DNA of 64,000 nt from Gemmatimonadota bacterium (GCA_003220935.1 QHTT01000072.1:577-64576), one strand, 5' to 3'. Positions 1 to 64,000 are shown, numbered from the stretch's first letter. Numbers and translations are program-made. Notes: a model not told the origin generated them from the letters alone.

Positions 1-676
1 TGGACGTCTCCTCGGACACCACGAATACCGTGGCGTCGGTCTCCTCCGACAGCCCCAGCGCGGCGCGGTGGCGCGTGCCGAGCGACTTGTCGGCGACCTT
101 GAACTGGGTGAGCGGAAGCACGCAGCCCGCGCCGATGATGCGGTCACCGCGCACCAGCACGGCTCCATCGTGCAGCGGTGAGTACGGCGTGAAGATCGTC
201 GTGAGCAGGTCCGCCGAGACCTTCGCCTCCATCGGGACGCCCGAGGAGATGAACTCCTCGAGCCCGATGTCGCCCTCGACGGCGACGATCGCGCCCGTCC
301 CGCCCCGCGCCAGCCGGTCCATCGCTTCGGCGATTTCCTCCGCCACCGATTGGCGATCGCCGCGCGAGAAGCGCCGCATCAACGGCGACTGACCGAGCCG
401 GGCGAGCGCGTTGCGCAGCTCGGGCTGGAACACAACGACTGCCGCAAACGGTCCGTAGGTGAACACGACCTTCAGGAGGAAGCTGATCATCTCGAACTTG
501 GCGAGCAGCGCCGCGAAATACGCGACGGAGAGAATCATCACACCCACGACGATCTGCATCGCCCGGGTGCCTACGAGGAACAGGAGGAAGCGGTAGATCA
601 CGAACGCGACGAGCAGGATCTCGACCACGTCCGGCCAGAGCTGCGGGATGAGAAAGCGATACGCTTCAAAGTTCAC
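1..676 (-). CDS. cdaA: Diadenylate cyclase CdaA/DacA, 3' end runs off the window
   Basis: Manual translation gives N-terminal TM helices, VVVFQPELRNALARLG, IFTPYSPLHDGAV and LGTRHRAALGLSEETDA (DGA and RHR motifs). The GTG start overlaps the folP stop. Confidence 0.93.
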   Translation of the reverse strand, partial: MNFEAYRFLIPQLWPDVVEILLVAFVIYRFLLFLVGTRAMQIVVGVMILSVAYFAALLAKFEMISFLLKVVFTYGPFAAVVVFQPELRNALARLGQSPLMRRFSRGDRQSVAEEIAEAMDRLARGGTGAIVAVEGDIGLEEFISSGVPMEAKVSADLLTTIFTPYSPLHDGAVLVRGDRIIGAGCVLPLTQFKVADKSLGTRHRAALGLSEETDATVFVVSEETS

Positions 677-1839
677 CGTGAGCTCGTCGTAGCGCGGGCC
701 ACCTGCAGCGCCTCGCGCGCCACGGCGGCGTCGTGGACCCGAAACAGCCGCGCCCCCCGCTCCCACGCGAGGGCGCACGCCACGGCCGTCGCCCGGTCCC
801 GGTCCTCCACCGGCCGCCCGGTGGCGTGCCCGAGAAACCGTTTGCGGGACGGCCCGACCGCTACAGGATAGCCCAACGCCACGACGGTTGCCAGCTCGTC
901 GAGCAGGCGGAAGTTCTGCTCCGGGGTCTTGGCGAACCCGAACCCCGGATCGACGACGATGCGGCCGCGCTCCACCCCGCCCTGCTCCGCCCGCTGCGCC
1001 GCCACGCCGAGCTCCGCGGCGACCTCGGCCGCCACGTGGCGGTAGGTGGCGAGCGAATCCATGGTATCGGGCGTGCCGCGCATGTGCATGAGGATCACGC
1101 CCACCCCCGCCCCGGCGGCCGCCGGGGTCAGCTCCGGATCGAACGCGAGCCCCGAGACGTCGTTCACGACGGCGGCGCCAGCGGCGATCGCGGTCCGCGC
1201 GACCGGCGCCTTGCGCGTATCGACGGAGATCGGGCCCAGCCGGCGCCGCGCCAACTGCTCGATCACGGGGACGACCCGGGCGATCTCGTCCTCCACCGAC
1301 ACCGCCGCCGCCCCCGGCCGGGTGGACTCTCCGCCCACGTCGAGCAGCTCACAGCCGTCGGCGATGAGTCGCTCCGCCTGCGCGATGGCCCGATCGACCG
1401 CGGCGAACCGCCCGCCGTCCGAGAACGAGTCGGGCGTGACGTTGATGATGCCGATGATGACGGGATGGTCGAGCAGGATCCGCTGGGCGGCGATCTCCCA
1501 CGCCTGCGCCGGCTCCGCATGCGCGGCGAGCACGCGGCCGAGCTCCGGACCCAGGCGCTCCAGCCCGGCCGGCACGCGGTCGGGTCGTGCGAGCGGGGCG
1601 AGCCGGCTCGCCGCCGCGCCGACGAACGCCCATCCCTCGCCGGTGAGCACATCGGCGCCGGCCTTCGCGCCCCAGTGCACCAGCGCCTCCCGCTCGGCGC
1701 CGGTGAGATCTTCGAGGATGACGGCGAGCGGCTGCACGCCGGTGGCGGCGAACCACGCGGGCTGGGCGTCCCAGCCGCGGGCCGCGAGCGCCGCGCGCAC
1801 CGCCTCGGGGGTGTGGGCGGCGAGCGCGGTGACCTTCAC
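673..1839 (-). CDS. folP: Dihydropteroate synthase with N-terminal extension
   Basis: GIINVTPDSFSDGG, DVGGESTRPG, DPGFGFAK, SRKRF and FRVHD motifs; ftsH-folP synteny. Confidence 0.95.
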   Translation of the reverse strand: MKVTALAAHTPEAVRAALAARGWDAQPAWFAATGVQPLAVILEDLTGAEREALVHWGAKAGADVLTGEGWAFVGAAASRLAPLARPDRVPAGLERLGPELGRVLAAHAEPAQAWEIAAQRILLDHPVIIGIINVTPDSFSDGGRFAAVDRAIAQAERLIADGCELLDVGGESTRPGAAAVSVEDEIARVVPVIEQLARRRLGPISVDTRKAPVARTAIAAGAAVVNDVSGLAFDPELTPAAAGAGVGVILMHMRGTPDTMDSLATYRHVAAEVAAELGVAAQRAEQGGVERGRIVVDPGFGFAKTPEQNFRLLDELATVVALGYPVAVGPSRKRFLGHATGRPVEDRDRATAVACALAWERGARLFRVHDAAVAREALQVARATTSSR

Positions 1840-3821
1840 GCCCCGGCGGGCTCCGGGGGCGGGCTCCCCAGCACAGGACCACGCGCCGGGGTCTTTTCCT
1901 TTATCTGGGCGCCTTCGGGCGCCGGCTGCGGCGTCGCAGGCGCGGGCGGCACAACCGGGGGCAGTGCCTTGCCCGCCACGACCAGCTCCACCTCATCGCG
2001 ATCGAGCGTCTCCCGCTCGAGCAGCGCGCTCGCCAGCCGGTCGAGCGCCGCGCGATGGTCGGAGATGATCGTGCGCGCCCGCTCGTACGCCTCGGAGAGG
2101 ATGCGCTTGAGCTCCGTATCCACAATCTCGGCGGTGCGGTCGGAGATCTCACGCCGCTGGACCACCTCGCGCCCGAGGAAGATCTCGGCCTCCCGATCGC
2201 CGACGGCGATGGGGCCGACGACGTCGCTCATGCCGAACTGCGTCACCATCCGCCGCGCCATCTCGGTGGCCTGTTGGATGTCCTGCGCCGCCCCGGTCGT
2301 GACCTTCTCCGGCCCGAACACCAGCTCCTCGGCCACGCGGCCCCCGTAGGCCATGGCGAGGCGGCCGTGGATGTACTGCTTGGTGTAGTTGTGCCGGTCC
2401 TCCTCCGGGAGAGAGAAGGTGATGCCGAGCGCGCGGCCGCGCGGCACGATGGTGACCTTGTGGAGCGGATCCAGGCCCGGAATCTTGAGACTGACGAGCG
2501 CGTGCCCCGCCTCGTGGTAGGCGGTGAGGCGGCGCTCTTCGTCGGACAGGACCATGCTCTTGCGCTCCAGTCCGAGCATCACCTTGTCCTTGGCGTCCTC
2601 GAGGTCGTTCATGTCGACCGCGCTCTTGTTGCGGCGGGCGGCGAGGAGGGCAGCCTCGTTGACGATGTTGGAGAGCTCGGCGCCGGAGAGGCCCGGCGTT
2701 CCCTTCGCGATCCGCTCCAGGTTCACCCCGGTCGAGAGGGGGATTTTGCGTGTGTGGACCCGGAGAATCTGCTCCCGCCCCTTCACGTCCGGCATGTCGA
2801 CGACGATCTGCCGGTCGAACCGGCCCGGCCGGAGCAAGGCGGGGTCGAGGATATCCGGCCGGTTGGTGGCCGCGAGCAGGATCACGCCGTCGTTCGACTC
2901 GAACCCGTCCATCTCGACGAGCAGCTGATTCAACGTCTGCTCGCGCTCGTCGTGACCGCCGCCCAGCCCTGCTCCGCGGTGACGCCCGACGGCGTCGATT
3001 TCGTCGATGAAGATGATGCACGGAGCGTGCGCCTTGCCTTGCTCGAACAGGTCGCGCACCCGCGAGGCGCCGACGCCGACGAACATCTCCACGAAATCGG
3101 ATCCCGACATCGAGAAGAACGGCCGTCCCGCCTCGCCGGCCACGGCTTTAGCGAGGAGCGTCTTGCCCGTCCCGGGCGGCCCGACGAGCAGCGCCCCCTT
3201 CGGGAGCCGGCCGCCCAGGCGCTGGAACTTCTGCGGGTCCTTGAGGAAATCGATGATCTCTTCGAGCTCCTGCTTGGCCTCGTCACACCCGGCGACGTCG
3301 GCGAAGGTGATCTTCGGCGTGTCGCCCGCGAGCAGCTTCGCCTTGGACTTGCCGAAGGCGAACGCCCGGTTCCCGCCCTGCTGCATCTGGCGCAGCATGA
3401 AGATGATGAGGCCGAGGATGAACAGGTACGGCAGGAAGCTGAAGAGGAACACGCCGAACGACTGCTTCTCTTCGCGCGCCCGCACGTCCACGCCCTTGTC
3501 GCGGAGCGTCTGCACCCATTCGGCCCGCGACTCGAACGGCAGGAGGGTGGTGAAATGCTCCGCCGTGCGCCGGCCGACGGTGACGGCGTGCTTGAAGTCT
3601 CCCTTGATCTGTTGCCGCTCGGTGATCTCGACCGCGGCGACGTTGGCGGCGTCGAGCTGCTCGGTGAACTGCGTGTAGGAGATCTCGACCGCCTCCTGGC
3701 GGCGACTCGAGGCGAACTGCACCAGCGCGATCGAGCCCACGATCAGCAGCGCCCAGAACGACAGCGTGCGGAGCGTTCGGGCCCAGTTGAACTCGCGCGG
3801 CGGCGGGACGCGGTTCGGCAT
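1836..3821 (-). CDS. ftsH: ATP-dependent zinc metalloprotease FtsH
   Basis: Two TM helices, Walker A GPPGTGKT, Walker [26 protein letters not shown] zinc motif. Confidence 0.98.
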
Positions 3822-4376
3822 CTACTCGAGACTCGCGATGTACGGCAGGTGCCGGAAGTTCTCGGCGTGATCCAGCCCATACCCGACGAGGAACACGCGC
3901 GGGGCATCGAACCCGACGAACTTCGGCTCGAGCACCAGGTGCTGAGCCAGATGTTTGTGCAGCAACGCGCAGATCTCCAAACTCTGCGGGTCCCGCTCCC
4001 GCAGCAGCGTCACGAGCCGGTTGAGCGTCTTCCCCGTGTCGACGATGTCCTCGACCAGCAGGATATGTTTACCCCGGAGCTCCGTCTCCGGATCGTACAG
4101 CAGTCGCACGTCACCGCTCGAAATCGTAGCCGCTCCATAGCTGGCGGCGACCAGGAAATCCACCTGCAGCGGACGGTCGAGACGCCGCACCAGATCGCTC
4201 AGGAAGATGAAGGTCCCCTTGAGCAGCCCGAGGACGAGCAGCTCGCCGTCGGGATAGGCCGCCGTGATCTCACGACCCATCTCGGCGACACGCCGCGCGA
4301 TCGTGTCCTCATCGAAAACGATGCGTGCGAGCTTACGACCGCCCGTCTGCTTCAGGCTCGCCGTACTCGGTAACAT
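3822..4376 (-). CDS. hpt: Hypoxanthine phosphoribosyltransferase
   Basis: LLVEDIVDTGKTL PRPP-binding motif and VGYGLD; lies between tilS and ftsH. Confidence 0.95.
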   Translation of the reverse strand: MLPSTASLKQTGGRKLARIVFDEDTIARRVAEMGREITAAYPDGELLVLGLLKGTFIFLSDLVRRLDRPLQVDFLVAASYGAATISSGDVRLLYDPETELRGKHILLVEDIVDTGKTLNRLVTLLRERDPQSLEICALLHKHLAQHLVLEPKFVGFDAPRVFLVGYGLDHAENFRHLPYIASLE

Positions 4377-5691
4377 GCACTCGCACCGCCGGAGTTCCGG
4401 GCTGCGGGAGAGCGGACGCGCTCCGACAGACGCCGGGAACCCAAAGAATCGTTTCGCCGCGGGCGACGACCGGGTAGCCCGCCCGGGCGCTCCGCGGCAC
4501 GCGCGCTTCCATCAGCAGCCGCCGCACGGGCCGGTGCCCCACGCCTCCCAGCGGCACCAGCCGGTCGCCCGGCCGCGGCGGGCGAACTTCCCAGTCCGCT
4601 CCTGCGATCCAAGTCGTCCAGTCCGACCGCGGCAGACGCGCCGGGGCGGCCTCGGGCGCCCACTCCACCCAGAAGCACCCGAACCTCGCGCTTCCGCGCT
4701 CACTGCTCGCCACCACTGCTTTGGCTGTGCCGACGGATCCACGGCCCACTCGTAAGCGATCGAAGGCCACCTCGGCCGTCCAGCCCCCGCCCAGCGGCAG
4801 GCGCCGTCCCGAAGGATGCCCCGCGAGGCCCAGCAGTTGTCGCGCCCGGCGCGGGCCCAATACCAGCCCAACCCGTCGCGCCGCGGCGCGCAAGAGAGCC
4901 ACGGACAATGCCTTATCATAGCGGGACAAGGCGGACCGAGCAACGTCGAAGCCGGCATCGACGAGGTGAAGCTGAAGCTGCGGAACGAGTTCCAACACAC
5001 GGTCCCACGCGCGGCGATCCGCGGCCGCCGCCCGGCCCAGCCGCAGGATGTCGGCGCGCACCCGGCTTCCGACTCGCGCCGCGAGCCGGGGCAGCAGCTC
5101 GACCCGTACCCACGACCGGAGGTGGCGCGGATCGCGGTTCGCCGGGTCGTCGTGGAACGGGAGGCCCGACTCCGCGACGTGCGCCGCTAGCTCCGCGCGG
5201 GTGAACGGGAGCAGCGGCCGCACGAGACCCCCGCGGCCGCGCGCCGGCATCCCGGCGAGCCCCGCGAGCCCGCTTCCCCGTAGCACGCGCAGCAGGATCG
5301 TCTCGATCTGGTCGTCCGAGTGATGCGCCGTGACGAGGTAGCGCGCAGCATGGGCCTCCCGGACGACGGCGAGCCACGCGTAGCGCGCGCGCCGCGCCGC
5401 AGTCTCGGTGGCCTGCGGCCCCAGTTCGAGCTCAGCCACTTCGAACGGCAGCCCGTACCGGCGCGCGAGGGCGCCGACCGACTGTCCGACGGTCCGGCTG
5501 TCCGCCCGAATTCCGTGATCCGCGTGCGCCACGACGAGCGAGAGACCGCGCCCCGGCGCGACCGCGCGCATCAGATCGAGCAGCGCCACCGAGTCGGGGC
5601 CACCGGAAACCGCGAGCACCGCGGTGCCCGGCGCCGGGAAGAGCCGGGTGCGATCGAGGTGCGCGCGGAAGCGGTCGAGCAGCGGGGCCAT
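4333..5691 (-). CDS. tilS: tRNA(Ile)-lysidine synthetase
   Basis: AVSGGPDS PP-loop, HGIR, AARRARY, TAHHSDDQIET, RPLL. Start moved to ATG 5691 (MAPLLDRF). Confidence 0.93.
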   Translation of the reverse strand: MAPLLDRFRAHLDRTRLFPAPGTAVLAVSGGPDSVALLDLMRAVAPGRGLSLVVAHADHGIRADSRTVGQSVGALARRYGLPFEVAELELGPQATETAARRARYAWLAVVREAHAARYLVTAHHSDDQIETILLRVLRGSGLAGLAGMPARGRGGLVRPLLPFTRAELAAHVAESGLPFHDDPANRDPRHLRSWVRVELLPRLAARVGSRVRADILRLGRAAAADRRAWDRVLELVPQLQLHLVDAGFDVARSALSRYDKALSVALLRAAARRVGLVLGPRRARQLLGLAGHPSGRRLPLGGGWTAEVAFDRLRVGRGSVGTAKAVVASSERGSARFGCFWVEWAPEAAPARLPRSDWTTWIAGADWEVRPPRPGDRLVPLGGVGHRPVRRLLMEARVPRSARAGYPVVARGETILWVPGVCRSASALPQPGTPAVRVHVTEYGEPEADGRS

Positions 5692-5739
5692 ATACATAAT
5701 GATATCTTGGCCCCCGACCTCACGCCCCGGAGGCTCGAG

Positions 5740-6333
5740 ATGCGGCCGGACGAGACCTACCAGTTGCTGCGCAACCTCACCTCCCCCGTCGTCGCGATCA
5801 CCTCCGAGCGCGACGGGAAGCGCAACGGCATGATCTCCGACTCGGCGGTGCGTGCCTCGATCGTGCCGGCGATCCCACGGGTGTCGGTTTACATCCACAA
5901 GTTCAATTTCAGTCACGACCTGATCTTCGCCACGGGGCGCTTCGTGATGCACCTGCTGCGGAGCGACCAGTTCGAGCTGATCCACCGCCTCGGCTTCGCG
6001 AGCGGGCGCGCGCGCGACAAGCTGGCCGACATCCCCCATCGCCTGGGCAAGCTGGGCGTGCCGGTGCTGGAGGAGTGCTACGCGTATTTCGAGTGCCGCG
6101 TCGTGAACGTGATGGACACTGGCAGCTCGACGTGCTTCCTCGGCGACGTCGTGGAGGTTGGCTACGGCGCGAGCAGCCGGCCTCCGGGAATGGTGATGAC
6201 GGCAGCGTACTTTCGGGAGAACCTGCCGCCGGCGTGGCGCCAGGAGTACGAAGCGCATCTCGCGGCTGCGCAGCGATTCGCTGCCGAGCGGTCCCGACCG
6301 ATCCAGCCTGTCATTTGGAGCGATCTCGCGTAA
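5740..6333 (+). CDS. Flavin reductase-like (FMN-binding split barrel) protein
   Basis: PVVAITS...NGM, SGRARDK, PVLEEC-AYFECRV, T-FLGDVV pattern; start ATG 5740. Confidence 0.8.
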   Translation: MRPDETYQLLRNLTSPVVAITSERDGKRNGMISDSAVRASIVPAIPRVSVYIHKFNFSHDLIFATGRFVMHLLRSDQFELIHRLGFASGRARDKLADIPHRLGKLGVPVLEECYAYFECRVVNVMDTGSSTCFLGDVVEVGYGASSRPPGMVMTAAYFRENLPPAWRQEYEAHLAAAQRFAAERSRPIQPVIWSDLA

Positions 6334-6369
6334 CGCTGCCCTAGCGGTGCCGAGCAGGCGGCGCGTCGC

Positions 6370-7875
6370 TCACCCTGCCGCGTTCCGCTCGCCCGCCTCA
6401 CGCTGCTGCATGGGGTCGTGTGGCTGCGCCGTGACCCACACCCCTGGATGTGGGATCGTGACGGTGAACACTTCGTTCACGCGCGGCGGCCGGGTCGTAT
6501 AGGTCGCGAGGGCCTCCTGCCACTCGCGCGGCAGCCGGTCGGCCGAGCGGAGCGGCAGCGCGATGGCATTGCCGATGCGGCCCAGCACGGTGTTTTCGAC
6601 CAGCTCGGTGAGGGGTCGTCCCGCCGGGTCGCGCAACTTCGCCAGCGCGGTGTACCGGGCAGCGGGATCGCCCGCCGAGATGATGGCGGTCGAATAGTAG
6701 AGGAGGTTCGCTTCGATGTGGTCGAGCAGCCGGCTGCGGGCGGCGCCGTCCGCGCCCCAGCCGTCGTCCGAGCTCAGCAGGCGCTCGAGGTCCGGCTGCA
6801 AAGAGCGGTCGAGCAGCGTGCGCCGGAAGATGTAGCCGAAGCGCCGCACCACGTCCGGCGTCGCGAGATTCGGCAGGCGGAACGGGACGAAGATCACCGG
6901 GCGCACGCGCGGAGTCCGCACCGCGACCTTGAAGCGCTCGAGCGGCTCGAAGAAGTGGAAGGTGACGACCCGGTCCGGGCTGGTGTTGCGCACCGTCCGG
7001 ATCGCCGCCTGCGAGGGCGCTTCGTGATTCGCGTCGACGACGCCGAGGGGCCGACGGCGCAGGGCGCTGCTCATGCGCTCGGTGCGCTCGCGGATCAGCT
7101 GGACGGTGTTCGTCACCGCGACGTCGAGCGTGGGCTCGGAGAGCGTCAGCGGGTCGAGTTGCAGGTCGGTGCCCAGCGCCGTAACGAGATCGCCGAGCAT
7201 CGAGCTGCCGACCATGCGGGCGAGGATCTGGAGCGGGCGCTCCCGCGCCTCCGCCTCTCGGCGCCAGCGGCCGTCGAGCACCGCGAGCCGCGCCTCGTCG
7301 CCCGGCGTCAGCGAGACGCTGTACAGCAGCTCGCCCCACTGCACGCCGAGCGACTGCCACGACTCCTCGAGCTCGACGAGCGCACCGTACCGCATCGGCG
7401 CCGCGTGGTCGCTCGCCAGCGCGAAGAAATCCGCGACGGCGTCGCGCGGCCCGTGCTTCGCGTCGGGCGCCCCCTCGGCGAACATTACGAGCCGCTGGAA
7501 GTACAGGACGTGCCCCGGCACGTCGTGCGGCTCCGCAGGCCGCGGCGTCGCGGTCGGGCCGGGCTCTCGCGGGGCCCGCTCGCTCGCGCCCGACGGCGCC
7601 TGCGGCAGCCAGGTGGGCGCTGCGAGGTCAATCGGCCCTTCCCCCAACGACGCGGTGACGAGCTCGATCGGCTCCTCATTGCGGAGCCCCACACGCAGCC
7701 GCAGCTTGGCAACATCGCGCCGCGGGATCGTCACGGTGCCGTCCGCCTCGCTCACCCAGTAACCGGCCGGATTCCCCGTCTTGTCGAGCACGGTCACGGG
7801 CACGCCCTGCGCGGGCTTGCCCGTGTCCTGGTGCACGATCCGGAACACCCAGACGTCCTGCTCGGTGTTGGCCAT
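6370..7875 (-). CDS. Hypothetical protein (~500 aa) with an N-terminal Ig/carboxypeptidase-regulatory-like domain
   Basis: Long ORF with genome-typical codon use; start MANTEQ. See findings. Confidence 0.75.
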   Translation of the reverse strand: MANTEQDVWVFRIVHQDTGKPAQGVPVTVLDKTGNPAGYWVSEADGTVTIPRRDVAKLRLRVGLRNEEPIELVTASLGEGPIDLAAPTWLPQAPSGASERAPREPGPTATPRPAEPHDVPGHVLYFQRLVMFAEGAPDAKHGPRDAVADFFALASDHAAPMRYGALVELEESWQSLGVQWGELLYSVSLTPGDEARLAVLDGRWRREAEARERPLQILARMVGSSMLGDLVTALGTDLQLDPLTLSEPTLDVAVTNTVQLIRERTERMSSALRRRPLGVVDANHEAPSQAAIRTVRNTSPDRVVTFHFFEPLERFKVAVRTPRVRPVIFVPFRLPNLATPDVVRRFGYIFRRTLLDRSLQPDLERLLSSDDGWGADGAARSRLLDHIEANLLYYSTAIISAGDPAARYTALAKLRDPAGRPLTELVENTVLGRIGNAIALPLRSADRLPREWQEALATYTTRPPRVNEVFTVTIPHPGVWVTAQPHDPMQQREAGERNAAG

Positions 7876-8113
7876 AAGGGGGCGACCAATATGCAATTAC
7901 CGGTGTGAAACTAACAGCGACGTGGACCACACACCCGCCCCGACCGCTGCTAACTGCTTGTGTAATCGAGAATTGAGCCTGCCGGCGGGGCGGGTGGTCG
8001 AATGTCGACCGAGAACCCGCGGTTGATGCCGGACCAGGCAACCATTAGCCTGTGGGCTCTCCGACCGCCGGGCACCCCGGCCAGGGATCATCCACTCGTT
8101 TCGTGAGGCTCGC

Positions 8114-9472
8114 ATGGTTCGCGTCAGGCTCTCGCGCCCCGCGCTGTGGCTCGCCCCCGTGATGGTTGCGCTGGCAACGTGCCGGGTGAGTCCACCCCCT
8201 CCACCGATCAGCGTCCCGATCCCGAGCAGCGCGGCGGAGGCACCGACCGGCTTCGACGACCGGAGCAACGGGGCGAATGATGACTCCACTCATGAGGTCG
8301 ATCAGGAGGCGTTCGACGAGGTGGAAGAAATCGCGGATGGATTGGGACCGCTCTACAACGCGCAGGCCTGCCGCGAGTGCCACCAAAACCCCACCTCCGG
8401 CGGAGCGAGTCAGATCACCGAATTGCGGGTGGGGCATCTGGGACCGGATGGACGGTTCCGCGATGCGGACATCCCGATCGCGCGTGGCACGGTCACCATC
8501 TCCGGTCGCACGCTCGTCAACGATCGGGCCATCTGCCCGAACGCGGCGTTCCCGGATTCCGAGATTCAAGAACGGGTGCCCGACACGGAGACGATTCGCA
8601 CGACGCGCGCGTCGCTCAACCTGCTGGGCGACGGGCTGGTGGAAGCCGTCGCCGACGAGACGCTGATCGAGATCGCGCGCGCGCAACGCCGGGCGACGCG
8701 CGGCACGATCCGCGGTCAGGCGCTCTATGTGCCGATCCTGGAGGCCCCGGGGGAAACGCGCATCGGGCGGTTCGGGTGGAAAGATCAGCACGCCAGCCTG
8801 CTGTCGTTTTCGGCGGATGCCTACCTGAATGAGATGGGCTTCACCACCCGCCTGTTCCCCGACGAAGTGACCACGCTGTGCAATACGGCATCCGAGCCGA
8901 ACGATACGACGCACGCGGACGGGCTCGCCGATTTCGAGCGGTTCGCCCGCTTCGTGCGGGCCACCAAGGCGCCCGCCCGCGATACGGTGCTGGCCGCGAC
9001 CCCCGCGGCGCGCCGCGGGTCGGAATTGTTCGACGCAATCGGCTGCGCCACGTGTCACGTTCGCACCCTGGTCACGGCCGCCGCCGGGACGGCGATCAAC
9101 GGCGGAACCGACACAATCCCGCCGGCGCTCGGTGAGAAGGCATTCCACCCCTTCGGCGATTTTCTGTTGCACAACGTCGGCACGGGCGACGGGATCGTCA
9201 TGGCGATGCCGGAGCACTACGGGCCCGCCGTATACAAGACCGTGTGGAAGGAGTTTTCGATCGACAGCGTCGGCCGCACGCGAAACAAGGTGCGGACCGC
9301 GCCATTATGGGGCGTGCGCTTGCGCCCGCGGCTGATGCATGACGCGGCGTCGCTGACGCTGCGCGACGCCATCGTGCGGCATCGAGGAGAGGCCAGCGAC
9401 GTGTCCAACCGTTTTGGTAGGCTGACTCTGAGCGATCAGGAAGCCATCATCGAGTTTCTAAAGTCGTTGTGA
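8114..9472 (+). CDS. Di-heme oxidoreductase (DHOR) family protein, exported
   Basis: DGLGPLYNAQACRECH, GRFGWK, GCATCH, RTAPLWG, LMHD; two CxxCH motifs; signal peptide containing Cys. Confidence 0.85.
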   Translation: MVRVRLSRPALWLAPVMVALATCRVSPPPPPISVPIPSSAAEAPTGFDDRSNGANDDSTHEVDQEAFDEVEEIADGLGPLYNAQACRECHQNPTSGGASQITELRVGHLGPDGRFRDADIPIARGTVTISGRTLVNDRAICPNAAFPDSEIQERVPDTETIRTTRASLNLLGDGLVEAVADETLIEIARAQRRATRGTIRGQALYVPILEAPGETRIGRFGWKDQHASLLSFSADAYLNEMGFTTRLFPDEVTTLCNTASEPNDTTHADGLADFERFARFVRATKAPARDTVLAATPAARRGSELFDAIGCATCHVRTLVTAAAGTAINGGTDTIPPALGEKAFHPFGDFLLHNVGTGDGIVMAMPEHYGPAVYKTVWKEFSIDSVGRTRNKVRTAPLWGVRLRPRLMHDAASLTLRDAIVRHRGEASDVSNRFGRLTLSDQEAIIEFLKSL

Positions 9473-9530
9473 CGGCACGCTCGGCATCACTTGCCGTGAC
9501 CCGTCCCCACACGGATGCTCCGGTCGATTA

Positions 9531-9595
9531 TTCCCGGGCTGAGAGCCCGGGCTCGGCGCGAATGTGTGCCCTGTAAGGGCGCGCCCGGGCCGGGC
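9531..9595 (-). repeat. Structured dispersed repeat, copy D (one terminal hairpin missing)
   Basis: ttcccggg-ctgagag-cccggg-ctcggc...gtgccc tgtaa gggcgc...gccgggc. Confidence 0.75.
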
Positions 9596-9671
9596 GCGAC
9601 TAACACGGAGGCCGACTGTGAGCGGACCGTCCGAGCAACCCCTGCCCGGAGCGCCAGTCTGGCGATGGCAG

Positions 9672-9745
9672 TAGCGGCGGTCGGACTCGAACCGACGACC
9701 CGCGGATTATGATTCCGCTGCTCTAACCAGCTGAGCTACGCCGCC
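9672..9745 (-). tRNA. tRNA-Met(CAT), probably elongator; CCA not encoded
   Basis: Reverse complement GGCGGCGTAGCTCAGCTGGTTAGAGCA-GCGGA-AT-CAT-AA-TCCGC-GGGTC-GTCGGTTCGAGTCCGAC-CGCCGCTA folds as a cloverleaf. No initiator features. Ile2 identity not fully excluded. Confidence 0.92.
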
Positions 9746-9764
9746 TTGAATGCAGGAACAGAAC

Positions 9765-10457
9765 TTAGCGGAGCCCCGGCCGGGACGGGAGTGCCCGCGC
9801 TTTGGTCGCGCCCTCGAGCGCGCGCCATAAATACCAGCTAGCCACCGTGCGGTACGGCTTCCACCGCTCACCGTGTCGTTCCAGCTCCGCGCGCGCCGGC
9901 AGCCCGCGTTTCTTGAACGCGATCGCGAAGCCCTTCCGAACGCCGTAGTCGTCTGCGGGCAGCACGTCGGGGCGGCCGAGGCGGAAAATCAGAAACATCT
10001 CCGCTGTCCACCGGCCGATACCGCGCACCACGGTGAGGCGCTCGACAAGCGCCTCGTCTTTCATGCGACGCGCCTCGGCGAGCGTGGGGATCTCGCCGTC
10101 GGCCACCCTCCGCGCGAGGTCGCGCAACGAGAGGAGCTTCGCACGCGACAGCCCGGCGCCCCGAAGCTGCACGTCCGAGACGCGCCGCATCTGCTCGGCC
10201 GTGGGGCCAGCGGGCGCGCGCGGAAACAGCGCGCACACGCGCGCGAAGATCGTAGCCGCGGCCCTGCCGCTGAGCTGCTGGTAGACGATGGCCTCCGCCA
10301 GCGCGGCGAAACTGCTCGGAGCACGCTTGAGCTGCAAGCGGAACGGCCCCACGGCGTCGATCACGCGCGCGAGCACCGGGTCGGACGCGCGCACGTGCTC
10401 GACCGCTACACGAGGATCGAAGCTGTACGCGCCGTCGTTCGCCAGTGCGGTGGCCAT
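9765..10457 (-). CDS. alkA: DNA-3-methyladenine glycosylase (AlkA-like, HhH-GPD)
   Basis: IVYQQLSGRAA, LTVVRGIGRWTAEM HhH motif, PDVLPADD, W-PYRTVASWYLW. Confidence 0.88.
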   Translation of the reverse strand: MATALANDGAYSFDPRVAVEHVRASDPVLARVIDAVGPFRLQLKRAPSSFAALAEAIVYQQLSGRAAATIFARVCALFPRAPAGPTAEQMRRVSDVQLRGAGLSRAKLLSLRDLARRVADGEIPTLAEARRMKDEALVERLTVVRGIGRWTAEMFLIFRLGRPDVLPADDYGVRKGFAIAFKKRGLPARAELERHGERWKPYRTVASWYLWRALEGATKARALPSRPGLR

Positions 10458-10463
10458 CGGCAG

Positions 10464-10967
10464 CTACTCCGCGCCCAGCCGTTTGATGAGCTGTACCTGC
10501 CCCGCGTGGTAGACAGCGTGGCAGGTGATGCCGAGGACCAGGTCGAAACGCTCGGCGTCGGTGAGTGACGATTGCGCTCGGCCGACGCGGATGTCGGCGA
10601 TGACCGTGGCTAATCGCCCCTGCTCCGCCTCCACCACGGCCCGGATCTCGGGCCAGGTCAGCTTGGACTGATCGGGCAGTGCGAACCAGTCGTCACCTTC
10701 CAGCACGAAGGGCTCCGCTGGTGTACCAGAGAGTTGGCCCCACACGGAGCGGGTGTAGTAGGCGTGATGCAGCGCAATCTCGGCGATGTTGTGACGCCCG
10801 GGCGCCGGCCGCCAGAACGCGAGCTGCGGCGAAACGTCGGCGAGCGCTGCCCTCAGGTCGGCACCGTGCCAGGCCCCCGGTCCGTATCCTTCCTCGACGA
10901 CCCGCGCGAGCACGCTCGGATCCAGCCCGGCCGGAATCGCTGTCTTGGCTTTCATCGCAACGCTCAT
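10464..10967 (-). CDS. DinB family protein
   Basis: GPGAWHG, HNIAEIALH, HAVYHAGQV His motif; start MSVAMK. Confidence 0.82.
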   Translation of the reverse strand: MSVAMKAKTAIPAGLDPSVLARVVEEGYGPGAWHGADLRAALADVSPQLAFWRPAPGRHNIAEIALHHAYYTRSVWGQLSGTPAEPFVLEGDDWFALPDQSKLTWPEIRAVVEAEQGRLATVIADIRVGRAQSSLTDAERFDLVLGITCHAVYHAGQVQLIKRLGAE

Positions 10968-11063
10968 GCTGCCCTCCCGCGTGAGTGGCGCAACCGGGGA
11001 TTGCCTTTGTGTCCCCCGGGCTTTCAAGTTGAGAGCATCATACGTAGTCACAGGAGCGAAGTC

Positions 11064-11993
11064 TTGGCAAAAATTGCGCTCGAGGTGGAGCGGGCGGTGG
11101 CGCAGCGCGCTCTGACCGGTGACCGGGGGCGCGTCACAGGGCGCGTGCTGGCTCGCGGCGAGGGCTGGACCGTCGAGGATGTGATCTGCACGTCCGGTCC
11201 CCAGGACCGACCGTTCGAAGAGTATCACGGGCACGTCTCGATCGGCATGGTCGCGGCGGGGACCTTTCAATACCGCTCCGCGGCGGGTCGCGAGCTGATG
11301 ACGCCAGGCTCGCTGCTGTTGGGCACCGCCGGTCAATGCTTCGAGTGTGGGCATGAGCATGGTTCGGGGGACCGCTGCCTCGCGTTTCGGTACACCCCGG
11401 ACTATTTCGAGCGCCTCGCGGCGGATGCGGGAGCCTCCGGCGCCGCGCCGGCGTTCCGGCTGCCTCGCTTGCCGCCGTTACGAGAGTTGGCGCCGCTCGT
11501 CGCACAGGCGTGCGCTGGTCTGGCCGGGTCCGTTGCAGTGGCGTGGGAGGAAGTGAGCGTCCACCTGGCGGCCCAGGTGGTGCAGCTGGTGAGCGCACTC
11601 CGCGCCAGCGGGAGCGGTGCGCCAGGCAACGCGGTGGCGCGCGTGACGCGAATGGTGCGGGCGATTGAACGTCGTCCCAGCGCGCGACTCAGCCTGGGAA
11701 GCCTGGCGCGTGACGCGGGTCTGAGCCCGTACCACTTCCTCCGCACGTTCCAGCGCGTGACGGGCGTGACCCCGCATCAGTTCGTGCTCCGGGCGCGCCT
11801 GCGTGAGGCCGCGCTGCGGCTGGTGGCAGAACGGGCGAAGATCATCGACATCGCTCTCGAGTGTGGCTTCGGCGACGTGTCGAACTTCAACCGCAGCTTC
11901 CGCGGCGAGTTCGGCGTCAGCCCGCGGGCCTATCGTCTGCGAACGGGGCCGGGGTGGAAACGACAACGTCGCAGTACCGCCCCGAATCCTTGA
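11064..11993 (+). CDS. AraC family transcriptional regulator
   Basis: LARDAGLSPYHFLRTF...IALECGFGDVSNFNRSFR C-terminal HTH pair. TTG start at 11064 inferred. Confidence 0.9.
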   Translation: MAKIALEVERAVAQRALTGDRGRVTGRVLARGEGWTVEDVICTSGPQDRPFEEYHGHVSIGMVAAGTFQYRSAAGRELMTPGSLLLGTAGQCFECGHEHGSGDRCLAFRYTPDYFERLAADAGASGAAPAFRLPRLPPLRELAPLVAQACAGLAGSVAVAWEEVSVHLAAQVVQLVSALRASGSGAPGNAVARVTRMVRAIERRPSARLSLGSLARDAGLSPYHFLRTFQRVTGVTPHQFVLRARLREAALRLVAERAKIIDIALECGFGDVSNFNRSFRGEFGVSPRAYRLRTGPGWKRQRRSTAPNP

Positions 11994-12203
11994 CGAAGGC
12001 TTAAGATTGATCACCATGGCCTTGCAGCTGGCGTTGGGCGCCCGACACATCCGTTGCTTGCCTGCCACAGGGGGGGTGGCACGGCTGGCTTGGTGTTCGG
12101 GCGGCGAGCCCCTGCCGAGCGGCCGACGCGGTGCGGCGCTTGCATGCCGCGCTAGGGAAGCCATGAGGACCCTCCCGCTCGCGGCGCTCGTCGGGGTGCC
12201 CCG

Positions 12204-13742
12204 ATGAAGTGCCCGCGCTGCTCGCTGTTCGACATCCCAGAAGGCGCGCCGGGCTGTGCGGTGTGCGGCTACCAGCTGCCCGGGGCCGAAGCTAAACAGG
12301 CCCCGCCGGCTGTCCTCACGGAGCTGGACGCGCGCCGTGAGCTGACGCGCGAATTCCGCATCGAGGCGCTGCTCCAGCCTGGCGACCAAGGCTCCACAAT
12401 CGTCTACCTGGCCTATGACCCGCGCCAGGACCGGCAGGTGGAGGTGAAGGTCGCGCCACGCCAGCCGCTGCGGGACGCGGGAGCGGAAGACCGATTCCGG
12501 CGCGCGGCGGAAGCGGCCGCGGCACTCGATCATCCCCACATCTTGCCGATCTACCGGTGCGGGGCCACGGCGAACTTCCTCTGGTTCTCCACCAAGCAGT
12601 TCCAGGGTCGCTCCGTCGCGGAGCTAGTCCGCACCAACGGACCGATGGACCTCGCCGACTGCCTGCGGATCCTCGAGCAGGTCGCGAGCGCGCTGGACTA
12701 CGCACACCGGCGGGGCGTGTTCCACGGGGCGCTCTCGTCCGGCAACGTGATGCTCGACGCGAACGAGTGGGCCCTGGTGGGCGATTTCGCCGTCGCCGAA
12801 GTGGTGGCGACCGGTCGCACCGCGGCCGAAGTCTTCAACGCCCGCGGCCCGACGCCCACCGCGGACCAATACGCGTTGGCGGCGCTGGCGTACGAATGCT
12901 TGAGCGCCAGGCCGCCCGGGAACGAACCGATCCCCGACCTGAGCGGCGTCCGCCCGGAGATTCCCGCACACGTCTCCGAGGCGCTGCGGCGCGCACTGAG
13001 CAGCCGCCCCACCGAGCGGTTCCCGACGGTGCTCGACTTCGTCGGCGCGATCGGCGGGACGTCGCCGGGGGCGGGGCAGCGCGCCGCCCTGTTCTCGCTC
13101 AACCCGCGCCGGGGACCCGGCTCGCCGATCGTCATCATGGACGACGAGCCCGAGCCGCGCCGCGTGGGGCGCCGCCTCGCCGCCGCTGCCGGCATCGTGC
13201 TCGCGCTCGGCGCGGGCGGTGTGTGGCTCAGCCTGTCGACGCTCCCCGCCGCGCCGCCGCTCCAGCGCCGCCTGGGAGTGGGACGCCCGCCCGCGACCAC
13301 GGCGGTCCCGATCCCGCCCACGTCGGGCCCTCCCTCGACGGCGCCGCCCGATAGCGCACCGCGCGACAGCCAGCCGGCGTCGGTGACTCCAAGTCTGCCG
13401 GCCCCTCGTCCCCTGCCTCCGGCGACCAAGCGGGTGACTGCCCCGCGCGTGACGCGCACCGCGCCCCAACCGCCGGCGGTCAAGAAGTCCGCACCGCCGC
13501 CCGCTGTGGCGCATCGCATGGAGCTCGGCCGCCTGTCCGTCAACGCCTTGCCCTGGGGCAACGTGTACGTCGACGGACAGCTACTCGGGACCGTTCCGCT
13601 GAGGGACCTGCCCGTCTGGCCCGGGACGCACTTGCTGCGCGTGGAGCGTGAGGGCTTCCAGCCGTACGAGCGCACCTTCGAGATCGCGTCGGGCCAGCGG
13701 CTAGCGATCACCGACATCGTGTTGCGAGAGCTCGCCCCATGA
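12204..13742 (+). CDS. Ser/Thr kinase-like membrane protein (probable pseudokinase): Zn ribbon, TM helix, Pro-rich linker, PEGA domain
   Basis: LDHPHILPIY and ASALDYAHRRG are kinase-like, but the catalytic loop reads HGALSSGN and DFG reads DFA. C-terminal NALPWGNVYVDG...PGTHLLRVEREGF is PEGA-like. Confidence 0.85.
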   Translation: MKCPRCSLFDIPEGAPGCAVCGYQLPGAEAKQAPPAVLTELDARRELTREFRIEALLQPGDQGSTIVYLAYDPRQDRQVEVKVAPRQPLRDAGAEDRFRRAAEAAAALDHPHILPIYRCGATANFLWFSTKQFQGRSVAELVRTNGPMDLADCLRILEQVASALDYAHRRGVFHGALSSGNVMLDANEWALVGDFAVAEVVATGRTAAEVFNARGPTPTADQYALAALAYECLSARPPGNEPIPDLSGVRPEIPAHVSEALRRALSSRPTERFPTVLDFVGAIGGTSPGAGQRAALFSLNPRRGPGSPIVIMDDEPEPRRVGRRLAAAAGIVLALGAGGVWLSLSTLPAAPPLQRRLGVGRPPATTAVPIPPTSGPPSTAPPDSAPRDSQPASVTPSLPAPRPLPPATKRVTAPRVTRTAPQPPAVKKSAPPPAVAHRMELGRLSVNALPWGNVYVDGQLLGTVPLRDLPVWPGTHLLRVEREGFQPYERTFEIASGQRLAITDIVLRELAP

Positions 13743-14794
13743 TTCGCCGCCTGGTCACGACGCTCGTGGTCGCTGCGCTTGCGCTCGTGACCCGGGGCCC
13801 CACGGTCGCGGCCCAGTCCGCCACCGACCTGCTCACCACCGGAATGCGCTCGTACCAGAACCTCGACTACGAGGCGGCAGCAGCGACGCTGCGAAAAGGC
13901 CTGCTGCGCGCGACGAGCGACACCTTCTCCACCCCCGAGCGGCTCCAGGCGCTGACGTATCTCGGCGCCACCGAGCTGTTTCGGCGCCGCCGCGACTCTG
14001 CCGTAGCCGCGTTCCGGCAGATCGCAGTCACCGATCCGACCTACCGCCCGAGCGCGATCATCTTCCCGCCGCAGGTGACCAGCTTGTTCCAGGAAGTGCG
14101 CCAGGGAACGAGGACGGTCTTCATCCGGGTCCCGCCCGAGACCGAGTTTCGGGCCCGCGCCGAGCGCCTCACCGCCAGGCTGGTGGCGAGCACGCCGCAC
14201 GACATCGCCGTCGCAGTCACCCGCGACGACGGGGCCGTCGTGAATTCACTCTATAGCGGACCGATTGACGACAGCCTCGCGGTGACATGGGACGGCACGG
14301 AGCGGGGAGAGGCGGTGAAGAGCGGCCACTACCTGCTGCGGGTCACCTCACAGGCGGCAGCCGGCGCGCGCCAGCTGGTCCGCCAGCTCCCGCTCGAGAT
14401 CGAGCGGGCGCGCCCGGACACGCAGCCGTGGCCGTCGCCGGGCGATGCGACGTCGCCGGGAGTGCGTTCCGGGCCGGCGGTGCGCTCGCTCGCGGGAGGC
14501 CTGGCGGCGGCGGTCGCCGTGGTCGTGCTGCCGTCGATCGTCGCCCACGACGCCGACGGCATCAAGGGGCGATTCGCGGTGGCGGCCGCCATCGGTGGGG
14601 CCGGGCTGGCGAGCTTCTTCGCGCAGCGGTCCGCACCTCCCCTCGACGTCGTCGCCGGGGCGAGCGCCGCAGCGCGCGACGCGGCGAAGCGCCGCCTGGA
14701 GGACGTGCGGCGGCAGAACGCGAAGGCGCTCGCCGAGATCCGGCTGCGGGTGCGCGCCGGACCGGCGACGCTGCTGGAGCAGGGGGCGCAATGA
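13739..14794 (+). CDS. Secreted hypothetical protein (TPR-like N-terminus, FlgD-Ig-like middle domain)
   Basis: Signal peptide; helical repeat region; WDGT..GE.VKSGHYLLRV motif; ATGA overlap with the kinase gene. Confidence 0.7.
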   Translation: MIRRLVTTLVVAALALVTRGPTVAAQSATDLLTTGMRSYQNLDYEAAAATLRKGLLRATSDTFSTPERLQALTYLGATELFRRRRDSAVAAFRQIAVTDPTYRPSAIIFPPQVTSLFQEVRQGTRTVFIRVPPETEFRARAERLTARLVASTPHDIAVAVTRDDGAVVNSLYSGPIDDSLAVTWDGTERGEAVKSGHYLLRVTSQAAAGARQLVRQLPLEIERARPDTQPWPSPGDATSPGVRSGPAVRSLAGGLAAAVAVVVLPSIVAHDADGIKGRFAVAAAIGGAGLASFFAQRSAPPLDVVAGASAAARDAAKRRLEDVRRQNAKALAEIRLRVRAGPATLLEQGAQ

Positions 14795-15435
14795 AGACCT
14801 TGGCGCGCCTCGCCTGGGCCCTCACGCTGGTCGCATTACCGCTGGCGGCGCAACAGCGCCCGCGGGGCACCGTCTTCGCCGACGGCGCCATCGTGCGGTT
14901 CGGAGAAGTGGGAGGGCCCGCTGGGTCGTTCAGCGGACCGACCTTCGGCGTCGATGCCGGCGTCAGTCTCGGGAGCCTCATGCTGGGCGCGGGCTACCTA
15001 GAGGGGCGTGTGCAGCCGAGCAGCGGGAGTTCGGATTCCGTGGCGCGCGATCTCGTGGAAGCGCGAGCGTTCCTGGGTGTGCAGCCATGGCCGTGGCTCA
15101 GATTGAGCGTGGGGCCGCACGTGCGCGCTTTCGTGATCGGCGCCGTGACGGAGCGCTGGGTGCTCTGGCCAGTGCGCGCTCGCGCGCAGTCGGCGCTGGC
15201 GTCGACGCCGCTCGAGACGTACGTCGAACTGTGGCGCGCGCTGTCGGCCAAGGTAAACCTCCCCGAGGCAGTCGACCACGTGCAAGGTGGGGAAGCCGGG
15301 GTGGTGCTGCGGCCGCGCGGGTCGGCACTGTGGATGCGGCTCGGCTACCGTGTGGACGGCGCGCAGCTCGGAGGCGGGAGTCGGAGCGAGTCAGTCGAGG
15401 CCGTGAGCTTCGCGGTGGGGATCGGGCCGCGCTAG
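14791..15435 (+). CDS. Hypothetical outer-membrane beta-barrel-like protein
   Basis: MKTLARLAWALTLVALPLAAQ signal peptide; alternating beta-strand pattern; ATGA overlap. Confidence 0.65.
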   Translation: MKTLARLAWALTLVALPLAAQQRPRGTVFADGAIVRFGEVGGPAGSFSGPTFGVDAGVSLGSLMLGAGYLEGRVQPSSGSSDSVARDLVEARAFLGVQPWPWLRLSVGPHVRAFVIGAVTERWVLWPVRARAQSALASTPLETYVELWRALSAKVNLPEAVDHVQGGEAGVVLRPRGSALWMRLGYRVDGAQLGGGSRSESVEAVSFAVGIGPR

Positions 15436-15460
15436 CCAAGCCGCCGGCCGGGTGCGTCGA

Positions 15461-17784
<2,324 letters not shown>

Positions 17785-17788
<4 letters not shown>

Positions 17789-18750
17789 CCCGCTGGAAAA
17801 TGATCGAAGCCCTTGGGGGCCGCGATCGCCCGGCCGTGGTCGGTGAGCCGTACACCCGACCCTCGGACACAGCGACCGATCCGGGTGAGCGGAACGCGTG
17901 TCGCGACTCGGAACGATCGCGCGTCCCGATCCGTGAAGCGGGGCGGCAGTGCAACCAGGAGCTCGAACTCCTCGCCGCTCGCCACGGCGACGTGCCCAGG
18001 GACGCTGCGAAAACGCGGCACCTGCTCCACGGCGATCTCGACCCGGATGCCCGACGCCGCGGCGAGGTGGGCCGCGTCGGCGGCGAGCCCGTCGGAGACA
18101 TCGATCATCGCCCGCGCGCCGAGCGCGGCCAGCCGGCGTCCCGCGGCGATGCGCGGCACGGGGCGCGCGAAGCGACGAAACAACCCGGGGGGCGGGCGCC
18201 GACCCGCCGCGAGCGCCTGCAGCGCCAGCTGCGCGCCGCCCAGCGCTCCCGTCACCCACACCCCATCACCGGGACGCGCCCCGTGGCGACGCACCGGGCG
18301 CACCGTCCACCCCAGGACGCACACGTCCACCAGGTACCGATCTGAACGGACCAGGTCCCCCCCGAGCACGTGCGCGCCCACTCTCCGCGCGGCCGCGCCG
18401 ACTCCCGCCATGATCTCCGCCGCGGGATCCCCTTCCCCCTTCCCCCTTCCCCGGCCCTTTCCCGGGACGCCCAATGAGACCACGACGCCGATCGGCTCAG
18501 CCCCGTCCGCAGCGAGGTCCGACAAGGCCGCCGCGACCGACCGCCACCCGATATCGGCGAACGAGAGCCAGGCGGTCCGGAAATGCACGTCCTCGAGGCT
18601 CAGGTCGATGCTGACGGCAAGCCAGGTGCGCCCGACGCGAATCAGCGCGCAGTCATCGCCCAGGCTCTGCCCGGTCCGCCCCAGCCGAGCAAAGATGCGG
18701 CGCAGCCGGTCGAATTCCCCGCCCCTGCCGAGGCGCAGGGCGGCGCTCAT
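17785..18750 (-). CDS. thiL: Thiamine-monophosphate kinase
   Basis: GDDCA, LSDLAA, GGD, AMIDVSDGL, SGEEFELL, GFDHF. Confidence 0.9.
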
Positions 18751-20378
18751 CGCAGCGCCGCGTCTCGTGCGAAGCGCACCAGCCCGCTGTCGGTAGCGAC
18801 CCACAAGTAGGGCGGATCGACCGCCACGTCGCGCACGGGTGACGGCACGTCGAGCGGCACGCCCAGCACGCGGAATGTGGAGTGCGCGATGTCCCAGAAC
18901 GCCAGTCCGTTCGTTGCTGCCAGCCATACCCCGGCCCCCGCCGCCCCCCCGCTCCCCGCCCCGCCGGCATCGGCAGCGAGTGCAGTCACGCGGCCGAGCT
19001 CGGGTCGCCCGCGCACCAGCGTCCAGCGTCGCGTCGCGGGATCGCGCCAGCCGAGCTGGTCGCGAGTGACGGCGACGAGCGTGTCGCGCAGCAGCGCGAG
19101 CGCTAGAATCGGCCCGCCCAGCGACGGTTGCGCTGCAACGTCGGGTGGTACCGCGACGTCGTCCTCCCCCGGCGCGAGCAGGCCGAGGCCACCCGCCGTG
19201 CCGACCCAGAGGCTCTCCCGCCCGGCGACCAGACTGAGGACGGGCGCGTCCGCCCGACCCACCCGGACCACCTTACCGTCGTTCGTGACGACGAAGAGGC
19301 CGCGCGCGTTGCCGACCCAGACGCCATCCGGCGCCCGGGCGAGGGCCGTAGGCGGGTCCAGCTCAAACAGCTTGATCCGCGAGCCACCCGCGTCGATCCT
19401 GACGACGCCGCGCTCGCACGCGAGCCAGAGCGAGGGCCCGCTCGCGATCAAGCGGCGCCCGTCGACGCAGGGGAACCCGAGCGTGCCCCACCCCTCGATC
19501 GTGGTGTCGGCCGAGAGATCCGCCGCGACCCACGTCAGCCCGCGGCGCTCTGCTACTCGCCCCGCGGACGCCACCCACACGCCCTCCCCATCCCCCCGGC
19601 CGGGCCCAGCCGCGACCGCCCCGGCGCGCGCGGCGACTAGCCCGAACCCGAGCCGGTCCCACTGCCCGGTCGATGGATCAAGCCGGATCAGGCCCACGCC
19701 GTCCGAGCCGAGGAACAGCTCGCTCAAGTCCGGGGAGCGGGCCGCTGCGGTGAAGCGGTAGTGGGAGAGGCGCGGGTCGGTGAGGATGAGCGCCCGCATG
19801 GCGTCTGCCAGCGGCGTCTGGGCGAGCGCGGTGCGGGCATCGAGCGGCACCATGCGCTGCCCCGGTGGCGGCAGCGGCCGGTCCGGCACGGGAACGAGCG
19901 CGCCGCGCGGGAGGAATCCCCACCCGAACGCGCCTTGCACGAAGATGCCGCTCGCCGGGTCGCGCGCGTCGAGCATCAAGCTCGCGACGCCGCCTGGGAC
20001 GCGTCCCTGCTCCCACGTCCGGACGTTGGCATCGTAGCGCGCCCACCCGTCAGTAGTGCCGAGCCATACGGCGTTGTCGACCACGTCCGCCAGCGCGGCG
20101 TAGACCCGGGCCGGGGGATAGCCGTCGAGCGCGGTGACCGGCAGACGCCACGTCCGCGCTTGGCGGTCGTAGATCGTGAGCCCGTGGGTCGTCGCGGCGA
20201 AGACGGTGAACGGGGACGCGGCAACGGCTTCGATGACGGAGAAGTCACTGATGAGGACTCGATCTTCGGGGCGCCAACGGGCGGACTGTCGGACAGTCGG
20301 ACCGTCGGACAGGACTGCGATCACGGTAAGAATGCACAGTCCGACTGTCCGACGGTCCGACCGTCCGACGGTCCTCAC
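18747..20378 (-). CDS. Secreted beta-propeller-like hypothetical protein
   Basis: Repeated VWVG/LWVAT blades; GTG start overlaps the upstream stop; signal peptide built from 8-bp repeats. Confidence 0.75.
   Translation of the reverse strand: MRTVGRSDRRTVGLCILTVIAVLSDGPTVRQSARWRPEDRVLISDFSVIEAVAASPFTVFAATTHGLTIYDRQARTWRLPVTALDGYPPARVYAALADVVDNAVWLGTTDGWARYDANVRTWEQGRVPGGVASLMLDARDPASGIFVQGAFGWGFLPRGALVPVPDRPLPPPGQRMVPLDARTALAQTPLADAMRALILTDPRLSHYRFTAAARSPDLSELFLGSDGVGLIRLDPSTGQWDRLGFGLVAARAGAVAAGPGRGDGEGVWVASAGRVAERRGLTWVAADLSADTTIEGWGTLGFPCVDGRRLIASGPSLWLACERGVVRIDAGGSRIKLFELDPPTALARAPDGVWVGNARGLFVVTNDGKVVRVGRADAPVLSLVAGRESLWVGTAGGLGLLAPGEDDVAVPPDVAAQPSLGGPILALALLRDTLVAVTRDQLGWRDPATRRWTLVRGRPELGRVTALAADAGGAGSGGAAGAGVWLAATNGLAFWDIAHSTFRVLGVPLDVPSPVRDVAVDPPYLWVATDSGLVRFARDAALR
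20281..20374. repeat. Inverted array of 8-bp tandem repeats (tcggacNg x4 / tccgacNg x4)
   Basis: gcggactg tcggacag tcggaccg tcggacag ... tccgactg tccgacgg tccgaccg tccgacgg. Confidence 0.85.
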
Positions 20379-21898
20379 TCCGTCTCCGGAAGCTCGAGCT
20401 CGGCGAGCACCGGAGGACCGAGCGGCTTCGCGCTCGCCCACGCGCGCCAGATGTCGGGGAGCGCAGCGAGCACGTCCGCCGGCCGGAGGCTACGCGCGGT
20501 CCACTGCCGCGCTCCATGCTCGGCTGCCCGCCCCAGCACGTGCGCGCCCAGCGCCGCGGCTTCGGGGCCCGCACTACCGCGCGCCAGGAAGGCCCCGATG
20601 AATCCGGCGAGCAGATCGCCCGAGCCGCCGGTCGCGAGCCCGGGATTACCGCTCGCCACCACGTGGATCGGGCCGCGGAGATCGGCGATCACGGTGGGGA
20701 CGCCCTTCAAGAGCACGGTCCCTTTCACCTTCTGCGCCGCCTTCGCTGCCGCTCCCCACCGGTCGTTCGCCGCCGCGTCGGCCAACTCGTCGCCGAACTG
20801 AGCCCGGAACTCGCCCAGATGCGGTGTGAGCACGACAGGGCGCTCGACTGGTCCCACGAAGAGCGCGAGGGCGTCGGCGTCGACCACCGTCGGGAGGGGG
20901 CGACGCGCCAGTACCGCCTGGAGGAACGGGGCGCGCGCGGGCGCGCGGCCGAGCCCCGGTCCCACCACCAGCGCGTCCGCCCACTCGAGCGCCTCTGCCG
21001 CGGCCGGCTCGAGCTCCGGGCCGAGCGCCGATTCCAGGGTGAGCACGTCGGGGAGGCTCGCCCGGGCGGCCTGGATCGTCTCCGGCCCGGCCACGAGCTT
21101 CACGAGCCCGGCGCCGGCGGCGAGCGCCGCGCGCGCGGCGTGAAGCGCGGCGCCGGTCATGCCGTTCGAGCCGCCCACCACCGTTACCCGGCCGCGGTCG
21201 CCCTTGTGCATCGTGGGGGTCAGCTTGGGGAGCCGCGCGCCCGCCCACGCGTCGGTGACGAGGATCGGCCATGATGGCTCGGCGGGCGGGAAGCCGATGT
21301 CCACGACCACGATCTTGCCGCACCACTCGCGCGCGAGCAGGTGGCCGCGGCGCGGGCCGCCGAAGGTCACCGATAGCGCCGCGCGGACGGGGCCATGCGG
21401 CTCGCCGCTCGACAAGTCGAGCCCGGTCGGTCCGTCGACGGCGACGAGGGTCGCGCCGTACGCGACGAGCCGCTGGGCCAGCGCCAACACGTCGCCGCGC
21501 GCGGGGCCGGCCGCCCCGGTGCCGAGCAGGGCGTCCACCGCCACAGCGGCGGCGGGCCACGGCTCGTCGCGGCCGATCTCGCGCACGCCGTCCACGCGCG
21601 CCAACGCGCGGTTGTCGATGGCGTCGTCGGTCTTGGGATCGACCCCGGAGACCCAGACGGGCACGCCCGCCGCGTGGAGCGCGCGTGCGACCACCCAACC
21701 GTCGCCGCCGTTGTTCCCCGCTCCCGCAGCGACCAGCACGCCGCGCGTAATCACCGCGGGGAATTCGCGCACGATCACCTGGGCGACTGCCCGGCCGGCG
21801 GCTTCCATCAGCACGCGCGACGGGATGCGGTACTGCGTGCGTGCCACCGAGTCCCACGTGGCGGCTTCGGTCGCCGAGAGCACCGGGATCGGGGTCAC
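20375..21898 (-). CDS. nnr: Bifunctional NAD(P)HX epimerase/dehydratase (NnrE-NnrD)
   Basis: LMEAAG, GAGNNGGDG, DALLGTG, HKGDRG, LTPHLGEF, GGSGDLLAG. Confidence 0.93.
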   Translation of the reverse strand: MTPIPVLSATEAATWDSVARTQYRIPSRVLMEAAGRAVAQVIVREFPAVITRGVLVAAGAGNNGGDGWVVARALHAAGVPVWVSGVDPKTDDAIDNRALARVDGVREIGRDEPWPAAAVAVDALLGTGAAGPARGDVLALAQRLVAYGATLVAVDGPTGLDLSSGEPHGPVRAALSVTFGGPRRGHLLAREWCGKIVVVDIGFPPAEPSWPILVTDAWAGARLPKLTPTMHKGDRGRVTVVGGSNGMTGAALHAARAALAAGAGLVKLVAGPETIQAARASLPDVLTLESALGPELEPAAAEALEWADALVVGPGLGRAPARAPFLQAVLARRPLPTVVDADALALFVGPVERPVVLTPHLGEFRAQFGDELADAAANDRWGAAAKAAQKVKGTVLLKGVPTVIADLRGPIHVVASGNPGLATGGSGDLLAGFIGAFLARGSAGPEAAALGAHVLGRAAEHGARQWTARSLRPADVLAALPDIWRAWASAKPLGPPVLAELELPETE

Positions 21899-22719
21899 GG
21901 GATCACCACCCCGCCGTAGCCCACAACCGCGGCATCGTCACCCGTCACCATCCCGGAGTGACTGTAGTGCACGACCTCCGCGTGCGCCGCGCCGAGCGTT
22001 CGGGCCGCGGCGATGACCGTGGCTGTCGGCGCACGGCCGCACATCGAGATGCCCTCGCTCTGGCAGCGCCGCAACAGCTCGGCGCCGTCCAGCGCGGCAA
22101 CGGCCTCGAGCGCCCGCCGGTCCTTGCGCTCCGAGACGGCGGCGGGCTCGTAGTGGGTGAGGTCGCTCGAGGCGAGCAGCAGCACGGGCTCGGACCAGCG
22201 CGCCGTAAGGCCCGAGAGCGTTTCCCCCAGACCGCGGCAACCCTCCCAGGCGTCCCAGGCGAGCACCAAGGGGACGATGCGCACGTCAGCGCGGCGCATC
22301 TGGAGAAAGGGCACCTCTACCTCCACCGCGTGCTCGCGGGCGTGAGCCGCATGATCGACGGCGACCAGGGGCGACGCGTCGAGCAGCGCGGCCGCGAACC
22401 GCTCGTCCACTCGGACGTCGCCGAGCGGGGTGCGGAACACGCCGGCTTCCCACAGTGACGCGCCGCCGCGCGCGCCGCATACGCCGGTGTGGTTGGGTGC
22501 CAGAATCACGACGACGGGCGGGATGTCGAGACGGGCGAACACATGCGCGGCAGTCAGCCCCGAGTAGACGTAGCCGGCGTGCGGCGCTACGGCCGCGCGG
22601 GCGGGCGCGGGGCGCGTCGGCGGCACGGCCTCGAAGAGCTGGCGGACGGCGCGCTCCAGCTCGCGCTTCGTCCCCGGGTAGAAGCGCCCGCTCACCGCGG
22701 GCGCGCGCACCGCGTCCAA
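21895..22719 (-). CDS. AmmeMemoRadiSam system protein B (MEMO1 family)
   Basis: RAPAVSGRFYP, PHAGYVYSG, EHAVEV, SSDLTHY, SMCG, VVGYG. Confidence 0.92.
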   Translation of the reverse strand: MDAVRAPAVSGRFYPGTKRELERAVRQLFEAVPPTRPAPARAAVAPHAGYVYSGLTAAHVFARLDIPPVVVILAPNHTGVCGARGGASLWEAGVFRTPLGDVRVDERFAAALLDASPLVAVDHAAHAREHAVEVEVPFLQMRRADVRIVPLVLAWDAWEGCRGLGETLSGLTARWSEPVLLLASSDLTHYEPAAVSERKDRRALEAVAALDGAELLRRCQSEGISMCGRAPTATVIAAARTLGAAHAEVVHYSHSGMVTGDDAAVVGYGGVVIP

Positions 22720-22722
22720 GCC

Positions 22723-22923
22723 TTACTTGAAGCTCTGGCCGATCGCGCGACCGAAGGAGATCTCCCCGTTATCGATGCGGATGTTGAACCCGCACTCCGG
22801 GTTGCTGCACACCCAGGCCTTGTAGGTGATCGGCGCCCCGTCGCGGCCGTAGTCCGATAGCGGGATGAGTAGACCTTGCTGACACTTCCGGCAGGCGGGC
22901 CATTCCCTGGCGTCCGTGCTCAT
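22723..22923 (-). CDS. Small zinc-ribbon protein (66 aa)
   Basis: CRKC...CSNPEC; RBS-like aagggggtg upstream; fits tightly in the operon. Confidence 0.75.
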   Translation of the reverse strand: MSTDAREWPACRKCQQGLLIPLSDYGRDGAPITYKAWVCSNPECGFNIRIDNGEISFGRAIGQSFK

Positions 22924-22954
22924 GCGGCACCCCCTTCCCCCGATCCAGCGCCCG

Positions 22955-23341
22955 CTAGCTGCGCTCCAGGCCGGGCCAGCGGTACCCGACCCGGAACACT
23001 TCCGTGAAATCGTACACCCGATCGAAATCCTCGAGCTTGTCGCTCGGTTGCCGCGCGAGCAGCCCCACGTCGATCAGGGAAAACACGATGCGCCCAAGAT
23101 CCTCCGTGCTGGTGATCCCCCAGAAACGGAGCACGGTCGGCGCCAGCAGGCCGAACTGGTCGAGCGCGAAGTCGCGGCAGGCCCAGGCGAGCTCGGTTCC
23201 ACTCAGGTGGCGGCGCGCCGCCAGCTTGCCCTGCGCGTACTCGAGCGCCGCCAGCACGAACAGATAGCCGCGCTCGTGGTAGCGGCCGTCCTGCTGGCCG
23301 ATCCGCTGGAACGCTTCCTGGAGGGTCGCGAAATCGCTCAC
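22955..23341 (-). CDS. Minf_1886-like family protein
   Basis: RYHERGYLFV, RHLSGTEL, FGLLAPTVLRFWGITSTEDLGRIVF, DFDRVYDF; family assignment is from recall. Confidence 0.75.
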   Translation of the reverse strand: MSDFATLQEAFQRIGQQDGRYHERGYLFVLAALEYAQGKLAARRHLSGTELAWACRDFALDQFGLLAPTVLRFWGITSTEDLGRIVFSLIDVGLLARQPSDKLEDFDRVYDFTEVFRVGYRWPGLERS

Positions 23342-25722
23342 GGCCGGACCTCGAGGCTCCCCGGCTTACGCGCGCGGACGTCGAGCGGCCGCGGCAGGCG
23401 CGACTCGAGCAGCGCGAGCTCGAGTACTTCGTCGATCGTCTCCACCGGCTTGATCTCGAGCAGCTTCTTCACCTCGTCGGGGACCTCCACGATGTCGCTC
23501 TGATTGCGCGCCGGCACGAGCACCGTCTTCACGCCGGCGCGCGCCGCCGCCGTCAGCTTCTCCTTCAGCCCCCCGATCGGGAGCACCCGGCCACGCAGTG
23601 TCAGCTCGCCCGTCATCGCCACGTCATGGCGCGAGGGACGCTGGCACAGGAGCGACGCGAGCGCCGCGGCGATCGTGATCCCCGCCGAGGGCCCGTCTTT
23701 CGGCACCGCGCCGGCGGGGACGTGCAGATGCACGTCCGTCTGCGTGAATGCCTCGAGCGGGATACCGAGGGCACTGGCACGGGCCCGCAACAAGCTCCAC
23801 GCCGCCTGCGCCGACTCCTTCATCACGTCGCCCAGCTGCCCGGTCAGGGTGATTTGGCCCTTCCCGGGCATCTGGATTGCCTCGATGAACATGATGTCGC
23901 CGCCCACCGGTGTCCACGCGAGGCCGGTGGCCACGCCGACCTCCGGGCTGCGCCCGGCCACCTCGCTCTGTACCCTGGGCTGGCCGGCGTACTTCTCGAG
24001 GTTCTTCACGGAGATCTTGACGGGCCCCCCCCGCCCCTCCACCACTTCCAGCGCCGCCTTGCGCAGCACGCCCTGGATCTCGCGCTCCAGCTGGCGTACG
24101 CCCGCCTCGCGGGTGTACTCCCCGATCAGCCGCTCCAGCGCCGCGTCGGCGACGCCCGCCCGCTCCGCTGTGAGCCCCGTCTCCTTGAGCTGACGCGGCA
24201 GCAAGAAGCGCTTCGCGATGGCGAGCTTCTCGCCGGGGGTGTAGCCGGGTAAGGTGAGAACCTCCATCCGGTCGAGCAAGGGGTCGGGGATCGGTGCGAG
24301 GCTGTTGGCGGTGGCGATGAACATGACGCCTGACAGATCGAACGGCACCTCGAGGTAATGGTCGACGAACGAGGCGTTCTGCGCGGGATCGAGCACCTCG
24401 AGCAGCGCGGCGGTCGGATCGCCCCGGACGTCGGCCCCCATCTTGTCCACCTCGTCGAGCATCAGCAGGGGGTTGCGCGTCTCGCAGCGCTGCAGCGCGT
24501 GGATGATGCGGCCCGGGAGGGCGCCGACGTAGGTGCGGCGATGGCCGCGCACCTCCGCCTCGTCCCGCACTCCACCCAGCGACACGCGGGTGAAGCGCCG
24601 CCCCAGCGCCTCCGCGATGCTCTGGCCGAGCGACGTCTTGCCGACCCCGGGCGGCCCCACAAAGCACAGGATGCTGCCACGCGCCTGCGGGTTGAGCGTG
24701 CGGACGGCGAGGTACTCGAGGATGCGCTCCTTCACCGTCTTCAGGTCGTAGTGGTCGCGGTCGAGGATCTCGCGCGCGGCCTTCAGGTCGAGGCGGTCCT
24801 CGGAGGTGCGGTTCCACGGGAGCGTGGCGAACACCTCGAGGTAGGTGCGCGCCACGTGGTACTCGGCCGACTGCGGCGACATCTGGCGCAGCCGCTTGAG
24901 CTCGCGGTCGGAGACCTTCTTCGCCTCGGCGTGCAACCCGGCCTCGTCGAGCCGCCGTCCGAGCTCGTCCAGCTCGTCGTCGCCGTCGTCCTCCCCCAGC
25001 TCCTGGCGGATCACCCGCAGCTGTTCGCGCAGCACGTACTCGCGCTGGTTCGCGTCGAGCCGGGACTTCACCTTCTCCTGGATCTGGGTGCCCACCTCCA
25101 GCACCTGCAGCTCCTGCCCCAGCAGCTCGGCGAGCCGCTCGAGCCGGCGGTTCACGTCGTCGATCGACAGCAGCTCGGCCTTGGCGGGAAGCGCCAGGTC
25201 CAGGTTCGCGGCGGCGAAGTCGGCGAGCTTCGAGCCGTCGGTGATCCCGGACAGGACTTCGTGCAGCTCCTCGCCCAAGTAGGGCGCGATGTCGATCACG
25301 CGCGAGAACTGCGCCTGCACGGTGCGCTTCAGCGCCTCGGTGCGGGCGTCCTCGGGGCCGGTGGACGCGAGCGTCTCGAAGCCCGCGACGAGCCAGTGCT
25401 CGGCCGGGCCGATCTCGACGAAGCGCGCCCGCTCCAGCCCCTGCACCATCACCCGCACCGAGCCGTCGCCCAGCTTCAGCATCCGGACCACGGACCCGAG
25501 CGTCCCCACCTCGTACAGCTCGTCCGGCCGGGCCTGCATGACCGCACCCTCGGGAGGCTCCGCACCGGCGAGCGGCTTCACGATGCCCAAGAGCAAGCGC
25601 TTGTTCCCTTGCACCACCTCGTCGATGAGCTGCACGGCGTGCGGGTCCGTCAGCGCCATCGGCAGCACGACGTGGGGGTACACCACCACCTGGCCGAGCG
25701 GCAGGATCGGCAGGCGGTCCAT
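23338..25722 (-). CDS. lon: Endopeptidase La (Lon)
   Basis: GPPGVGKTS, RRTYVGALPG, PKDGPSAG (catalytic Ser), GGLKEK (catalytic Lys). Confidence 0.97.
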   Translation of the reverse strand: MDRLPILPLGQVVVYPHVVLPMALTDPHAVQLIDEVVQGNKRLLLGIVKPLAGAEPPEGAVMQARPDELYEVGTLGSVVRMLKLGDGSVRVMVQGLERARFVEIGPAEHWLVAGFETLASTGPEDARTEALKRTVQAQFSRVIDIAPYLGEELHEVLSGITDGSKLADFAAANLDLALPAKAELLSIDDVNRRLERLAELLGQELQVLEVGTQIQEKVKSRLDANQREYVLREQLRVIRQELGEDDGDDELDELGRRLDEAGLHAEAKKVSDRELKRLRQMSPQSAEYHVARTYLEVFATLPWNRTSEDRLDLKAAREILDRDHYDLKTVKERILEYLAVRTLNPQARGSILCFVGPPGVGKTSLGQSIAEALGRRFTRVSLGGVRDEAEVRGHRRTYVGALPGRIIHALQRCETRNPLLMLDEVDKMGADVRGDPTAALLEVLDPAQNASFVDHYLEVPFDLSGVMFIATANSLAPIPDPLLDRMEVLTLPGYTPGEKLAIAKRFLLPRQLKETGLTAERAGVADAALERLIGEYTREAGVRQLEREIQGVLRKAALEVVEGRGGPVKISVKNLEKYAGQPRVQSEVAGRSPEVGVATGLAWTPVGGDIMFIEAIQMPGKGQITLTGQLGDVMKESAQAAWSLLRARASALGIPLEAFTQTDVHLHVPAGAVPKDGPSAGITIAAALASLLCQRPSRHDVAMTGELTLRGRVLPIGGLKEKLTAAARAGVKTVLVPARNQSDIVEVPDEVKKLLEIKPVETIDEVLELALLESRLPRPLDVRARKPGSLEVRP

Positions 25723-26196
25723 CTACCGCACCTTCACGGATTGGGGACCCGAGAGCCGTGGGGGGAGCTTCGTGAGCCGCACCTCGAGGAAGCCGTGCTC
25801 GTAGCTGGCGCGGATCGAGTCGGGGTCCACGGCCACGGGGAGGCGGAAGCGGCGCTCGAACGGGCCGACCTGCACTTCCATCGCATGGTAGTGCGGCTTG
25901 CCCTCGCGCCGCGGCTTGCGCTCGCCCCCGATCGTGAGGATGCCGTCGGCGAACTCGACGGAGAAATCCTCCGCGGTCATGCCGGCGATGTCCATGTAGA
26001 CGACGAGCGCGTCGTCGGTCTCGTAGATGTCCGTGGGGGGCTTCCACTTGGACGAGGCGACGAAGCCGACCGGGCGGCCGTGGGCGACCTCGTTGAAGTA
26101 GACCTCGAGCTCGTCGGCGAGATGCACTGTGAAGGATCCCGAGCCGCGCGACGGCCGGCCGGAGAACCCGCTCCCCCCGCTGCCGGTCTCAGCCAT
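25723..26196 (-). CDS. Hsp20/alpha-crystallin small heat-shock protein
   Basis: [30 protein letters not shown]; start MAETGS. Confidence 0.9.
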
Positions 26197-27469
26197 GGCG
26201 CGACCCCACGGTGTGGCGGGCGGGCGCCGCGTACAGAGGGAACTGCTCCGTGAGCTCACGGACCTCGGCCTTCACGCGCGCGAGGGTCGCGTCGTCCTGC
26301 TTCGTGAGGACCGTGTCGATACAGTCGGCCACTTTCTCCATCTCGGACTCGGCGAAGCCGCGGGTGGTGACCGCGGGCGTGCCGATCCGGATCCCGCTGG
26401 TCACGAACGCTGACTGCGGGTCCCCCGGGATGGTGTTCTTGTTGACCGTGATTCCCGCGCGATCGAGCAAGGTCTGCGCCTCCTTGCCCGTCAGACCTTT
26501 GGGCCGCAGGTCGACGAGCATGAGATGGGTATCGGTGCCGCCCGAGACGATCGCGTAACCGCGCTCGAGCAGCGCCGCCGCGAGCGTTTGAGCGTTCTTC
26601 ACGACCTGGATCGCGTACTGCTTGTAGGCCGGCGTCATCGCTTCCCCCAGCGCCACCGCCTTCGCCGCGATCACGTGCTCGAGCGGACCGCCCTGGATGC
26701 CGGGGAACACCAGCTTGTCCACCTCCTTGCCGTACGCCTCCTGGCAGAGGATCAGACCGCCGCGGGGGCCGCGCAGTGTCTTGTGAGTCGTCGTCGTGAC
26801 GATCTGGGCGTGCGGTACCGGCGACGGGTGGATGCCCGCCGCCACGAGCCCGGCGAAGTGCGCCATGTCGACCACGAAGATCGCGCCGACTTCGTCGGCG
26901 ACGCTGCGCAGCGCGGCGAAGTCGATCACGCGGGCATAGGCGCTGCCGCCGCCCACGAGAATGCGCGGCCGCTCGCGGCGCGCGACCTCGCGGACCTGGT
27001 CGTAGTCGATGCGCCCTGTGTCCTCCCGCACTCCGTAGGAGGTCGCCCGGAACAGCATCCCCGAGAAGTTGACGGGCGAGCCGTGCGTGAGGTGGCCGCC
27101 GTGCGACAGCGCGAGCCCGAGCAGCGTGTCGCCAGGCTTCGCGATCGCGAGGTAGGCGGCCATGTTGGCCTGCGCGCCCGAATGCGGCTGGACGTTCACG
27201 TGCTCGGCCTTGAACAACGCCTTAGCGCGGTCGATCGCGAGCTGCTCCACCTCGTCCACGACCTCGCAACCGCCGTAGTAGCGCTTCCGGGGCAGTCCCT
27301 CGGCGTACTTGTTGGTGAGCGCCGTGCCCATCGCTTCCATGACGGCCAGCGTGGCGAAGTTCTCGCTCGCGATCAGCTCGAGCCCGTGCTCCTGGCGCTC
27401 CACCTCCCGTTGGATGAGCGCGTAAATGGCCGGGTCGGCCTGGGCCAGGTGGGCGCGCCGGTCAACCAT
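26189..27469 (-). CDS. glyA: Serine hydroxymethyltransferase
   Basis: [26 protein letters not shown]. Confidence 0.98.
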
Positions 27470-27902
27470 GGTCGATCTTCGCGACGCGTCGCGCGTGGCG
27501 TCCACCTTCGAACCCCGTCTCGAGCCACCGGTGCAGGATCTCCATCCCTTCCTCCTCGCTCACGAACCGCGACGGCAGCACCAGCACATTCGCGTCGTTG
27601 TGCTTGCGCGCCAGCTCGGCGATCTCCGGGCTCCAGGCGACCGCTGCCCTCACGCGCGCGAACCGATTGGCGACGTAGGCCATGCCGAGCCCCGTCCCGC
27701 ACGTCAGGACGCCGCGGCGCACGGCACCGAGGCTCACCGCCTCGGCGACGGGCTTCGCATAGTCCGGAAAGTCGTCCGCCGGGTCCAGCGCCTTCGGGCC
27801 CACGTCCACCGGCTCGTACCCGAGCCGCCGGAGCTCGTCGACCAGTTTCTGCTTCAGCTGAAACCCCGCGTGGTCCGCGCCGATGTAGATCTGCTCAGAC
27901 AT
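27462..27902 (-). CDS. rpiB: Ribose-5-phosphate isomerase B
   Basis: [29 protein letters not shown]. Confidence 0.95.
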
Positions 27903-29043
27903 GGTTGCGCCGCACCTGCGCGATGGTGGCGATACGCTGCTCGGCGAGCCGGTCCGCCGCCTGGTAGCTCGGGATCCGTTCCTCCCGCGCGATCTCGAAC
28001 ACGCGTAGGATCGTGTCGTAGATCTCCCCGGCTTTGTTGCGCGCCCGCTCCGGCGACCAGCCGTGCAGCTCAGCGTTCACGTTGATCAACCCGCCGCCGT
28101 TGATCACGTAATCGGGAGCGTACGTGACGTGCCGCTCTTCGAGCAGATCGCCATGGCGGTCCTCGGCCAGCTGGTTGTTGGCGCCGCCCGCCACGATCTC
28201 CACCCGGAGCCGCCGGATCGTGTCGTCGTTGATCACCGCGCCGAGCGCGCAGGGAGCGAAGATGTCGGCGCGCACGTCGTAGATCTCGCTCGTCGCTACC
28301 GCCGTCGCCCCGCATTCCTCCACCACGCGCCGCACCCGCTGGGGGTCGATGTCCGTGCATACGATGTGCGCGCCTTCCGCGTGCAGCAGCTTCGCCAGGT
28401 GGTACCCGACGCTGCCGCATCCCTGCAGCGCCACCGTCTTCCCCGTAAGACGGTCCGATCCGGAGCGGTAGTGGACGCACGCCTTCATGCCCCGGTACAC
28501 TCCGTACGCCGTGACCGGCGACGGATCGCCCGACTTGCCGATCAGGCCGGTCACATGGTTCGTCTCCGCCTTGATGTACTCCATGTCCGAGGTCGACGTG
28601 CCGACGTCCTCGGCCGTGATGTAGCGGCCCCCGAGCGACTCCACATGCCGGCCGTGCGCCCGAAACAGCGCCTCCCGCCGCGTGGTGCGGTTGTCGCCGA
28701 GGATCACGCTCTTGCCACCGCCCAGATTCAGCCCGGCCACCGCGGCCTTGTAGGTCATGCCGCGCGCCAGCCGGAGGCAGTCGACCAGGGCCTCCTCGTC
28801 GGTGCGGTAGCTCCAGAACCGCGTGCCGCCGAGCGCGGGGCCAAGCACCGTGGAATGGATGGCGATGATGCCGCGGTAGCCGCAGGACGGCTCGTGGTAC
28901 ACGCTCACCTGCTCGTGGTCGTGCTCGGCGAGCAGGGAGAAGAGCGCGAGCGCACCAGCGGCCCCGGGCTCACGCCCGGAGCTAGGCTTCAGGATAGAGG
29001 CCGCGGGCGATGACGATCCGCTGGATTTCGCTGGTGCCTTCAT
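27895..29043 (-). CDS. Leucine (Glu/Leu/Phe/Val) dehydrogenase
   Basis: LGPALGGTR, GMTYK, GGGK, TAEDVGT, GGANNQL. Confidence 0.92.
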   Translation of the reverse strand: MKAPAKSSGSSSPAASILKPSSGREPGAAGALALFSLLAEHDHEQVSVYHEPSCGYRGIIAIHSTVLGPALGGTRFWSYRTDEEALVDCLRLARGMTYKAAVAGLNLGGGKSVILGDNRTTRREALFRAHGRHVESLGGRYITAEDVGTSTSDMEYIKAETNHVTGLIGKSGDPSPVTAYGVYRGMKACVHYRSGSDRLTGKTVALQGCGSVGYHLAKLLHAEGAHIVCTDIDPQRVRRVVEECGATAVATSEIYDVRADIFAPCALGAVINDDTIRRLRVEIVAGGANNQLAEDRHGDLLEERHVTYAPDYVINGGGLINVNAELHGWSPERARNKAGEIYDTILRVFEIAREERIPSYQAADRLAEQRIATIAQVRRNHV

Positions 29044-30151
29044 AGATCTCGGTCACCTTCGCGTCGCGAAACAGTTTCTCGACGGGGAAGTCCCGCATGT
29101 AGCCGTACCCCCCGAACAGCTGCACCGCCTGAGTCGTGACCCACATGGCGGTCTCGGAGGCGAACAGCTTGGCCATACTCGCCTGCGTCGTGATCTCCTC
29201 GCCCCGGTCCCTGCGCGCCGCCGCCGCGTGGCCCAGGGCGCGAGCCGCCTCGACCCGGGTGGCCATGTCGGCGAGCTTGAACTGCACCGCCTCGAATTCC
29301 CGCAGCGCTTGCCCGAACTGCTTGCGCTCGGTGCAGTAGGCAACCGAGTGCTCCAGCGCCCGCCGCGCGATTCCTACCGCCTGGATCGCGATGCCGAGCC
29401 GCCCTACGTCCAGCCCTTCCATCGCGTAGACGAACCCCTGTCCCTCCTCACCCAGGAGGTGCTCCACCGGGAGCCGGACGTCCTCGAGCGTGATCGCGGT
29501 CGTGTTGGAGGCCCGCAAGCCCAGCTTATCCTCCGGCTTCCCCGGACGATAACCCGCGACATCGGTCGGCACAATGAACGTGGAGATTCCCTTCGCGCCG
29601 CGTCGCGCCTCGGGTCGATCGGTGCGGGCCATGACCATCATCACATCCGCCGTGCCGCCGTTGGTGGCCCACGCCTTGGTGCCCGAGAGCACCCAGTGAT
29701 GTCCCGACCGCAACGCCCGCGCGGAGAGCGACGCGGCGTCCGAGCCCGAGTCAGGCTCGGAGAGGGCGAACCCTGCCAGCAGCTCGCCGCGCGCCATCGG
29801 CTTGAGCCACCGCTCCTTCTGCGCGGGGCTGCCGTGCCGCAGCAGCATCGTCGTGGGGATGGCGTTGTGAATCGCGACCGAGACCGCGATGCTCGCGTCG
29901 GCCGCCGCGAGCTCCTCGAGCGCGAGCAGGTAGGTGAGCGTGTCGAGCCCCATCCCGTCGTAATCTTCGGGCGTGCCCATGCCGAGGAAGCCGAGCTTGC
30001 CCAGCTCGTCGATCACGTCGCGCGGGAAGTGCGCGCTGCGATCCCACTCCGCGGCGTGCGGCTCGATCTTGGTGCGTGCGAACTCGCGCGCCAGATCCAC
30101 GATCTGGCGCTGCATCTCGGTGAGGCCCGTGGCCTCAATCGCGATAGACAT
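28982..30151 (-). CDS. Acyl-CoA dehydrogenase
   Basis: [33 protein letters not shown]; start MSIAIE. Confidence 0.93.
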
Positions 30152-30983
30152 AGAAACCCCGGCCGGTCTTCCGACCCAGGCGCCCCGCCGCAACCATCTT
30201 TCGCAACAGCGGCGCCGGCCGGTACTTGTCGTCCCCGAGGTCGCGCTGCAGCACCTCGAGGATCGCCAGGCACACGTCCAGCCCGATCAGATCGGCGAGG
30301 GCGAGCGGCCCGAGCGGGTGGTTCATGCCGAGCTTCATCACAGTGTCCACTGCCTCCGGCGTCGCGACGCCCTCCATGACGCAGTAGACTGCCTCGTTGA
30401 TCATGGGCAGCAGGACGCGATTGGAGACGAACCCCGGCGAATCGTTCACCACGACGGGAGTCTTGTGCAACGCCTCCACAATCTCCACAACCTTCACAAC
30501 CGTCTCATCCGCCGTCTCGAGGCCACGGATCACCTCGACCAGTGGCATCACGGGCACCGGGTTCATGAAATGCATCCCGATCACCTGGGCGGGGCGCTTG
30601 GTCTGCGCGGCGATCGTGGAGACGGAAATCGACGACGTATTGCTGGCCAGCACGGCCGCGGGCGGCGCCAACCGGTCGAGCTCGCGGAAGATCTTGAACT
30701 TGGTCTCCGACTGCTCGGTCGCGGCTTCCACCACGAGCTCGACATCCGCCACGGCAGCGAGACTGGGCGAGGTCCGGATGCGGGCCAGCGCGGCGTCGCG
30801 TTGCTCCGCGCTGACAGTTCCCTTCTTCACCTGGCGCTCGAAGTTCGTGCGGATGGTGGCGAGCACCCGCTCGAGCAGCCCGGGGGCCACGTCGATCAGC
30901 GCGGTGTCCCACCCGTGCAGCGCGAACACGTGCGCGATGCCGTTGCCCATCGTCCCGGCGCCGACCACCGCGACCCGGCTCAA
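30135..30983 (-). CDS. hbd: 3-hydroxybutyryl-CoA dehydrogenase
   Basis: [39 protein letters not shown]; TTG start. Confidence 0.92.
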
Positions 30984-31843
30984 GCGAGCCAGTCCTTGGG
31001 CTGCTTGAACCGGCTGCCGATGACGGCCAGCGTCCCGGTGCACAGCACGATCGTGGCGACGACCCCGCCTTCCGGCCCGAACGCGCCGCCGTCCACCCAG
31101 ACGCGCGTGCCGGGGTGGTACTCGACCGCCGGCACCTGAAAGGTGTAGCCGCTCACCGGTGCGTCGAACAGCAGCGCCAGACCGGCGTTCCAGCCGAAGT
31201 GGAGCCCCCAGGCGAGCGCCATGCCGCCGGGGGAAAAGAACGCGAAGGACAGCCAGATCGCGGCGAGCGCGACGTTCACCGTGCTCAAGAACCCCGCGTG
31301 CGGGTTCCGCGCATGCGCGATACCGAAGCCGAGGGCGAGGACCAGCATCGCCGCGACCGGGCCGAGCGCATCGGCGAGCAGGCGCAGCGGGAGGCCGCGG
31401 AACGTGAGCTCTTCCCACAGGGCTGCCAAGATCAACGCGCAACCGAGCGGTGCGGCTTGCGCCGCCCAGCGGGACCAGTCGGGGGTGAGCTGCACGCGCG
31501 CTCCGCTGCCGAGGAACGCGAGCGCGATCGCGAGCGCCGCCATCACGGCGCCCAGCGTCGCCCCGTTAACGAGTCGGTGCGTCATCCCATCCGTCGTGTG
31601 CCAGCCGAGCTGGTCCCAGGAGCGTTTCGCGAGCCGCACGCCGACGAGCCAAGTGGCGAACCCGAAGGAGAGTCCCAGACTGAGGGCGTTCACCGCCAGG
31701 GACCAGGGCGAGGGCTCCGCCACCCGAATGAACCGCAGCAGGAGGAGCGAGCCCCCGAAACCGACCAGCGCGAAGACCGTGACCCCCGCCAGGGCCAGGC
31801 CCAGGCGCCGCAGCCGGTCCTGAAACGAAACGCGCGCCGTCAT
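30980..31843 (-). CDS. CPBP family intramembrane metalloprotease
   Basis: [26 protein letters not shown]. Confidence 0.88.
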
Positions 31844-32403
31844 AGGCGCGCGCGGAGGGGACTCACGGTGGGTCGCAACACCAGCAGCGCGATGCCCAGC
31901 TTCAGCAGATCGCCGATCACGAACGGCAGGGTCCCAAGTCGCAGAGCGCTCGCGGCACTGCCCGTCAGGATCAGCAGTTGTGCCAGGCCGCCCAAGTGGA
32001 TGAGCGCGAGTCCTGTGAGCAACCCGAGCGCCAAGCGCCCCCAGCGCCGCCCATCTCCCCCGAGCCTCCCGACAGCGAACGCCGCGACGGGGTAGGCGAG
32101 CAGGTAGCCGCCGGTCGGTCCGATGAGCCGGGCGAGCCCGGGGAGGCCGTACGGCGTGAACACCGGCAGCCCGGCCGCGCCCAGCGCCAGATACAGAATC
32201 ATGCTCGCCGCACCCAGCGCGGGCCCGAGTAGACCACCGACGAGCAGCACCGCGAGCGGCTGCAGCGTCAGCGGCACCGGCGTGCCGGGAAGTGGAATCG
32301 AGACCTGCGCCGCGACCGCGACGAGGGCGGCACCCAGGATGATGGCGCCGGCGCGGCGCAGCGTGAGCGGTTGAGCGGCGAGCACGGCTGACGACACCGG
32401 CAT
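31840..32403 (-). CDS. bioY: Biotin transporter BioY
   Basis: PGTPVPLTLQ, GLPVF, GPTGGYLL, PFVIGDLLK. Confidence 0.9.
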   Translation of the reverse strand: MPVSSAVLAAQPLTLRRAGAIILGAALVAVAAQVSIPLPGTPVPLTLQPLAVLLVGGLLGPALGAASMILYLALGAAGLPVFTPYGLPGLARLIGPTGGYLLAYPVAAFAVGRLGGDGRRWGRLALGLLTGLALIHLGGLAQLLILTGSAASALRLGTLPFVIGDLLKLGIALLVLRPTVSPLRARL

Positions 32404-33593
32404 CAGAGCATCTCCACGCTGAGGGCCACTGCGTTGCCGCCGCCCAAGCAGAGGGTGGCGAGTCCGGTCGTCTGGTGCCGGTCCTTGAGGGCGTACAGCA
32501 AGGTCGTGAGCACGCGCGCGCCGGAGGCGCCGATCGGGTGGCCTAACGCGATCGCGCCCCCGTTTACGTTCACGCGGTCCCAATCCCACCCCAGGGCGCG
32601 CCCGTCGGCGAGCGCCTGGACCGCGAACGCTTCGTTGGCCTCGATCAGGTCGTAGTCCGAGATCTGCGTCTTCGCCTTCGCCATCAAGTTTTGGACCGCG
32701 ACGATAGGCGCGAAGAAGAGGTCCTTCGGCTCCCCACCGCCCGTGGCGTAGGCGGTGACGCGCGCGAGGGGCGTGAGCCCATGCGCCTTGGCGAACGCGA
32801 GCGACGTCACCACCAGGGCGCTCGCGCCGTCGTTCAACCCCGGCGCATTCCCGGGCGTCACCGTGCCGTCCTTCTCGAACGACGGCTTGAGCGCGGCCAG
32901 TGCTTCGAGCGTCGTGTCGGCGCGGGGGCATTCGTCCTTGTCGATCACGGTCGGACCCTTATTTCCCGGAATCTCGACGGGCACCGTCTCCGCCTTGAAC
33001 CGGCACGCCGCCATCGCAGCCACGGCCTTGTGATGACTCGCGAGTGCGAACGCGTCCTGGTCCGTGCGCGACACGCCTGCCTTCTTCGCAGTGTACTCAG
33101 CCAGGTTTCCCATGTGGGTGTTCGAGAAGGAGTCCCACAAGCCGTCGTGGATCATGCCGTCCACGAGCTGGCTATCGCCCGCCTTGATCCCGCCCCGCAT
33201 GCCGTAAACGTAGTGCGGCGCGTTGGACATCGACTCCATTCCGCCGGCGACCACGCACTGCTCGTCGCCGGCCTTGATCGCCTGAGCGGCGAGCATTACG
33301 GCCTTGAGGCCCGAGCCGCAAACCTTGTTGATGGTGACCGAGGGGATTGTGCCGGGCAGCCCAGCGTGGATCGCCGCCTGGCGCGCCGGTGCCTGGCCCA
33401 CGCCGCCCTGCAGCACGTTCCCGAGGATCACTTCGTCCACGCGGGCGGCGTCGATCCCGGCGCGTCGCACGGCCTCGCGGATCACGAGGGCGCCGAGCCG
33501 TGGGGCCGGGAGCGGCGACAGCCCGCCCAGGTACTTGCCGACCGGCGTGCGGCAGGCGCTCACGATGACGGGCGTGACTTGATCGGTGTTCAT
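32403..33593 (-). CDS. Acetyl-CoA C-acetyltransferase (thiolase)
   Basis: NKVCGSG, NEAFA, GHPIGASG, CLGGG. Confidence 0.95.
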   Translation of the reverse strand: MNTDQVTPVIVSACRTPVGKYLGGLSPLPAPRLGALVIREAVRRAGIDAARVDEVILGNVLQGGVGQAPARQAAIHAGLPGTIPSVTINKVCGSGLKAVMLAAQAIKAGDEQCVVAGGMESMSNAPHYVYGMRGGIKAGDSQLVDGMIHDGLWDSFSNTHMGNLAEYTAKKAGVSRTDQDAFALASHHKAVAAMAACRFKAETVPVEIPGNKGPTVIDKDECPRADTTLEALAALKPSFEKDGTVTPGNAPGLNDGASALVVTSLAFAKAHGLTPLARVTAYATGGGEPKDLFFAPIVAVQNLMAKAKTQISDYDLIEANEAFAVQALADGRALGWDWDRVNVNGGAIALGHPIGASGARVLTTLLYALKDRHQTTGLATLCLGGGNAVALSVEML

Positions 33594-33620
33594 GGCGACC
33601 CTGGTCCCTCCTTCGTCAAA

Positions 33621-35576
33621 TTAACGAATCGCCGGCACGAGCGCTCTCGTCTGGAGCTCTTCTGACAGGCGCGCGACGAACTGGGCGACCGGCAGCACGA
33701 CCTGTTTCTGCCCCGCCCCCCGTACCCGCACCGCGACCGTCCCGGCATCCGCCTCCCGCTGCCCCACGACCGCCATATACGGCACCTTGTGCGTCTCGCC
33801 GTCGCGGATCTTGTAGTTCAGCGTCTCGTTGCGCTCGTCCACGTGCGCACGGAGGCCTGCGGCCGCGATCTGCTGTTGCACAGCGCGTGCCGCGGGAATC
33901 TGGGCGTCCGAGATCGGCAGCACCCGTACCTGCTCGGGGGCGAGCCACAGCGGAAACGCTCCGGCGAAGTGCTCGATCAGAAAGCCGCAGAACCGCTCCA
34001 GCGTGCCGTAGATCGCGCGGTGGATCATCACCGGGCGGTGCGGCCTGTTGTCCTCGCCCGCGTACTCGAGCTGGAAGCGTTCGGGCTGTTCGAAGTCGAG
34101 CTGGATCGTCGCACCCTGCCACTCCCGGCCGATGGCGTCGTTGAACTTGACGTCGATCTTTGGTCCGTAGAACGCGCCGCCGCCCTGATCGATGCGGTAG
34201 GTAGCGCCGCGGTGCTTGAGCGCCTGCTCGAGCGCCCGCTCTGCCTGATCCCAGGTCGCATCCGTGCCGAGCTTCTTCTCGGGGCGGGTCGCGAGGTCGA
34301 GCCGGTAGGACAGCCCGAATGTCTTGCCGAGCACCAACTCGACAATGTCGAGCAGCTGAAAGATCTCTTGCTCGATCTGGTCCTCGCGCAGGAAGATGTG
34401 CGCGTCGTCCATCGTGAGCCCGCGCACCCGCAGCATCCCGTGCAAGGTCCCCGAGCGCTCGTTGCGATACACGTTGGCGATCTCCGCGAGGCGAATCGGC
34501 AGGTCGCGGTAGCTGCGCTGCTGCGCGGCGTAGATCAGGATGTGCATCGGGCAGTTCATCGGCTTCACCCGGTAGTGCACGCCCTCCCCCTCGCCTTCGC
34601 CCGCGGCCATGGGCGGGAACTGGTTCGCCGCGTACAGCGGCAGATGCCCCGAGCGCAAGAACAGCTCTTCGCGCGTCAGGTTGGGCGTGTACACGAGCTG
34701 GTAGCCGCGCTCGAGGATCACGTCCTCGATGAAGCGCCGCAGCTGGAACTGCATCATCGCGCCCTTGGGGTGCCAGAAGATCAGCCCCGGTCCGACGTCC
34801 TCCTGGATCGAGAACAGGTCGAGCTGCCGGCCCAGCAGGCGGTGGTCGCGCTTCTTCGCCTCCTCGAGGCGCCGCAGGTACGCCTCGAGGTCGTCCTTGG
34901 TGAACCACGCCGTCCCGTAGATGCGCTGCAGCATCTGGCGGCGCTCGTCGCCGCGCCAGTAGGCGCCCGCCGCGTGCAGCAGCTTGAAGTGTTTGATCTT
35001 CCCCGTGCTCGCGACGTGGGGCCCGCGGCACAGGTCGACGAACGGGCCGTCGGTATAGACGGAGATCACCTCGTTCGGGCCCAGGTCCTCGATGCGCTCG
35101 AGCTTGAGCGGGTCGTCGGCGAAGCGGCGCTTCGCCTCCGCCCGGTCTACCTCCTCGCGTACAAAGGGGTAGTCGGCCCGTACCACCTCGTGCATCTTGG
35201 CCTCGATCCGCTCCAGATCCTCGGGCGTGAACGGTGTCGGCACCTCGAAGTCGTAGTAGAAGCCGTCCTCGATGGGAGGCCCGAACCCGATCTTCGCGTG
35301 GGGGAAGAGCTGGCGCACCGCCGTGGCGAGCACGTGGGCGGAGGAGTGGCGCAGCACGTCGAGCGCCTGCCGGTCGCGCTCGGTGAGGATCGCGACCGTG
35401 ACGCCGTCGGGGAGGCGGCGCGTGAGGTCCCAGACCTGGCCGTCCACGCGCGCCGCCACGGCGGCCTTGGCGAGGCCCGGGCCGATCGCCTGCGCGAGGT
35501 CGGCGCCGGTCGCGCCCACGGGCAACCGTTTCTCGCTCCCGTCGGGGAGCGTGACGCGGACTTCGGCAGCGGCCAT
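33621..35576 (-). CDS. thrS: Threonine--tRNA ligase
   Basis: TGS domain, RHSSAH, DLCRGPH, KPMNCP, IHRAIYG. Confidence 0.98.
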   Translation of the reverse strand: MAAAEVRVTLPDGSEKRLPVGATGADLAQAIGPGLAKAAVAARVDGQVWDLTRRLPDGVTVAILTERDRQALDVLRHSSAHVLATAVRQLFPHAKIGFGPPIEDGFYYDFEVPTPFTPEDLERIEAKMHEVVRADYPFVREEVDRAEAKRRFADDPLKLERIEDLGPNEVISVYTDGPFVDLCRGPHVASTGKIKHFKLLHAAGAYWRGDERRQMLQRIYGTAWFTKDDLEAYLRRLEEAKKRDHRLLGRQLDLFSIQEDVGPGLIFWHPKGAMMQFQLRRFIEDVILERGYQLVYTPNLTREELFLRSGHLPLYAANQFPPMAAGEGEGEGVHYRVKPMNCPMHILIYAAQQRSYRDLPIRLAEIANVYRNERSGTLHGMLRVRGLTMDDAHIFLREDQIEQEIFQLLDIVELVLGKTFGLSYRLDLATRPEKKLGTDATWDQAERALEQALKHRGATYRIDQGGGAFYGPKIDVKFNDAIGREWQGATIQLDFEQPERFQLEYAGEDNRPHRPVMIHRAIYGTLERFCGFLIEHFAGAFPLWLAPEQVRVLPISDAQIPAARAVQQQIAAAGLRAHVDERNETLNYKIRDGETHKVPYMAVVGQREADAGTVAVRVRGAGQKQVVLPVAQFVARLSEELQTRALVPAIR

Positions 35577-35580
35577 CGAA

Positions 35581-35742
35581 TCAGTTCGGAGGCTGGTCAG
35601 CCGGCGCAGTCGGGGAGGCCGTGAGCGGCGGGAGCGTGCGGGCGTCGCGGAAGTACAGCGCGACGGCGAGCACGATCAGCGCGCCGATCGCAAGCCAGCG
35701 CACGATGCGACTCGTGGGTAAGACGTTGGATTCGTCGGCCAT
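35581..35742 (-). CDS. Small single-TM protein (53 aa), not in the ORF track
   Basis: MADESNVLPTSRIVRWLAIGALIVLAVALYFRDARTLPPLTASPTAPADQPPN*; stops 4 nt before the thrS start. Confidence 0.65.
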   Translation of the reverse strand: MADESNVLPTSRIVRWLAIGALIVLAVALYFRDARTLPPLTASPTAPADQPPN

Positions 35743-35793
35743 GGGGGATATTCTAGTGTGGCGGCGGACGGGCGGACAGGCGGGCCCGATGCT

Positions 35794-35893
35794 GTTCGCA
35801 TCCTGAAGGATGGGCTCGGCACGGCGCTGTGCTGAAGCACATCCCCGTCCTTCGGGACAGTGTCCCGCCGAGCCCAGGCTTCAGCCTGGGAAC
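35794..35893 (+). repeat. Structured dispersed repeat, copy A (complete, two inner hairpins)
   Basis: gttcg-catcc tgaa ggatg-g-gctcggc-acggcgct...agtgtccc-gccgagc-c-caggc ttca gcctg-ggaac. Confidence 0.85.
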
Positions 35894-35939
35894 CTCCGAG
35901 CGGAACCCGCTACATCAGAACTCTCTACATTATTAAGGA

Positions 35940-38687
35940 ATGCCGCAGACCGCGTTCGACCTCCCCCCTCAGTACGACCCGCACGACGTCGAGCGCCGGC
36001 TGTATCAGCGCTGGCTCGACCGCGGGGTGTTCACCGCCCGCGTCGACTCGTCACACGAGCCGTACGTAATCGTCATGCCGCCGCCCAACATCACGGCGAT
36101 CCTCCACACGGGCCAGGGCCTCAACAACGTTATCCAGGATGTGCTGATCCGCTTCGAACGCATGCGCGGCCGCGAGGCACTGTGGCTTCCTGGCACCGAC
36201 CATGCTGGGATCGCCACCCAGAACGTCGTCGAGCGGCTGGTCACAAAGGAGGGCAAGACTCGCTTCGACCTCGGGCGAGACACGTTCGTCGAGCGCGTGT
36301 GGCGGTTCGTGCGCGAGACCGGCTCCACCATCCTGGAGCAGCTCAAGGTGATCGGGTGCTCGTGCGACTGGAGCCGCACGCGCTTCACGTTCGACGACGC
36401 CTACTCGCGCGCGGTGCGCGAAGTGTTCGTGCGCCTCTGGGAAGAAAAGCTGATCTACCGCGGTCACCGGGTGATCCATTGGTGCCCGCACTGCCGCACT
36501 GCCCTCTCGGACGAAGAGGCCGAGTTCGCCGACCAAGCGGGCACGCTCTATCACATCCGCTACCCTGTCGAGGGCGGCCCGGCGCCGTTTCTCACAGTCG
36601 CCACGACGCGTCCCGAGACCATGCTCGGGGACACCGCGGTAGCCGTGAACCCGAAGGACAAACGGCACAAGGGCTTCATCGGCAAGACGGCTCGCCTCCC
36701 GATCGCAGGCCTACCGATCCCGATCATCGGGGACGACGCCGTGGACCCGGCCTTCGGAACGGGGTTCGTGAAGGTGACGCCGGCGCACGACGCCAACGAC
36801 TTCGAGATCGGCACGCGCCACAAGCTCGAGATGCCGCTCATCATGCGGGAAGACGGCACCATGGGGGAAGAGCCGGGGAAGCGAGAAGGGGAAAGGGTCC
36901 CCCCGTCCCTCCGTGGGCTCGACCGGTTCGAGGCGCGCGAAAAGATTGTCGAGATGCTCAAGGAGCAAGGGCTGCTCGAGAAGGTCGAGCCGCACACGCA
37001 TGCGGTGCGCCATTGTTATCGCTGCGACACGATCGTCGAGCCGCGGCTCAGCGATCAGTGGTTCGTGAAGATGCAGCCGCTCGCTGAGCCGGTCCTCGCG
37101 CAGTACCGCCAGCAGCGCTTCCAGATCGTCCCTGAGCGCTGGCACGCGACGTTCGAGAACTGGATGGAGAACATCCGGGACTGGAACATTTCCCGGCAGC
37201 TGTGGTGGGGCCACCGCATCCCGGTGTTCACCTGCACCCAGTGCCGCCACCAGTGGGCCGACCGGAAGGACCCGACGACGTGCCCCAAGTGCGGCGGGCC
37301 GGTGGAGCAGGATCCGGACGTGCTCGACACCTGGTTCTCGTCGTGGCTCTGGCCGTTCGCGACGCTCGGCTGGCCGGAGGAGACGCCGGACCTCGCGCGC
37401 TTCTACCCGGGCCACACACTGGTCACCGCGCCGGAGATCCTGTTTTTCTGGGTAGCCCGGATGCTGATGTCCGGCTACCACTTCATGGAGCGCCAGCTGC
37501 CGTTCACGAAGGTGTACTTGCACGGGACCGTGCGCGACACCCAGCATCGCAAGATGTCCAAGTCGCTGGGCAACGGGATCGACCCGCTCGACGTGGTGCG
37601 CTTGTACGGCGCCGACGCGCTGCGCTGGACGCTGATCGCCGGCAGCTCGCTCGGCGCAGACGTGATCCTCGACCCGAACGATCTGGAGACGACGTTCGCC
37701 CCGGGCCGCAACTTTGCGAACAAGGTCTGGAACATCGGCCGCTTCATCCTGGCGCAGCTGCCAGAGCGGGTCCAGTCGATCGATGCGCTCGATGTGCCGC
37801 GCTTGCCGCTCGCGGACCGCTGGATCCTGTCGCGGCTGCAGGCGACGATCCGCGAGACCACCGCGTCGTTCGAGCAGTTCCGGCTGGACGAGGGAGCGAA
37901 GCGGTGCTTCGAGTTCGCCTGGAAGGAGCTGGCGGACTGGTACGTGGAGGCCGTCAAGCCGCGACTGGCTGCGGTCACCGGAGCGGAGGCCTCCCTGCGC
38001 GACAAAAATACGCAGTCGCTACGGGAGGCCTCCGCTCCGGTGTCCGCGGCCGTGCTCGCCTACTGCTTCGACACGGTGTTGCGGCTGCTGCATCCCGTCG
38101 TGCCGTTCATCACCGAAGAGCTGTGGCAAAAGCTGCCCGGCCGGACCGCGGACGAGCTGCTGGTGGTGGCGGCGTGGCCGGCGCCGCGCGCCGCCCTCGC
38201 GGACGCCGCGGCGGATCAGCAGTTCCCGCTGGTGCAGGAAACGATCTCGTCGATCCGGATGCTGCGTGCCGAGTACCGGGTGCCCCCGAAGGCACGCCTC
38301 GCGGCGTCGGTGCAGCCGAAGAGCGAGCGGGTGCGTCGCGCGCTGGCAGGAGAGCGGGAGACGATCTTGCGGCTCGCTCAGCTGTCCGAGCTCACCTTCG
38401 ACGGCACGCACAGCAGCGTGGGCGCGCACGCGGTGCTAGCCGACGGCAGCGACGTGTTCGTGGCGCTGGAGGGCGAGATCGACGTGCAGCAGGAGTGCCG
38501 CCGCCTCTCGAGCGACCTGAGCCGGCTCGACCAGCAGCTTACCGGGCTCGCGGCGAAGCTCACCAACCAGAATTTCGTCGCGCGGGCGCCCGCCGAGGTG
38601 GTCGCCAAGGAGCGCGAGAAGGAGCGGGCGTGGCGCGACCAGCGGCAGGCGCTGGCCGACAAGCTCAAGTCGCTCGGCTGCTCGTAG
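35940..38687 (+). CDS. valS: Valine--tRNA ligase
   Basis: PPPNIT..LHTGQ (HIGH variant), DWNISRQLWWGH, KMSKS, C-terminal coiled coil. Confidence 0.97.
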   Translation: MPQTAFDLPPQYDPHDVERRLYQRWLDRGVFTARVDSSHEPYVIVMPPPNITAILHTGQGLNNVIQDVLIRFERMRGREALWLPGTDHAGIATQNVVERLVTKEGKTRFDLGRDTFVERVWRFVRETGSTILEQLKVIGCSCDWSRTRFTFDDAYSRAVREVFVRLWEEKLIYRGHRVIHWCPHCRTALSDEEAEFADQAGTLYHIRYPVEGGPAPFLTVATTRPETMLGDTAVAVNPKDKRHKGFIGKTARLPIAGLPIPIIGDDAVDPAFGTGFVKVTPAHDANDFEIGTRHKLEMPLIMREDGTMGEEPGKREGERVPPSLRGLDRFEAREKIVEMLKEQGLLEKVEPHTHAVRHCYRCDTIVEPRLSDQWFVKMQPLAEPVLAQYRQQRFQIVPERWHATFENWMENIRDWNISRQLWWGHRIPVFTCTQCRHQWADRKDPTTCPKCGGPVEQDPDVLDTWFSSWLWPFATLGWPEETPDLARFYPGHTLVTAPEILFFWVARMLMSGYHFMERQLPFTKVYLHGTVRDTQHRKMSKSLGNGIDPLDVVRLYGADALRWTLIAGSSLGADVILDPNDLETTFAPGRNFANKVWNIGRFILAQLPERVQSIDALDVPRLPLADRWILSRLQATIRETTASFEQFRLDEGAKRCFEFAWKELADWYVEAVKPRLAAVTGAEASLRDKNTQSLREASAPVSAAVLAYCFDTVLRLLHPVVPFITEELWQKLPGRTADELLVVAAWPAPRAALADAAADQQFPLVQETISSIRMLRAEYRVPPKARLAASVQPKSERVRRALAGERETILRLAQLSELTFDGTHSSVGAHAVLADGSDVFVALEGEIDVQQECRRLSSDLSRLDQQLTGLAAKLTNQNFVARAPAEVVAKEREKERAWRDQRQALADKLKSLGCS
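37976..38042. repeat. 20-bp perfect inverted repeat inserted in frame in valS
   Basis: caccggagcggaggcctccc ... gggaggcctccgctccggtg. Confidence 0.85.
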
Positions 38688-39970
38688 TCGCCGGGCTGGG
38701 CGCGTGCGCCAACCAGGGCCCACCGCCGGGCGGGCCGCCCGACAAGGCGCCGCCCCAGGTGGTGCGGTTCGTTCCCGAGTCCGGGGCAGTGCTCCCCGGC
38801 TTCAAGGGCGACGCTGTCATCCAGTTCGACGAAGTGATCGACGAGATGCCAGGCGGTGGAGCGCGTGGTGGAGGGGGCGGCGGCGGAGGGGGAGCGGCCC
38901 CGGTGAACGGGCTCGCAGGCCAGATCGTGCTCTCGCCGGTCGCGGGCGACGTGCACGTGTCGTGGCACCGCAGCGCGATCCATGTGAAGCCAGCCGAAGG
39001 GTGGAAGCCGAACCGTGTGTATCACCTCGAGCTGCTCCCCGGCATCGTCGACCTGCGGCGCAACATCCTGAAGCAGGGGAAGACCGCGATCTTCTCGACC
39101 GGTGCTCCCCTCCCCCACGCCGCTCTGGCGGGAACCGTGCTGCAATGGGTCGAGCAACGGGCGCTGGCGGGGGCGGTGATCCGCGCGGCGCCGCTGCCCG
39201 ACACCGTCGCATACGTCACCGTCGCCGACTCGGCGGGCGACTTCCACTTGAGCGACATCCCGCGGGCGCGCTACCGCGTCTGGGCAATCCAAGACCAAAA
39301 CAGCAACCGCCAGCTCGACCGGCGTGAGCCGTTCGACTCGACCACGGTCGCGATCGATTCGTCCGGGAGCGCAGTGCTGTGGGTGTTCGCCCACGACACC
39401 GTGGGGCCGCGCATCCGCGGCGTCGATGCGGTGGACTCGCTCGCCTGTCGCATCCAGTTCACGGCGCCGCTCGATCCGCGCCGGCCGCTGGACGCGGCGC
39501 AGGTGCGGCTGTACGCGCTGCCCGACACGACCCCGGTGGCAGTGCGGGCGCTGTTCACCACCGCACAGTACGACTCGCTGCAGGCGAAGGCCCGAGCCAG
39601 CGCGGATTCCGTGCGCCGTGCGAAAGACACGACCGCTCGCCGCGACACGGTGCGCGCGGGAGCGGCACGTCCGCCCGCGGCAGCCCGGCGGGCACCCGCG
39701 CTTCCCGGGGAGGCAGCTCCGCGCGCAGCGGCAGCCGACACGACGAAGGTCCGCCAGCTGCTCAAGCAGCGCCCCGTGCCCTTCGACCGCGTGGTCCTGC
39801 AGGCCGCGCGGCCGCTCACGCCAGGCTCGAAGTACCTGATCCGCTTCCACGGCGCGACCAATCTGAACGGTGCCGCCGCGGACGCGCAGGGAGTGCTGAC
39901 CGTTCCGGTGCCGAAGCCGGCCGCCCGGGACACCACCCGGGCGCCGCGCGACACCTCGAAGTCGCCATGA
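38630..39970 (+). CDS. Ig-like-domain lipoprotein
   Basis: LGAC lipobox followed by ANQGPPPGGPPDKAPP; F-FDE; GTG start with aaggag RBS overlapping the valS 3' end. Confidence 0.75.
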   Translation: MARPAAGAGRQAQVARLLVVAGLGACANQGPPPGGPPDKAPPQVVRFVPESGAVLPGFKGDAVIQFDEVIDEMPGGGARGGGGGGGGGAAPVNGLAGQIVLSPVAGDVHVSWHRSAIHVKPAEGWKPNRVYHLELLPGIVDLRRNILKQGKTAIFSTGAPLPHAALAGTVLQWVEQRALAGAVIRAAPLPDTVAYVTVADSAGDFHLSDIPRARYRVWAIQDQNSNRQLDRREPFDSTTVAIDSSGSAVLWVFAHDTVGPRIRGVDAVDSLACRIQFTAPLDPRRPLDAAQVRLYALPDTTPVAVRALFTTAQYDSLQAKARASADSVRRAKDTTARRDTVRAGAARPPAAARRAPALPGEAAPRAAAADTTKVRQLLKQRPVPFDRVVLQAARPLTPGSKYLIRFHGATNLNGAAADAQGVLTVPVPKPAARDTTRAPRDTSKSP

Positions 39971-41322
39971 CCGACCCGCGCCGCCGGTTGCCCGCCGTAG
40001 AGGCGTTGCTCGCCGAGCCCGACGTGGCGGCGCTGCTCGCGGCTCACCCCCGCAGTCTCGTGTTGCGCGCCGTGCGGGAGACGATCGACGTCGCGCGCGC
40101 CAACGGCGGGACGGCGCCGCCTGAGGGGTGGGGCCGGGCGGTGCTCGCGAAGGTACGGCGCCTCGCCGCGCCGTCGTTCGGCCCGGTGATCAACGCGGCC
40201 GGCGTAGTGCTGCACACGAACCTCGGCCGAGCGCCGCTCGCACGTCCGGCGATCGAGGCGATGGCGCGCATCGCGGGCGCGTACTCGAACCTCGAATACG
40301 ACCTCGCACGGGGCGCGCGCGGCTCACGCCACGGCCTCTGCCGCGGGCTCCTCACCGAGCTCACGGGCGCGGAAGACGCGCTCGTCGTGAACAACGCGGC
40401 CAGCGCGCTGCTGCTCGCGCTCTCGGGCCTGGCCCGCGACGGCGACGCGGTCGTGTCACGCGGCGAGCTGGTGGAGATCGGCGGGGCGTTCCGCATCCCC
40501 GACATCATGGCCCGCTCTGGCGCGAAGCTCGTCGAGGTGGGAACCACGAACCGCACGCACCCCAAGGACTATGAGGGCGCCATCGGCCCCGCGACGCGCC
40601 TGCTCCTCAAGGTGCACCGCTCCAACTTCCGGGTGACGGGCTTCACGAGCGAAGTGCCCGCGCGCGACATCGCCGCCATGGCGCGCGGCGCCGGGATCGC
40701 GAGCCTGTTCGATCTGGGCAGCGGCCTGCTGCTCGACCTCTCCGCTTGGGGGCTTGCGGGAGAGCCAAGCGTCGGCGAGGCGCTGGCGAGCGGCGTCGAC
40801 GCGGTCGTCTTCTCCGGCGACAAGCTGCTCGGTGGCCCGCAGGCCGGGATCCTGCTCGGCACGAAGCCGGCGATCGACGCTTGCCGCACCGATCCGCTCG
40901 CCCGGGCAGTCCGGTCCGATAAGTTCACCCTGGCCGCGCTCGAAGCGACGCTGGCGCTCTATCGCGATCCGGAGATCGCCCGGCGTGAAATACCGGTACT
41001 CCGGATGCTGACCGAAGACGTCACGCAGATACGTCGACGCGCAGAAGCGTTGCACAAAGGCGTGGGCAAAGGTTCGGACGTAATCGAGGGAGAATCGGAA
41101 GTCGGCGGCGGTTCGTTCCCAGGCAAGACCCTCAAGACGTGGTTGGTTCAGCTGACGTCTGACCACCTGACGTCTGAGGTCTTGGCCGCGCGGCTCCGAG
41201 CGACGGACCCGCCCGTCATTGTTCGCATCGCCGACGACCACGTCGTCCTCGACCCGCGGACCATCTTCCCCGACCAGATCGAGCAGGTCGCCCGCGCGGT
41301 CCGCGCCGCCTTGGATGCCTGA
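39967..41322 (+). CDS. selA: L-seryl-tRNA(Sec) selenium transferase
   Basis: VINAAGVVLHTNLGRAPL, VNNAA, GELVEIGG, EVGTTNRT, FSGDKLLGGPQAG. Confidence 0.93.
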   Translation: MTDPRRRLPAVEALLAEPDVAALLAAHPRSLVLRAVRETIDVARANGGTAPPEGWGRAVLAKVRRLAAPSFGPVINAAGVVLHTNLGRAPLARPAIEAMARIAGAYSNLEYDLARGARGSRHGLCRGLLTELTGAEDALVVNNAASALLLALSGLARDGDAVVSRGELVEIGGAFRIPDIMARSGAKLVEVGTTNRTHPKDYEGAIGPATRLLLKVHRSNFRVTGFTSEVPARDIAAMARGAGIASLFDLGSGLLLDLSAWGLAGEPSVGEALASGVDAVVFSGDKLLGGPQAGILLGTKPAIDACRTDPLARAVRSDKFTLAALEATLALYRDPEIARREIPVLRMLTEDVTQIRRRAEALHKGVGKGSDVIEGESEVGGGSFPGKTLKTWLVQLTSDHLTSEVLAARLRATDPPVIVRIADDHVVLDPRTIFPDQIEQVARAVRAALDA

Positions 41323-41884
41323 GGGCAAGCACCGCGCGGTGTTCCTGGACCGCGACGGCACGATCGTGGACGACCCGCCCCCCGGCTTCCTGCACGAGCC
41401 GGGGAAGGTGCGCCTGCTTCCCGGCGCTGCCGCCGCGATCCGCCGGCTGAACCAGACGGGCTGGTTGGTGGTGATCGTGACGAACCAGTCGGGGATCGGG
41501 CGCGGGCTGTACGACGAGGCCGCGTACGCCGCAGTGCAGCGCCGGCTGGCGGAGCTGCTCGCCGCGCACAGCGCGCACATCGACGCCGCTTACTTCTGCC
41601 CGCACCATCCGGACGCGGACGGGCCGTGCGACTGTCGCAAGCCGGGGGTGAAGCTGTTCCGCGACGCCCAGGCGGCGTTGGGGATCGACCTCCGGCGCTC
41701 GTACTGGGTGGGCGACCGGTGGCGCGACGTCGCGCCGGCGCGCACCCTCGGCGCAGCCGCCTCGCAGGCGATCCTCGTGCAAACCGGGAGCGGCGCGACC
41801 GACCGGGTCGAGGCCGAGGCGCGTGGGACGACAGTCGTGCCGGACTTGAGCGCCGCGGTCGACCGGATTGTGCAGGGGGAATAG
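41315..41884 (+). CDS. gmhB: HAD IIIA phosphatase, GmhB-like
   Basis: FLDRDGT, VTNQSG, CPHHP...CDCRKP, VGD. Confidence 0.85.
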   Translation: MPEGKHRAVFLDRDGTIVDDPPPGFLHEPGKVRLLPGAAAAIRRLNQTGWLVVIVTNQSGIGRGLYDEAAYAAVQRRLAELLAAHSAHIDAAYFCPHHPDADGPCDCRKPGVKLFRDAQAALGIDLRRSYWVGDRWRDVAPARTLGAAASQAILVQTGSGATDRVEAEARGTTVVPDLSAAVDRIVQGE

Positions 41885-41906
41885 CAACGGCAGATTGCGG
41901 AACGAC

Positions 41907-42404
41907 ATGGAGCGCACCCGCACGGGATTCAAGGTCCGCGTCCTCGCGGCGCTGTGGCTCCTGATGCTGCCCGTCCTCCGCTCCGTTGCAGCACAGCACA
42001 AGCCGTCCCCGCCTCCTCCCGCCGCGCCGCCGACGCCGAAGGGGGCGATCGCGCCCGGGGCCACGATCCGGGACTCGCTCGGAGCCCGCGACCTCGTGCT
42101 CGCGGCCGAGAGCACCTACGCCCAGCCGTGGAGGCTCGCCGGCGCCGCCGGCGAGATCGTCACGATCGACCTCACCTCCGACGCGTTCGACGCGTACGAG
42201 TTCCTGCTCGGCCCCGGCCTCGACCGCCCGCCGCAGGATGACGACTCGGGCGGCCGGTGTAACGCGCGGCTGACGGTGCGACTGCCGCGGACCGGGGACT
42301 ATACGATCGTCGTCACCAGCACCGACAAGTTCGCGACGGGCCCGTTCTCGCTGAGCGTGAGCGTCGGGACGAAGCCCAAGTCGCTCAGCCCCTGCCCGCG
42401 GTGA
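41907..42404 (+). CDS. Secreted PPC-like domain protein
   Basis: Signal peptide; IDLTSDAFDAY...DDDSGG..NARL...TGDYTIVVTS. Confidence 0.7.
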   Translation: MERTRTGFKVRVLAALWLLMLPVLRSVAAQHKPSPPPPAAPPTPKGAIAPGATIRDSLGARDLVLAAESTYAQPWRLAGAAGEIVTIDLTSDAFDAYEFLLGPGLDRPPQDDDSGGRCNARLTVRLPRTGDYTIVVTSTDKFATGPFSLSVSVGTKPKSLSPCPR

Positions 42405-43081
42405 CGCCCCCCCCGGTTCGCCTCGCCGTGCTCGTCTCGGGCGGCGGCACGAACCTGCTCGCCCTGCTCGACGCGCTCGCGGAATCGGGAGTCGCGCGGG
42501 TCGCCGGCGTAATCTCGAGCCGCGCTGACGCCGGCGCGCTGGAGCGAGCCCGCCAGCGGGGCGTGCCCGCCACCGTGCTCTCCGACCCCGCCGACGCCGC
42601 CGAGGTCATCACTAGCCTGGGCGACGCCAACCTCGTCGTCCTGGCCGGCTACTTGAAGCGGGTGCCGTCCGCCGCGGTCGCCCGCTTTGCGCTGCGGATG
42701 ATTAATATCCATCCGGCGCTGCTCCCCGCCTTCGGCGGCCCCGGCATGTACGGGCGCCGCGTGCACGAGCGGGTGCTCGCGAGCGGCGCCGCGATCTCGG
42801 GGGCGACGGTTCACTACGTGGACGAGGAATACGACCACGGGCCGATCATCGCCCAGTGGCCCGTGCCGGTGCGTCCCGGGGACACGCCGGACACGCTCGC
42901 GGCACGCGTGCTCGAGGTGGAGCATCGCTTGCTGCCGCTGGTAGTCCTGGAGTTGGCTCGGAGAGGCATGCCGAGCGTTCCCGTGCGACTGTTTCCCGAT
43001 GCGTCCGCGTTCGCGGCGCAGAACACACTTGCGGTGAGGTTTGTCGATGAGAGTCGACGGCGCGATGGATCCCCATCCTAA
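42401..43081 (+). CDS. purN: Phosphoribosylglycinamide formyltransferase
   Basis: SGGGTNL, LAGY, INIHPALLP, GATVHYV, YDHGPII. Confidence 0.95.
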   Translation: MTPPPVRLAVLVSGGGTNLLALLDALAESGVARVAGVISSRADAGALERARQRGVPATVLSDPADAAEVITSLGDANLVVLAGYLKRVPSAAVARFALRMINIHPALLPAFGGPGMYGRRVHERVLASGAAISGATVHYVDEEYDHGPIIAQWPVPVRPGDTPDTLAARVLEVEHRLLPLVVLELARRGMPSVPVRLFPDASAFAAQNTLAVRFVDESRRRDGSPS

Positions 43082-43133
43082 AGGATGGGCTCGGCCAAGC
43101 ACGACGCTGCAGCGTGCACCGTATGTGCTTGGC
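43069..43133 (+). repeat. Structured dispersed repeat, copy E (left arm and centre only)
   Basis: cccatcc taaa ggatggg ctcggc caagc acgacgct...; the purN stop TAA lies in the loop. Confidence 0.75.
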
Positions 43134-43139
43134 ACCACG

Positions 43140-43496
43140 CCGCGGCGCGTGCATGTCATCGACACCTTCGTTTCCGCCGATTCGCCACTGGAGCTGCCGA
43201 ACTTCGCGGTGGCACCGATCGGCCAGGGCGTGGTCGCACGGGCGCTCGACAACTCGTCCATCACACCTCCCGCCTACGTCGATTCGCTCGTCCAAGTCGC
43301 CCGTGCGCGGGGTGTGAAGCTTCAGGTCGGCACCACCAACGGGGGCAACGATGGCTCCGTGTTCACGCCGTACGGCGTCGTCGACGTCGCCATGGGCTGG
43401 CCGCTCCGCTACTCCCGCTCTCCCGCCGAGGTCGTGGACTTGCGCGATGTCGTGAGCCTCGCCGACATGATCCAGGCGGTGGGCGAGACCTGGTGA
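43140..43496 (+). pseudogene. C-terminal fragment of an M42/M28-type metallopeptidase
   Basis: VIDTFVSADSP, GGNDG, GWPLRYSRSPAEVVD (typical motif RYxHSPxE). Only ~118 aa, with no N-terminal part. Confidence 0.65.
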
Positions 43497-45103
43497 GAGC
43501 ACTGGTGTCGGTCTCGGACAAGCGGGGCGTCGTTGAGTTTGCTCGCGAGCTCGCGGCCCTCGGGTGCGAGATCGTGTCCACCGGCGGCACGGCGGACACG
43601 CTGCGCAAGGCTGGGGTACCGGTGACCCCCATCGAACAGGTCACCGGGTTCCCCGAGATGATGGACGGGCGGGTGAAGACGCTGCACCCCAAGGTGCACG
43701 GCGGCCTGCTGGCGCGGCGCGGTCATGCCGGCGACCGGGCGGCACTCCAGCAGCACGGCATCACGCCGATCGATCTCGTGGCGGTCAATCTCTACCCGTT
43801 TCGCGAAACGATCGCGCGGCCGGGCGTGACGTTCGAGCAGGCGATCGAGCAGATCGACATCGGCGGCCCGTCGATGCTGCGCTCGGCCGCGAAGAATCAC
43901 CAGGATGTCATCGTCGTCGTCGACCCGGATGATTATCCGGTCGTGCTCTCCGCGCTCAAGTCGGGCGCCGTAGCCCCGGGCGTCAGCCCGGGGACAGCCG
44001 GCGTCAGCCCGGGGATAGCCGGCGTCAGCCCGGGGATAGCCGGCGTCAGCCCCGAGCTGAGGCGGGAGCTCGCCGCCAAGGTCTTCGCCCACACCGCCGC
44101 ATACGACGCGGCCATTCACGGCTATCTGGTCCGGGACCGCCCCGGCTGGCCCGAGCGGATCACGCTGGCGCTGGAGCGCCGCCAGGAGCTACGCTACGGA
44201 GAGAATCCCCACCAGGCGGCGGCGCTGTACGCCGTCGACGAGCCCGGCATCCGCGACGTGGAGCAGCTGCACGGCAAGGAGCTCTCGTTCAACAACCTGC
44301 TCGACGTGGACGCCGCGCTCGCGGCGGTGGCGCCGTGGAGCGGCTCCGACCGCGCGGCGTGCGCCATCATCAAACACACCACCCCGTGCGGCATCGCCCT
44401 GGGCCCGGTCCCTGCCGCAGCATACGAGCGCGCACTCGCGACGGACCGCACGTCGGCCTTCGGGTCGGTGATCGCGTTCAATGCGGGGGTGGACCGCGCC
44501 GCCGCCGAGGCGATGCGTGAGCTGTTCGTCGAGGTGGTGGTCGCGCCCGCATTCCGGGATGACGCGTTGGGCGTATTGCGAGAGAAGAAGAACCTGCGTG
44601 TCCTCCGGCTCGCCGCCGATCCGGACCCGCCGGGCTGGGACTTCAAGCGGATCCGCGGCGGCTTCCTCGTCCAGGAGCGTTCCCGACCGGCCCGGGCGGC
44701 GGCCGAGGTGGAATGGAAAGTCGTCACGCGGCGCTCTCCCACCGAGGCGGAATGGACCGACCTGCGGTTCGCCTGGGCGGCCGTCGGGACAGTCAAGTCG
44801 AACGCGATCCTGCTCGCCCAGCGCGAGGCCGCGATCGGCATCGGCGCCGGGCAGATGTCGCGGGTGGATGCCTCGTTTCTCGCGGTCCACAAGGCGCGCC
44901 AGCAAGGCCACGATCCGGCTGGTGCAGTGTTAGCTTCCGACGCGTTCTTTCCGTTCGCAGACGGGGTAGAAGAGGCAGCCCGCGCCGGGGTGCGCGCGAT
45001 TATCCAGCCCGGCGGCTCGGTCAACGACGCCGAGGTGATCGCGGCCGCCGATCGGCACGGGCTAGCGATGGTGGTCACGGGCGTCCGGCAGTTCCGGCAC
45101 TAA
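43493..45103 (+). CDS. purH: Bifunctional AICAR formyltransferase/IMP cyclohydrolase
   Basis: ALVSVSDK, GRVKTLHP, IDIGGP, RYGENPHQ, SDAFFPF, RQFRH; GTG start. Confidence 0.97.
   Translation: MRALVSVSDKRGVVEFARELAALGCEIVSTGGTADTLRKAGVPVTPIEQVTGFPEMMDGRVKTLHPKVHGGLLARRGHAGDRAALQQHGITPIDLVAVNLYPFRETIARPGVTFEQAIEQIDIGGPSMLRSAAKNHQDVIVVVDPDDYPVVLSALKSGAVAPGVSPGTAGVSPGIAGVSPGIAGVSPELRRELAAKVFAHTAAYDAAIHGYLVRDRPGWPERITLALERRQELRYGENPHQAAALYAVDEPGIRDVEQLHGKELSFNNLLDVDAALAAVAPWSGSDRAACAIIKHTTPCGIALGPVPAAAYERALATDRTSAFGSVIAFNAGVDRAAAEAMRELFVEVVVAPAFRDDALGVLREKKNLRVLRLAADPDPPGWDFKRIRGGFLVQERSRPARAAAEVEWKVVTRRSPTEAEWTDLRFAWAAVGTVKSNAILLAQREAAIGIGAGQMSRVDASFLAVHKARQQGHDPAGAVLASDAFFPFADGVEEAARAGVRAIIQPGGSVNDAEVIAAADRHGLAMVVTGVRQFRH
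43971..44053 (+). repeat. 21-bp tandem repeat x3.5, in frame in purH
   Basis: ggcgtcagcccgggga(c/t)agcc units encode GVSPG(T/I)A. Confidence 0.9.
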
Positions 45104-45107
45104 CCAC

Positions 45108-47225
45108 ATGACGAGCATGCGCGACCAACTCACGCCGTACACCGACGCCGGGCGCCCTCCCTATGTCGCCGCACTGGTCGTCGCTCTGGGCGCGCTGATC
45201 CTTTACATCGTGACGCTCGCGCCGACGACGCAGTTCTGGGACGCGTCGGAGTACATCACCGCCGTGCACGCATTCGGCATTCCCCATCCTCCCGGGAACC
45301 CGCTTTTCATCCTACTGGCGCACGCGTGGGGACTGCTCCCACTCGGCGCCGACTACGCGCGGCGCATCAACCTGCTCGCCGCAGCGACGAGCGCGGCGGC
45401 CGCAGGGTTCTGGTTCCTGATCGCGGAGCGCTGGTTGCGCCCGATCGTGTCACCCACGTGGCCGCGGCGCCTCAGCGCGGCTGCGGGGGTGATGGTCAGC
45501 GCGACGACGTTCACGGTGTGGAACCAGTCGGTGGTGAACGAAAAGGTGTATACGGTGAGCGTCCTCTCGATCGCGCTCGTGCTGTGGCTCGCGGTGCGCT
45601 GGGCCGATCAACCCGCCGCGGCCCGGCGCGACCACCAGCTCGTGCTGATCGTGTACCTGCTCGCGCTCACGGCAACGAACCACCTCATGGGAGTGCTCGC
45701 CGCGCCCGCCCTGCTGGTCTACGTCCTGGTGACCGATCCGCGCGCCCTGGTGCGGCCCCGCTTCCTCATCGCGGCGGCCCTCGTCGCGGCGGTGGGGACC
45801 AGCGTCGACCTCTTCATGCCGATCCGCGCGCACTTCGATCCCTACCTGAACGAGGGCGAGCCGACCACGTGGCAGGCCCTCCAGGCCGTCCTTGCACGCG
45901 CGCAGTTCGGAAAGCCATCGGTGTTCGCTAATCCCATGTATCCGCCCGGCCCGGACAACCCCGGCCACACGCTCGTCCTCTACGGACAGCAGCTCCTGAA
46001 CTACCTGCAGTACTTCACATGGCAGTTCGGCCACGACTGGGACGCGGCGGTGCAGCGCTTCCTGGCGCTGGCCTTCGCGGCGCTCGGCCTGGCGGGCGCC
46101 CGGCGGCAGTGGCGCGCCGAGCGTCGTGCCGCGCTCGCGATGACCACGCTCGTCATCAGCGACTATTTCTTCATCGCGTCGTTTGCGCTGTGGGGGATCT
46201 GGGTGGGAATGGGCCTCGCAGCGCTGATGGAGTGGCTCCAGAGCGGCCTGAGCGCCCGCGAGCCGAACGCCGCGCGGCGCTGGGCGGTGTGCACGCCCGT
46301 CCTGCTCGTCGCGCTCGTGCCGCTGCTCGGCAATCGCCTCACCGCCTCGCGCGCGGGCGAGACGATGGCCCGTGACTATGCCCGCGATGTGCTGCAGTCG
46401 CTCGACCCCTACGCGCTCGTGGTTACGGCCGGCGACAACGATACGTTCCCATTGTGGTATGCGCAGGAAGTGGAGGGTGTACGCCGGGACGTGAACGTGC
46501 TCGTGTTGTCGCTCGCCAACACCGACTGGTATCTGCGCCAGTTGCAGCGCCGGCCTCCCCCGATCTTCGACCCCCGGTCTGCCCCCGCCCTGTACGGCAA
46601 CCGGAACTGGCCGCGGCCGACGACGCCGTGGATGAGCCGATACTATTTGCGTGAGCCCGCGGACACCCTCCCGCCGTACGCCCCCCTCGCGCAGCCGATC
46701 ACGGGCTACCTCGGGCCGATTGAGGTCACGGTCGACCCCCGCGCTTTGGGGCGTCCCTACCTGGAGCGCTCCGACCTGGCGGTGCTACAGATCATTAAGG
46801 ATCAGCTGGGCAAGCGCCCCATTTACTTCTCCACCTCCACGGGGAACTACGCGGACCAGTTGGGGCTTTCCCCCTATCTGCTGGGCGAAGGGTTGGTGCG
46901 TCGCGTGGTGCCCCGGACGGTCACGCCGAGCGACACCGTGCGGCTCGTGCCGGGCCGAGGGTTCGTGAACATACCGCGGACGCGCGCGTTGGCGTTCGAT
47001 GTGTACTCGGGGGGTGAGACCGCGGCTCGCCCCCGGCCGCGCGGCTGGGTGGACGTCCCGTCGCAGAGCAACCTGTTCGGCTACGCCTTCGTGTACGATA
47101 CGATCGCGGCGGTGCTGCGGGAGCGAGAGCCGGCGCTGGCGCTCCGGGCGGGTGAGCTGCGCGACGCGATCCTCGCCAACACGACATACACGCTGCCCGC
47201 CGAGCGGCGCGCCGCCGGCAATTAA
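45108..47225 (+). CDS. DUF2723 (TMEM260-like, GT-C) membrane protein, paralog 1
   Basis: LAPTTQFWDASEY, GIPHPPGNPLF, GDNDTFPLWYAQEVEG. Confidence 0.88.
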   Translation: MTSMRDQLTPYTDAGRPPYVAALVVALGALILYIVTLAPTTQFWDASEYITAVHAFGIPHPPGNPLFILLAHAWGLLPLGADYARRINLLAAATSAAAAGFWFLIAERWLRPIVSPTWPRRLSAAAGVMVSATTFTVWNQSVVNEKVYTVSVLSIALVLWLAVRWADQPAAARRDHQLVLIVYLLALTATNHLMGVLAAPALLVYVLVTDPRALVRPRFLIAAALVAAVGTSVDLFMPIRAHFDPYLNEGEPTTWQALQAVLARAQFGKPSVFANPMYPPGPDNPGHTLVLYGQQLLNYLQYFTWQFGHDWDAAVQRFLALAFAALGLAGARRQWRAERRAALAMTTLVISDYFFIASFALWGIWVGMGLAALMEWLQSGLSAREPNAARRWAVCTPVLLVALVPLLGNRLTASRAGETMARDYARDVLQSLDPYALVVTAGDNDTFPLWYAQEVEGVRRDVNVLVLSLANTDWYLRQLQRRPPPIFDPRSAPALYGNRNWPRPTTPWMSRYYLREPADTLPPYAPLAQPITGYLGPIEVTVDPRALGRPYLERSDLAVLQIIKDQLGKRPIYFSTSTGNYADQLGLSPYLLGEGLVRRVVPRTVTPSDTVRLVPGRGFVNIPRTRALAFDVYSGGETAARPRPRGWVDVPSQSNLFGYAFVYDTIAAVLREREPALALRAGELRDAILANTTYTLPAERRAAGN

Positions 47226-47238
47226 CTATAGGACGAGC

Positions 47239-49596
47239 ATGAGCCACGCAGGGCAAGCGGTGAAGATCCCGGTGACCGAGCGGGTGGTCGCTGCGTCGGC
47301 CGTCGTCGGAGAGGGGCGGGCGCCCGAAGCCCCGCCGTACCTCATGGCCGGGCTAGTGTCGCTCGGCGCCTTGGTTCTCTACGTCATGACGCTGGCGCCG
47401 ACGACGCAGTTCTGGGACACCTCCGAGTACATCGCCGCGGCGTACGTGCTGGGCATCCCGCATCCACCCGGCAACCCGCTGTTCACGATCCTGGCACACG
47501 TCTGGGGCCTGCTGCCGCTGGCGGCGGGGTACGCGATGCGGATCAACCTCCTCGCGGCAGTCACGAGCGCGGTCGCCGCGGGGTGCTGGTTCCTGGTGGG
47601 CGAGCGCTTGATGCGGGCGTGGGTCCCGGCGACGTGGCCGCGGCGGCTCGCCGCGCTGGCGGGCGCGATCTGCTCGGCGACCGCGTTCACCGTGTGGAAC
47701 CAGTCGGTCGTGAACGAGAAGGTGTACACCCTGTCGCTGCTCTCGGTTGCCCTGGTGCTGTGGCTGATCCTGCGCTGGGACGACCAGCCCCCCGGCGAAG
47801 CACACGACCATCACCTGCTGTTGATCGTGTACCTGCTGGCCCTCACCGCGACCAACCACATGATGGGCGTGTTGGTCGGGCCGGTCGTGGTGGTCCTGCT
47901 GCTGCCGTCGCTCAAGGCGCAGCGCCCGCCGGACGACGAGTCGCGCCGGGTGGAGTGGTCCCAGTGGTTCCTGTTCTGCAGCGTGTACGCCATGATCGTG
48001 GCCACGGGCCTCGAGAACGCGGCACCCCTGAAGGCCGCCGTCGTGCTGTTCCTCGCCGCGCTCGGCAATGCCCTGTTCCGCGCCCGGAACTGGGATTTCG
48101 CGCTCGCAGTGCTCGTCGTCGCGGTCGCAGGCATCTCGGTCTACCTGTTCCTGCCAATCCGCGCCGGGCACTTCCCGCCGATCAACGAAGGGGAGCCGAC
48201 CAACTGGCAGGCCTTCTGGGACGTGCTCACGCGCCAGCAGTACGGCAAGCCGCCCGTGAGCCAGCGGCAGGCGACGATCACGGCGCAGATCGGGATGTGG
48301 GTCCAATACTTCGGCTGGCAATGGGCCCACGACTGGGTAGGCGGCTTGCAGCGCGGGCTCGCCGTCGTGTTCCTCTCGCTCGGCCTGCTCGGCGCCTGGC
48401 GGCACTGGCGCGCGGACCGTCGCGCCGCGCTCGCGATGACTGCACTCATGGTCACGTTCACGCTGCTGCTCATCTTTTACCTCAACTTCAAGTACGGTTA
48501 CTCGCAGCTGCTCGACCGGTCGCAGCTGGCACGCGAGGTCCGCGAGCGCGATTACTTCTTCATCACGTCGTTCGCGCTGTGGGGCGTCTGGGTGGGCTTG
48601 GGGCTCGCGACGCTGATGGAGTGGGCGGCGGAGTGGCTCGAAGACCGCGAGCCAGACCCCGAGCGCCGCTGGCGCTTCGCCACCCCCCTGCTGTTGCTCG
48701 CGCTGATCCCGCTCGCCGGCAACCGGCTCACCGCATCGCGCGCGGGCGAGACGCTGGCGCGGGACTTCGCGTCCGATATCCTCCAGTCGGCGGAGCCGTA
48801 CGGCATCCTCGTCACTGCGGGCGACAACGACACCTTCCCCCTGTGGTACGCGCAGGAGGTCGAAGGCATCCGTAAAGACGTCACCGTGGTGAACCTGTCG
48901 CTCGCCAACACCGACTGGTACCTGCGCCAGCTGCAGCGCCGGCCGATCTACGAGTTCGACGCCGACAAGGCGCCCGCGATCTACCGCGGGCGGACCTGGC
49001 CCAAGCCGACCGGGAAGCTGCTCAGCTTCAGCGACACGCAGCTCGACGGGCTGCAGCCCGTGTACTTCTTGGAGAAGAAGACCACCGTCAGCCTGGGCGG
49101 CATCGGCGTCACGCTCGATCCGGCGCAGCTCGGTCGCCAGTATCTCGAGAAGGCGGACGTGATCACGCTGCAGGCGATCCGAGACCAGCTGGGAAAGCGG
49201 CCCATATACTTTTCGCGCACCGTCGGGCCCTACGCCGACCAGTTCGGCCTCACGTCGTACCTCGAGGGCCAGGGGTTCGTGCGCAAGCTGCACCAGGACC
49301 CGATCACGGAGTCGGACAGCATCAAGGCGATCTCCGGACTCGGCTACGTGAACATCCCGCGCACCGAGGCGCTCGCGTTCCAGGTGTACCACGGCGACAC
49401 CGCGGGGCGCCCGCGGCCGCGCGGTTGGGTCGACCGGCCATCCGAGGGGATCCTCGCGACCTACGGCATCGTGTACCAGGGACTGGCCCAGGTGCTGCAG
49501 AAGCAGAAGCCGCAGGAAGCAGCCAAGGCGCTGGTGCTGGCGGATTCGATCTTCAAGAACACCAGCTACGGGTTCGTCCCGCCGCCGGAGCGTTGA
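47239..49596 (+). CDS. DUF2723 (TMEM260-like, GT-C) membrane protein, paralog 2
   Basis: Same motifs plus REVRERDYFF; start ATG 47239. Confidence 0.9.
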   Translation: MSHAGQAVKIPVTERVVAASAVVGEGRAPEAPPYLMAGLVSLGALVLYVMTLAPTTQFWDTSEYIAAAYVLGIPHPPGNPLFTILAHVWGLLPLAAGYAMRINLLAAVTSAVAAGCWFLVGERLMRAWVPATWPRRLAALAGAICSATAFTVWNQSVVNEKVYTLSLLSVALVLWLILRWDDQPPGEAHDHHLLLIVYLLALTATNHMMGVLVGPVVVVLLLPSLKAQRPPDDESRRVEWSQWFLFCSVYAMIVATGLENAAPLKAAVVLFLAALGNALFRARNWDFALAVLVVAVAGISVYLFLPIRAGHFPPINEGEPTNWQAFWDVLTRQQYGKPPVSQRQATITAQIGMWVQYFGWQWAHDWVGGLQRGLAVVFLSLGLLGAWRHWRADRRAALAMTALMVTFTLLLIFYLNFKYGYSQLLDRSQLAREVRERDYFFITSFALWGVWVGLGLATLMEWAAEWLEDREPDPERRWRFATPLLLLALIPLAGNRLTASRAGETLARDFASDILQSAEPYGILVTAGDNDTFPLWYAQEVEGIRKDVTVVNLSLANTDWYLRQLQRRPIYEFDADKAPAIYRGRTWPKPTGKLLSFSDTQLDGLQPVYFLEKKTTVSLGGIGVTLDPAQLGRQYLEKADVITLQAIRDQLGKRPIYFSRTVGPYADQFGLTSYLEGQGFVRKLHQDPITESDSIKAISGLGYVNIPRTEALAFQVYHGDTAGRPRPRGWVDRPSEGILATYGIVYQGLAQVLQKQKPQEAAKALVLADSIFKNTSYGFVPPPER

Positions 49597-49763
49597 CCGG
49601 CGCACCACTCCCTTGAGGTGGGGGGGCGTTTCCCCACCTGCCCTGTCGCCATTCGCGTGAGGGGCCGATGCGGGAGGGATTCGGGACCGTTACCCCGACG
49701 TGCCGGTCGCCATCCTCGGAGGGATTACGACCCCACACGACTCCCTGTACCCAGGCGCAAACG

Positions 49764-50072
49764 ATGACCACCCAGCAGGCGAACGGCGTTGTTAAGCAAG
49801 TCGAGGCGGCGTTGGCGGCGAGCCAGGAGTCCTTGCCCAAGGGCTTTGCTTGCCACGCAGTGGCCTGCCGGATTGCGGAATCCTACGAGAATGACGCCGA
49901 CGGCACGTCCGGGTTCTGGATCGCCCGACCGCGCTGGACTGTCGAGGGGCGTCCGGCCGCTCGGGCTGTGTTCGAAGTGGTGCGGGCGGATGGCAGCAGG
50001 GGCGTGTGGGATGCGTTAACGCGGGAGGAAGGCGAGGTGCTTGCCGACGTTCTGACGGACCTCTCGTTGTAA
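49764..50072 (+). CDS. Hypothetical protein (~102 aa)
   Basis: ORF from MTTQQANG; no recognisable motif. Confidence 0.45.
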   Translation: MTTQQANGVVKQVEAALAASQESLPKGFACHAVACRIAESYENDADGTSGFWIARPRWTVEGRPAARAVFEVVRADGSRGVWDALTREEGEVLADVLTDLSL

Positions 50073-50095
50073 CCCACCGAGCCTTAAAGTGATCG

Positions 50096-50776
50096 CTAGT
50101 CTTGGGTGAAGGCCGAGCGCACGCGCTCGCCTTCCATGAGGAAGTCGTCGAACGCGTCCGGAGTCGGAAGCGCCGCGTTGCGCCACCACATGAGCTCGTT
50201 ACCGGCGCCGCAGACATGCTGCTCGGCGAACTGCTCGAAGCGTTGGCGGCGGGCGGGGGTGAACAGGGCCCGCACCGCGCCCTCGTCGGCGCCCCGCAGG
50301 CGGTAGGAGCGGGAGAAGGCGGGCGAATCGTCGAAGTCGATGTCCTGCCCGCCGAAGTAAGCCGCCAGTTTATCCCACCATCCCTCGGGGGCGAGGAAGA
50401 ACTGCGGCAGGGAGCGCTGCAGGGTCCACAGCAGAGCGCCGATGCGGTGCGATCGCGAGCTCTTGCCCGAGCCCGTCGTCCAGCGATACTCGAAGGCGGT
50501 GAAGGATGTGCCGCCGCTCGTTCCGGCGATCGTGAAGGTCCAGCGGCGGCCGCGTCCCTCCGTGAACAGCCTGCACGTCGCCGCGTGATGCGCCTCCTCG
50601 CCGGGACGCTCCGAGTCGAAGCGGTAGCCGCGTTCCAAGCAGAACGCCTCGTACGTCCGGCGGCGGCGCCGCGTGAGGAGCCAGTTGACGAGCGCCACGC
50701 CACCGGCGACCACAGCCACACCGCCGAACACGACGAGCGTGACGATCCCATCGTCCGACAGCCGTAGCATGATCAC
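50096..50776 (-). CDS. Hypothetical membrane-anchored protein
   Basis: N-terminal TM helix; LPQFFLAPE, GQDIDFDDSPAFSRSYRLRG. Confidence 0.7.
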   Translation of the reverse strand: MIMLRLSDDGIVTLVVFGGVAVVAGGVALVNWLLTRRRRRTYEAFCLERGYRFDSERPGEEAHHAATCRLFTEGRGRRWTFTIAGTSGGTSFTAFEYRWTTGSGKSSRSHRIGALLWTLQRSLPQFFLAPEGWWDKLAAYFGGQDIDFDDSPAFSRSYRLRGADEGAVRALFTPARRQRFEQFAEQHVCGAGNELMWWRNAALPTPDAFDDFLMEGERVRSAFTQD

Positions 50777-50914
50777 CGAGCGACTCTAGCTAATGGCGTC
50801 CGGGGGCGCGAGCAGTGATTCCGGGGCGCCGGCCGCGTCTGTGGTCGCACGCGCTCCTGAGCCCCCGCTGTCGCGGGCTCGCCGGCGTACGTAGGTTCAA
50901 GCATACCGTAGTTG

Positions 50915-50998
50915 GGAGGGCTAGACCTAACTGGTAAGGCGGCGGTCTTGAAAACCGCTGGGCGCAAGCCCGTACAGGTTCGAGTCCTGTGCCCTCCG
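50915..50998 (+). tRNA. tRNA-Ser(TGA); CCA not encoded
   Basis: GGAGGGC...GCGGT-CT-TGA-AA-ACCGC, long variable arm GGGC-GCAA-GCCC, GTTCGAGTCC, GCCCTCC-G. Confidence 0.92.
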
Positions 50999-51002
50999 CT
51001 CG

Positions 51003-53084
51003 TCATTGCCGCCCCGGTGGGAGCGCAAAGGCCACGTAGCTCGCAGGTGCCTGCTGCGTTCGCGACTTGCCGCTACTCGCCGCGATCACGACGAATTGCC
51101 GCCCGTTGACCTCGTAGGTTGCGGGCGTCGCGTTCCCCGAGGCCGGCAGCGTCGTCTGCCACAACAGCTCGCCGGTGGCCTTGTCGAACGCGCGCAACTT
51201 GCCGTCATAGTTCGTCGCCCCGATGAACACCAGGCCGCCCGCCGTGACGACCGGACCGCCGTAATTCTCGCATCCGGTGTTCGTCATCCCCTGGGCCGCC
51301 AGCTCGCGATACTCGCCCAGTGGGATCTTCCAGAGATACTTGCCCGTATTGAGGTCGATGGCGCTGAGCGTGCCCCACGGCGGCTTCACGGCGGGATATC
51401 CATCAGGATCGAGAAACCTGTCGATCTGGGAGCGGTACTTTTGGTCGATCGGCGAGCTCACCCCCTGTCCCCCTCTCCTTTCGGGAGAGGGGGGACGCTC
51501 CGAGTTCCCCCTCTCCGGAACGGAGAGGGGGCCAGGGGGTGAGGACAGGATGTACCGCTGGATCGCCGACAACGCATCCGAGCCGAGCCGCGCGAAGCCC
51601 GGCATCCGCCCGCTCCCGTCCGAGATGACCGCATGGACCTCGGGCGTCGTGAGTCGGTCCGTCAGATCGAGCAACGACGGGTAGGTCGGCGGTGTCCCCT
51701 TCTTGTCCATGCCGTGACAGCCCGCGCATTCCCTCGTGTACAGCTCCCTGCCGCTGACCGCGCCTGTCGCGGGAGGGCGCTCCACCAGAGCGACGATCCA
51801 CGCCATCTCGTTCGCGTTGACATACAGCACCGACGTCTCGGGATCGAAGGCCGCGCCGCCCCATTCCGCCCCGCCGTCCAAGCCGGGGAACACGATCGTG
51901 CCCTGCAGGCTCGCCGGGACGAACTGACCGCCGCTCCGCACCGCTCGGAATCGCTCCAGCACCGCGCGATGTGCCTCCGGCGTACGATCGGTGAGCATGT
52001 CCTCGGTCAGTCGCTGGCGCGCGAACGGTTCTGGGACGAGCGGGAGCGGCTGAGAATCGGCGGCCACCTCACCCTCGACGTCCGACGGCGGGTACCTCCG
52101 GTATTGGATCGGAAAGAGCAGCTTGCCGGTTTCGCGCTCGAACACGAACACGTGGCCCGACTTGGTGATCTGCGCGACCGCGTCGATCCGGCGACCGTTG
52201 CGACGCAAGCTCACCAGATTCGCGGGCGCCGGCAGGTCTCGATCCCAGATGTCGTGCCGGACGAACTGAAAATGCCACACGCGTTCGCCGGTCTCCGCTT
52301 TGAGCGCGAGGAGCGAGTTGGCGAACAGGTCGTCCCCCACGCGATTGGCACCGTAGTAGTCGTCGGCCGCCGAGCCCGTGGGCACGAACACGAGGCCGCG
52401 CTTCACGTCGAGCGACATCCCGGCCCAGTTGTTCGCGGCGCCGGTATACGTCCACGCGCCCTTCGGCCATGTGTCGTACCCGAACTCCCCGGGCCGCGGA
52501 ACGGTGTGGAAGGTCCAGCGCAACGCCCCGGTTCTCACATCATAGGCCCGCACGTCGCCCGGCGGCGTAGGGAGGCTCTCGGCCGTGCGGCTCCCGAGGA
52601 TGAGCAGGTCTTTGTAGACGATACCGGGCGTCCCCAGTGACACCATGAGCTTTTCGCCGGGCCGGAGACCGTCTCGCATATCGATGCGCCCGCCATGACC
52701 GAACGTGCTAATCGGACGCCCCGTCTTCGCGTCCAGGGCATAGAGGAACTGCTGCACTCCGATGAAGATCCGTTGGTCCGGGCCGTCGCCCCAATAGGTA
52801 ACGCCGCGGACCCGGCCGCCTTCTCCGCGCACCTTGCGGCCGTGGTACGGGTCGAAGCGCCACAGCAGCTCGCCGGTGCTGTCGCTGGCATCGAACGTCC
52901 ATGCCACCTGGAGGTGCGTGACGTTCGCGCGGTTGATCTGCGTGAGGGACGAGTACCGCATACTTTCGGGTCCGCCTCCATACAGCGGCCATTCCACGGG
53001 CCGGTCCGCCGTCCGTCGGCGCGTCGAGGATTGGGCGGCCACCGTCGCAACGACCGCGAAGAGCACGGCCTGTTGGAGTCGCAT
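51003..53084 (-). CDS. PQQ-dependent dehydrogenase with a cytochrome c domain
   Basis: [55 protein letters not shown]. Confidence 0.88.
51457..51543. repeat. CTCACCCC/CCCTCTCC-type palindromic repeat, in frame in the PQQ dehydrogenase
   Basis: ctcaccccctg..ccctctcc tttcg ggagaggg ... ccctctcc ggaac ggagaggg..cagggggtgag. Confidence 0.85.
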
Positions 53085-53193
53085 GGCGTTCGGTAGAGTA
53101 TGAGCTGCGCCCGCTCCTCGGAAGAGGAGCACCAGCGCCGCCTGGCGCTCGGTTGCGGTTACGAAGTCCCTGCCACGCGTTCCGCCTACGCTC

Positions 53194-54273
53194 TCACAGG
53201 TTGAGTACCAGCGCCGGCTCCGTCAGCAAGAAGACCGTCGCGAACAGGTTGATCGAGGCCGTGAACAGGCTCCTGAGCGCGGTCTGGTCGGCCGGCGTGA
53301 GCTGGACGCCGCTCGCTCCGGAATAGCTCGGGCCGGCGGGCCCGACGGTAATGGTGGCGAACGGTTGCCCGTTCACCGTAACGGCTATGCTTCCGCCGAC
53401 CGTACGGGTAGCGGTGTCCACCGTGACGGTCCCGTTGGCGCGCACGGTCTCGCCGCCGCTCGTCAGACTGAAATCGGTGGTGATGGCCACCGACGCCGCA
53501 CCGGACACGCTCGCGGTCTCGCTGATGTGCACGCCCTGTGCGGCGACGTCCACCGTGGTCTGCACAGTGAACGCCGTGAGCGTCGCGGTCAGCGCCGAGG
53601 TGAGATCGAGCCGCGTCACGCCGTCGCTCACGAAGCCCGCGACGGACGCGCCGGCGCTCTGGCCGACCAGGCGACTGATGGTGTAGTTGGCGTACGTCAT
53701 CGGGGTCGGCCCCGTCGTCCCAACGATGGCGACGCCGAGCACGGCCGCGCTGGGGGTAGTCTGGTCGGTGAGGTCGACGTAGCCGATCATACTCAGCGGG
53801 CGCGCCGGCACGATCGCGAACGGTTGGACGGCATAGAGCAGGAAGCGCACGCCGTTCGCGGGGGCGCCGGCCGCGGTCGACGTCACATACCAATCCGAGG
53901 TCGTGTCCCACACGAACGTCTTGCCACGCGCGCTGTCCGGGAAGATCGCGGCCGCGATCGGCTGACTCGCGAACGCCTCGCGCAGCGCCCCGGCCGCCGT
54001 TGCGCCCCATGCAAGCGCGCGCCCGGGCGCGGCGACTGGCGACGCGGCGGTCACCAAGCCCCTTGAGCCGGCCGCGACGAAGTGTGCGATGAGCACGGCG
54101 AAGCTCTGGAACGTGCCGGTGGCGGTCGGTGCGGAGAGCGACTGGAGCTGAGCGGCCGTGTTGGCGGGGTTCGCGAGCTTGGCGGGCGTGGGACCGGTGC
54201 CGCCTCCGCCGCACGCTTGCAGGGTGAACGCGGTCGCGCACAGCAGCCACAGCCCGCGGGGGAGTCGAGACAT
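53194..54273 (-). CDS. Thr/Ser/Ala-rich beta-strand lipoprotein
   Basis: LQAC lipobox; ggagg RBS; beta-rich composition. Confidence 0.75.
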
Positions 54274-54600
54274 GGCCACCTCCCACACCGGGCGGGGCAG
54301 TCAAAGGCTCCGGCGATCAATGGGGATGCGTCGGCGGCGCCGGATCAGCGTGCCGCTGTAGCACCGAGGCCCCGCCGCACCCGCTCGGCGTCGCCTGGAT
54401 GCCGCAAGAGCAGGGCCAATGCCTTCTCGCGCTCAGCGATCCAGTCGCCGCGGCGCGCACGCCACACCACCTTCGGCTGGATTGGCAAGGCGAGTAGCGA
54501 CCCACAGTTACGGCGCCGGATCTCAACCGATCTCTTGACTTCCGCCCGCTCTGTTCCCTATACGTAGAGCATGCGCCCGGCGGACAGCCGGAGTCTCGAC

Positions 54601-54960
54601 ATGCCAGACGTCCCCCAGTGGGCGCGGCTCAGAACGAGTGTGAACTACCACCTCCGTCGTGGGGCGTGGTACCCAGTCGTGCGCCTCACGCAGGGCGAGG
54701 CGCTCATCGACGTCAATCAGCGCAGTCTGACGGTGCCGGCCGAGCTGCTGCACATCGTCCCGATCCGCCCGCAGGTGTGGTCCGTCGTCCCCCGTCCGCT
54801 CGACGCCGTGGACCTGCCGCTCAGCTGGGGCGACCGCTACGCGGTGTGCCCGAACTGCAGCGCGCGCGCGCCGCTCGGCGAGCGCGTCCCCAGCATGTCC
54901 TGCACACGCTGCGGCGGCGAGTTCGAGATCGCCTGGTCGCTCGATCACTATCTAGGGTAG
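54601..54960 (+). CDS. Hypothetical protein with C-terminal zinc ribbon
   Basis: LRRGAWYPV...YAVCPNC...CTRC; start could be 54571. Confidence 0.7.
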   Translation: MPDVPQWARLRTSVNYHLRRGAWYPVVRLTQGEALIDVNQRSLTVPAELLHIVPIRPQVWSVVPRPLDAVDLPLSWGDRYAVCPNCSARAPLGERVPSMSCTRCGGEFEIAWSLDHYLG

Positions 54961-55060
54961 CCGAGCCGCGGCTTGCGCCGCGCTCTTCCAGCCGATAGAC
55001 CCACACCGCCGTCCGGCGTATGCTTCGTTTCCCACGATCCCGAGGAAGGCAGGTGTGGTC

Positions 55061-55825
55061 ATGCCGGTGCCGCTGACCGTCGTCATCCCGACGTTGAACG
55101 AAGAGAGACAGATCGCCGCCGCGCTCGAGGCGCTGCGCTGGGCGGACGAAGTCATCGTCGCCGACGGCGGCTCGAGCGACCGGACGGCCGAGCTCGCCCG
55201 GAGCCACGGCGCCGCCGTGATCGAGGTGCGGGGCGAGAGCATCGGGCTGCAGCGCAATGCCGCGATCGCACGCGCGCGGAACGAATGGGTGCTCGCGCTC
55301 GATGCGGACGAGCGGGTGACCGAGGCGCTGCGTGAGGAGCTCGTGCGCGTGCTCGCGACGCCGGCGCACGAGGCCTACCGCGTCCGCTGCGAGAATTACT
55401 TCCTGGGCCGGGAGCGCAGCCGCGGCCGCTGGGGTCGTGATTGGCACGTCCGGCTGTTCCGAAGGCACCGCCGCTTTTCAGAAGAGCGCGTGCACGAGCA
55501 TCTCGAGGCGGTGCACGATGTGGGGGAGCTGCGCGGGCCGATCGTGCATGTGCCGTACCGTGACCTCACCCATCACCTGGAAAAGATGATGGTCTATGCC
55601 CGCTGGGGAGCCCAGGAGCTGCACGCGCGCGGTCATCGCGCCACCGCGTGGGACATCCTCGGCCGCCCGGCCTGGCGCTTCGTGCGCGATTATTTTTGGT
55701 ACGGGAGCTGGCGAGACGGGCGCTTCGGGCTGGTGACGTCGTTGCTCACCGCTTGCGCCGGGTTCCTCAAGTACGCCTACCTCTGGGAGCTCGACCAAAC
55801 GCAGTCGGCGCCGCGCGGCGTCTGA
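55061..55825 (+). CDS. Glycosyltransferase family 2 (KdtX/WaaE-like)
   Basis: VIPTLNEE, DGGSSDRT, WVLALDADE, VHE. Confidence 0.9.
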   Translation: MPVPLTVVIPTLNEERQIAAALEALRWADEVIVADGGSSDRTAELARSHGAAVIEVRGESIGLQRNAAIARARNEWVLALDADERVTEALREELVRVLATPAHEAYRVRCENYFLGRERSRGRWGRDWHVRLFRRHRRFSEERVHEHLEAVHDVGELRGPIVHVPYRDLTHHLEKMMVYARWGAQELHARGHRATAWDILGRPAWRFVRDYFWYGSWRDGRFGLVTSLLTACAGFLKYAYLWELDQTQSAPRGV

Positions 55826-55850
55826 ACCACGGCGGCGGGAGCGGCCCCCG

Positions 55851-56573
55851 ATGCGGCTTCCGATTCTGATGTATCACAAGATCGATCGGCTTCCCCCGCC
55901 GCCGGGCGCGCGGCACCCCCGCAATTACGTGCTCCCAGAGCAATTCGACGCCCAGCTCGCGGCGCTGCGACGCTGGGGCTATCAGACCATTTCGTTCGGC
56001 GACTGGCTCGCCTACCGGCGCGGCGCGGGCACGCTACCGCGGCGGCCGATCATCCTCACTTTCGACGACGGGTACCGCTCCACCTACGAGATCGCGTGGC
56101 CGCTGCTCCAGCGCCATGGCTCGACCGCTACCGTGTTCCTCGTCTCGGACTTGATCGGCAAGACGAACGCCTGGGATGCGGACGAGATCCAGGAGCCGCT
56201 GCTCGGCCCCGGCGAAATCGCCGCGATGCGGGCGGGGCACATCGAGTTCGGATCGCACACCAAGACGCACGTGGCGCTCACAACGCTGCCGCCGCCACGG
56301 GCCATAGCGGAGCTGCGCGATTCCCGCATCGCGTTGGAGCGCCTGCTCGGCGACACCGTCCGCGTGCTGTGCTATCCCTACGGCAAGCACAACTCCGCCG
56401 TGCGCATCCTGGCGCGCGAGACCGGCTACGAGGCGGCGGTGATCGCCCGCCGGCGCCTCAATTCGCCGGCGACTGATCCCTTGAGGTTGGCCCGGCTGAG
56501 GATGGACCCGAACACCCGGCTGGAAAGCCTGCGCTGGACCTTGATCCAGCTCCGCTGGCTGTTCTGGACCTGA
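55851..56573 (+). CDS. Polysaccharide deacetylase
   Basis: PILMYH, LTFDDGY, FGSHTKTH, YPYG. Confidence 0.92.
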   Translation: MRLPILMYHKIDRLPPPPGARHPRNYVLPEQFDAQLAALRRWGYQTISFGDWLAYRRGAGTLPRRPIILTFDDGYRSTYEIAWPLLQRHGSTATVFLVSDLIGKTNAWDADEIQEPLLGPGEIAAMRAGHIEFGSHTKTHVALTTLPPPRAIAELRDSRIALERLLGDTVRVLCYPYGKHNSAVRILARETGYEAAVIARRRLNSPATDPLRLARLRMDPNTRLESLRWTLIQLRWLFWT

Positions 56574-56579
56574 GGGGTG

Positions 56580-57155
56580 ATGCCGCGGATCCGTCTCCTG
56601 CTCGTATGGGCCGTCTGCCTGGGCGCCGGCTTGACCGCCGTGCGGCTCGCCCCGGCCGCCGTCGCCTCGTGGCGGTCCCGTCGGCAGGCGCTCGAGCTGG
56701 ACTCGATCCGGGTGATCACCAGGGCCGGGGCGTTTCCCTTGATCGAGATCACGCTGCGCAACCCGGCACGCTCGATCAGCTTTCTCACGACGCTCGACGC
56801 GGAGGTGGCCACCCGCCTCCGCCGGGGGCAGGCTGGTGGTTGCTCCGGGGACCCGGCCGCATGGGACTACGATCTGCTGATCGACGGACGGCGCGCCGCG
56901 GAGCACGACACCGTGCCGCTCTCCCAGCTCGTCGACCCGGAAAGCCTGCACCGTTTCGCGATCGCCGTCGGGCAGGCCGGCCCGCCGGCGCACGGTGAGT
57001 ACGAGCTAACTCTCATGCTCCGCTACAACGAGCGTGCCACCCTGCCGCTGGGCCACGTCGAGCTCTCCATCGACGGCCTGGGGTGCGTGCTCGCGCCGGG
57101 CGGGCGACCTGTGCGACCCATGCGGGTCGAGCGCGTCCGGCTCCCTAAGGCTTGA
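56580..57155 (+). CDS. Hypothetical membrane-anchored protein
   Basis: N-terminal hydrophobic segment; operon position. Confidence 0.55.
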   Translation: MPRIRLLLVWAVCLGAGLTAVRLAPAAVASWRSRRQALELDSIRVITRAGAFPLIEITLRNPARSISFLTTLDAEVATRLRRGQAGGCSGDPAAWDYDLLIDGRRAAEHDTVPLSQLVDPESLHRFAIAVGQAGPPAHGEYELTLMLRYNERATLPLGHVELSIDGLGCVLAPGGRPVRPMRVERVRLPKA

Positions 57156-57190
57156 AATCCGCTTGAGACCGCGGCGCGACCGTACGCGCC

Positions 57191-57778
57191 ATGCAAGCGG
57201 TCACCTTGTTCGGGTACGCGTTTCTTTCGAACGTCGCGCTCGCCGTCCTTCCCCACGAGCCCGCGATTATCTGGTACGGGGCACGCCTCGGCGTGTGGCC
57301 GACTGCGGTGGTTGCGACCGCGGGCACGGTTGCCGCCGCGCTGGTCGACCACCGGTTGTTCGTGCCGCTGATCCGGCGAGTCAACGCGCGTAGCCAGGCG
57401 TCCCAGATGGTTCCCGGGCTGAAGCCCGGGCTCGGCGCGTGGGCGTCCTTAAGGACGCACCCCCAGCCGAGCGCGCCCTCTCAGGGCGCGAATCTCCGGG
57501 CCGACACCATCTTTCGCCGCTTCCCGTTCGCCGTGATCGCTCTCTCCGGGCTCACGCCCCTCCCCTTCTTCCCCGTGAAAGCCCTCGCCTTTACCACGGG
57601 TTACCCGCTCGCGCGGTATCTCGCCGCCGTCGCGGCACGCTCGCTGCCGCGCTACGCGCTGCTCGCGTGGCTCGGCGTCGCCGTGCGGCTGCCGACCGGG
57701 CTCCTCGTCGCCCTGTTCGTGCCGCTGCTGATCCCCGCGTTGCGCACGCTGCCATGGCGCCGGCCAAGCGCGAGCTGA
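57191..57778 (+). CDS. DedA/YqaA (VTT domain) membrane protein with an in-frame repeat insertion
   Basis: LPHEP, ATAGTVAAALVD, GLTPLPF, RSLPRY. Confidence 0.72.
   Translation: MQAVTLFGYAFLSNVALAVLPHEPAIIWYGARLGVWPTAVVATAGTVAAALVDHRLFVPLIRRVNARSQASQMVPGLKPGLGAWASLRTHPQPSAPSQGANLRADTIFRRFPFAVIALSGLTPLPFFPVKALAFTTGYPLARYLAAVAARSLPRYALLAWLGVAVRLPTGLLVALFVPLLIPALRTLPWRRPSAS
57410..57493 (-). repeat. Structured dispersed repeat, copy B (complete, in frame in a CDS)
   Basis: gttcccggg ctgaag cccggg ctcggc...gcgtcc ttaa ggacgc...gccgagc g cgccc tctca gggcg cgaat. Confidence 0.85.
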
Positions 57779-58467
57779 CCTGCTGGCTCGCCGACCCGGA
57801 GCGGCGGCTGCTGCGTGCGGTCGCGACGCGGCTGCCTGCGGCGGTGCATTCCGATCACCTCACCGCCCTTGGCATCCTCGGCGCCGTGGGCGTGGGCGCC
57901 GCGTACGCGCTGTCGCGCTGCAACGCGGAGTGGCTGTGGGTGGCGAGCGCGTGCCTCGTGGTGCAGTGGCTCGGCGACAGCCTCGACGGCACGCTGGCAC
58001 GGGTGCGCGGCGCCGAGCGGCCGCGCTACGGCTACTACCTCGATCATGTGGTGGATGCATTCTCGACCTCCGTGATCGGCGTCGGTCTGGGACTCTCGCC
58101 GTACGTACAGCTGGGAGTCGCCCTGGGCGTGGTGATCGTCTATCTCGCCCTGTCAATCAACGTCTATCTCGAAGCGAACGTGTTCGGCGTGTTTCGGCTC
58201 GCTTACGGCCGGATTGGCCCCACCGAAGTACGAATCATTCTGATCGCGGCCAATGCGACGCTCGCGCTCGCTGTGCCAGGACGGATGGTTACCGCGGTCG
58301 CTACGGGTACGGTCGGACTACTCGGGATCTGCATGCTAGGGATGCTGCTCGCGAGAGTCGCCAGCAATCTGAGGACGCTTTCCCAGCAGGAACCGGCTCT
58401 CCAGCCGAGTCCTCGCTCCTCGCGCCTCAAAGCCACTGAACGCCTCGGCATCTCGGCGTCTACCTAG
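57754..58467 (+). CDS. CDP-alcohol phosphatidyltransferase family protein
   Basis: GDSLDGTLAR...RYGYYLDHVVD signature; start ATG 57754. Confidence 0.9.
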   Translation: MAPAKRELTCWLADPERRLLRAVATRLPAAVHSDHLTALGILGAVGVGAAYALSRCNAEWLWVASACLVVQWLGDSLDGTLARVRGAERPRYGYYLDHVVDAFSTSVIGVGLGLSPYVQLGVALGVVIVYLALSINVYLEANVFGVFRLAYGRIGPTEVRIILIAANATLALAVPGRMVTAVATGTVGLLGICMLGMLLARVASNLRTLSQQEPALQPSPRSSRLKATERLGISAST

Positions 58468-59167
58468 CCGTCTCGGCATCTACGTCCATGAGTATCTGTC
58501 GTACTCTTCTGAACACCGTGTGCCACATCGCGCGCGTGAGCTTGCCGGTGTTCGTGTTCTGCCGGCTCGGATGGTAGGACGAGATGAGCCGCGTGCCGTC
58601 AGGCAGCGTCGCGACCGCGCCGTGGGCAAACGGGGGCCGCTGTCGCGGGGCGAGCGTCGTCCACCAACCCGACGCCTTGAGCCAGCTCTCGTGTGCGACG
58701 CGACCGAGCGTCACCACCACCCTGCGGCGCGAGAGCAGCCGCAGCTCGGCCGCGAGGAACGGCCGGCAGCGCCCGAGCTCCGTCCGGCTCGGCTTGTTGC
58801 CCGGAGGCGCGCACCGCACGGCGGCAACGATGTAGCAGTCGGTGAGCTCGAGACCGTCGTCGCGTGCGCGCGACGCAGCCTGGCTCGCGAAGCCGTAGCG
58901 GTGGAGCGCCTCGTACAGCCAGGCGCCGCTCGAGTCGCCCGTGAACATGCGGCCGGTGCGGTTCGCGCCGTGCGCCGCGGGCGCGAGCCCGACGACGAGC
59001 AGACGCGCGCGCGGGTCGCCGAACCCTGGGACCGGCTTCCCCCAGTACTCCCAATCGCGGAATGCGCGCTTCTTCTCGCGCGCCACGCGACGGCAGTACG
59101 CGCGCAGCCGAGGGCAACGGGCGCACGACACAATCGCACGATTGACGCTGGAGAGAGAAGCGAGCAT
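58460..59167 (-). CDS. udgB: Uracil-DNA glycosylase family 5 (UdgB)
   Basis: CARCPRL, GLAPAAHGANRTGRMFTGD, CAPPGNKP, HPSRQNTNTG. Confidence 0.92.
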   Translation of the reverse strand: MLASLSSVNRAIVSCARCPRLRAYCRRVAREKKRAFRDWEYWGKPVPGFGDPRARLLVVGLAPAAHGANRTGRMFTGDSSGAWLYEALHRYGFASQAASRARDDGLELTDCYIVAAVRCAPPGNKPSRTELGRCRPFLAAELRLLSRRRVVVTLGRVAHESWLKASGWWTTLAPRQRPPFAHGAVATLPDGTRLISSYHPSRQNTNTGKLTRAMWHTVFRRVRQILMDVDAETAR

Positions 59168-59187
59168 GGACGCGTCTTGTTGGCGTA

Positions 59188-59266
59188 TTCCCACGCTGAA
59201 GCGTGGGCTCGGCAATACACTACCCTTAAGGGTAGCGTCGTGCCGAGCCCACCCCTCGGGGTGTGA
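59188..59266 (-). repeat. Structured dispersed repeat, copy C (complete)
   Basis: ttcccacg ctgaag cgtggg ctcggc aatacact accc ttaa gggt agcgtcgt gccgagc c caccc ctcg gggtg tga. Confidence 0.85.
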
Positions 59267-59312
59267 TCACACACCGGTGCGTTGTTGTGTCTGCTTGCGT
59301 TGCGGCGGGCTG

Positions 59313-59849
59313 CTAGAACCTGATCGCTATGCCCTGGTGCGTCGTTCCGGCGATCGTGAACGTTTCGACCGCGAGCGCGGCACCGAGCAGCCACGGCCGG
59401 ACGCGCGCCGGCAGCGCCGCCGCCGCGCCGAGCACGGCTAGACCGGTGACGGCCGTGTAGGTATTCAACTGGCCGACTGTCGGGTGGGAGCCGAGGATCG
59501 GATTCGACTCGCGGAAGTTGCGCCAGCCGCCCTGAGCGAGCCAGCGGGTCTGTCCGGCGTCGATCAGCAGCGCGACCGTGAAAGCGCCTGCCAGCGCGAT
59601 GTCGGACTGGCGCCACGACAAGCGTGGAGGCGCCGGCAGCGCGGCGCTGAACACGGTCAGCCGCACTGTCGGCTTGAGCGGGGTCGACCGGATCGGCGCG
59701 GCAGACAGCTTCCAGGAGATGTCACGTTGATGGTAGGCCCGCGGCGCGGCCCAGAATTCATGGTCTTTCAGGGCGCGCTGCGCGACGCTCTGCCCGGGCA
59801 ACGCGGCCAGCGCGGCGACTACGATCAAGACTGCCGGAGTGTGCCTCAT
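59313..59849 (-). CDS. Secreted/membrane hypothetical protein (DUF5658-like D-x-x-x-T...E-x-NP motif)
   Basis: Signal peptide MRHTPAVL...; IDAGQTR...RESNPILG. Confidence 0.6.
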   Translation of the reverse strand: MRHTPAVLIVVAALAALPGQSVAQRALKDHEFWAAPRAYHQRDISWKLSAAPIRSTPLKPTVRLTVFSAALPAPPRLSWRQSDIALAGAFTVALLIDAGQTRWLAQGGWRNFRESNPILGSHPTVGQLNTYTAVTGLAVLGAAAALPARVRPWLLGAALAVETFTIAGTTHQGIAIRF

Positions 59850-60059
59850 ACGCAGCGCTGCGTCAGGGCAAAGGGGGTGCCAGGTGTGGTGCCGGCGGAA
59901 CCCTCTCGTCCCGCAAGGATTCCTTGCACCCCGCCATGGTCGGCCGTGGCGTGACGCTGCGATTGTGTTGCGCGGGTGAGACAGTCTCACCATGCAAGAA
60001 GTCCGCGCGTCTTGCCGGGTGTCTCAGAGCGCGGCTAGGTTGCGTGAACTGCAACAGAC

Positions 60060-61295
60060 CTAGTGTGGTGTCAACACCGAATTCCCCGATGCATCCGCCG
60101 CAATAGCGAAGTCCGCCACACTTCGTCCCAGCGCCTGCCCGGCCTCGATGTCGAACCGGTAGTGGATGCCCGCGTACATGCGTGACAGCCCCGCCTGGGT
60201 GACCTTCGCGGCCAGGTCATCGCGCTGCTCCGGGAAGAAGGTGCTCAGCACGGCTGCGGCCGAAGAGGAGAGGCAGCTGTGCCCGGAGGGATAGGACGGG
60301 TGGTTGGGCTTTCCGACCGCGGCGACGACCGTGATCAGCGGGTCCGCCTGCCAGGGCCGGATGAACCAGTACGTCTCCTTCGCGTCCCAGCAACCGATCT
60401 GCGCGTCGAACATCGTAGCGCTGAGCAGGGCGTAGAGATGTGTCGCCTCACGCTCGGACAGGGCGTGCTCATTGATGCCGTCGGTAGCGATGTGGATCCA
60501 GTACGCCGCTGTGGTGGGTGTGCCGGCGTTCTGCGCCCAGAAGGTGGCGCTCTGTACCTGGTCGGCCGTGCGGGTGTCGGAGATTTGGCGGATTTCGGCG
60601 AGCGCGGCTGTGAATGCCGTGGACCCAAACGCTGGCGGTGGCGCCGGTCGGAACTGGTTCGCGGAACTCAGGAACCAGGGGGTCACCCCCGGGAGCTGCC
60701 CGCCCGCGATCGTCGCCGGGGTCGTGTTACTGATCCACAGCCCGGAGCCCGTTGGAATGGTACCGGTGAAGGCGTTGGTGAAGCCGTCGGTTCGGGCCCT
60801 CGCAACGATCTCGCCGCCGATCGCGCGACCGATCGCTGCACCGCGCCCGAACGCCGGGTGCACCCCGCCGGGGCTGGTGTTCGCCTGCCCGTTGACCATG
60901 GCCTCCAACGCCTGAGCCTGGCTGGGGAAGAGGTAGGTCAGCACGACGGCCGACGCGCCCGCGACGGCGCCGCGATCCGATTCCAGTTGCTCTCGCCCGC
61001 CACCCCCGTCCCTGCCTTCGGCCTGTTGCACGGCCAGGTACTGCGCGACGCCCACCAGGGAATACGCGCGCACGGCGACCACCGGGCTGAGGTTCGCCTG
61101 TGCAACCAGGCTGGCTTCGGTCGCCTGCCACGCCGGGCTGGCGAGACCCGCCGTGAACGGCAGGCCGCTGCGTGACGCGGCAAGACTGAGGCCCGTCGGG
61201 GCGGAAGCGTGATCGGCGCAGCCGGTCAGCGCGGCGAAGCCTGCCGCGATCGCAAACGAGCGAACGACCTGCCGCGGGTTGTTTCGGGGACTCAT
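60060..61295 (-). CDS. Vanadium haloperoxidase / PAP2 superfamily lipoprotein
   Basis: KETYWFIRP, HPSYPSGH, SRMYAGIHY; LTGC lipobox; ggagg RBS. Confidence 0.87.
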   Translation of the reverse strand: MSPRNNPRQVVRSFAIAAGFAALTGCADHASAPTGLSLAASRSGLPFTAGLASPAWQATEASLVAQANLSPVVAVRAYSLVGVAQYLAVQQAEGRDGGGGREQLESDRGAVAGASAVVLTYLFPSQAQALEAMVNGQANTSPGGVHPAFGRGAAIGRAIGGEIVARARTDGFTNAFTGTIPTGSGLWISNTTPATIAGGQLPGVTPWFLSSANQFRPAPPPAFGSTAFTAALAEIRQISDTRTADQVQSATFWAQNAGTPTTAAYWIHIATDGINEHALSEREATHLYALLSATMFDAQIGCWDAKETYWFIRPWQADPLITVVAAVGKPNHPSYPSGHSCLSSSAAAVLSTFFPEQRDDLAAKVTQAGLSRMYAGIHYRFDIEAGQALGRSVADFAIAADASGNSVLTPH

Positions 61296-61328
61296 GGGAA
61301 CCTCCGTCGCGGTTCGAGAGGGAGCACG

Positions 61329-61363
61329 AAAAAAAACGGCTAAGCGTGTAGCCTGCTCAGCCG
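61329..61363 (-). terminator. Intrinsic terminator-like hairpin in the 5' leader of the haloperoxidase gene
   Basis: Minus strand cggctgagc-loop-gcttagccg followed by T8. Confidence 0.6.
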
Positions 61364-61593
61364 GTTTCGCGATTCGCTCCCCTCGAGGCATGGGCGACCC
61401 GCACGACATCGCGCCTCGGGGTTCATAGCTTCTGAGTTGCGTCCCAATATGCAGCGAACTGGGCCGCGCGCTAGGGGCTGCACGAGAGCATGCGCTGCTT
61501 TCTGTCGGGCAAGTTTATTTCGCCGCCGTTGTGTTCGGCGTCGTTACCGGGGCTTGCATAAGCCTAGGTGACCGGCGACGTTCTGCTCTTGTA

Positions 61594-61684
61594 GGAGAGG
61601 TGGCCGAGTGGCTGAAGGCGGCGGTTTGCTAAACCGTTATAGGGCCTAAAAGCCTTATCGGGGGTTCGAATCCCCCCCTCTCCG
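61594..61684 (+). tRNA. tRNA-Ser(GCT); CCA not encoded
   Basis: GGAGAGGTGGCCGAGTGGCTGAAGGC-G-GCGGT-TT-GCT-AA-ACCGT, long variable arm, GGTTCGAATCC, CCTCTCC-G. Confidence 0.95.
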
Positions 61685-61696
61685 TACCTCACCACC

Positions 61697-62980
61697 ATGT
61701 CCACGCGCGTCCGCTTCGCCCCCTCGCCCACGGGCTACCTCCACGTCGGCGGCGCCCGCACCGCGCTCTTCAATTGGCTGTACGCGCGCCGCGTCGGCGG
61801 CCGGTTCCTGCTGCGCATCGAGGACACCGACAAGCAGCGCTCCACCGACGAGCATACCCGGGTGATACTCGACGGTCTCACCTGGCTCGGCCTCGATTGG
61901 GACGAAGAGCCCGTGTTCCAGGGCGCTCGGGTGAAGCGGCACCAGGAGGTCGCGGACAAGCTCCTCGCTGACGGCAAGGCGTACCTGGAGGAAGGGGCGA
62001 TCCGCTTCCCCCTGCCGCCCGGTGAGATCGCCTGGGACGACGCGGTGCACGGCCCGATCTCGTTTCAGGGCGATGACATCAAGGACTTCGTCATTCTGCG
62101 CACCGACCGTACGCCCATCTACAACTTCGCGGTCGTGGTGGACGACATCGATATGAGGATCACCCACGTGCTGCGCGGCGACGATCACATCTCCAACACG
62201 CCGAAGCAGATCGCCTTATATCGCGCGCTGGGCGCCTCGCTGCCCAGGTTCGGCCATGTGCCGATGATCCACGGTCCCGACGGCAAGAAGCTCTCCAAGC
62301 GCCACGGCGCTGAAGCAGTCGGCGACTACGAACACATGGGGATCCTGCCCGCTGCCATGCGCAACTTCCTCGCCTTGCTCGGCTGGAGCCCCGGCGGCGA
62401 CCGGGAGATCATGACGCTCGACGAAATGGTGCGGCTGTTCTCCTTCGAGGGTATCCAGAAGAAACCGGCCATCTTCGACATGACGAAGCTTGAATGGATG
62501 AACGGGCAATACTTGTCCATGGCGCCGGCCGAGGAGCTGTATCCGCTGGTGTCGCCCCAGCTCGCGCAGCTCGGCCTGAACGGCAACCAGGACGCCGTCT
62601 TGAAAGCGATCGCGGCGGTGAAGACCCGCTCGCGCACCACGCTCGACGTGGCGAAGCAGGTAGCCGTGCGGCTCGACGCGAAATTCGTCGCGTTCGACGA
62701 CAAGGCGAAAAAAGAAATCGCCAAGGATCCGGCGGGTTACCAGGCGTCGCTCGAGGCGAGCCTCGCCGTCCTGCGCAAGACCGACTGGACGTCGCAAGCG
62801 CTGGAGCAGAGTTTGCGCGCCCTCGCCGACGCAAAGGGTGTGGCCGCCGGGAAGATCTTCCAGCCGATCCGTATCGCGCTCACCGGCGGAACGGTGTCGG
62901 AGCCGGTGAACGAGCTGCTGTATGTCGTTGGGAAAGAGGCGGCGCTGAAGCGGCTGCAGGCGGCGGTCAACTACGCTTAG
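61697..62980 (+). CDS. gltX: Glutamate--tRNA ligase (short form)
   Basis: RFAPSPTGYLHVGG, LRIEDTD, THVLRGDDH, KLSKR. Confidence 0.95.
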   Translation: MSTRVRFAPSPTGYLHVGGARTALFNWLYARRVGGRFLLRIEDTDKQRSTDEHTRVILDGLTWLGLDWDEEPVFQGARVKRHQEVADKLLADGKAYLEEGAIRFPLPPGEIAWDDAVHGPISFQGDDIKDFVILRTDRTPIYNFAVVVDDIDMRITHVLRGDDHISNTPKQIALYRALGASLPRFGHVPMIHGPDGKKLSKRHGAEAVGDYEHMGILPAAMRNFLALLGWSPGGDREIMTLDEMVRLFSFEGIQKKPAIFDMTKLEWMNGQYLSMAPAEELYPLVSPQLAQLGLNGNQDAVLKAIAAVKTRSRTTLDVAKQVAVRLDAKFVAFDDKAKKEIAKDPAGYQASLEASLAVLRKTDWTSQALEQSLRALADAKGVAAGKIFQPIRIALTGGTVSEPVNELLYVVGKEAALKRLQAAVNYA

Positions 62981-63017
62981 CGTAGTGTTTCGCCGAGCAC
63001 ACCCTTTAGGGTGTGAC
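62941..63017 (+). repeat. Structured dispersed repeat, copy F (left arm degenerate)
   Basis: ctacgc tta gcgtag tgtttc gccgagc a caccc ttta gggtg tgac. Confidence 0.75.
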
Positions 63018-63857
63018 TATGACGGTATCGGCTTTGACTTTGGTCGTATCCCCCTTCGCCCGCTTCTCCGCGTCCCGCTCCGCCTGCTTGCGCGCCCGCA
63101 GCTCACGCACGTACCGCCGGAACAGCTGCACCGTCTCGGTGCGGCGGGCCGCCTGCATCAGGTCCTGACGCATGTCCTCGAGCTGCCGCGCCCGCCGCTG
63201 TTCATCATAGTTGCCCTGCGGCAGCGTGATCGGTAGCAGCGCGAGCACCGCGGTCGGGATTTTGATCCCGGCGACGTGGATGTATTGCGAATCGATACCG
63301 ATCGTCTTCCCCGCCACTTCGGTGGTCCACGTCGGCTTCTGGCGCGCGCGCTGCTCCTGGTCGATGATGACGTTGAGCGAGTCGACCATGGCGCGCAGCC
63401 GATGCACCGCGACCGAGTCCTTGTGCTCCTCCCGGGCGTAGAGCGCGTCGGCCACTTCGGCGGGGAGCGCGGGGCGCGGCAGCACCCACAGCCGCCCGTC
63501 TCCCACCTGCGGCGGGCTTTCGATGTGAGGGCCGATGGCGGGCGAGCTGGCGGCGAGCGCGCTGTCCGGCTTGCCCACAATCGGTGCGGGCGGCGGCGTG
63601 GTCGTGTCGACGGCCGGCGCCGGCGCCGGCGGGCGCCCCAGGCCGCCGCTCGGCCCCTTGCCGCGCTTGGTGCCGCCGAACGGCGGCAGCTCCGTGCGGC
63701 GCGGCGGTTGGGGCGGAATGATGGTGATGAGCGACTGGGGACGGTCGATGCGCCACGCGCTGGTGACGGCGAGCGTGAGCAGCGCGCCGTGCAGCACGAG
63801 GCTCGCGGCCCACGTGAGCCGGGCCTTGGCCCGCGGGACCTTCCGCGGCTCAAACAG
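63006..63857 (-). CDS. Hypothetical protein with TonB/TolA-like anchor (SxxLH) and Pro-rich linker; start uncertain
   Basis: [13 protein letters not shown] helix; C-terminal PTWTT...[23 protein letters not shown]. The ORF-track start at 63941 lies inside the upstream gene. Confidence 0.65.
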
Positions 63858-64000
63858 CGGCCAACACCTTTCCGAGACGCTCCGCCGCCTCGCTGAGCCG
63901 CGGCGTCGCGACGGTGAGCGCGATCCGGAAAAACCCCTCACCGCCCGCGCCGAACCCGCTCCCCGGCATGGTGACGACGCCTTCCTCTTCGAGCGCTCGG
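63850..64000 (-). CDS. C-terminus of a class I/II PLP aminotransferase (LL-DAP aminotransferase-like), partial
   Basis: Manual translation: [48 protein letters not shown]. Confidence 0.8.

Follow-up and report, generated by a model that had tools for sequence, protein, structure and literature searches.

The window, a 64,000-nucleotide stretch of a Gemmatimonadota genome, contains six copies of a hairpin-rich element, all located within a few bases of the positions given in the initial annotation. Three of them (A, B and C) are complete and share the layout hairpin–CTCGGC–inner hairpin(s)–GCCGAG–hairpin. Copy A (35793..35894; nhmmer score 74.9 bits) lies between a divergent pair of thrS-like and valS-like genes and is a doublet with two inner hairpins. 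Its left REP hairpin, GCATCC-TGAA-GGATG, is followed by CTCGGC, the interior hairpins GTGC-TGAA-GCAC and GTCC-TTCG-GGAC, GCCGAG, and the right REP hairpin CCCAGGC-TTCA-GCCTGGG. Copies B (57409..57494; 45.9 bits) and C (59186..59269; 48.9 bits) are doublets with one inner hairpin. Copy B reads CCCGGGC-TGAA-GCCCGGG, CTCGGC, GCGTCC-TTAA-GGACGC, GCCGAG and GCGCCCT-CTC-AGGGCGC, and it is in frame within an ORF encoding a VTT/DedA-like membrane protein (57191–57778), whose frame stays open across the copy. In the related genomes G001 and G005, a different REP hairpin occupies the same loop of this protein. Copy C, CCCACGC-TGAA-GCGTGGG, CTCGGC, CTACCC-TTAA-GGGTAG, GCCGAG and CACCC-CTC-GGGTG, is intergenic, with a uracil-DNA-glycosylase-family gene on one side and an unnamed ORF on the other.

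The remaining three copies are partial. Copy D (9528..9592; nhmmer 25.1 bits, covariance model E 0.006), 77 nt from a tRNA gene (9672–9745, minus strand), belongs to a TGAGA-loop subfamily; it consists of CCCGGGC-TGAGA-GCCCGGG, CTCGGC and the inner hairpin GCCC-TGTAA-GGGC, and its right arm is degenerate and devoid of GCCGAG. Copy E (43068..43130; 23.5 bits, E 0.002) retains only the left half: CCCATCC-TAAA-GGATGGG, CTCGGC and a portion of the inner region. Lying directly after a purN-like gene, it borders an insertion/deletion of 1.7 kb that distinguishes this genome from G001 and G003. Copy F (62940..63018; 20.8 bits, E 0.006) retains only the right half, with the inner hairpin CTACGC-TTA-GCGTAG, GCCGAG and CACCC-TTTA-GGGTG, and the stop codon of a gltX-like gene (61697–62980) falls in the loop of this inner hairpin. 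None of the six copies is assigned to a strand. The shared architecture proposed in the initial annotation holds, but its common orientation does not: copy A runs opposite to B, C and D, and since the element is symmetric in architecture, orientation has no meaning.

Further copies, which the initial annotation had suggested looking for, are abundant in the genome. Searching both strands with an nhmmer profile derived from 30 seeds produced 140 matches, and merging these left 74 loci in 4.04 Mb; all six window copies are among these loci, and no seventh copy was found in the window with this profile. A covariance model, with which 150 of 5431 first-look candidates were scored, yielded at least 113 matches at E ≤ 0.01, both strands counted (best 2e-19). 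The motif GCTCGGC-N20-50-GCCGAGC occurs five times in the window against 0.27 expected, the largest count in 100 shuffles being 2. Three of these five matches are copies A, B and C; the other two, at 46082 and 57969, lie in coding sequence, lack flanking hairpins and are attributed to chance. According to gene calls from our own crude gene caller, 83% of the element bases are intergenic and 16.7% fall within predicted genes; coding sequence makes up 90.4% of the genome.

Units are mostly paired as inverted doublets, resembling REPINs and BIMEs. On one strand, a REP unit can be written as 5'-GCCGAG, a 7-bp hairpin (CCCAxyC-TTCA-Gy'x'TGGG) and AA-3'; two such units face each other, with one or two small inner hairpins between them. 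With each unit read from hairpin to CTCGGC, the loop is TGAA in 52 cases, TAAA in 11 and TCAA in 5. The hairpin foot is nearly fixed: all 24 aligned copies have CTCGGC, and 23 of them have GCCGAG. Main-subfamily doublets always combine two end hairpins of different type, which breaks up the long REPIN hairpin and favors local hairpins. Two subfamilies with CTCGGC/GCCGAG, ATGAGGGAC...GTCCCTCAT and CGCGGC/CGCGAG, have no adjacent Y1 gene in this 85%-complete assembly. Classical MITEs are defined by terminal inverted repeats and a target-site duplication of fixed length, and are mobilized by DDE transposases; in the 24-copy alignment, no common flanking duplication is visible beyond the GTTCCC...GGGAAC ends.

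The initial annotation had also read the stems as varying in sequence while keeping their pairing. Indeed, in an alignment of 24 full-length copies that we selected from the 74 loci, 88.3% of the cells are paired, compared with 76.4% in shuffles (none of 500 reached the observed value), and 108 cells are changed on both sides, compared with 51.9. The hairpin helices are 92.9–95.2% paired, whereas structures slid by 1–3 columns are only 27–41% paired. Wobble pairs are rare, with at most two wobble cells per hairpin helix, and compensation is almost entirely of the Watson–Crick type. The compensatory pairing in the local hairpins is thus real, and it stands on few events: four main stem types, which are common to many copies and are retained at orthologous sites. 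The element architecture reads alike on both strands, and for nearly every copy the covariance model scores of the two strands differ by only ~1–4 bits (94.5 and 93.2 bits for A, 71.7 and 71.3 for B, 77.6 and 75.1 for C). Near-equal strand scores combined with Watson–Crick compensation are a DNA-level signature. DNA folds are far more stable than those of shuffles, with z values of −4.8 to −6.2 (−5.0 on each strand for copy A); copy B (−4.8 and −6.0) folds into three separate hairpins and a CTCGGC/GCCGAG stem.

The window holds no cognate transposase, as initially annotated, but the genome does: a PF01797 profile search revealed four Y1 (HUH) genes, all above the cut-off. They are single-copy and diverged, sharing 24–35% identity with one another, and their neighbors are unrelated housekeeping-type ORFs. 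The encoded proteins, of 127–157 amino acids, carry the tyrosine motif Y-x3-Q, and the HUH histidines (H56, H58) and Y116...Q120 are invariant in all four. Their best relatives of solved structure are TnpA of ISDra2, IS608 and Sulfolobus (E 1e-11 to 6e-4), and the E. coli RAYT structure is absent among the PDB matches at E ≤ 0.01. Against the IS200/IS605 model NF033573 they score 48.5–76.7 bits, three of the four exceeding the 55-bit cut-off (the protein from contig C149 scores 48.5). Against the REP-associated model NF047646 they score 24.7–42.5 bits, all below the 80-bit cut-off, and in a six-frame search with that model only three of the four genes were matched at all. By sequence, these proteins are of the IS200/IS605 type rather than canonical RAYTs.

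Two of the four Y1 genes are flanked by this element family. Gene C129:5669–6079 has one element directly on each side, and gene C149:166–561 has a single element on one flank and three on the opposite flank. A Y1 gene bordered by copies, which the initial annotation had suggested looking for, is thus present. The other two genes are flanked by other hairpin families, each of the four having its own. The arrangement recurs in relatives. In all 16 distinct Gemmatimonadales loci encoding relatives of the C129 protein, a model search placed one or more elements next to the gene, with elements on both sides in 11; beside relatives from other phyla, none was found (0 of 3 loci). The C129-type gene is bordered by gyrA and an oxidoreductase gene in 11 distinct genomes, with 63–95% protein identity. 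In G004, B-like copies stand on either side of Y1 gene C102:9922–10305. Relatives carry one to four Y1 genes apiece. Across 40 relatives, which are not independent genomes, the element model matches 12 of the 17 that carry a Y1 gene and 5 of the 23 in which none was detected (G017, G019, which is unpublished, G021, G038 and G040); the other 5 of the 17 gave no match. These patterns suggest one Y1 gene per repeat family, kept at one chromosomal site and vertically inherited.

Collectively, these observations make it very probable that the repeats are REP/REPIN-type palindromic DNA elements of an uncultured soil Gemmatimonadales bacterium, acted on by cognate single-copy HUH/Y1 enzymes. The flanked Y1 genes lend support to the earlier proposal of a non-autonomous element made of single-stranded DNA hairpins and served by an HUH enzyme, and the small HUH tyrosine transposase genes elsewhere in the genome probably copy the elements. 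The novelty implied earlier is reduced: the family is absent from Rfam, yet the system belongs to the known REP/REPIN–RAYT (REPtron) kind.

Given the affinities of the proteins, the repeats could instead be miniature derivatives, left plus right end, of an ordinary, still mobile IS200/IS605 element, mobilized in trans by an active IS transposase rather than by a domesticated, single-copy gene of the RAYT type. The NF033573 scores and the nearest solved relatives agree with such an origin, as does the Y-x3-Q spacing, which is that of subclasses 1.1 and 1.2 as tabulated in PMC6006769 (Table 1). Against it stand the mutual divergence of the four Y1 genes and the occurrence of the C129-type gene at one site in 11 genomes, down to 63% identity. 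This gene is bordered by whole doublets, not by one left and one right hairpin, and the elements far exceed the genes, roughly 74 loci to 2. By contrast, members of IS200/IS605 are described as multi-copy and near-identical, often with tnpB, and with the gene between left and right ends (PMC6006769); no TnpB was found here, nor were near-identical gene copies with ends, although a copy may have been missed in an assembly of this completeness. We consider a miniature insertion sequence very improbable.

The fold could also be selected on transcripts, the elements acting as mRNA 3' stabilizers, terminators or small RNAs. Convergent contexts (18 of the 69 that were classified, against 398 of 3406 intergenic spaces genome-wide) and positions downstream of genes are over-represented, whereas divergent contexts are under-represented (9 of 69). 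Moreover, the folds are far stabler than those of shuffles, E. coli REPs have been reported to affect mRNA turnover (PMC3479197), and one metatranscriptome-library contig contains a B-like copy, although such an occurrence is no proof of transcription. An RNA would nevertheless have one sense strand, whereas the covariance model scores nearly equally on both, and wobble pairs in the hairpins do not exceed other mismatches in frequency. In co-directional contexts, the sense strand shows 13 G-T-type and 8 A-C-type mismatches, a small and noisy count. In addition, no T-run follows the hairpins of the six window copies, and one copy (B) is translated in frame. Rfam gave no match at the gathering score for any window copy; for 20 copies at E ≤ 1, there were only sub-threshold matches, mostly to microRNA-precursor models. 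The strand-specific structured RNA that was initially raised as an alternative is accordingly not favored, and we consider an RNA-level function very improbable.

Alternatively, the elements could be maintained chiefly as binding sites, double-stranded or cruciform, for host chromosome-organizing proteins, as reported for E. coli BIMEs, with the Y1 genes incidental. The strand symmetry agrees with this, as do the orthologous copies retained in other species (C in G001, A in G005 and D in G003) and the reported role of REP/BIME sites in binding host proteins (PMC2817692). Such a main function is nevertheless very improbable, as it leaves unexplained both the copies beside every related Y1 locus examined and the separate hairpin family of each Y1 gene. 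Host-protein binding would be compatible with the REPtron explanation as a secondary role.

In the REPtron explanation, each REP unit would fold into its hairpin in single-stranded DNA, for instance at a replication fork, and the cognate single-copy HUH/Y1 enzyme would act on the folded unit. By analogy with work on IS200/IS605 and REP–TnpAREP, the Y1 protein may bind the hairpin through its loop, its stem base and the adjacent GCCGAG foot, then cleave and rejoin the strand, by which doublets would be copied or moved. The candidate enzymes are the product of C129:5669–6079 for the main subfamily and that of C149:166–561 for the TGAGA-loop subfamily. We propose that recognition by the protein keeps the loop, the CCC/GGG stem base and the foot constant, and that the mid-stem needs only to pair and therefore differs between element lineages, with full Watson–Crick compensation. 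Published experiments match this pattern: for a perfect-palindrome REP, loop bases are reported to be essential, complementary stem swaps to matter little, and a stem mismatch to nearly abolish cleavage (PMC8266576).

The system resembles the E. coli REP/BIME–TnpAREP system in its short hairpins with a conserved foot (PMC3333891, PMC3479197, PMC8266576), its inverted pairs of two different REP types, its many, mostly extragenic copies, and its single-copy HUH/Y1 genes flanked by several REP pairs. As described for E. coli, the stem would have to pair while the protein reads the loop and foot. Several features differ. The E. coli foot is GTAG, whereas here it is GCCGAG/CTCGGC, which is neither of the canonical REP tags (GT[AG]G or CGTC); the stems are perfect, without a bulge; conserved inner hairpins lie between the two REPs; and, unlike TnpAREP, the Y1 proteins fall below the cut-off of the REP-associated transposase model. 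With Pseudomonas REPIN–RAYT systems, as reported in PMC3116915, PMC3337134 and PMC5581495, the family shares a doublet that looks like the copied unit, a single-copy, vertically inherited Y1 gene at one site, and abundant genome-wide repeats that persist at orthologous sites across species. However, the copies are fewer (74 loci against hundreds; bioRxiv 10.1101/119743), main-subfamily doublets never pair the same REP type, and the proteins are IS200-like rather than Group 2 or Group 3 RAYTs. A further departure from the classic cases is copy B, with its in-frame position within a membrane-protein gene.

Among the TnpAY1 classes of Quentin et al. 2018 (PMC6006769), class 3 is likewise described with a REPtron-like arrangement, atypical hairpins, several related genes per genome and soil phyla. 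Its 5' foot, CnGA, is echoed by GCCGAG, which contains CCGA one base from the stem. Class 3 is characterized by the motifs NHVH, W[TA] and YV[VI]xEQ; W-A is found in three of the four proteins here. Class 3 proteins, however, show Y-x4-Q spacing, a core of 155 positions and a median length of 178 amino acids, whereas the present proteins have Y-x3-Q and 127–157 residues; this comparison was made through published motifs, independently of a class profile or class REP sequences. Subclass 1.2 is likewise present in few copies, which share about 36% identity within one genome, and its motifs DH[IV]H, WQ and Y---Q--HH are all matched by the C124 protein. Unlike for the present family, no REPs were reported for this subclass, which was described mostly from Cyanobacteria and Bacteroidetes (PMC6006769). 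The main text of that study contains no mention of Gemmatimonadetes. IS200/IS605 elements such as ISDra2 and IS608 provide the closest proteins by sequence and solved structure, and their subterminal single-stranded DNA hairpins are recognized by the enzyme. As with integron attC sites, a folded single strand would be recognized and structure is kept more than sequence (PMC8266576); attC sites, however, occur within cassette arrays adjoining a tyrosine-recombinase integrase, whereas the present elements are dispersed, without cassettes and beside HUH enzymes.

A broader reading, which we offer only tentatively and think rather doubtful, is that Gemmatimonadota domesticated an IS200-like Y1 branch, separate from the classical RAYT groups, as several parallel REPtrons with their own hairpin families, that main-family doublets are obligately heterotypic, and that elements are tolerated as in-frame insertions in protein loops. 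If doublets were obligately heterotypic, the strand would fold as three or four short hairpins around the CTCGGC/GCCGAG stem, and selection would disfavor the long palindrome in addition to maintaining the local hairpins.

Comparison of orthologous sites indicates that the family is turning over between related genomes. At the site of copy A, the element is present in G000 (the genome studied here) and G005, G003 carries half of it, and G001 and G004 lack it. Filled and empty alleles differ by ~165 nt, which is larger than the 102-nt element; TCTA-like words lie on either side of this difference, and its boundaries are not clean. No clean empty/filled pair giving exact element ends or a target site was found among these sites. 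Copy C has an orthologous copy with the same stems in G001, and G002 has the left hairpin only. Copy D is present in G003 and missing from G004, where the corresponding interval is 45 nt compared with 182 nt here. Finally, the stretch with copy F aligns end to end in G001 and contains 2.3 kb extra in G004.

The six hairpin-rich copies reported in the initial annotation all lie where it placed them: A (35793–35894), B (57409–57494), C (59186–59269), D (9528–9592), E (43068–43130), and F (62940–63018). Of these, A, B, and C are full copies; D and E retain the left half and F the right half. Read in one orientation, a complete copy comprises, in order, TT, a hairpin of 7 bp (CCCAxyC-TGAA-Gy'x'TGGG), CTCGGC, one or two small hairpins set between short unpaired stretches, GCCGAG, another 7-bp hairpin (loop TTCA), and AA, i.e., an inverted doublet of the REP/REPIN type. 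Its reverse complement has the same layout; thus, the element has no intrinsic direction. The common orientation previously assigned to the copies needs correction, as A actually runs opposite to B, C, and D. Matches to the arm pattern number five in the window, against 0.27 expected. Three of these occurrences are A, B, and C, and the remaining two are chance matches inside coding sequence.

In the draft source genome (4,036,211 bases, 154 contigs, 68.7% G+C), a profile built from 30 seeds gave 140 matches over both strands, which merged into 74 loci. These loci include all six window copies and no seventh one in the window. A covariance model (R1) was then built from 24 full-length copies chosen out of the 74 loci, and the genome scan with such a model, as suggested in the initial annotation, returned at least 113 matches at E ≤ 0.01 (both strands counted; 150 of 5431 candidates scored). 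Model scores for the two strands of one copy differ by only a few bits. According to our own codon-usage gene caller (3560 genes, 90.4% coverage), only 16.7% of the element bases overlap predicted genes. Among 69 classified contexts, 18 are between convergent genes and nine between divergent genes; genome-wide, 398 of 3406 intergenic spaces are convergent. The CTCGGC/GCCGAG arms are common to several subfamilies. The main subfamily has CCCAxyC stems; another has GCGCCC and CCCGGGC stems with TGAGA/TCTCA loops, and copies B and D belong to it or are mixed. A further subfamily ends in ATGAGGGAC...GTCCCTCAT, with members at C66:8671, C77:32226, and C145:18745 (contig and position), and yet another has CGCGGC/CGCGAG stems. 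Nothing relevant to the element was found in Rfam, either in a gathering-threshold scan of the whole window or in a scan of 20 copies at E ≤ 1. Such repeats are open to being mistaken for structured RNAs.

The compensatory changes claimed for the stems proved to be real. In the 24-copy alignment, the local-hairpin structure pairs 88.3% of cells compared with 76.4% in shuffles, and 108 cells are changed on both sides compared with 51.9; none of 500 shuffles reached either observed value. When the structures were slid by 1–3 columns, pairing was 27–41%. The two end and two inner hairpins are 92.9–95.2% paired, the CTCGGC/GCCGAG stem is invariant but for one cell, and wobble pairs are scarce (no hairpin helix has more than two such cells). 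Folding with ViennaRNA under DNA parameters yielded z-scores between −4.8 and −6.2 for either strand; for A and C, the preferred fold was one long hairpin formed by pairing of the left half with the right. As the conserved fold, however, this long hairpin leaves the variable stem positions unpaired in 16–20 of 24 copies, and it pairs 80.7% of cells overall, less than the shuffles on average (83.6%), with 500 of 500 shuffles pairing at least as well. Since it fails both at the variable positions and in overall pairing, covariation rejects the long hairpin and supports the local ones. An inward extension of the CTCGGC/GCCGAG stem (P2; alignment columns 34–37 with 79–82) was also rejected, with about half of its cells paired, and these columns are probably an internal loop. 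The stems of orthologous copies are retained between species, and the compensatory changes represent a few old element lineages rather than numerous recent events. In a wobble test by transcription direction, the parser counted stem ends as mismatches, and the result (13 G-T-type vs. 8 A-C-type mismatches) was uninformative.

Within a doublet, the two end hairpins carry different stems. None of 23 parsed doublets in the source genome is homotypic, where 2.1–2.3 would be expected (P about 0.08–0.09); parsing required 4-nt loops and exact arms, and the TGAGA-loop and ATGAGGGAC subfamilies are thus outside this count. Among relatives, 59 loci were fetched from the model matches listed. Not one of the 45 parsed doublets was homotypic against 9.2 expected (0 of 20,000 shuffles), and the 14 unparsed loci contain, by eye, no clean homotypic doublet, one of them (L135) having a hybrid left hairpin. 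Frequent stem combinations are ATCC plus ACGC and ACCC plus AGGC. Since the copies share descent, these counts represent few independent events, with four main stem types in about five combinations. Counted by combination, about five heterotypic kinds occur and none of the four homotypic ones, a difference that does not reach significance. On visual inspection, doublets of the ATGAGGGAC subfamily are homotypic.

The source genome contains four single-copy genes for HUH/Y1 transposases (PF01797, Y1_Tnp), whose products of 127–157 residues share 24–35% mutual identity. The HUH histidines, the tyrosine, and a glutamine four residues after the tyrosine are invariant among them. Two of these genes have element copies on either side, the arrangement that the initial annotation had proposed looking for. 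The gene at C129:5669–6079 has a main-subfamily element 28 nt upstream (5521–5640) and another 14 nt downstream (6093–6174), and the gene at C149:166–561 is accompanied by TGAGA-loop elements at 88–179, 628–713, 747–839, and 928–1015. The gene at C92:3369–3752 (locus L002) is flanked by GACCCCGGGCC...GGCCCGGGGTC hairpins, a simple pattern of which has 41 matches in the genome, and the gene at C124:107509–107982 (locus L001) by tandem arrays of CCCCGYSC-N4-GSRCGGGG hairpins. These flanks indicate that each Y1 gene owns a separate repeat family, and one repeat family per Y1 gene is how REPtrons are described in the available text of PMC6006769. A single GACCCCGGGCC-N-GGCCCGGGGTC hairpin match of the C92 type is present in the window, at 43974–43993. 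No TnpB domain was found in the source genome, and none of its proteins reached the cut-off of the REP-associated transposase model.

The C129-type protein has orthologues at 73–93% identity in four of five congeneric genomes (G001–G005) and weaker relatives in other genera. Eleven distinct genomes, the source among them, have its gene between the gyrA start and an oxidoreductase gene, at protein identities down to 63%. By the model, an element stands beside the gene at all 16 distinct Gemmatimonadales loci (both sides in 11), and matches are also found near it at seven more distant same-family loci; beside Y1 genes in loci of other phyla, the model found an element in none of three. Model matches occur in all five congeners (97 candidates scored per genome at most), in at least 15 of the 24 same-family genomes (the unpublished G019 is among the 15), and in at least two of 16 genomes from the other two families that were searched. 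Across 40 relatives, matches were present in at least 12 of 17 genomes with a Y1 gene and at least five of 23 without, counts in which related genomes are not independent and genomes are incomplete. The C129-type orthologue of G005 (L046, G005:C7:8456–8854) contains one in-frame TGA, which could reflect a pseudogene or a sequencing error; despite this TGA, element copies are more numerous in G005 than in any other congener. Next to the C129 gene, gyrA of the source genome lacks 97 nt (C129:5059–5064; about 891–894 in locus L045) compared with G005 and another metagenome-assembled genome (MAG). The absent stretch codes for an AAYRYTE motif, and without it the frame falls into two parts; misassembly of the MAG or a variant within the population probably accounts for the gap.

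To our knowledge, REP/REPIN-RAYT studies have been carried out almost entirely in Proteobacteria. A literature search found no description of a REP/REPIN-RAYT-type system in Gemmatimonadota, and the string 'Gemmatimon' has 0 occurrences in the available text of two surveys searched for it. In its arrangement, the present system is that of a REPtron. Yet, its foot differs from the GT[AG]G foot of classical REP families, and its proteins, unlike classical RAYTs, score as IS200-type. The nearest printed descriptions are class 3 and subclass 1.2 of Quentin et al. 2018 (PMC6006769). Class 3 resembles a REPtron, has atypical hairpins and a CnGA foot, and occurs in Planctomycetes, Acidobacteria, and Proteobacteria; subclass 1.2 is IS200-like, low-copy, and reported without REPs. 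As described there, the two classes each share features with the Y1 proteins of the source genome, but neither fits them fully. REPtron logic is seen here in an uncultured soil lineage, with a single-copy Y1 gene, one chromosomal site, and its own hairpin repeats, and the IS200-like look of the proteins bears on how often and from which branch such transposases were domesticated.

By analogy with IS200/IS605 TnpA and TnpAREP, the Y1 enzyme would recognize the folded single strand of the element. According to PMC8266576, enzymes of this type make contact with the loop and with irregularities of the stem; TnpAREP relies on the conserved foot as well. For one perfect-palindrome REP studied there by SELEX, a loop base was essential, swapping stem bases for their complements had a modest effect, and a stem mismatch nearly abolished cleavage. 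The conservation of the element follows the same pattern, with an unchanging loop, stem base, and foot and a mid-stem that is variable yet paired. From this likeness to known enzymes, we infer that the Y1 proteins may bind, cleave, and mobilize the elements. With loop and foot fixed and the stem free but paired, the family supplies natural variants for asking what the enzyme reads.

Empty orthologous sites, which the initial annotation had suggested looking for, were found for two copies: A is absent in G001 and G004 and D is missing in G004. Neither exact element ends nor a target site could be derived from the comparison. At site A, the element and about 65 further bases are absent in G001 and G004; the copy is present in G005, only its right half is found in G003, and G002 has another palindrome instead. 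Copy B lies inside a 195-residue reading frame (57191–57778) with a weak VTT-domain match. The frame remains open throughout, and the copy, in frame within this VTT/DedA-like membrane-protein gene, makes one loop longer. The corresponding loop of the G001 and G005 proteins is shorter, and a C92-type (GACCCCGGGCC...) hairpin encodes it; thus, two repeat families occupy one protein loop in different species. Copy C has the same stems in G001 and only its left hairpin in G002. Copy D is present in G003, and its site (9473–9671) has 1.2 kb extra in relatives, or a contig end. Copy E (43082–43504) borders a stretch in which the window differs from G001 and G003 by 1.7 kb. Copy F is aligned in G001; at its site (62980–63006), G004 is longer by 2.3 kb. 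Contigs of relatives terminate at sites D, E, and F; together with the size differences there, this indicates that the repeats mark indel boundaries and break (metagenome) assemblies. The window copies are old, unevenly retained, and often located at indel boundaries.

In a comparison of assembled contigs only, 18 soil DNA runs from 14 studies contain at least half of the sampled words from 56600–63600. The summed depth of soil contigs is higher over the bins with copies B and C, and contigs depart from the window sequence at 57423/57490 and 59188/59221. In one contig, 59221 is followed by 12 other letters and then by 62984. The diverging and joining contigs are read as other family copies with other flanks, not as excision, and no excision or insertion joint was seen in the contigs of these runs. 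Contigs matching element cores are also present in two metatranscriptome libraries, which is no proof of transcription. Apart from the repeats, a c-di-GMP-II riboswitch (RF03169) was identified on the minus strand at 61350–61442 with 46.9 bits (gathering score 40). It lies upstream of an ORF ending near 60060, and the same stretch has very high summed depth in soil metagenome contigs.
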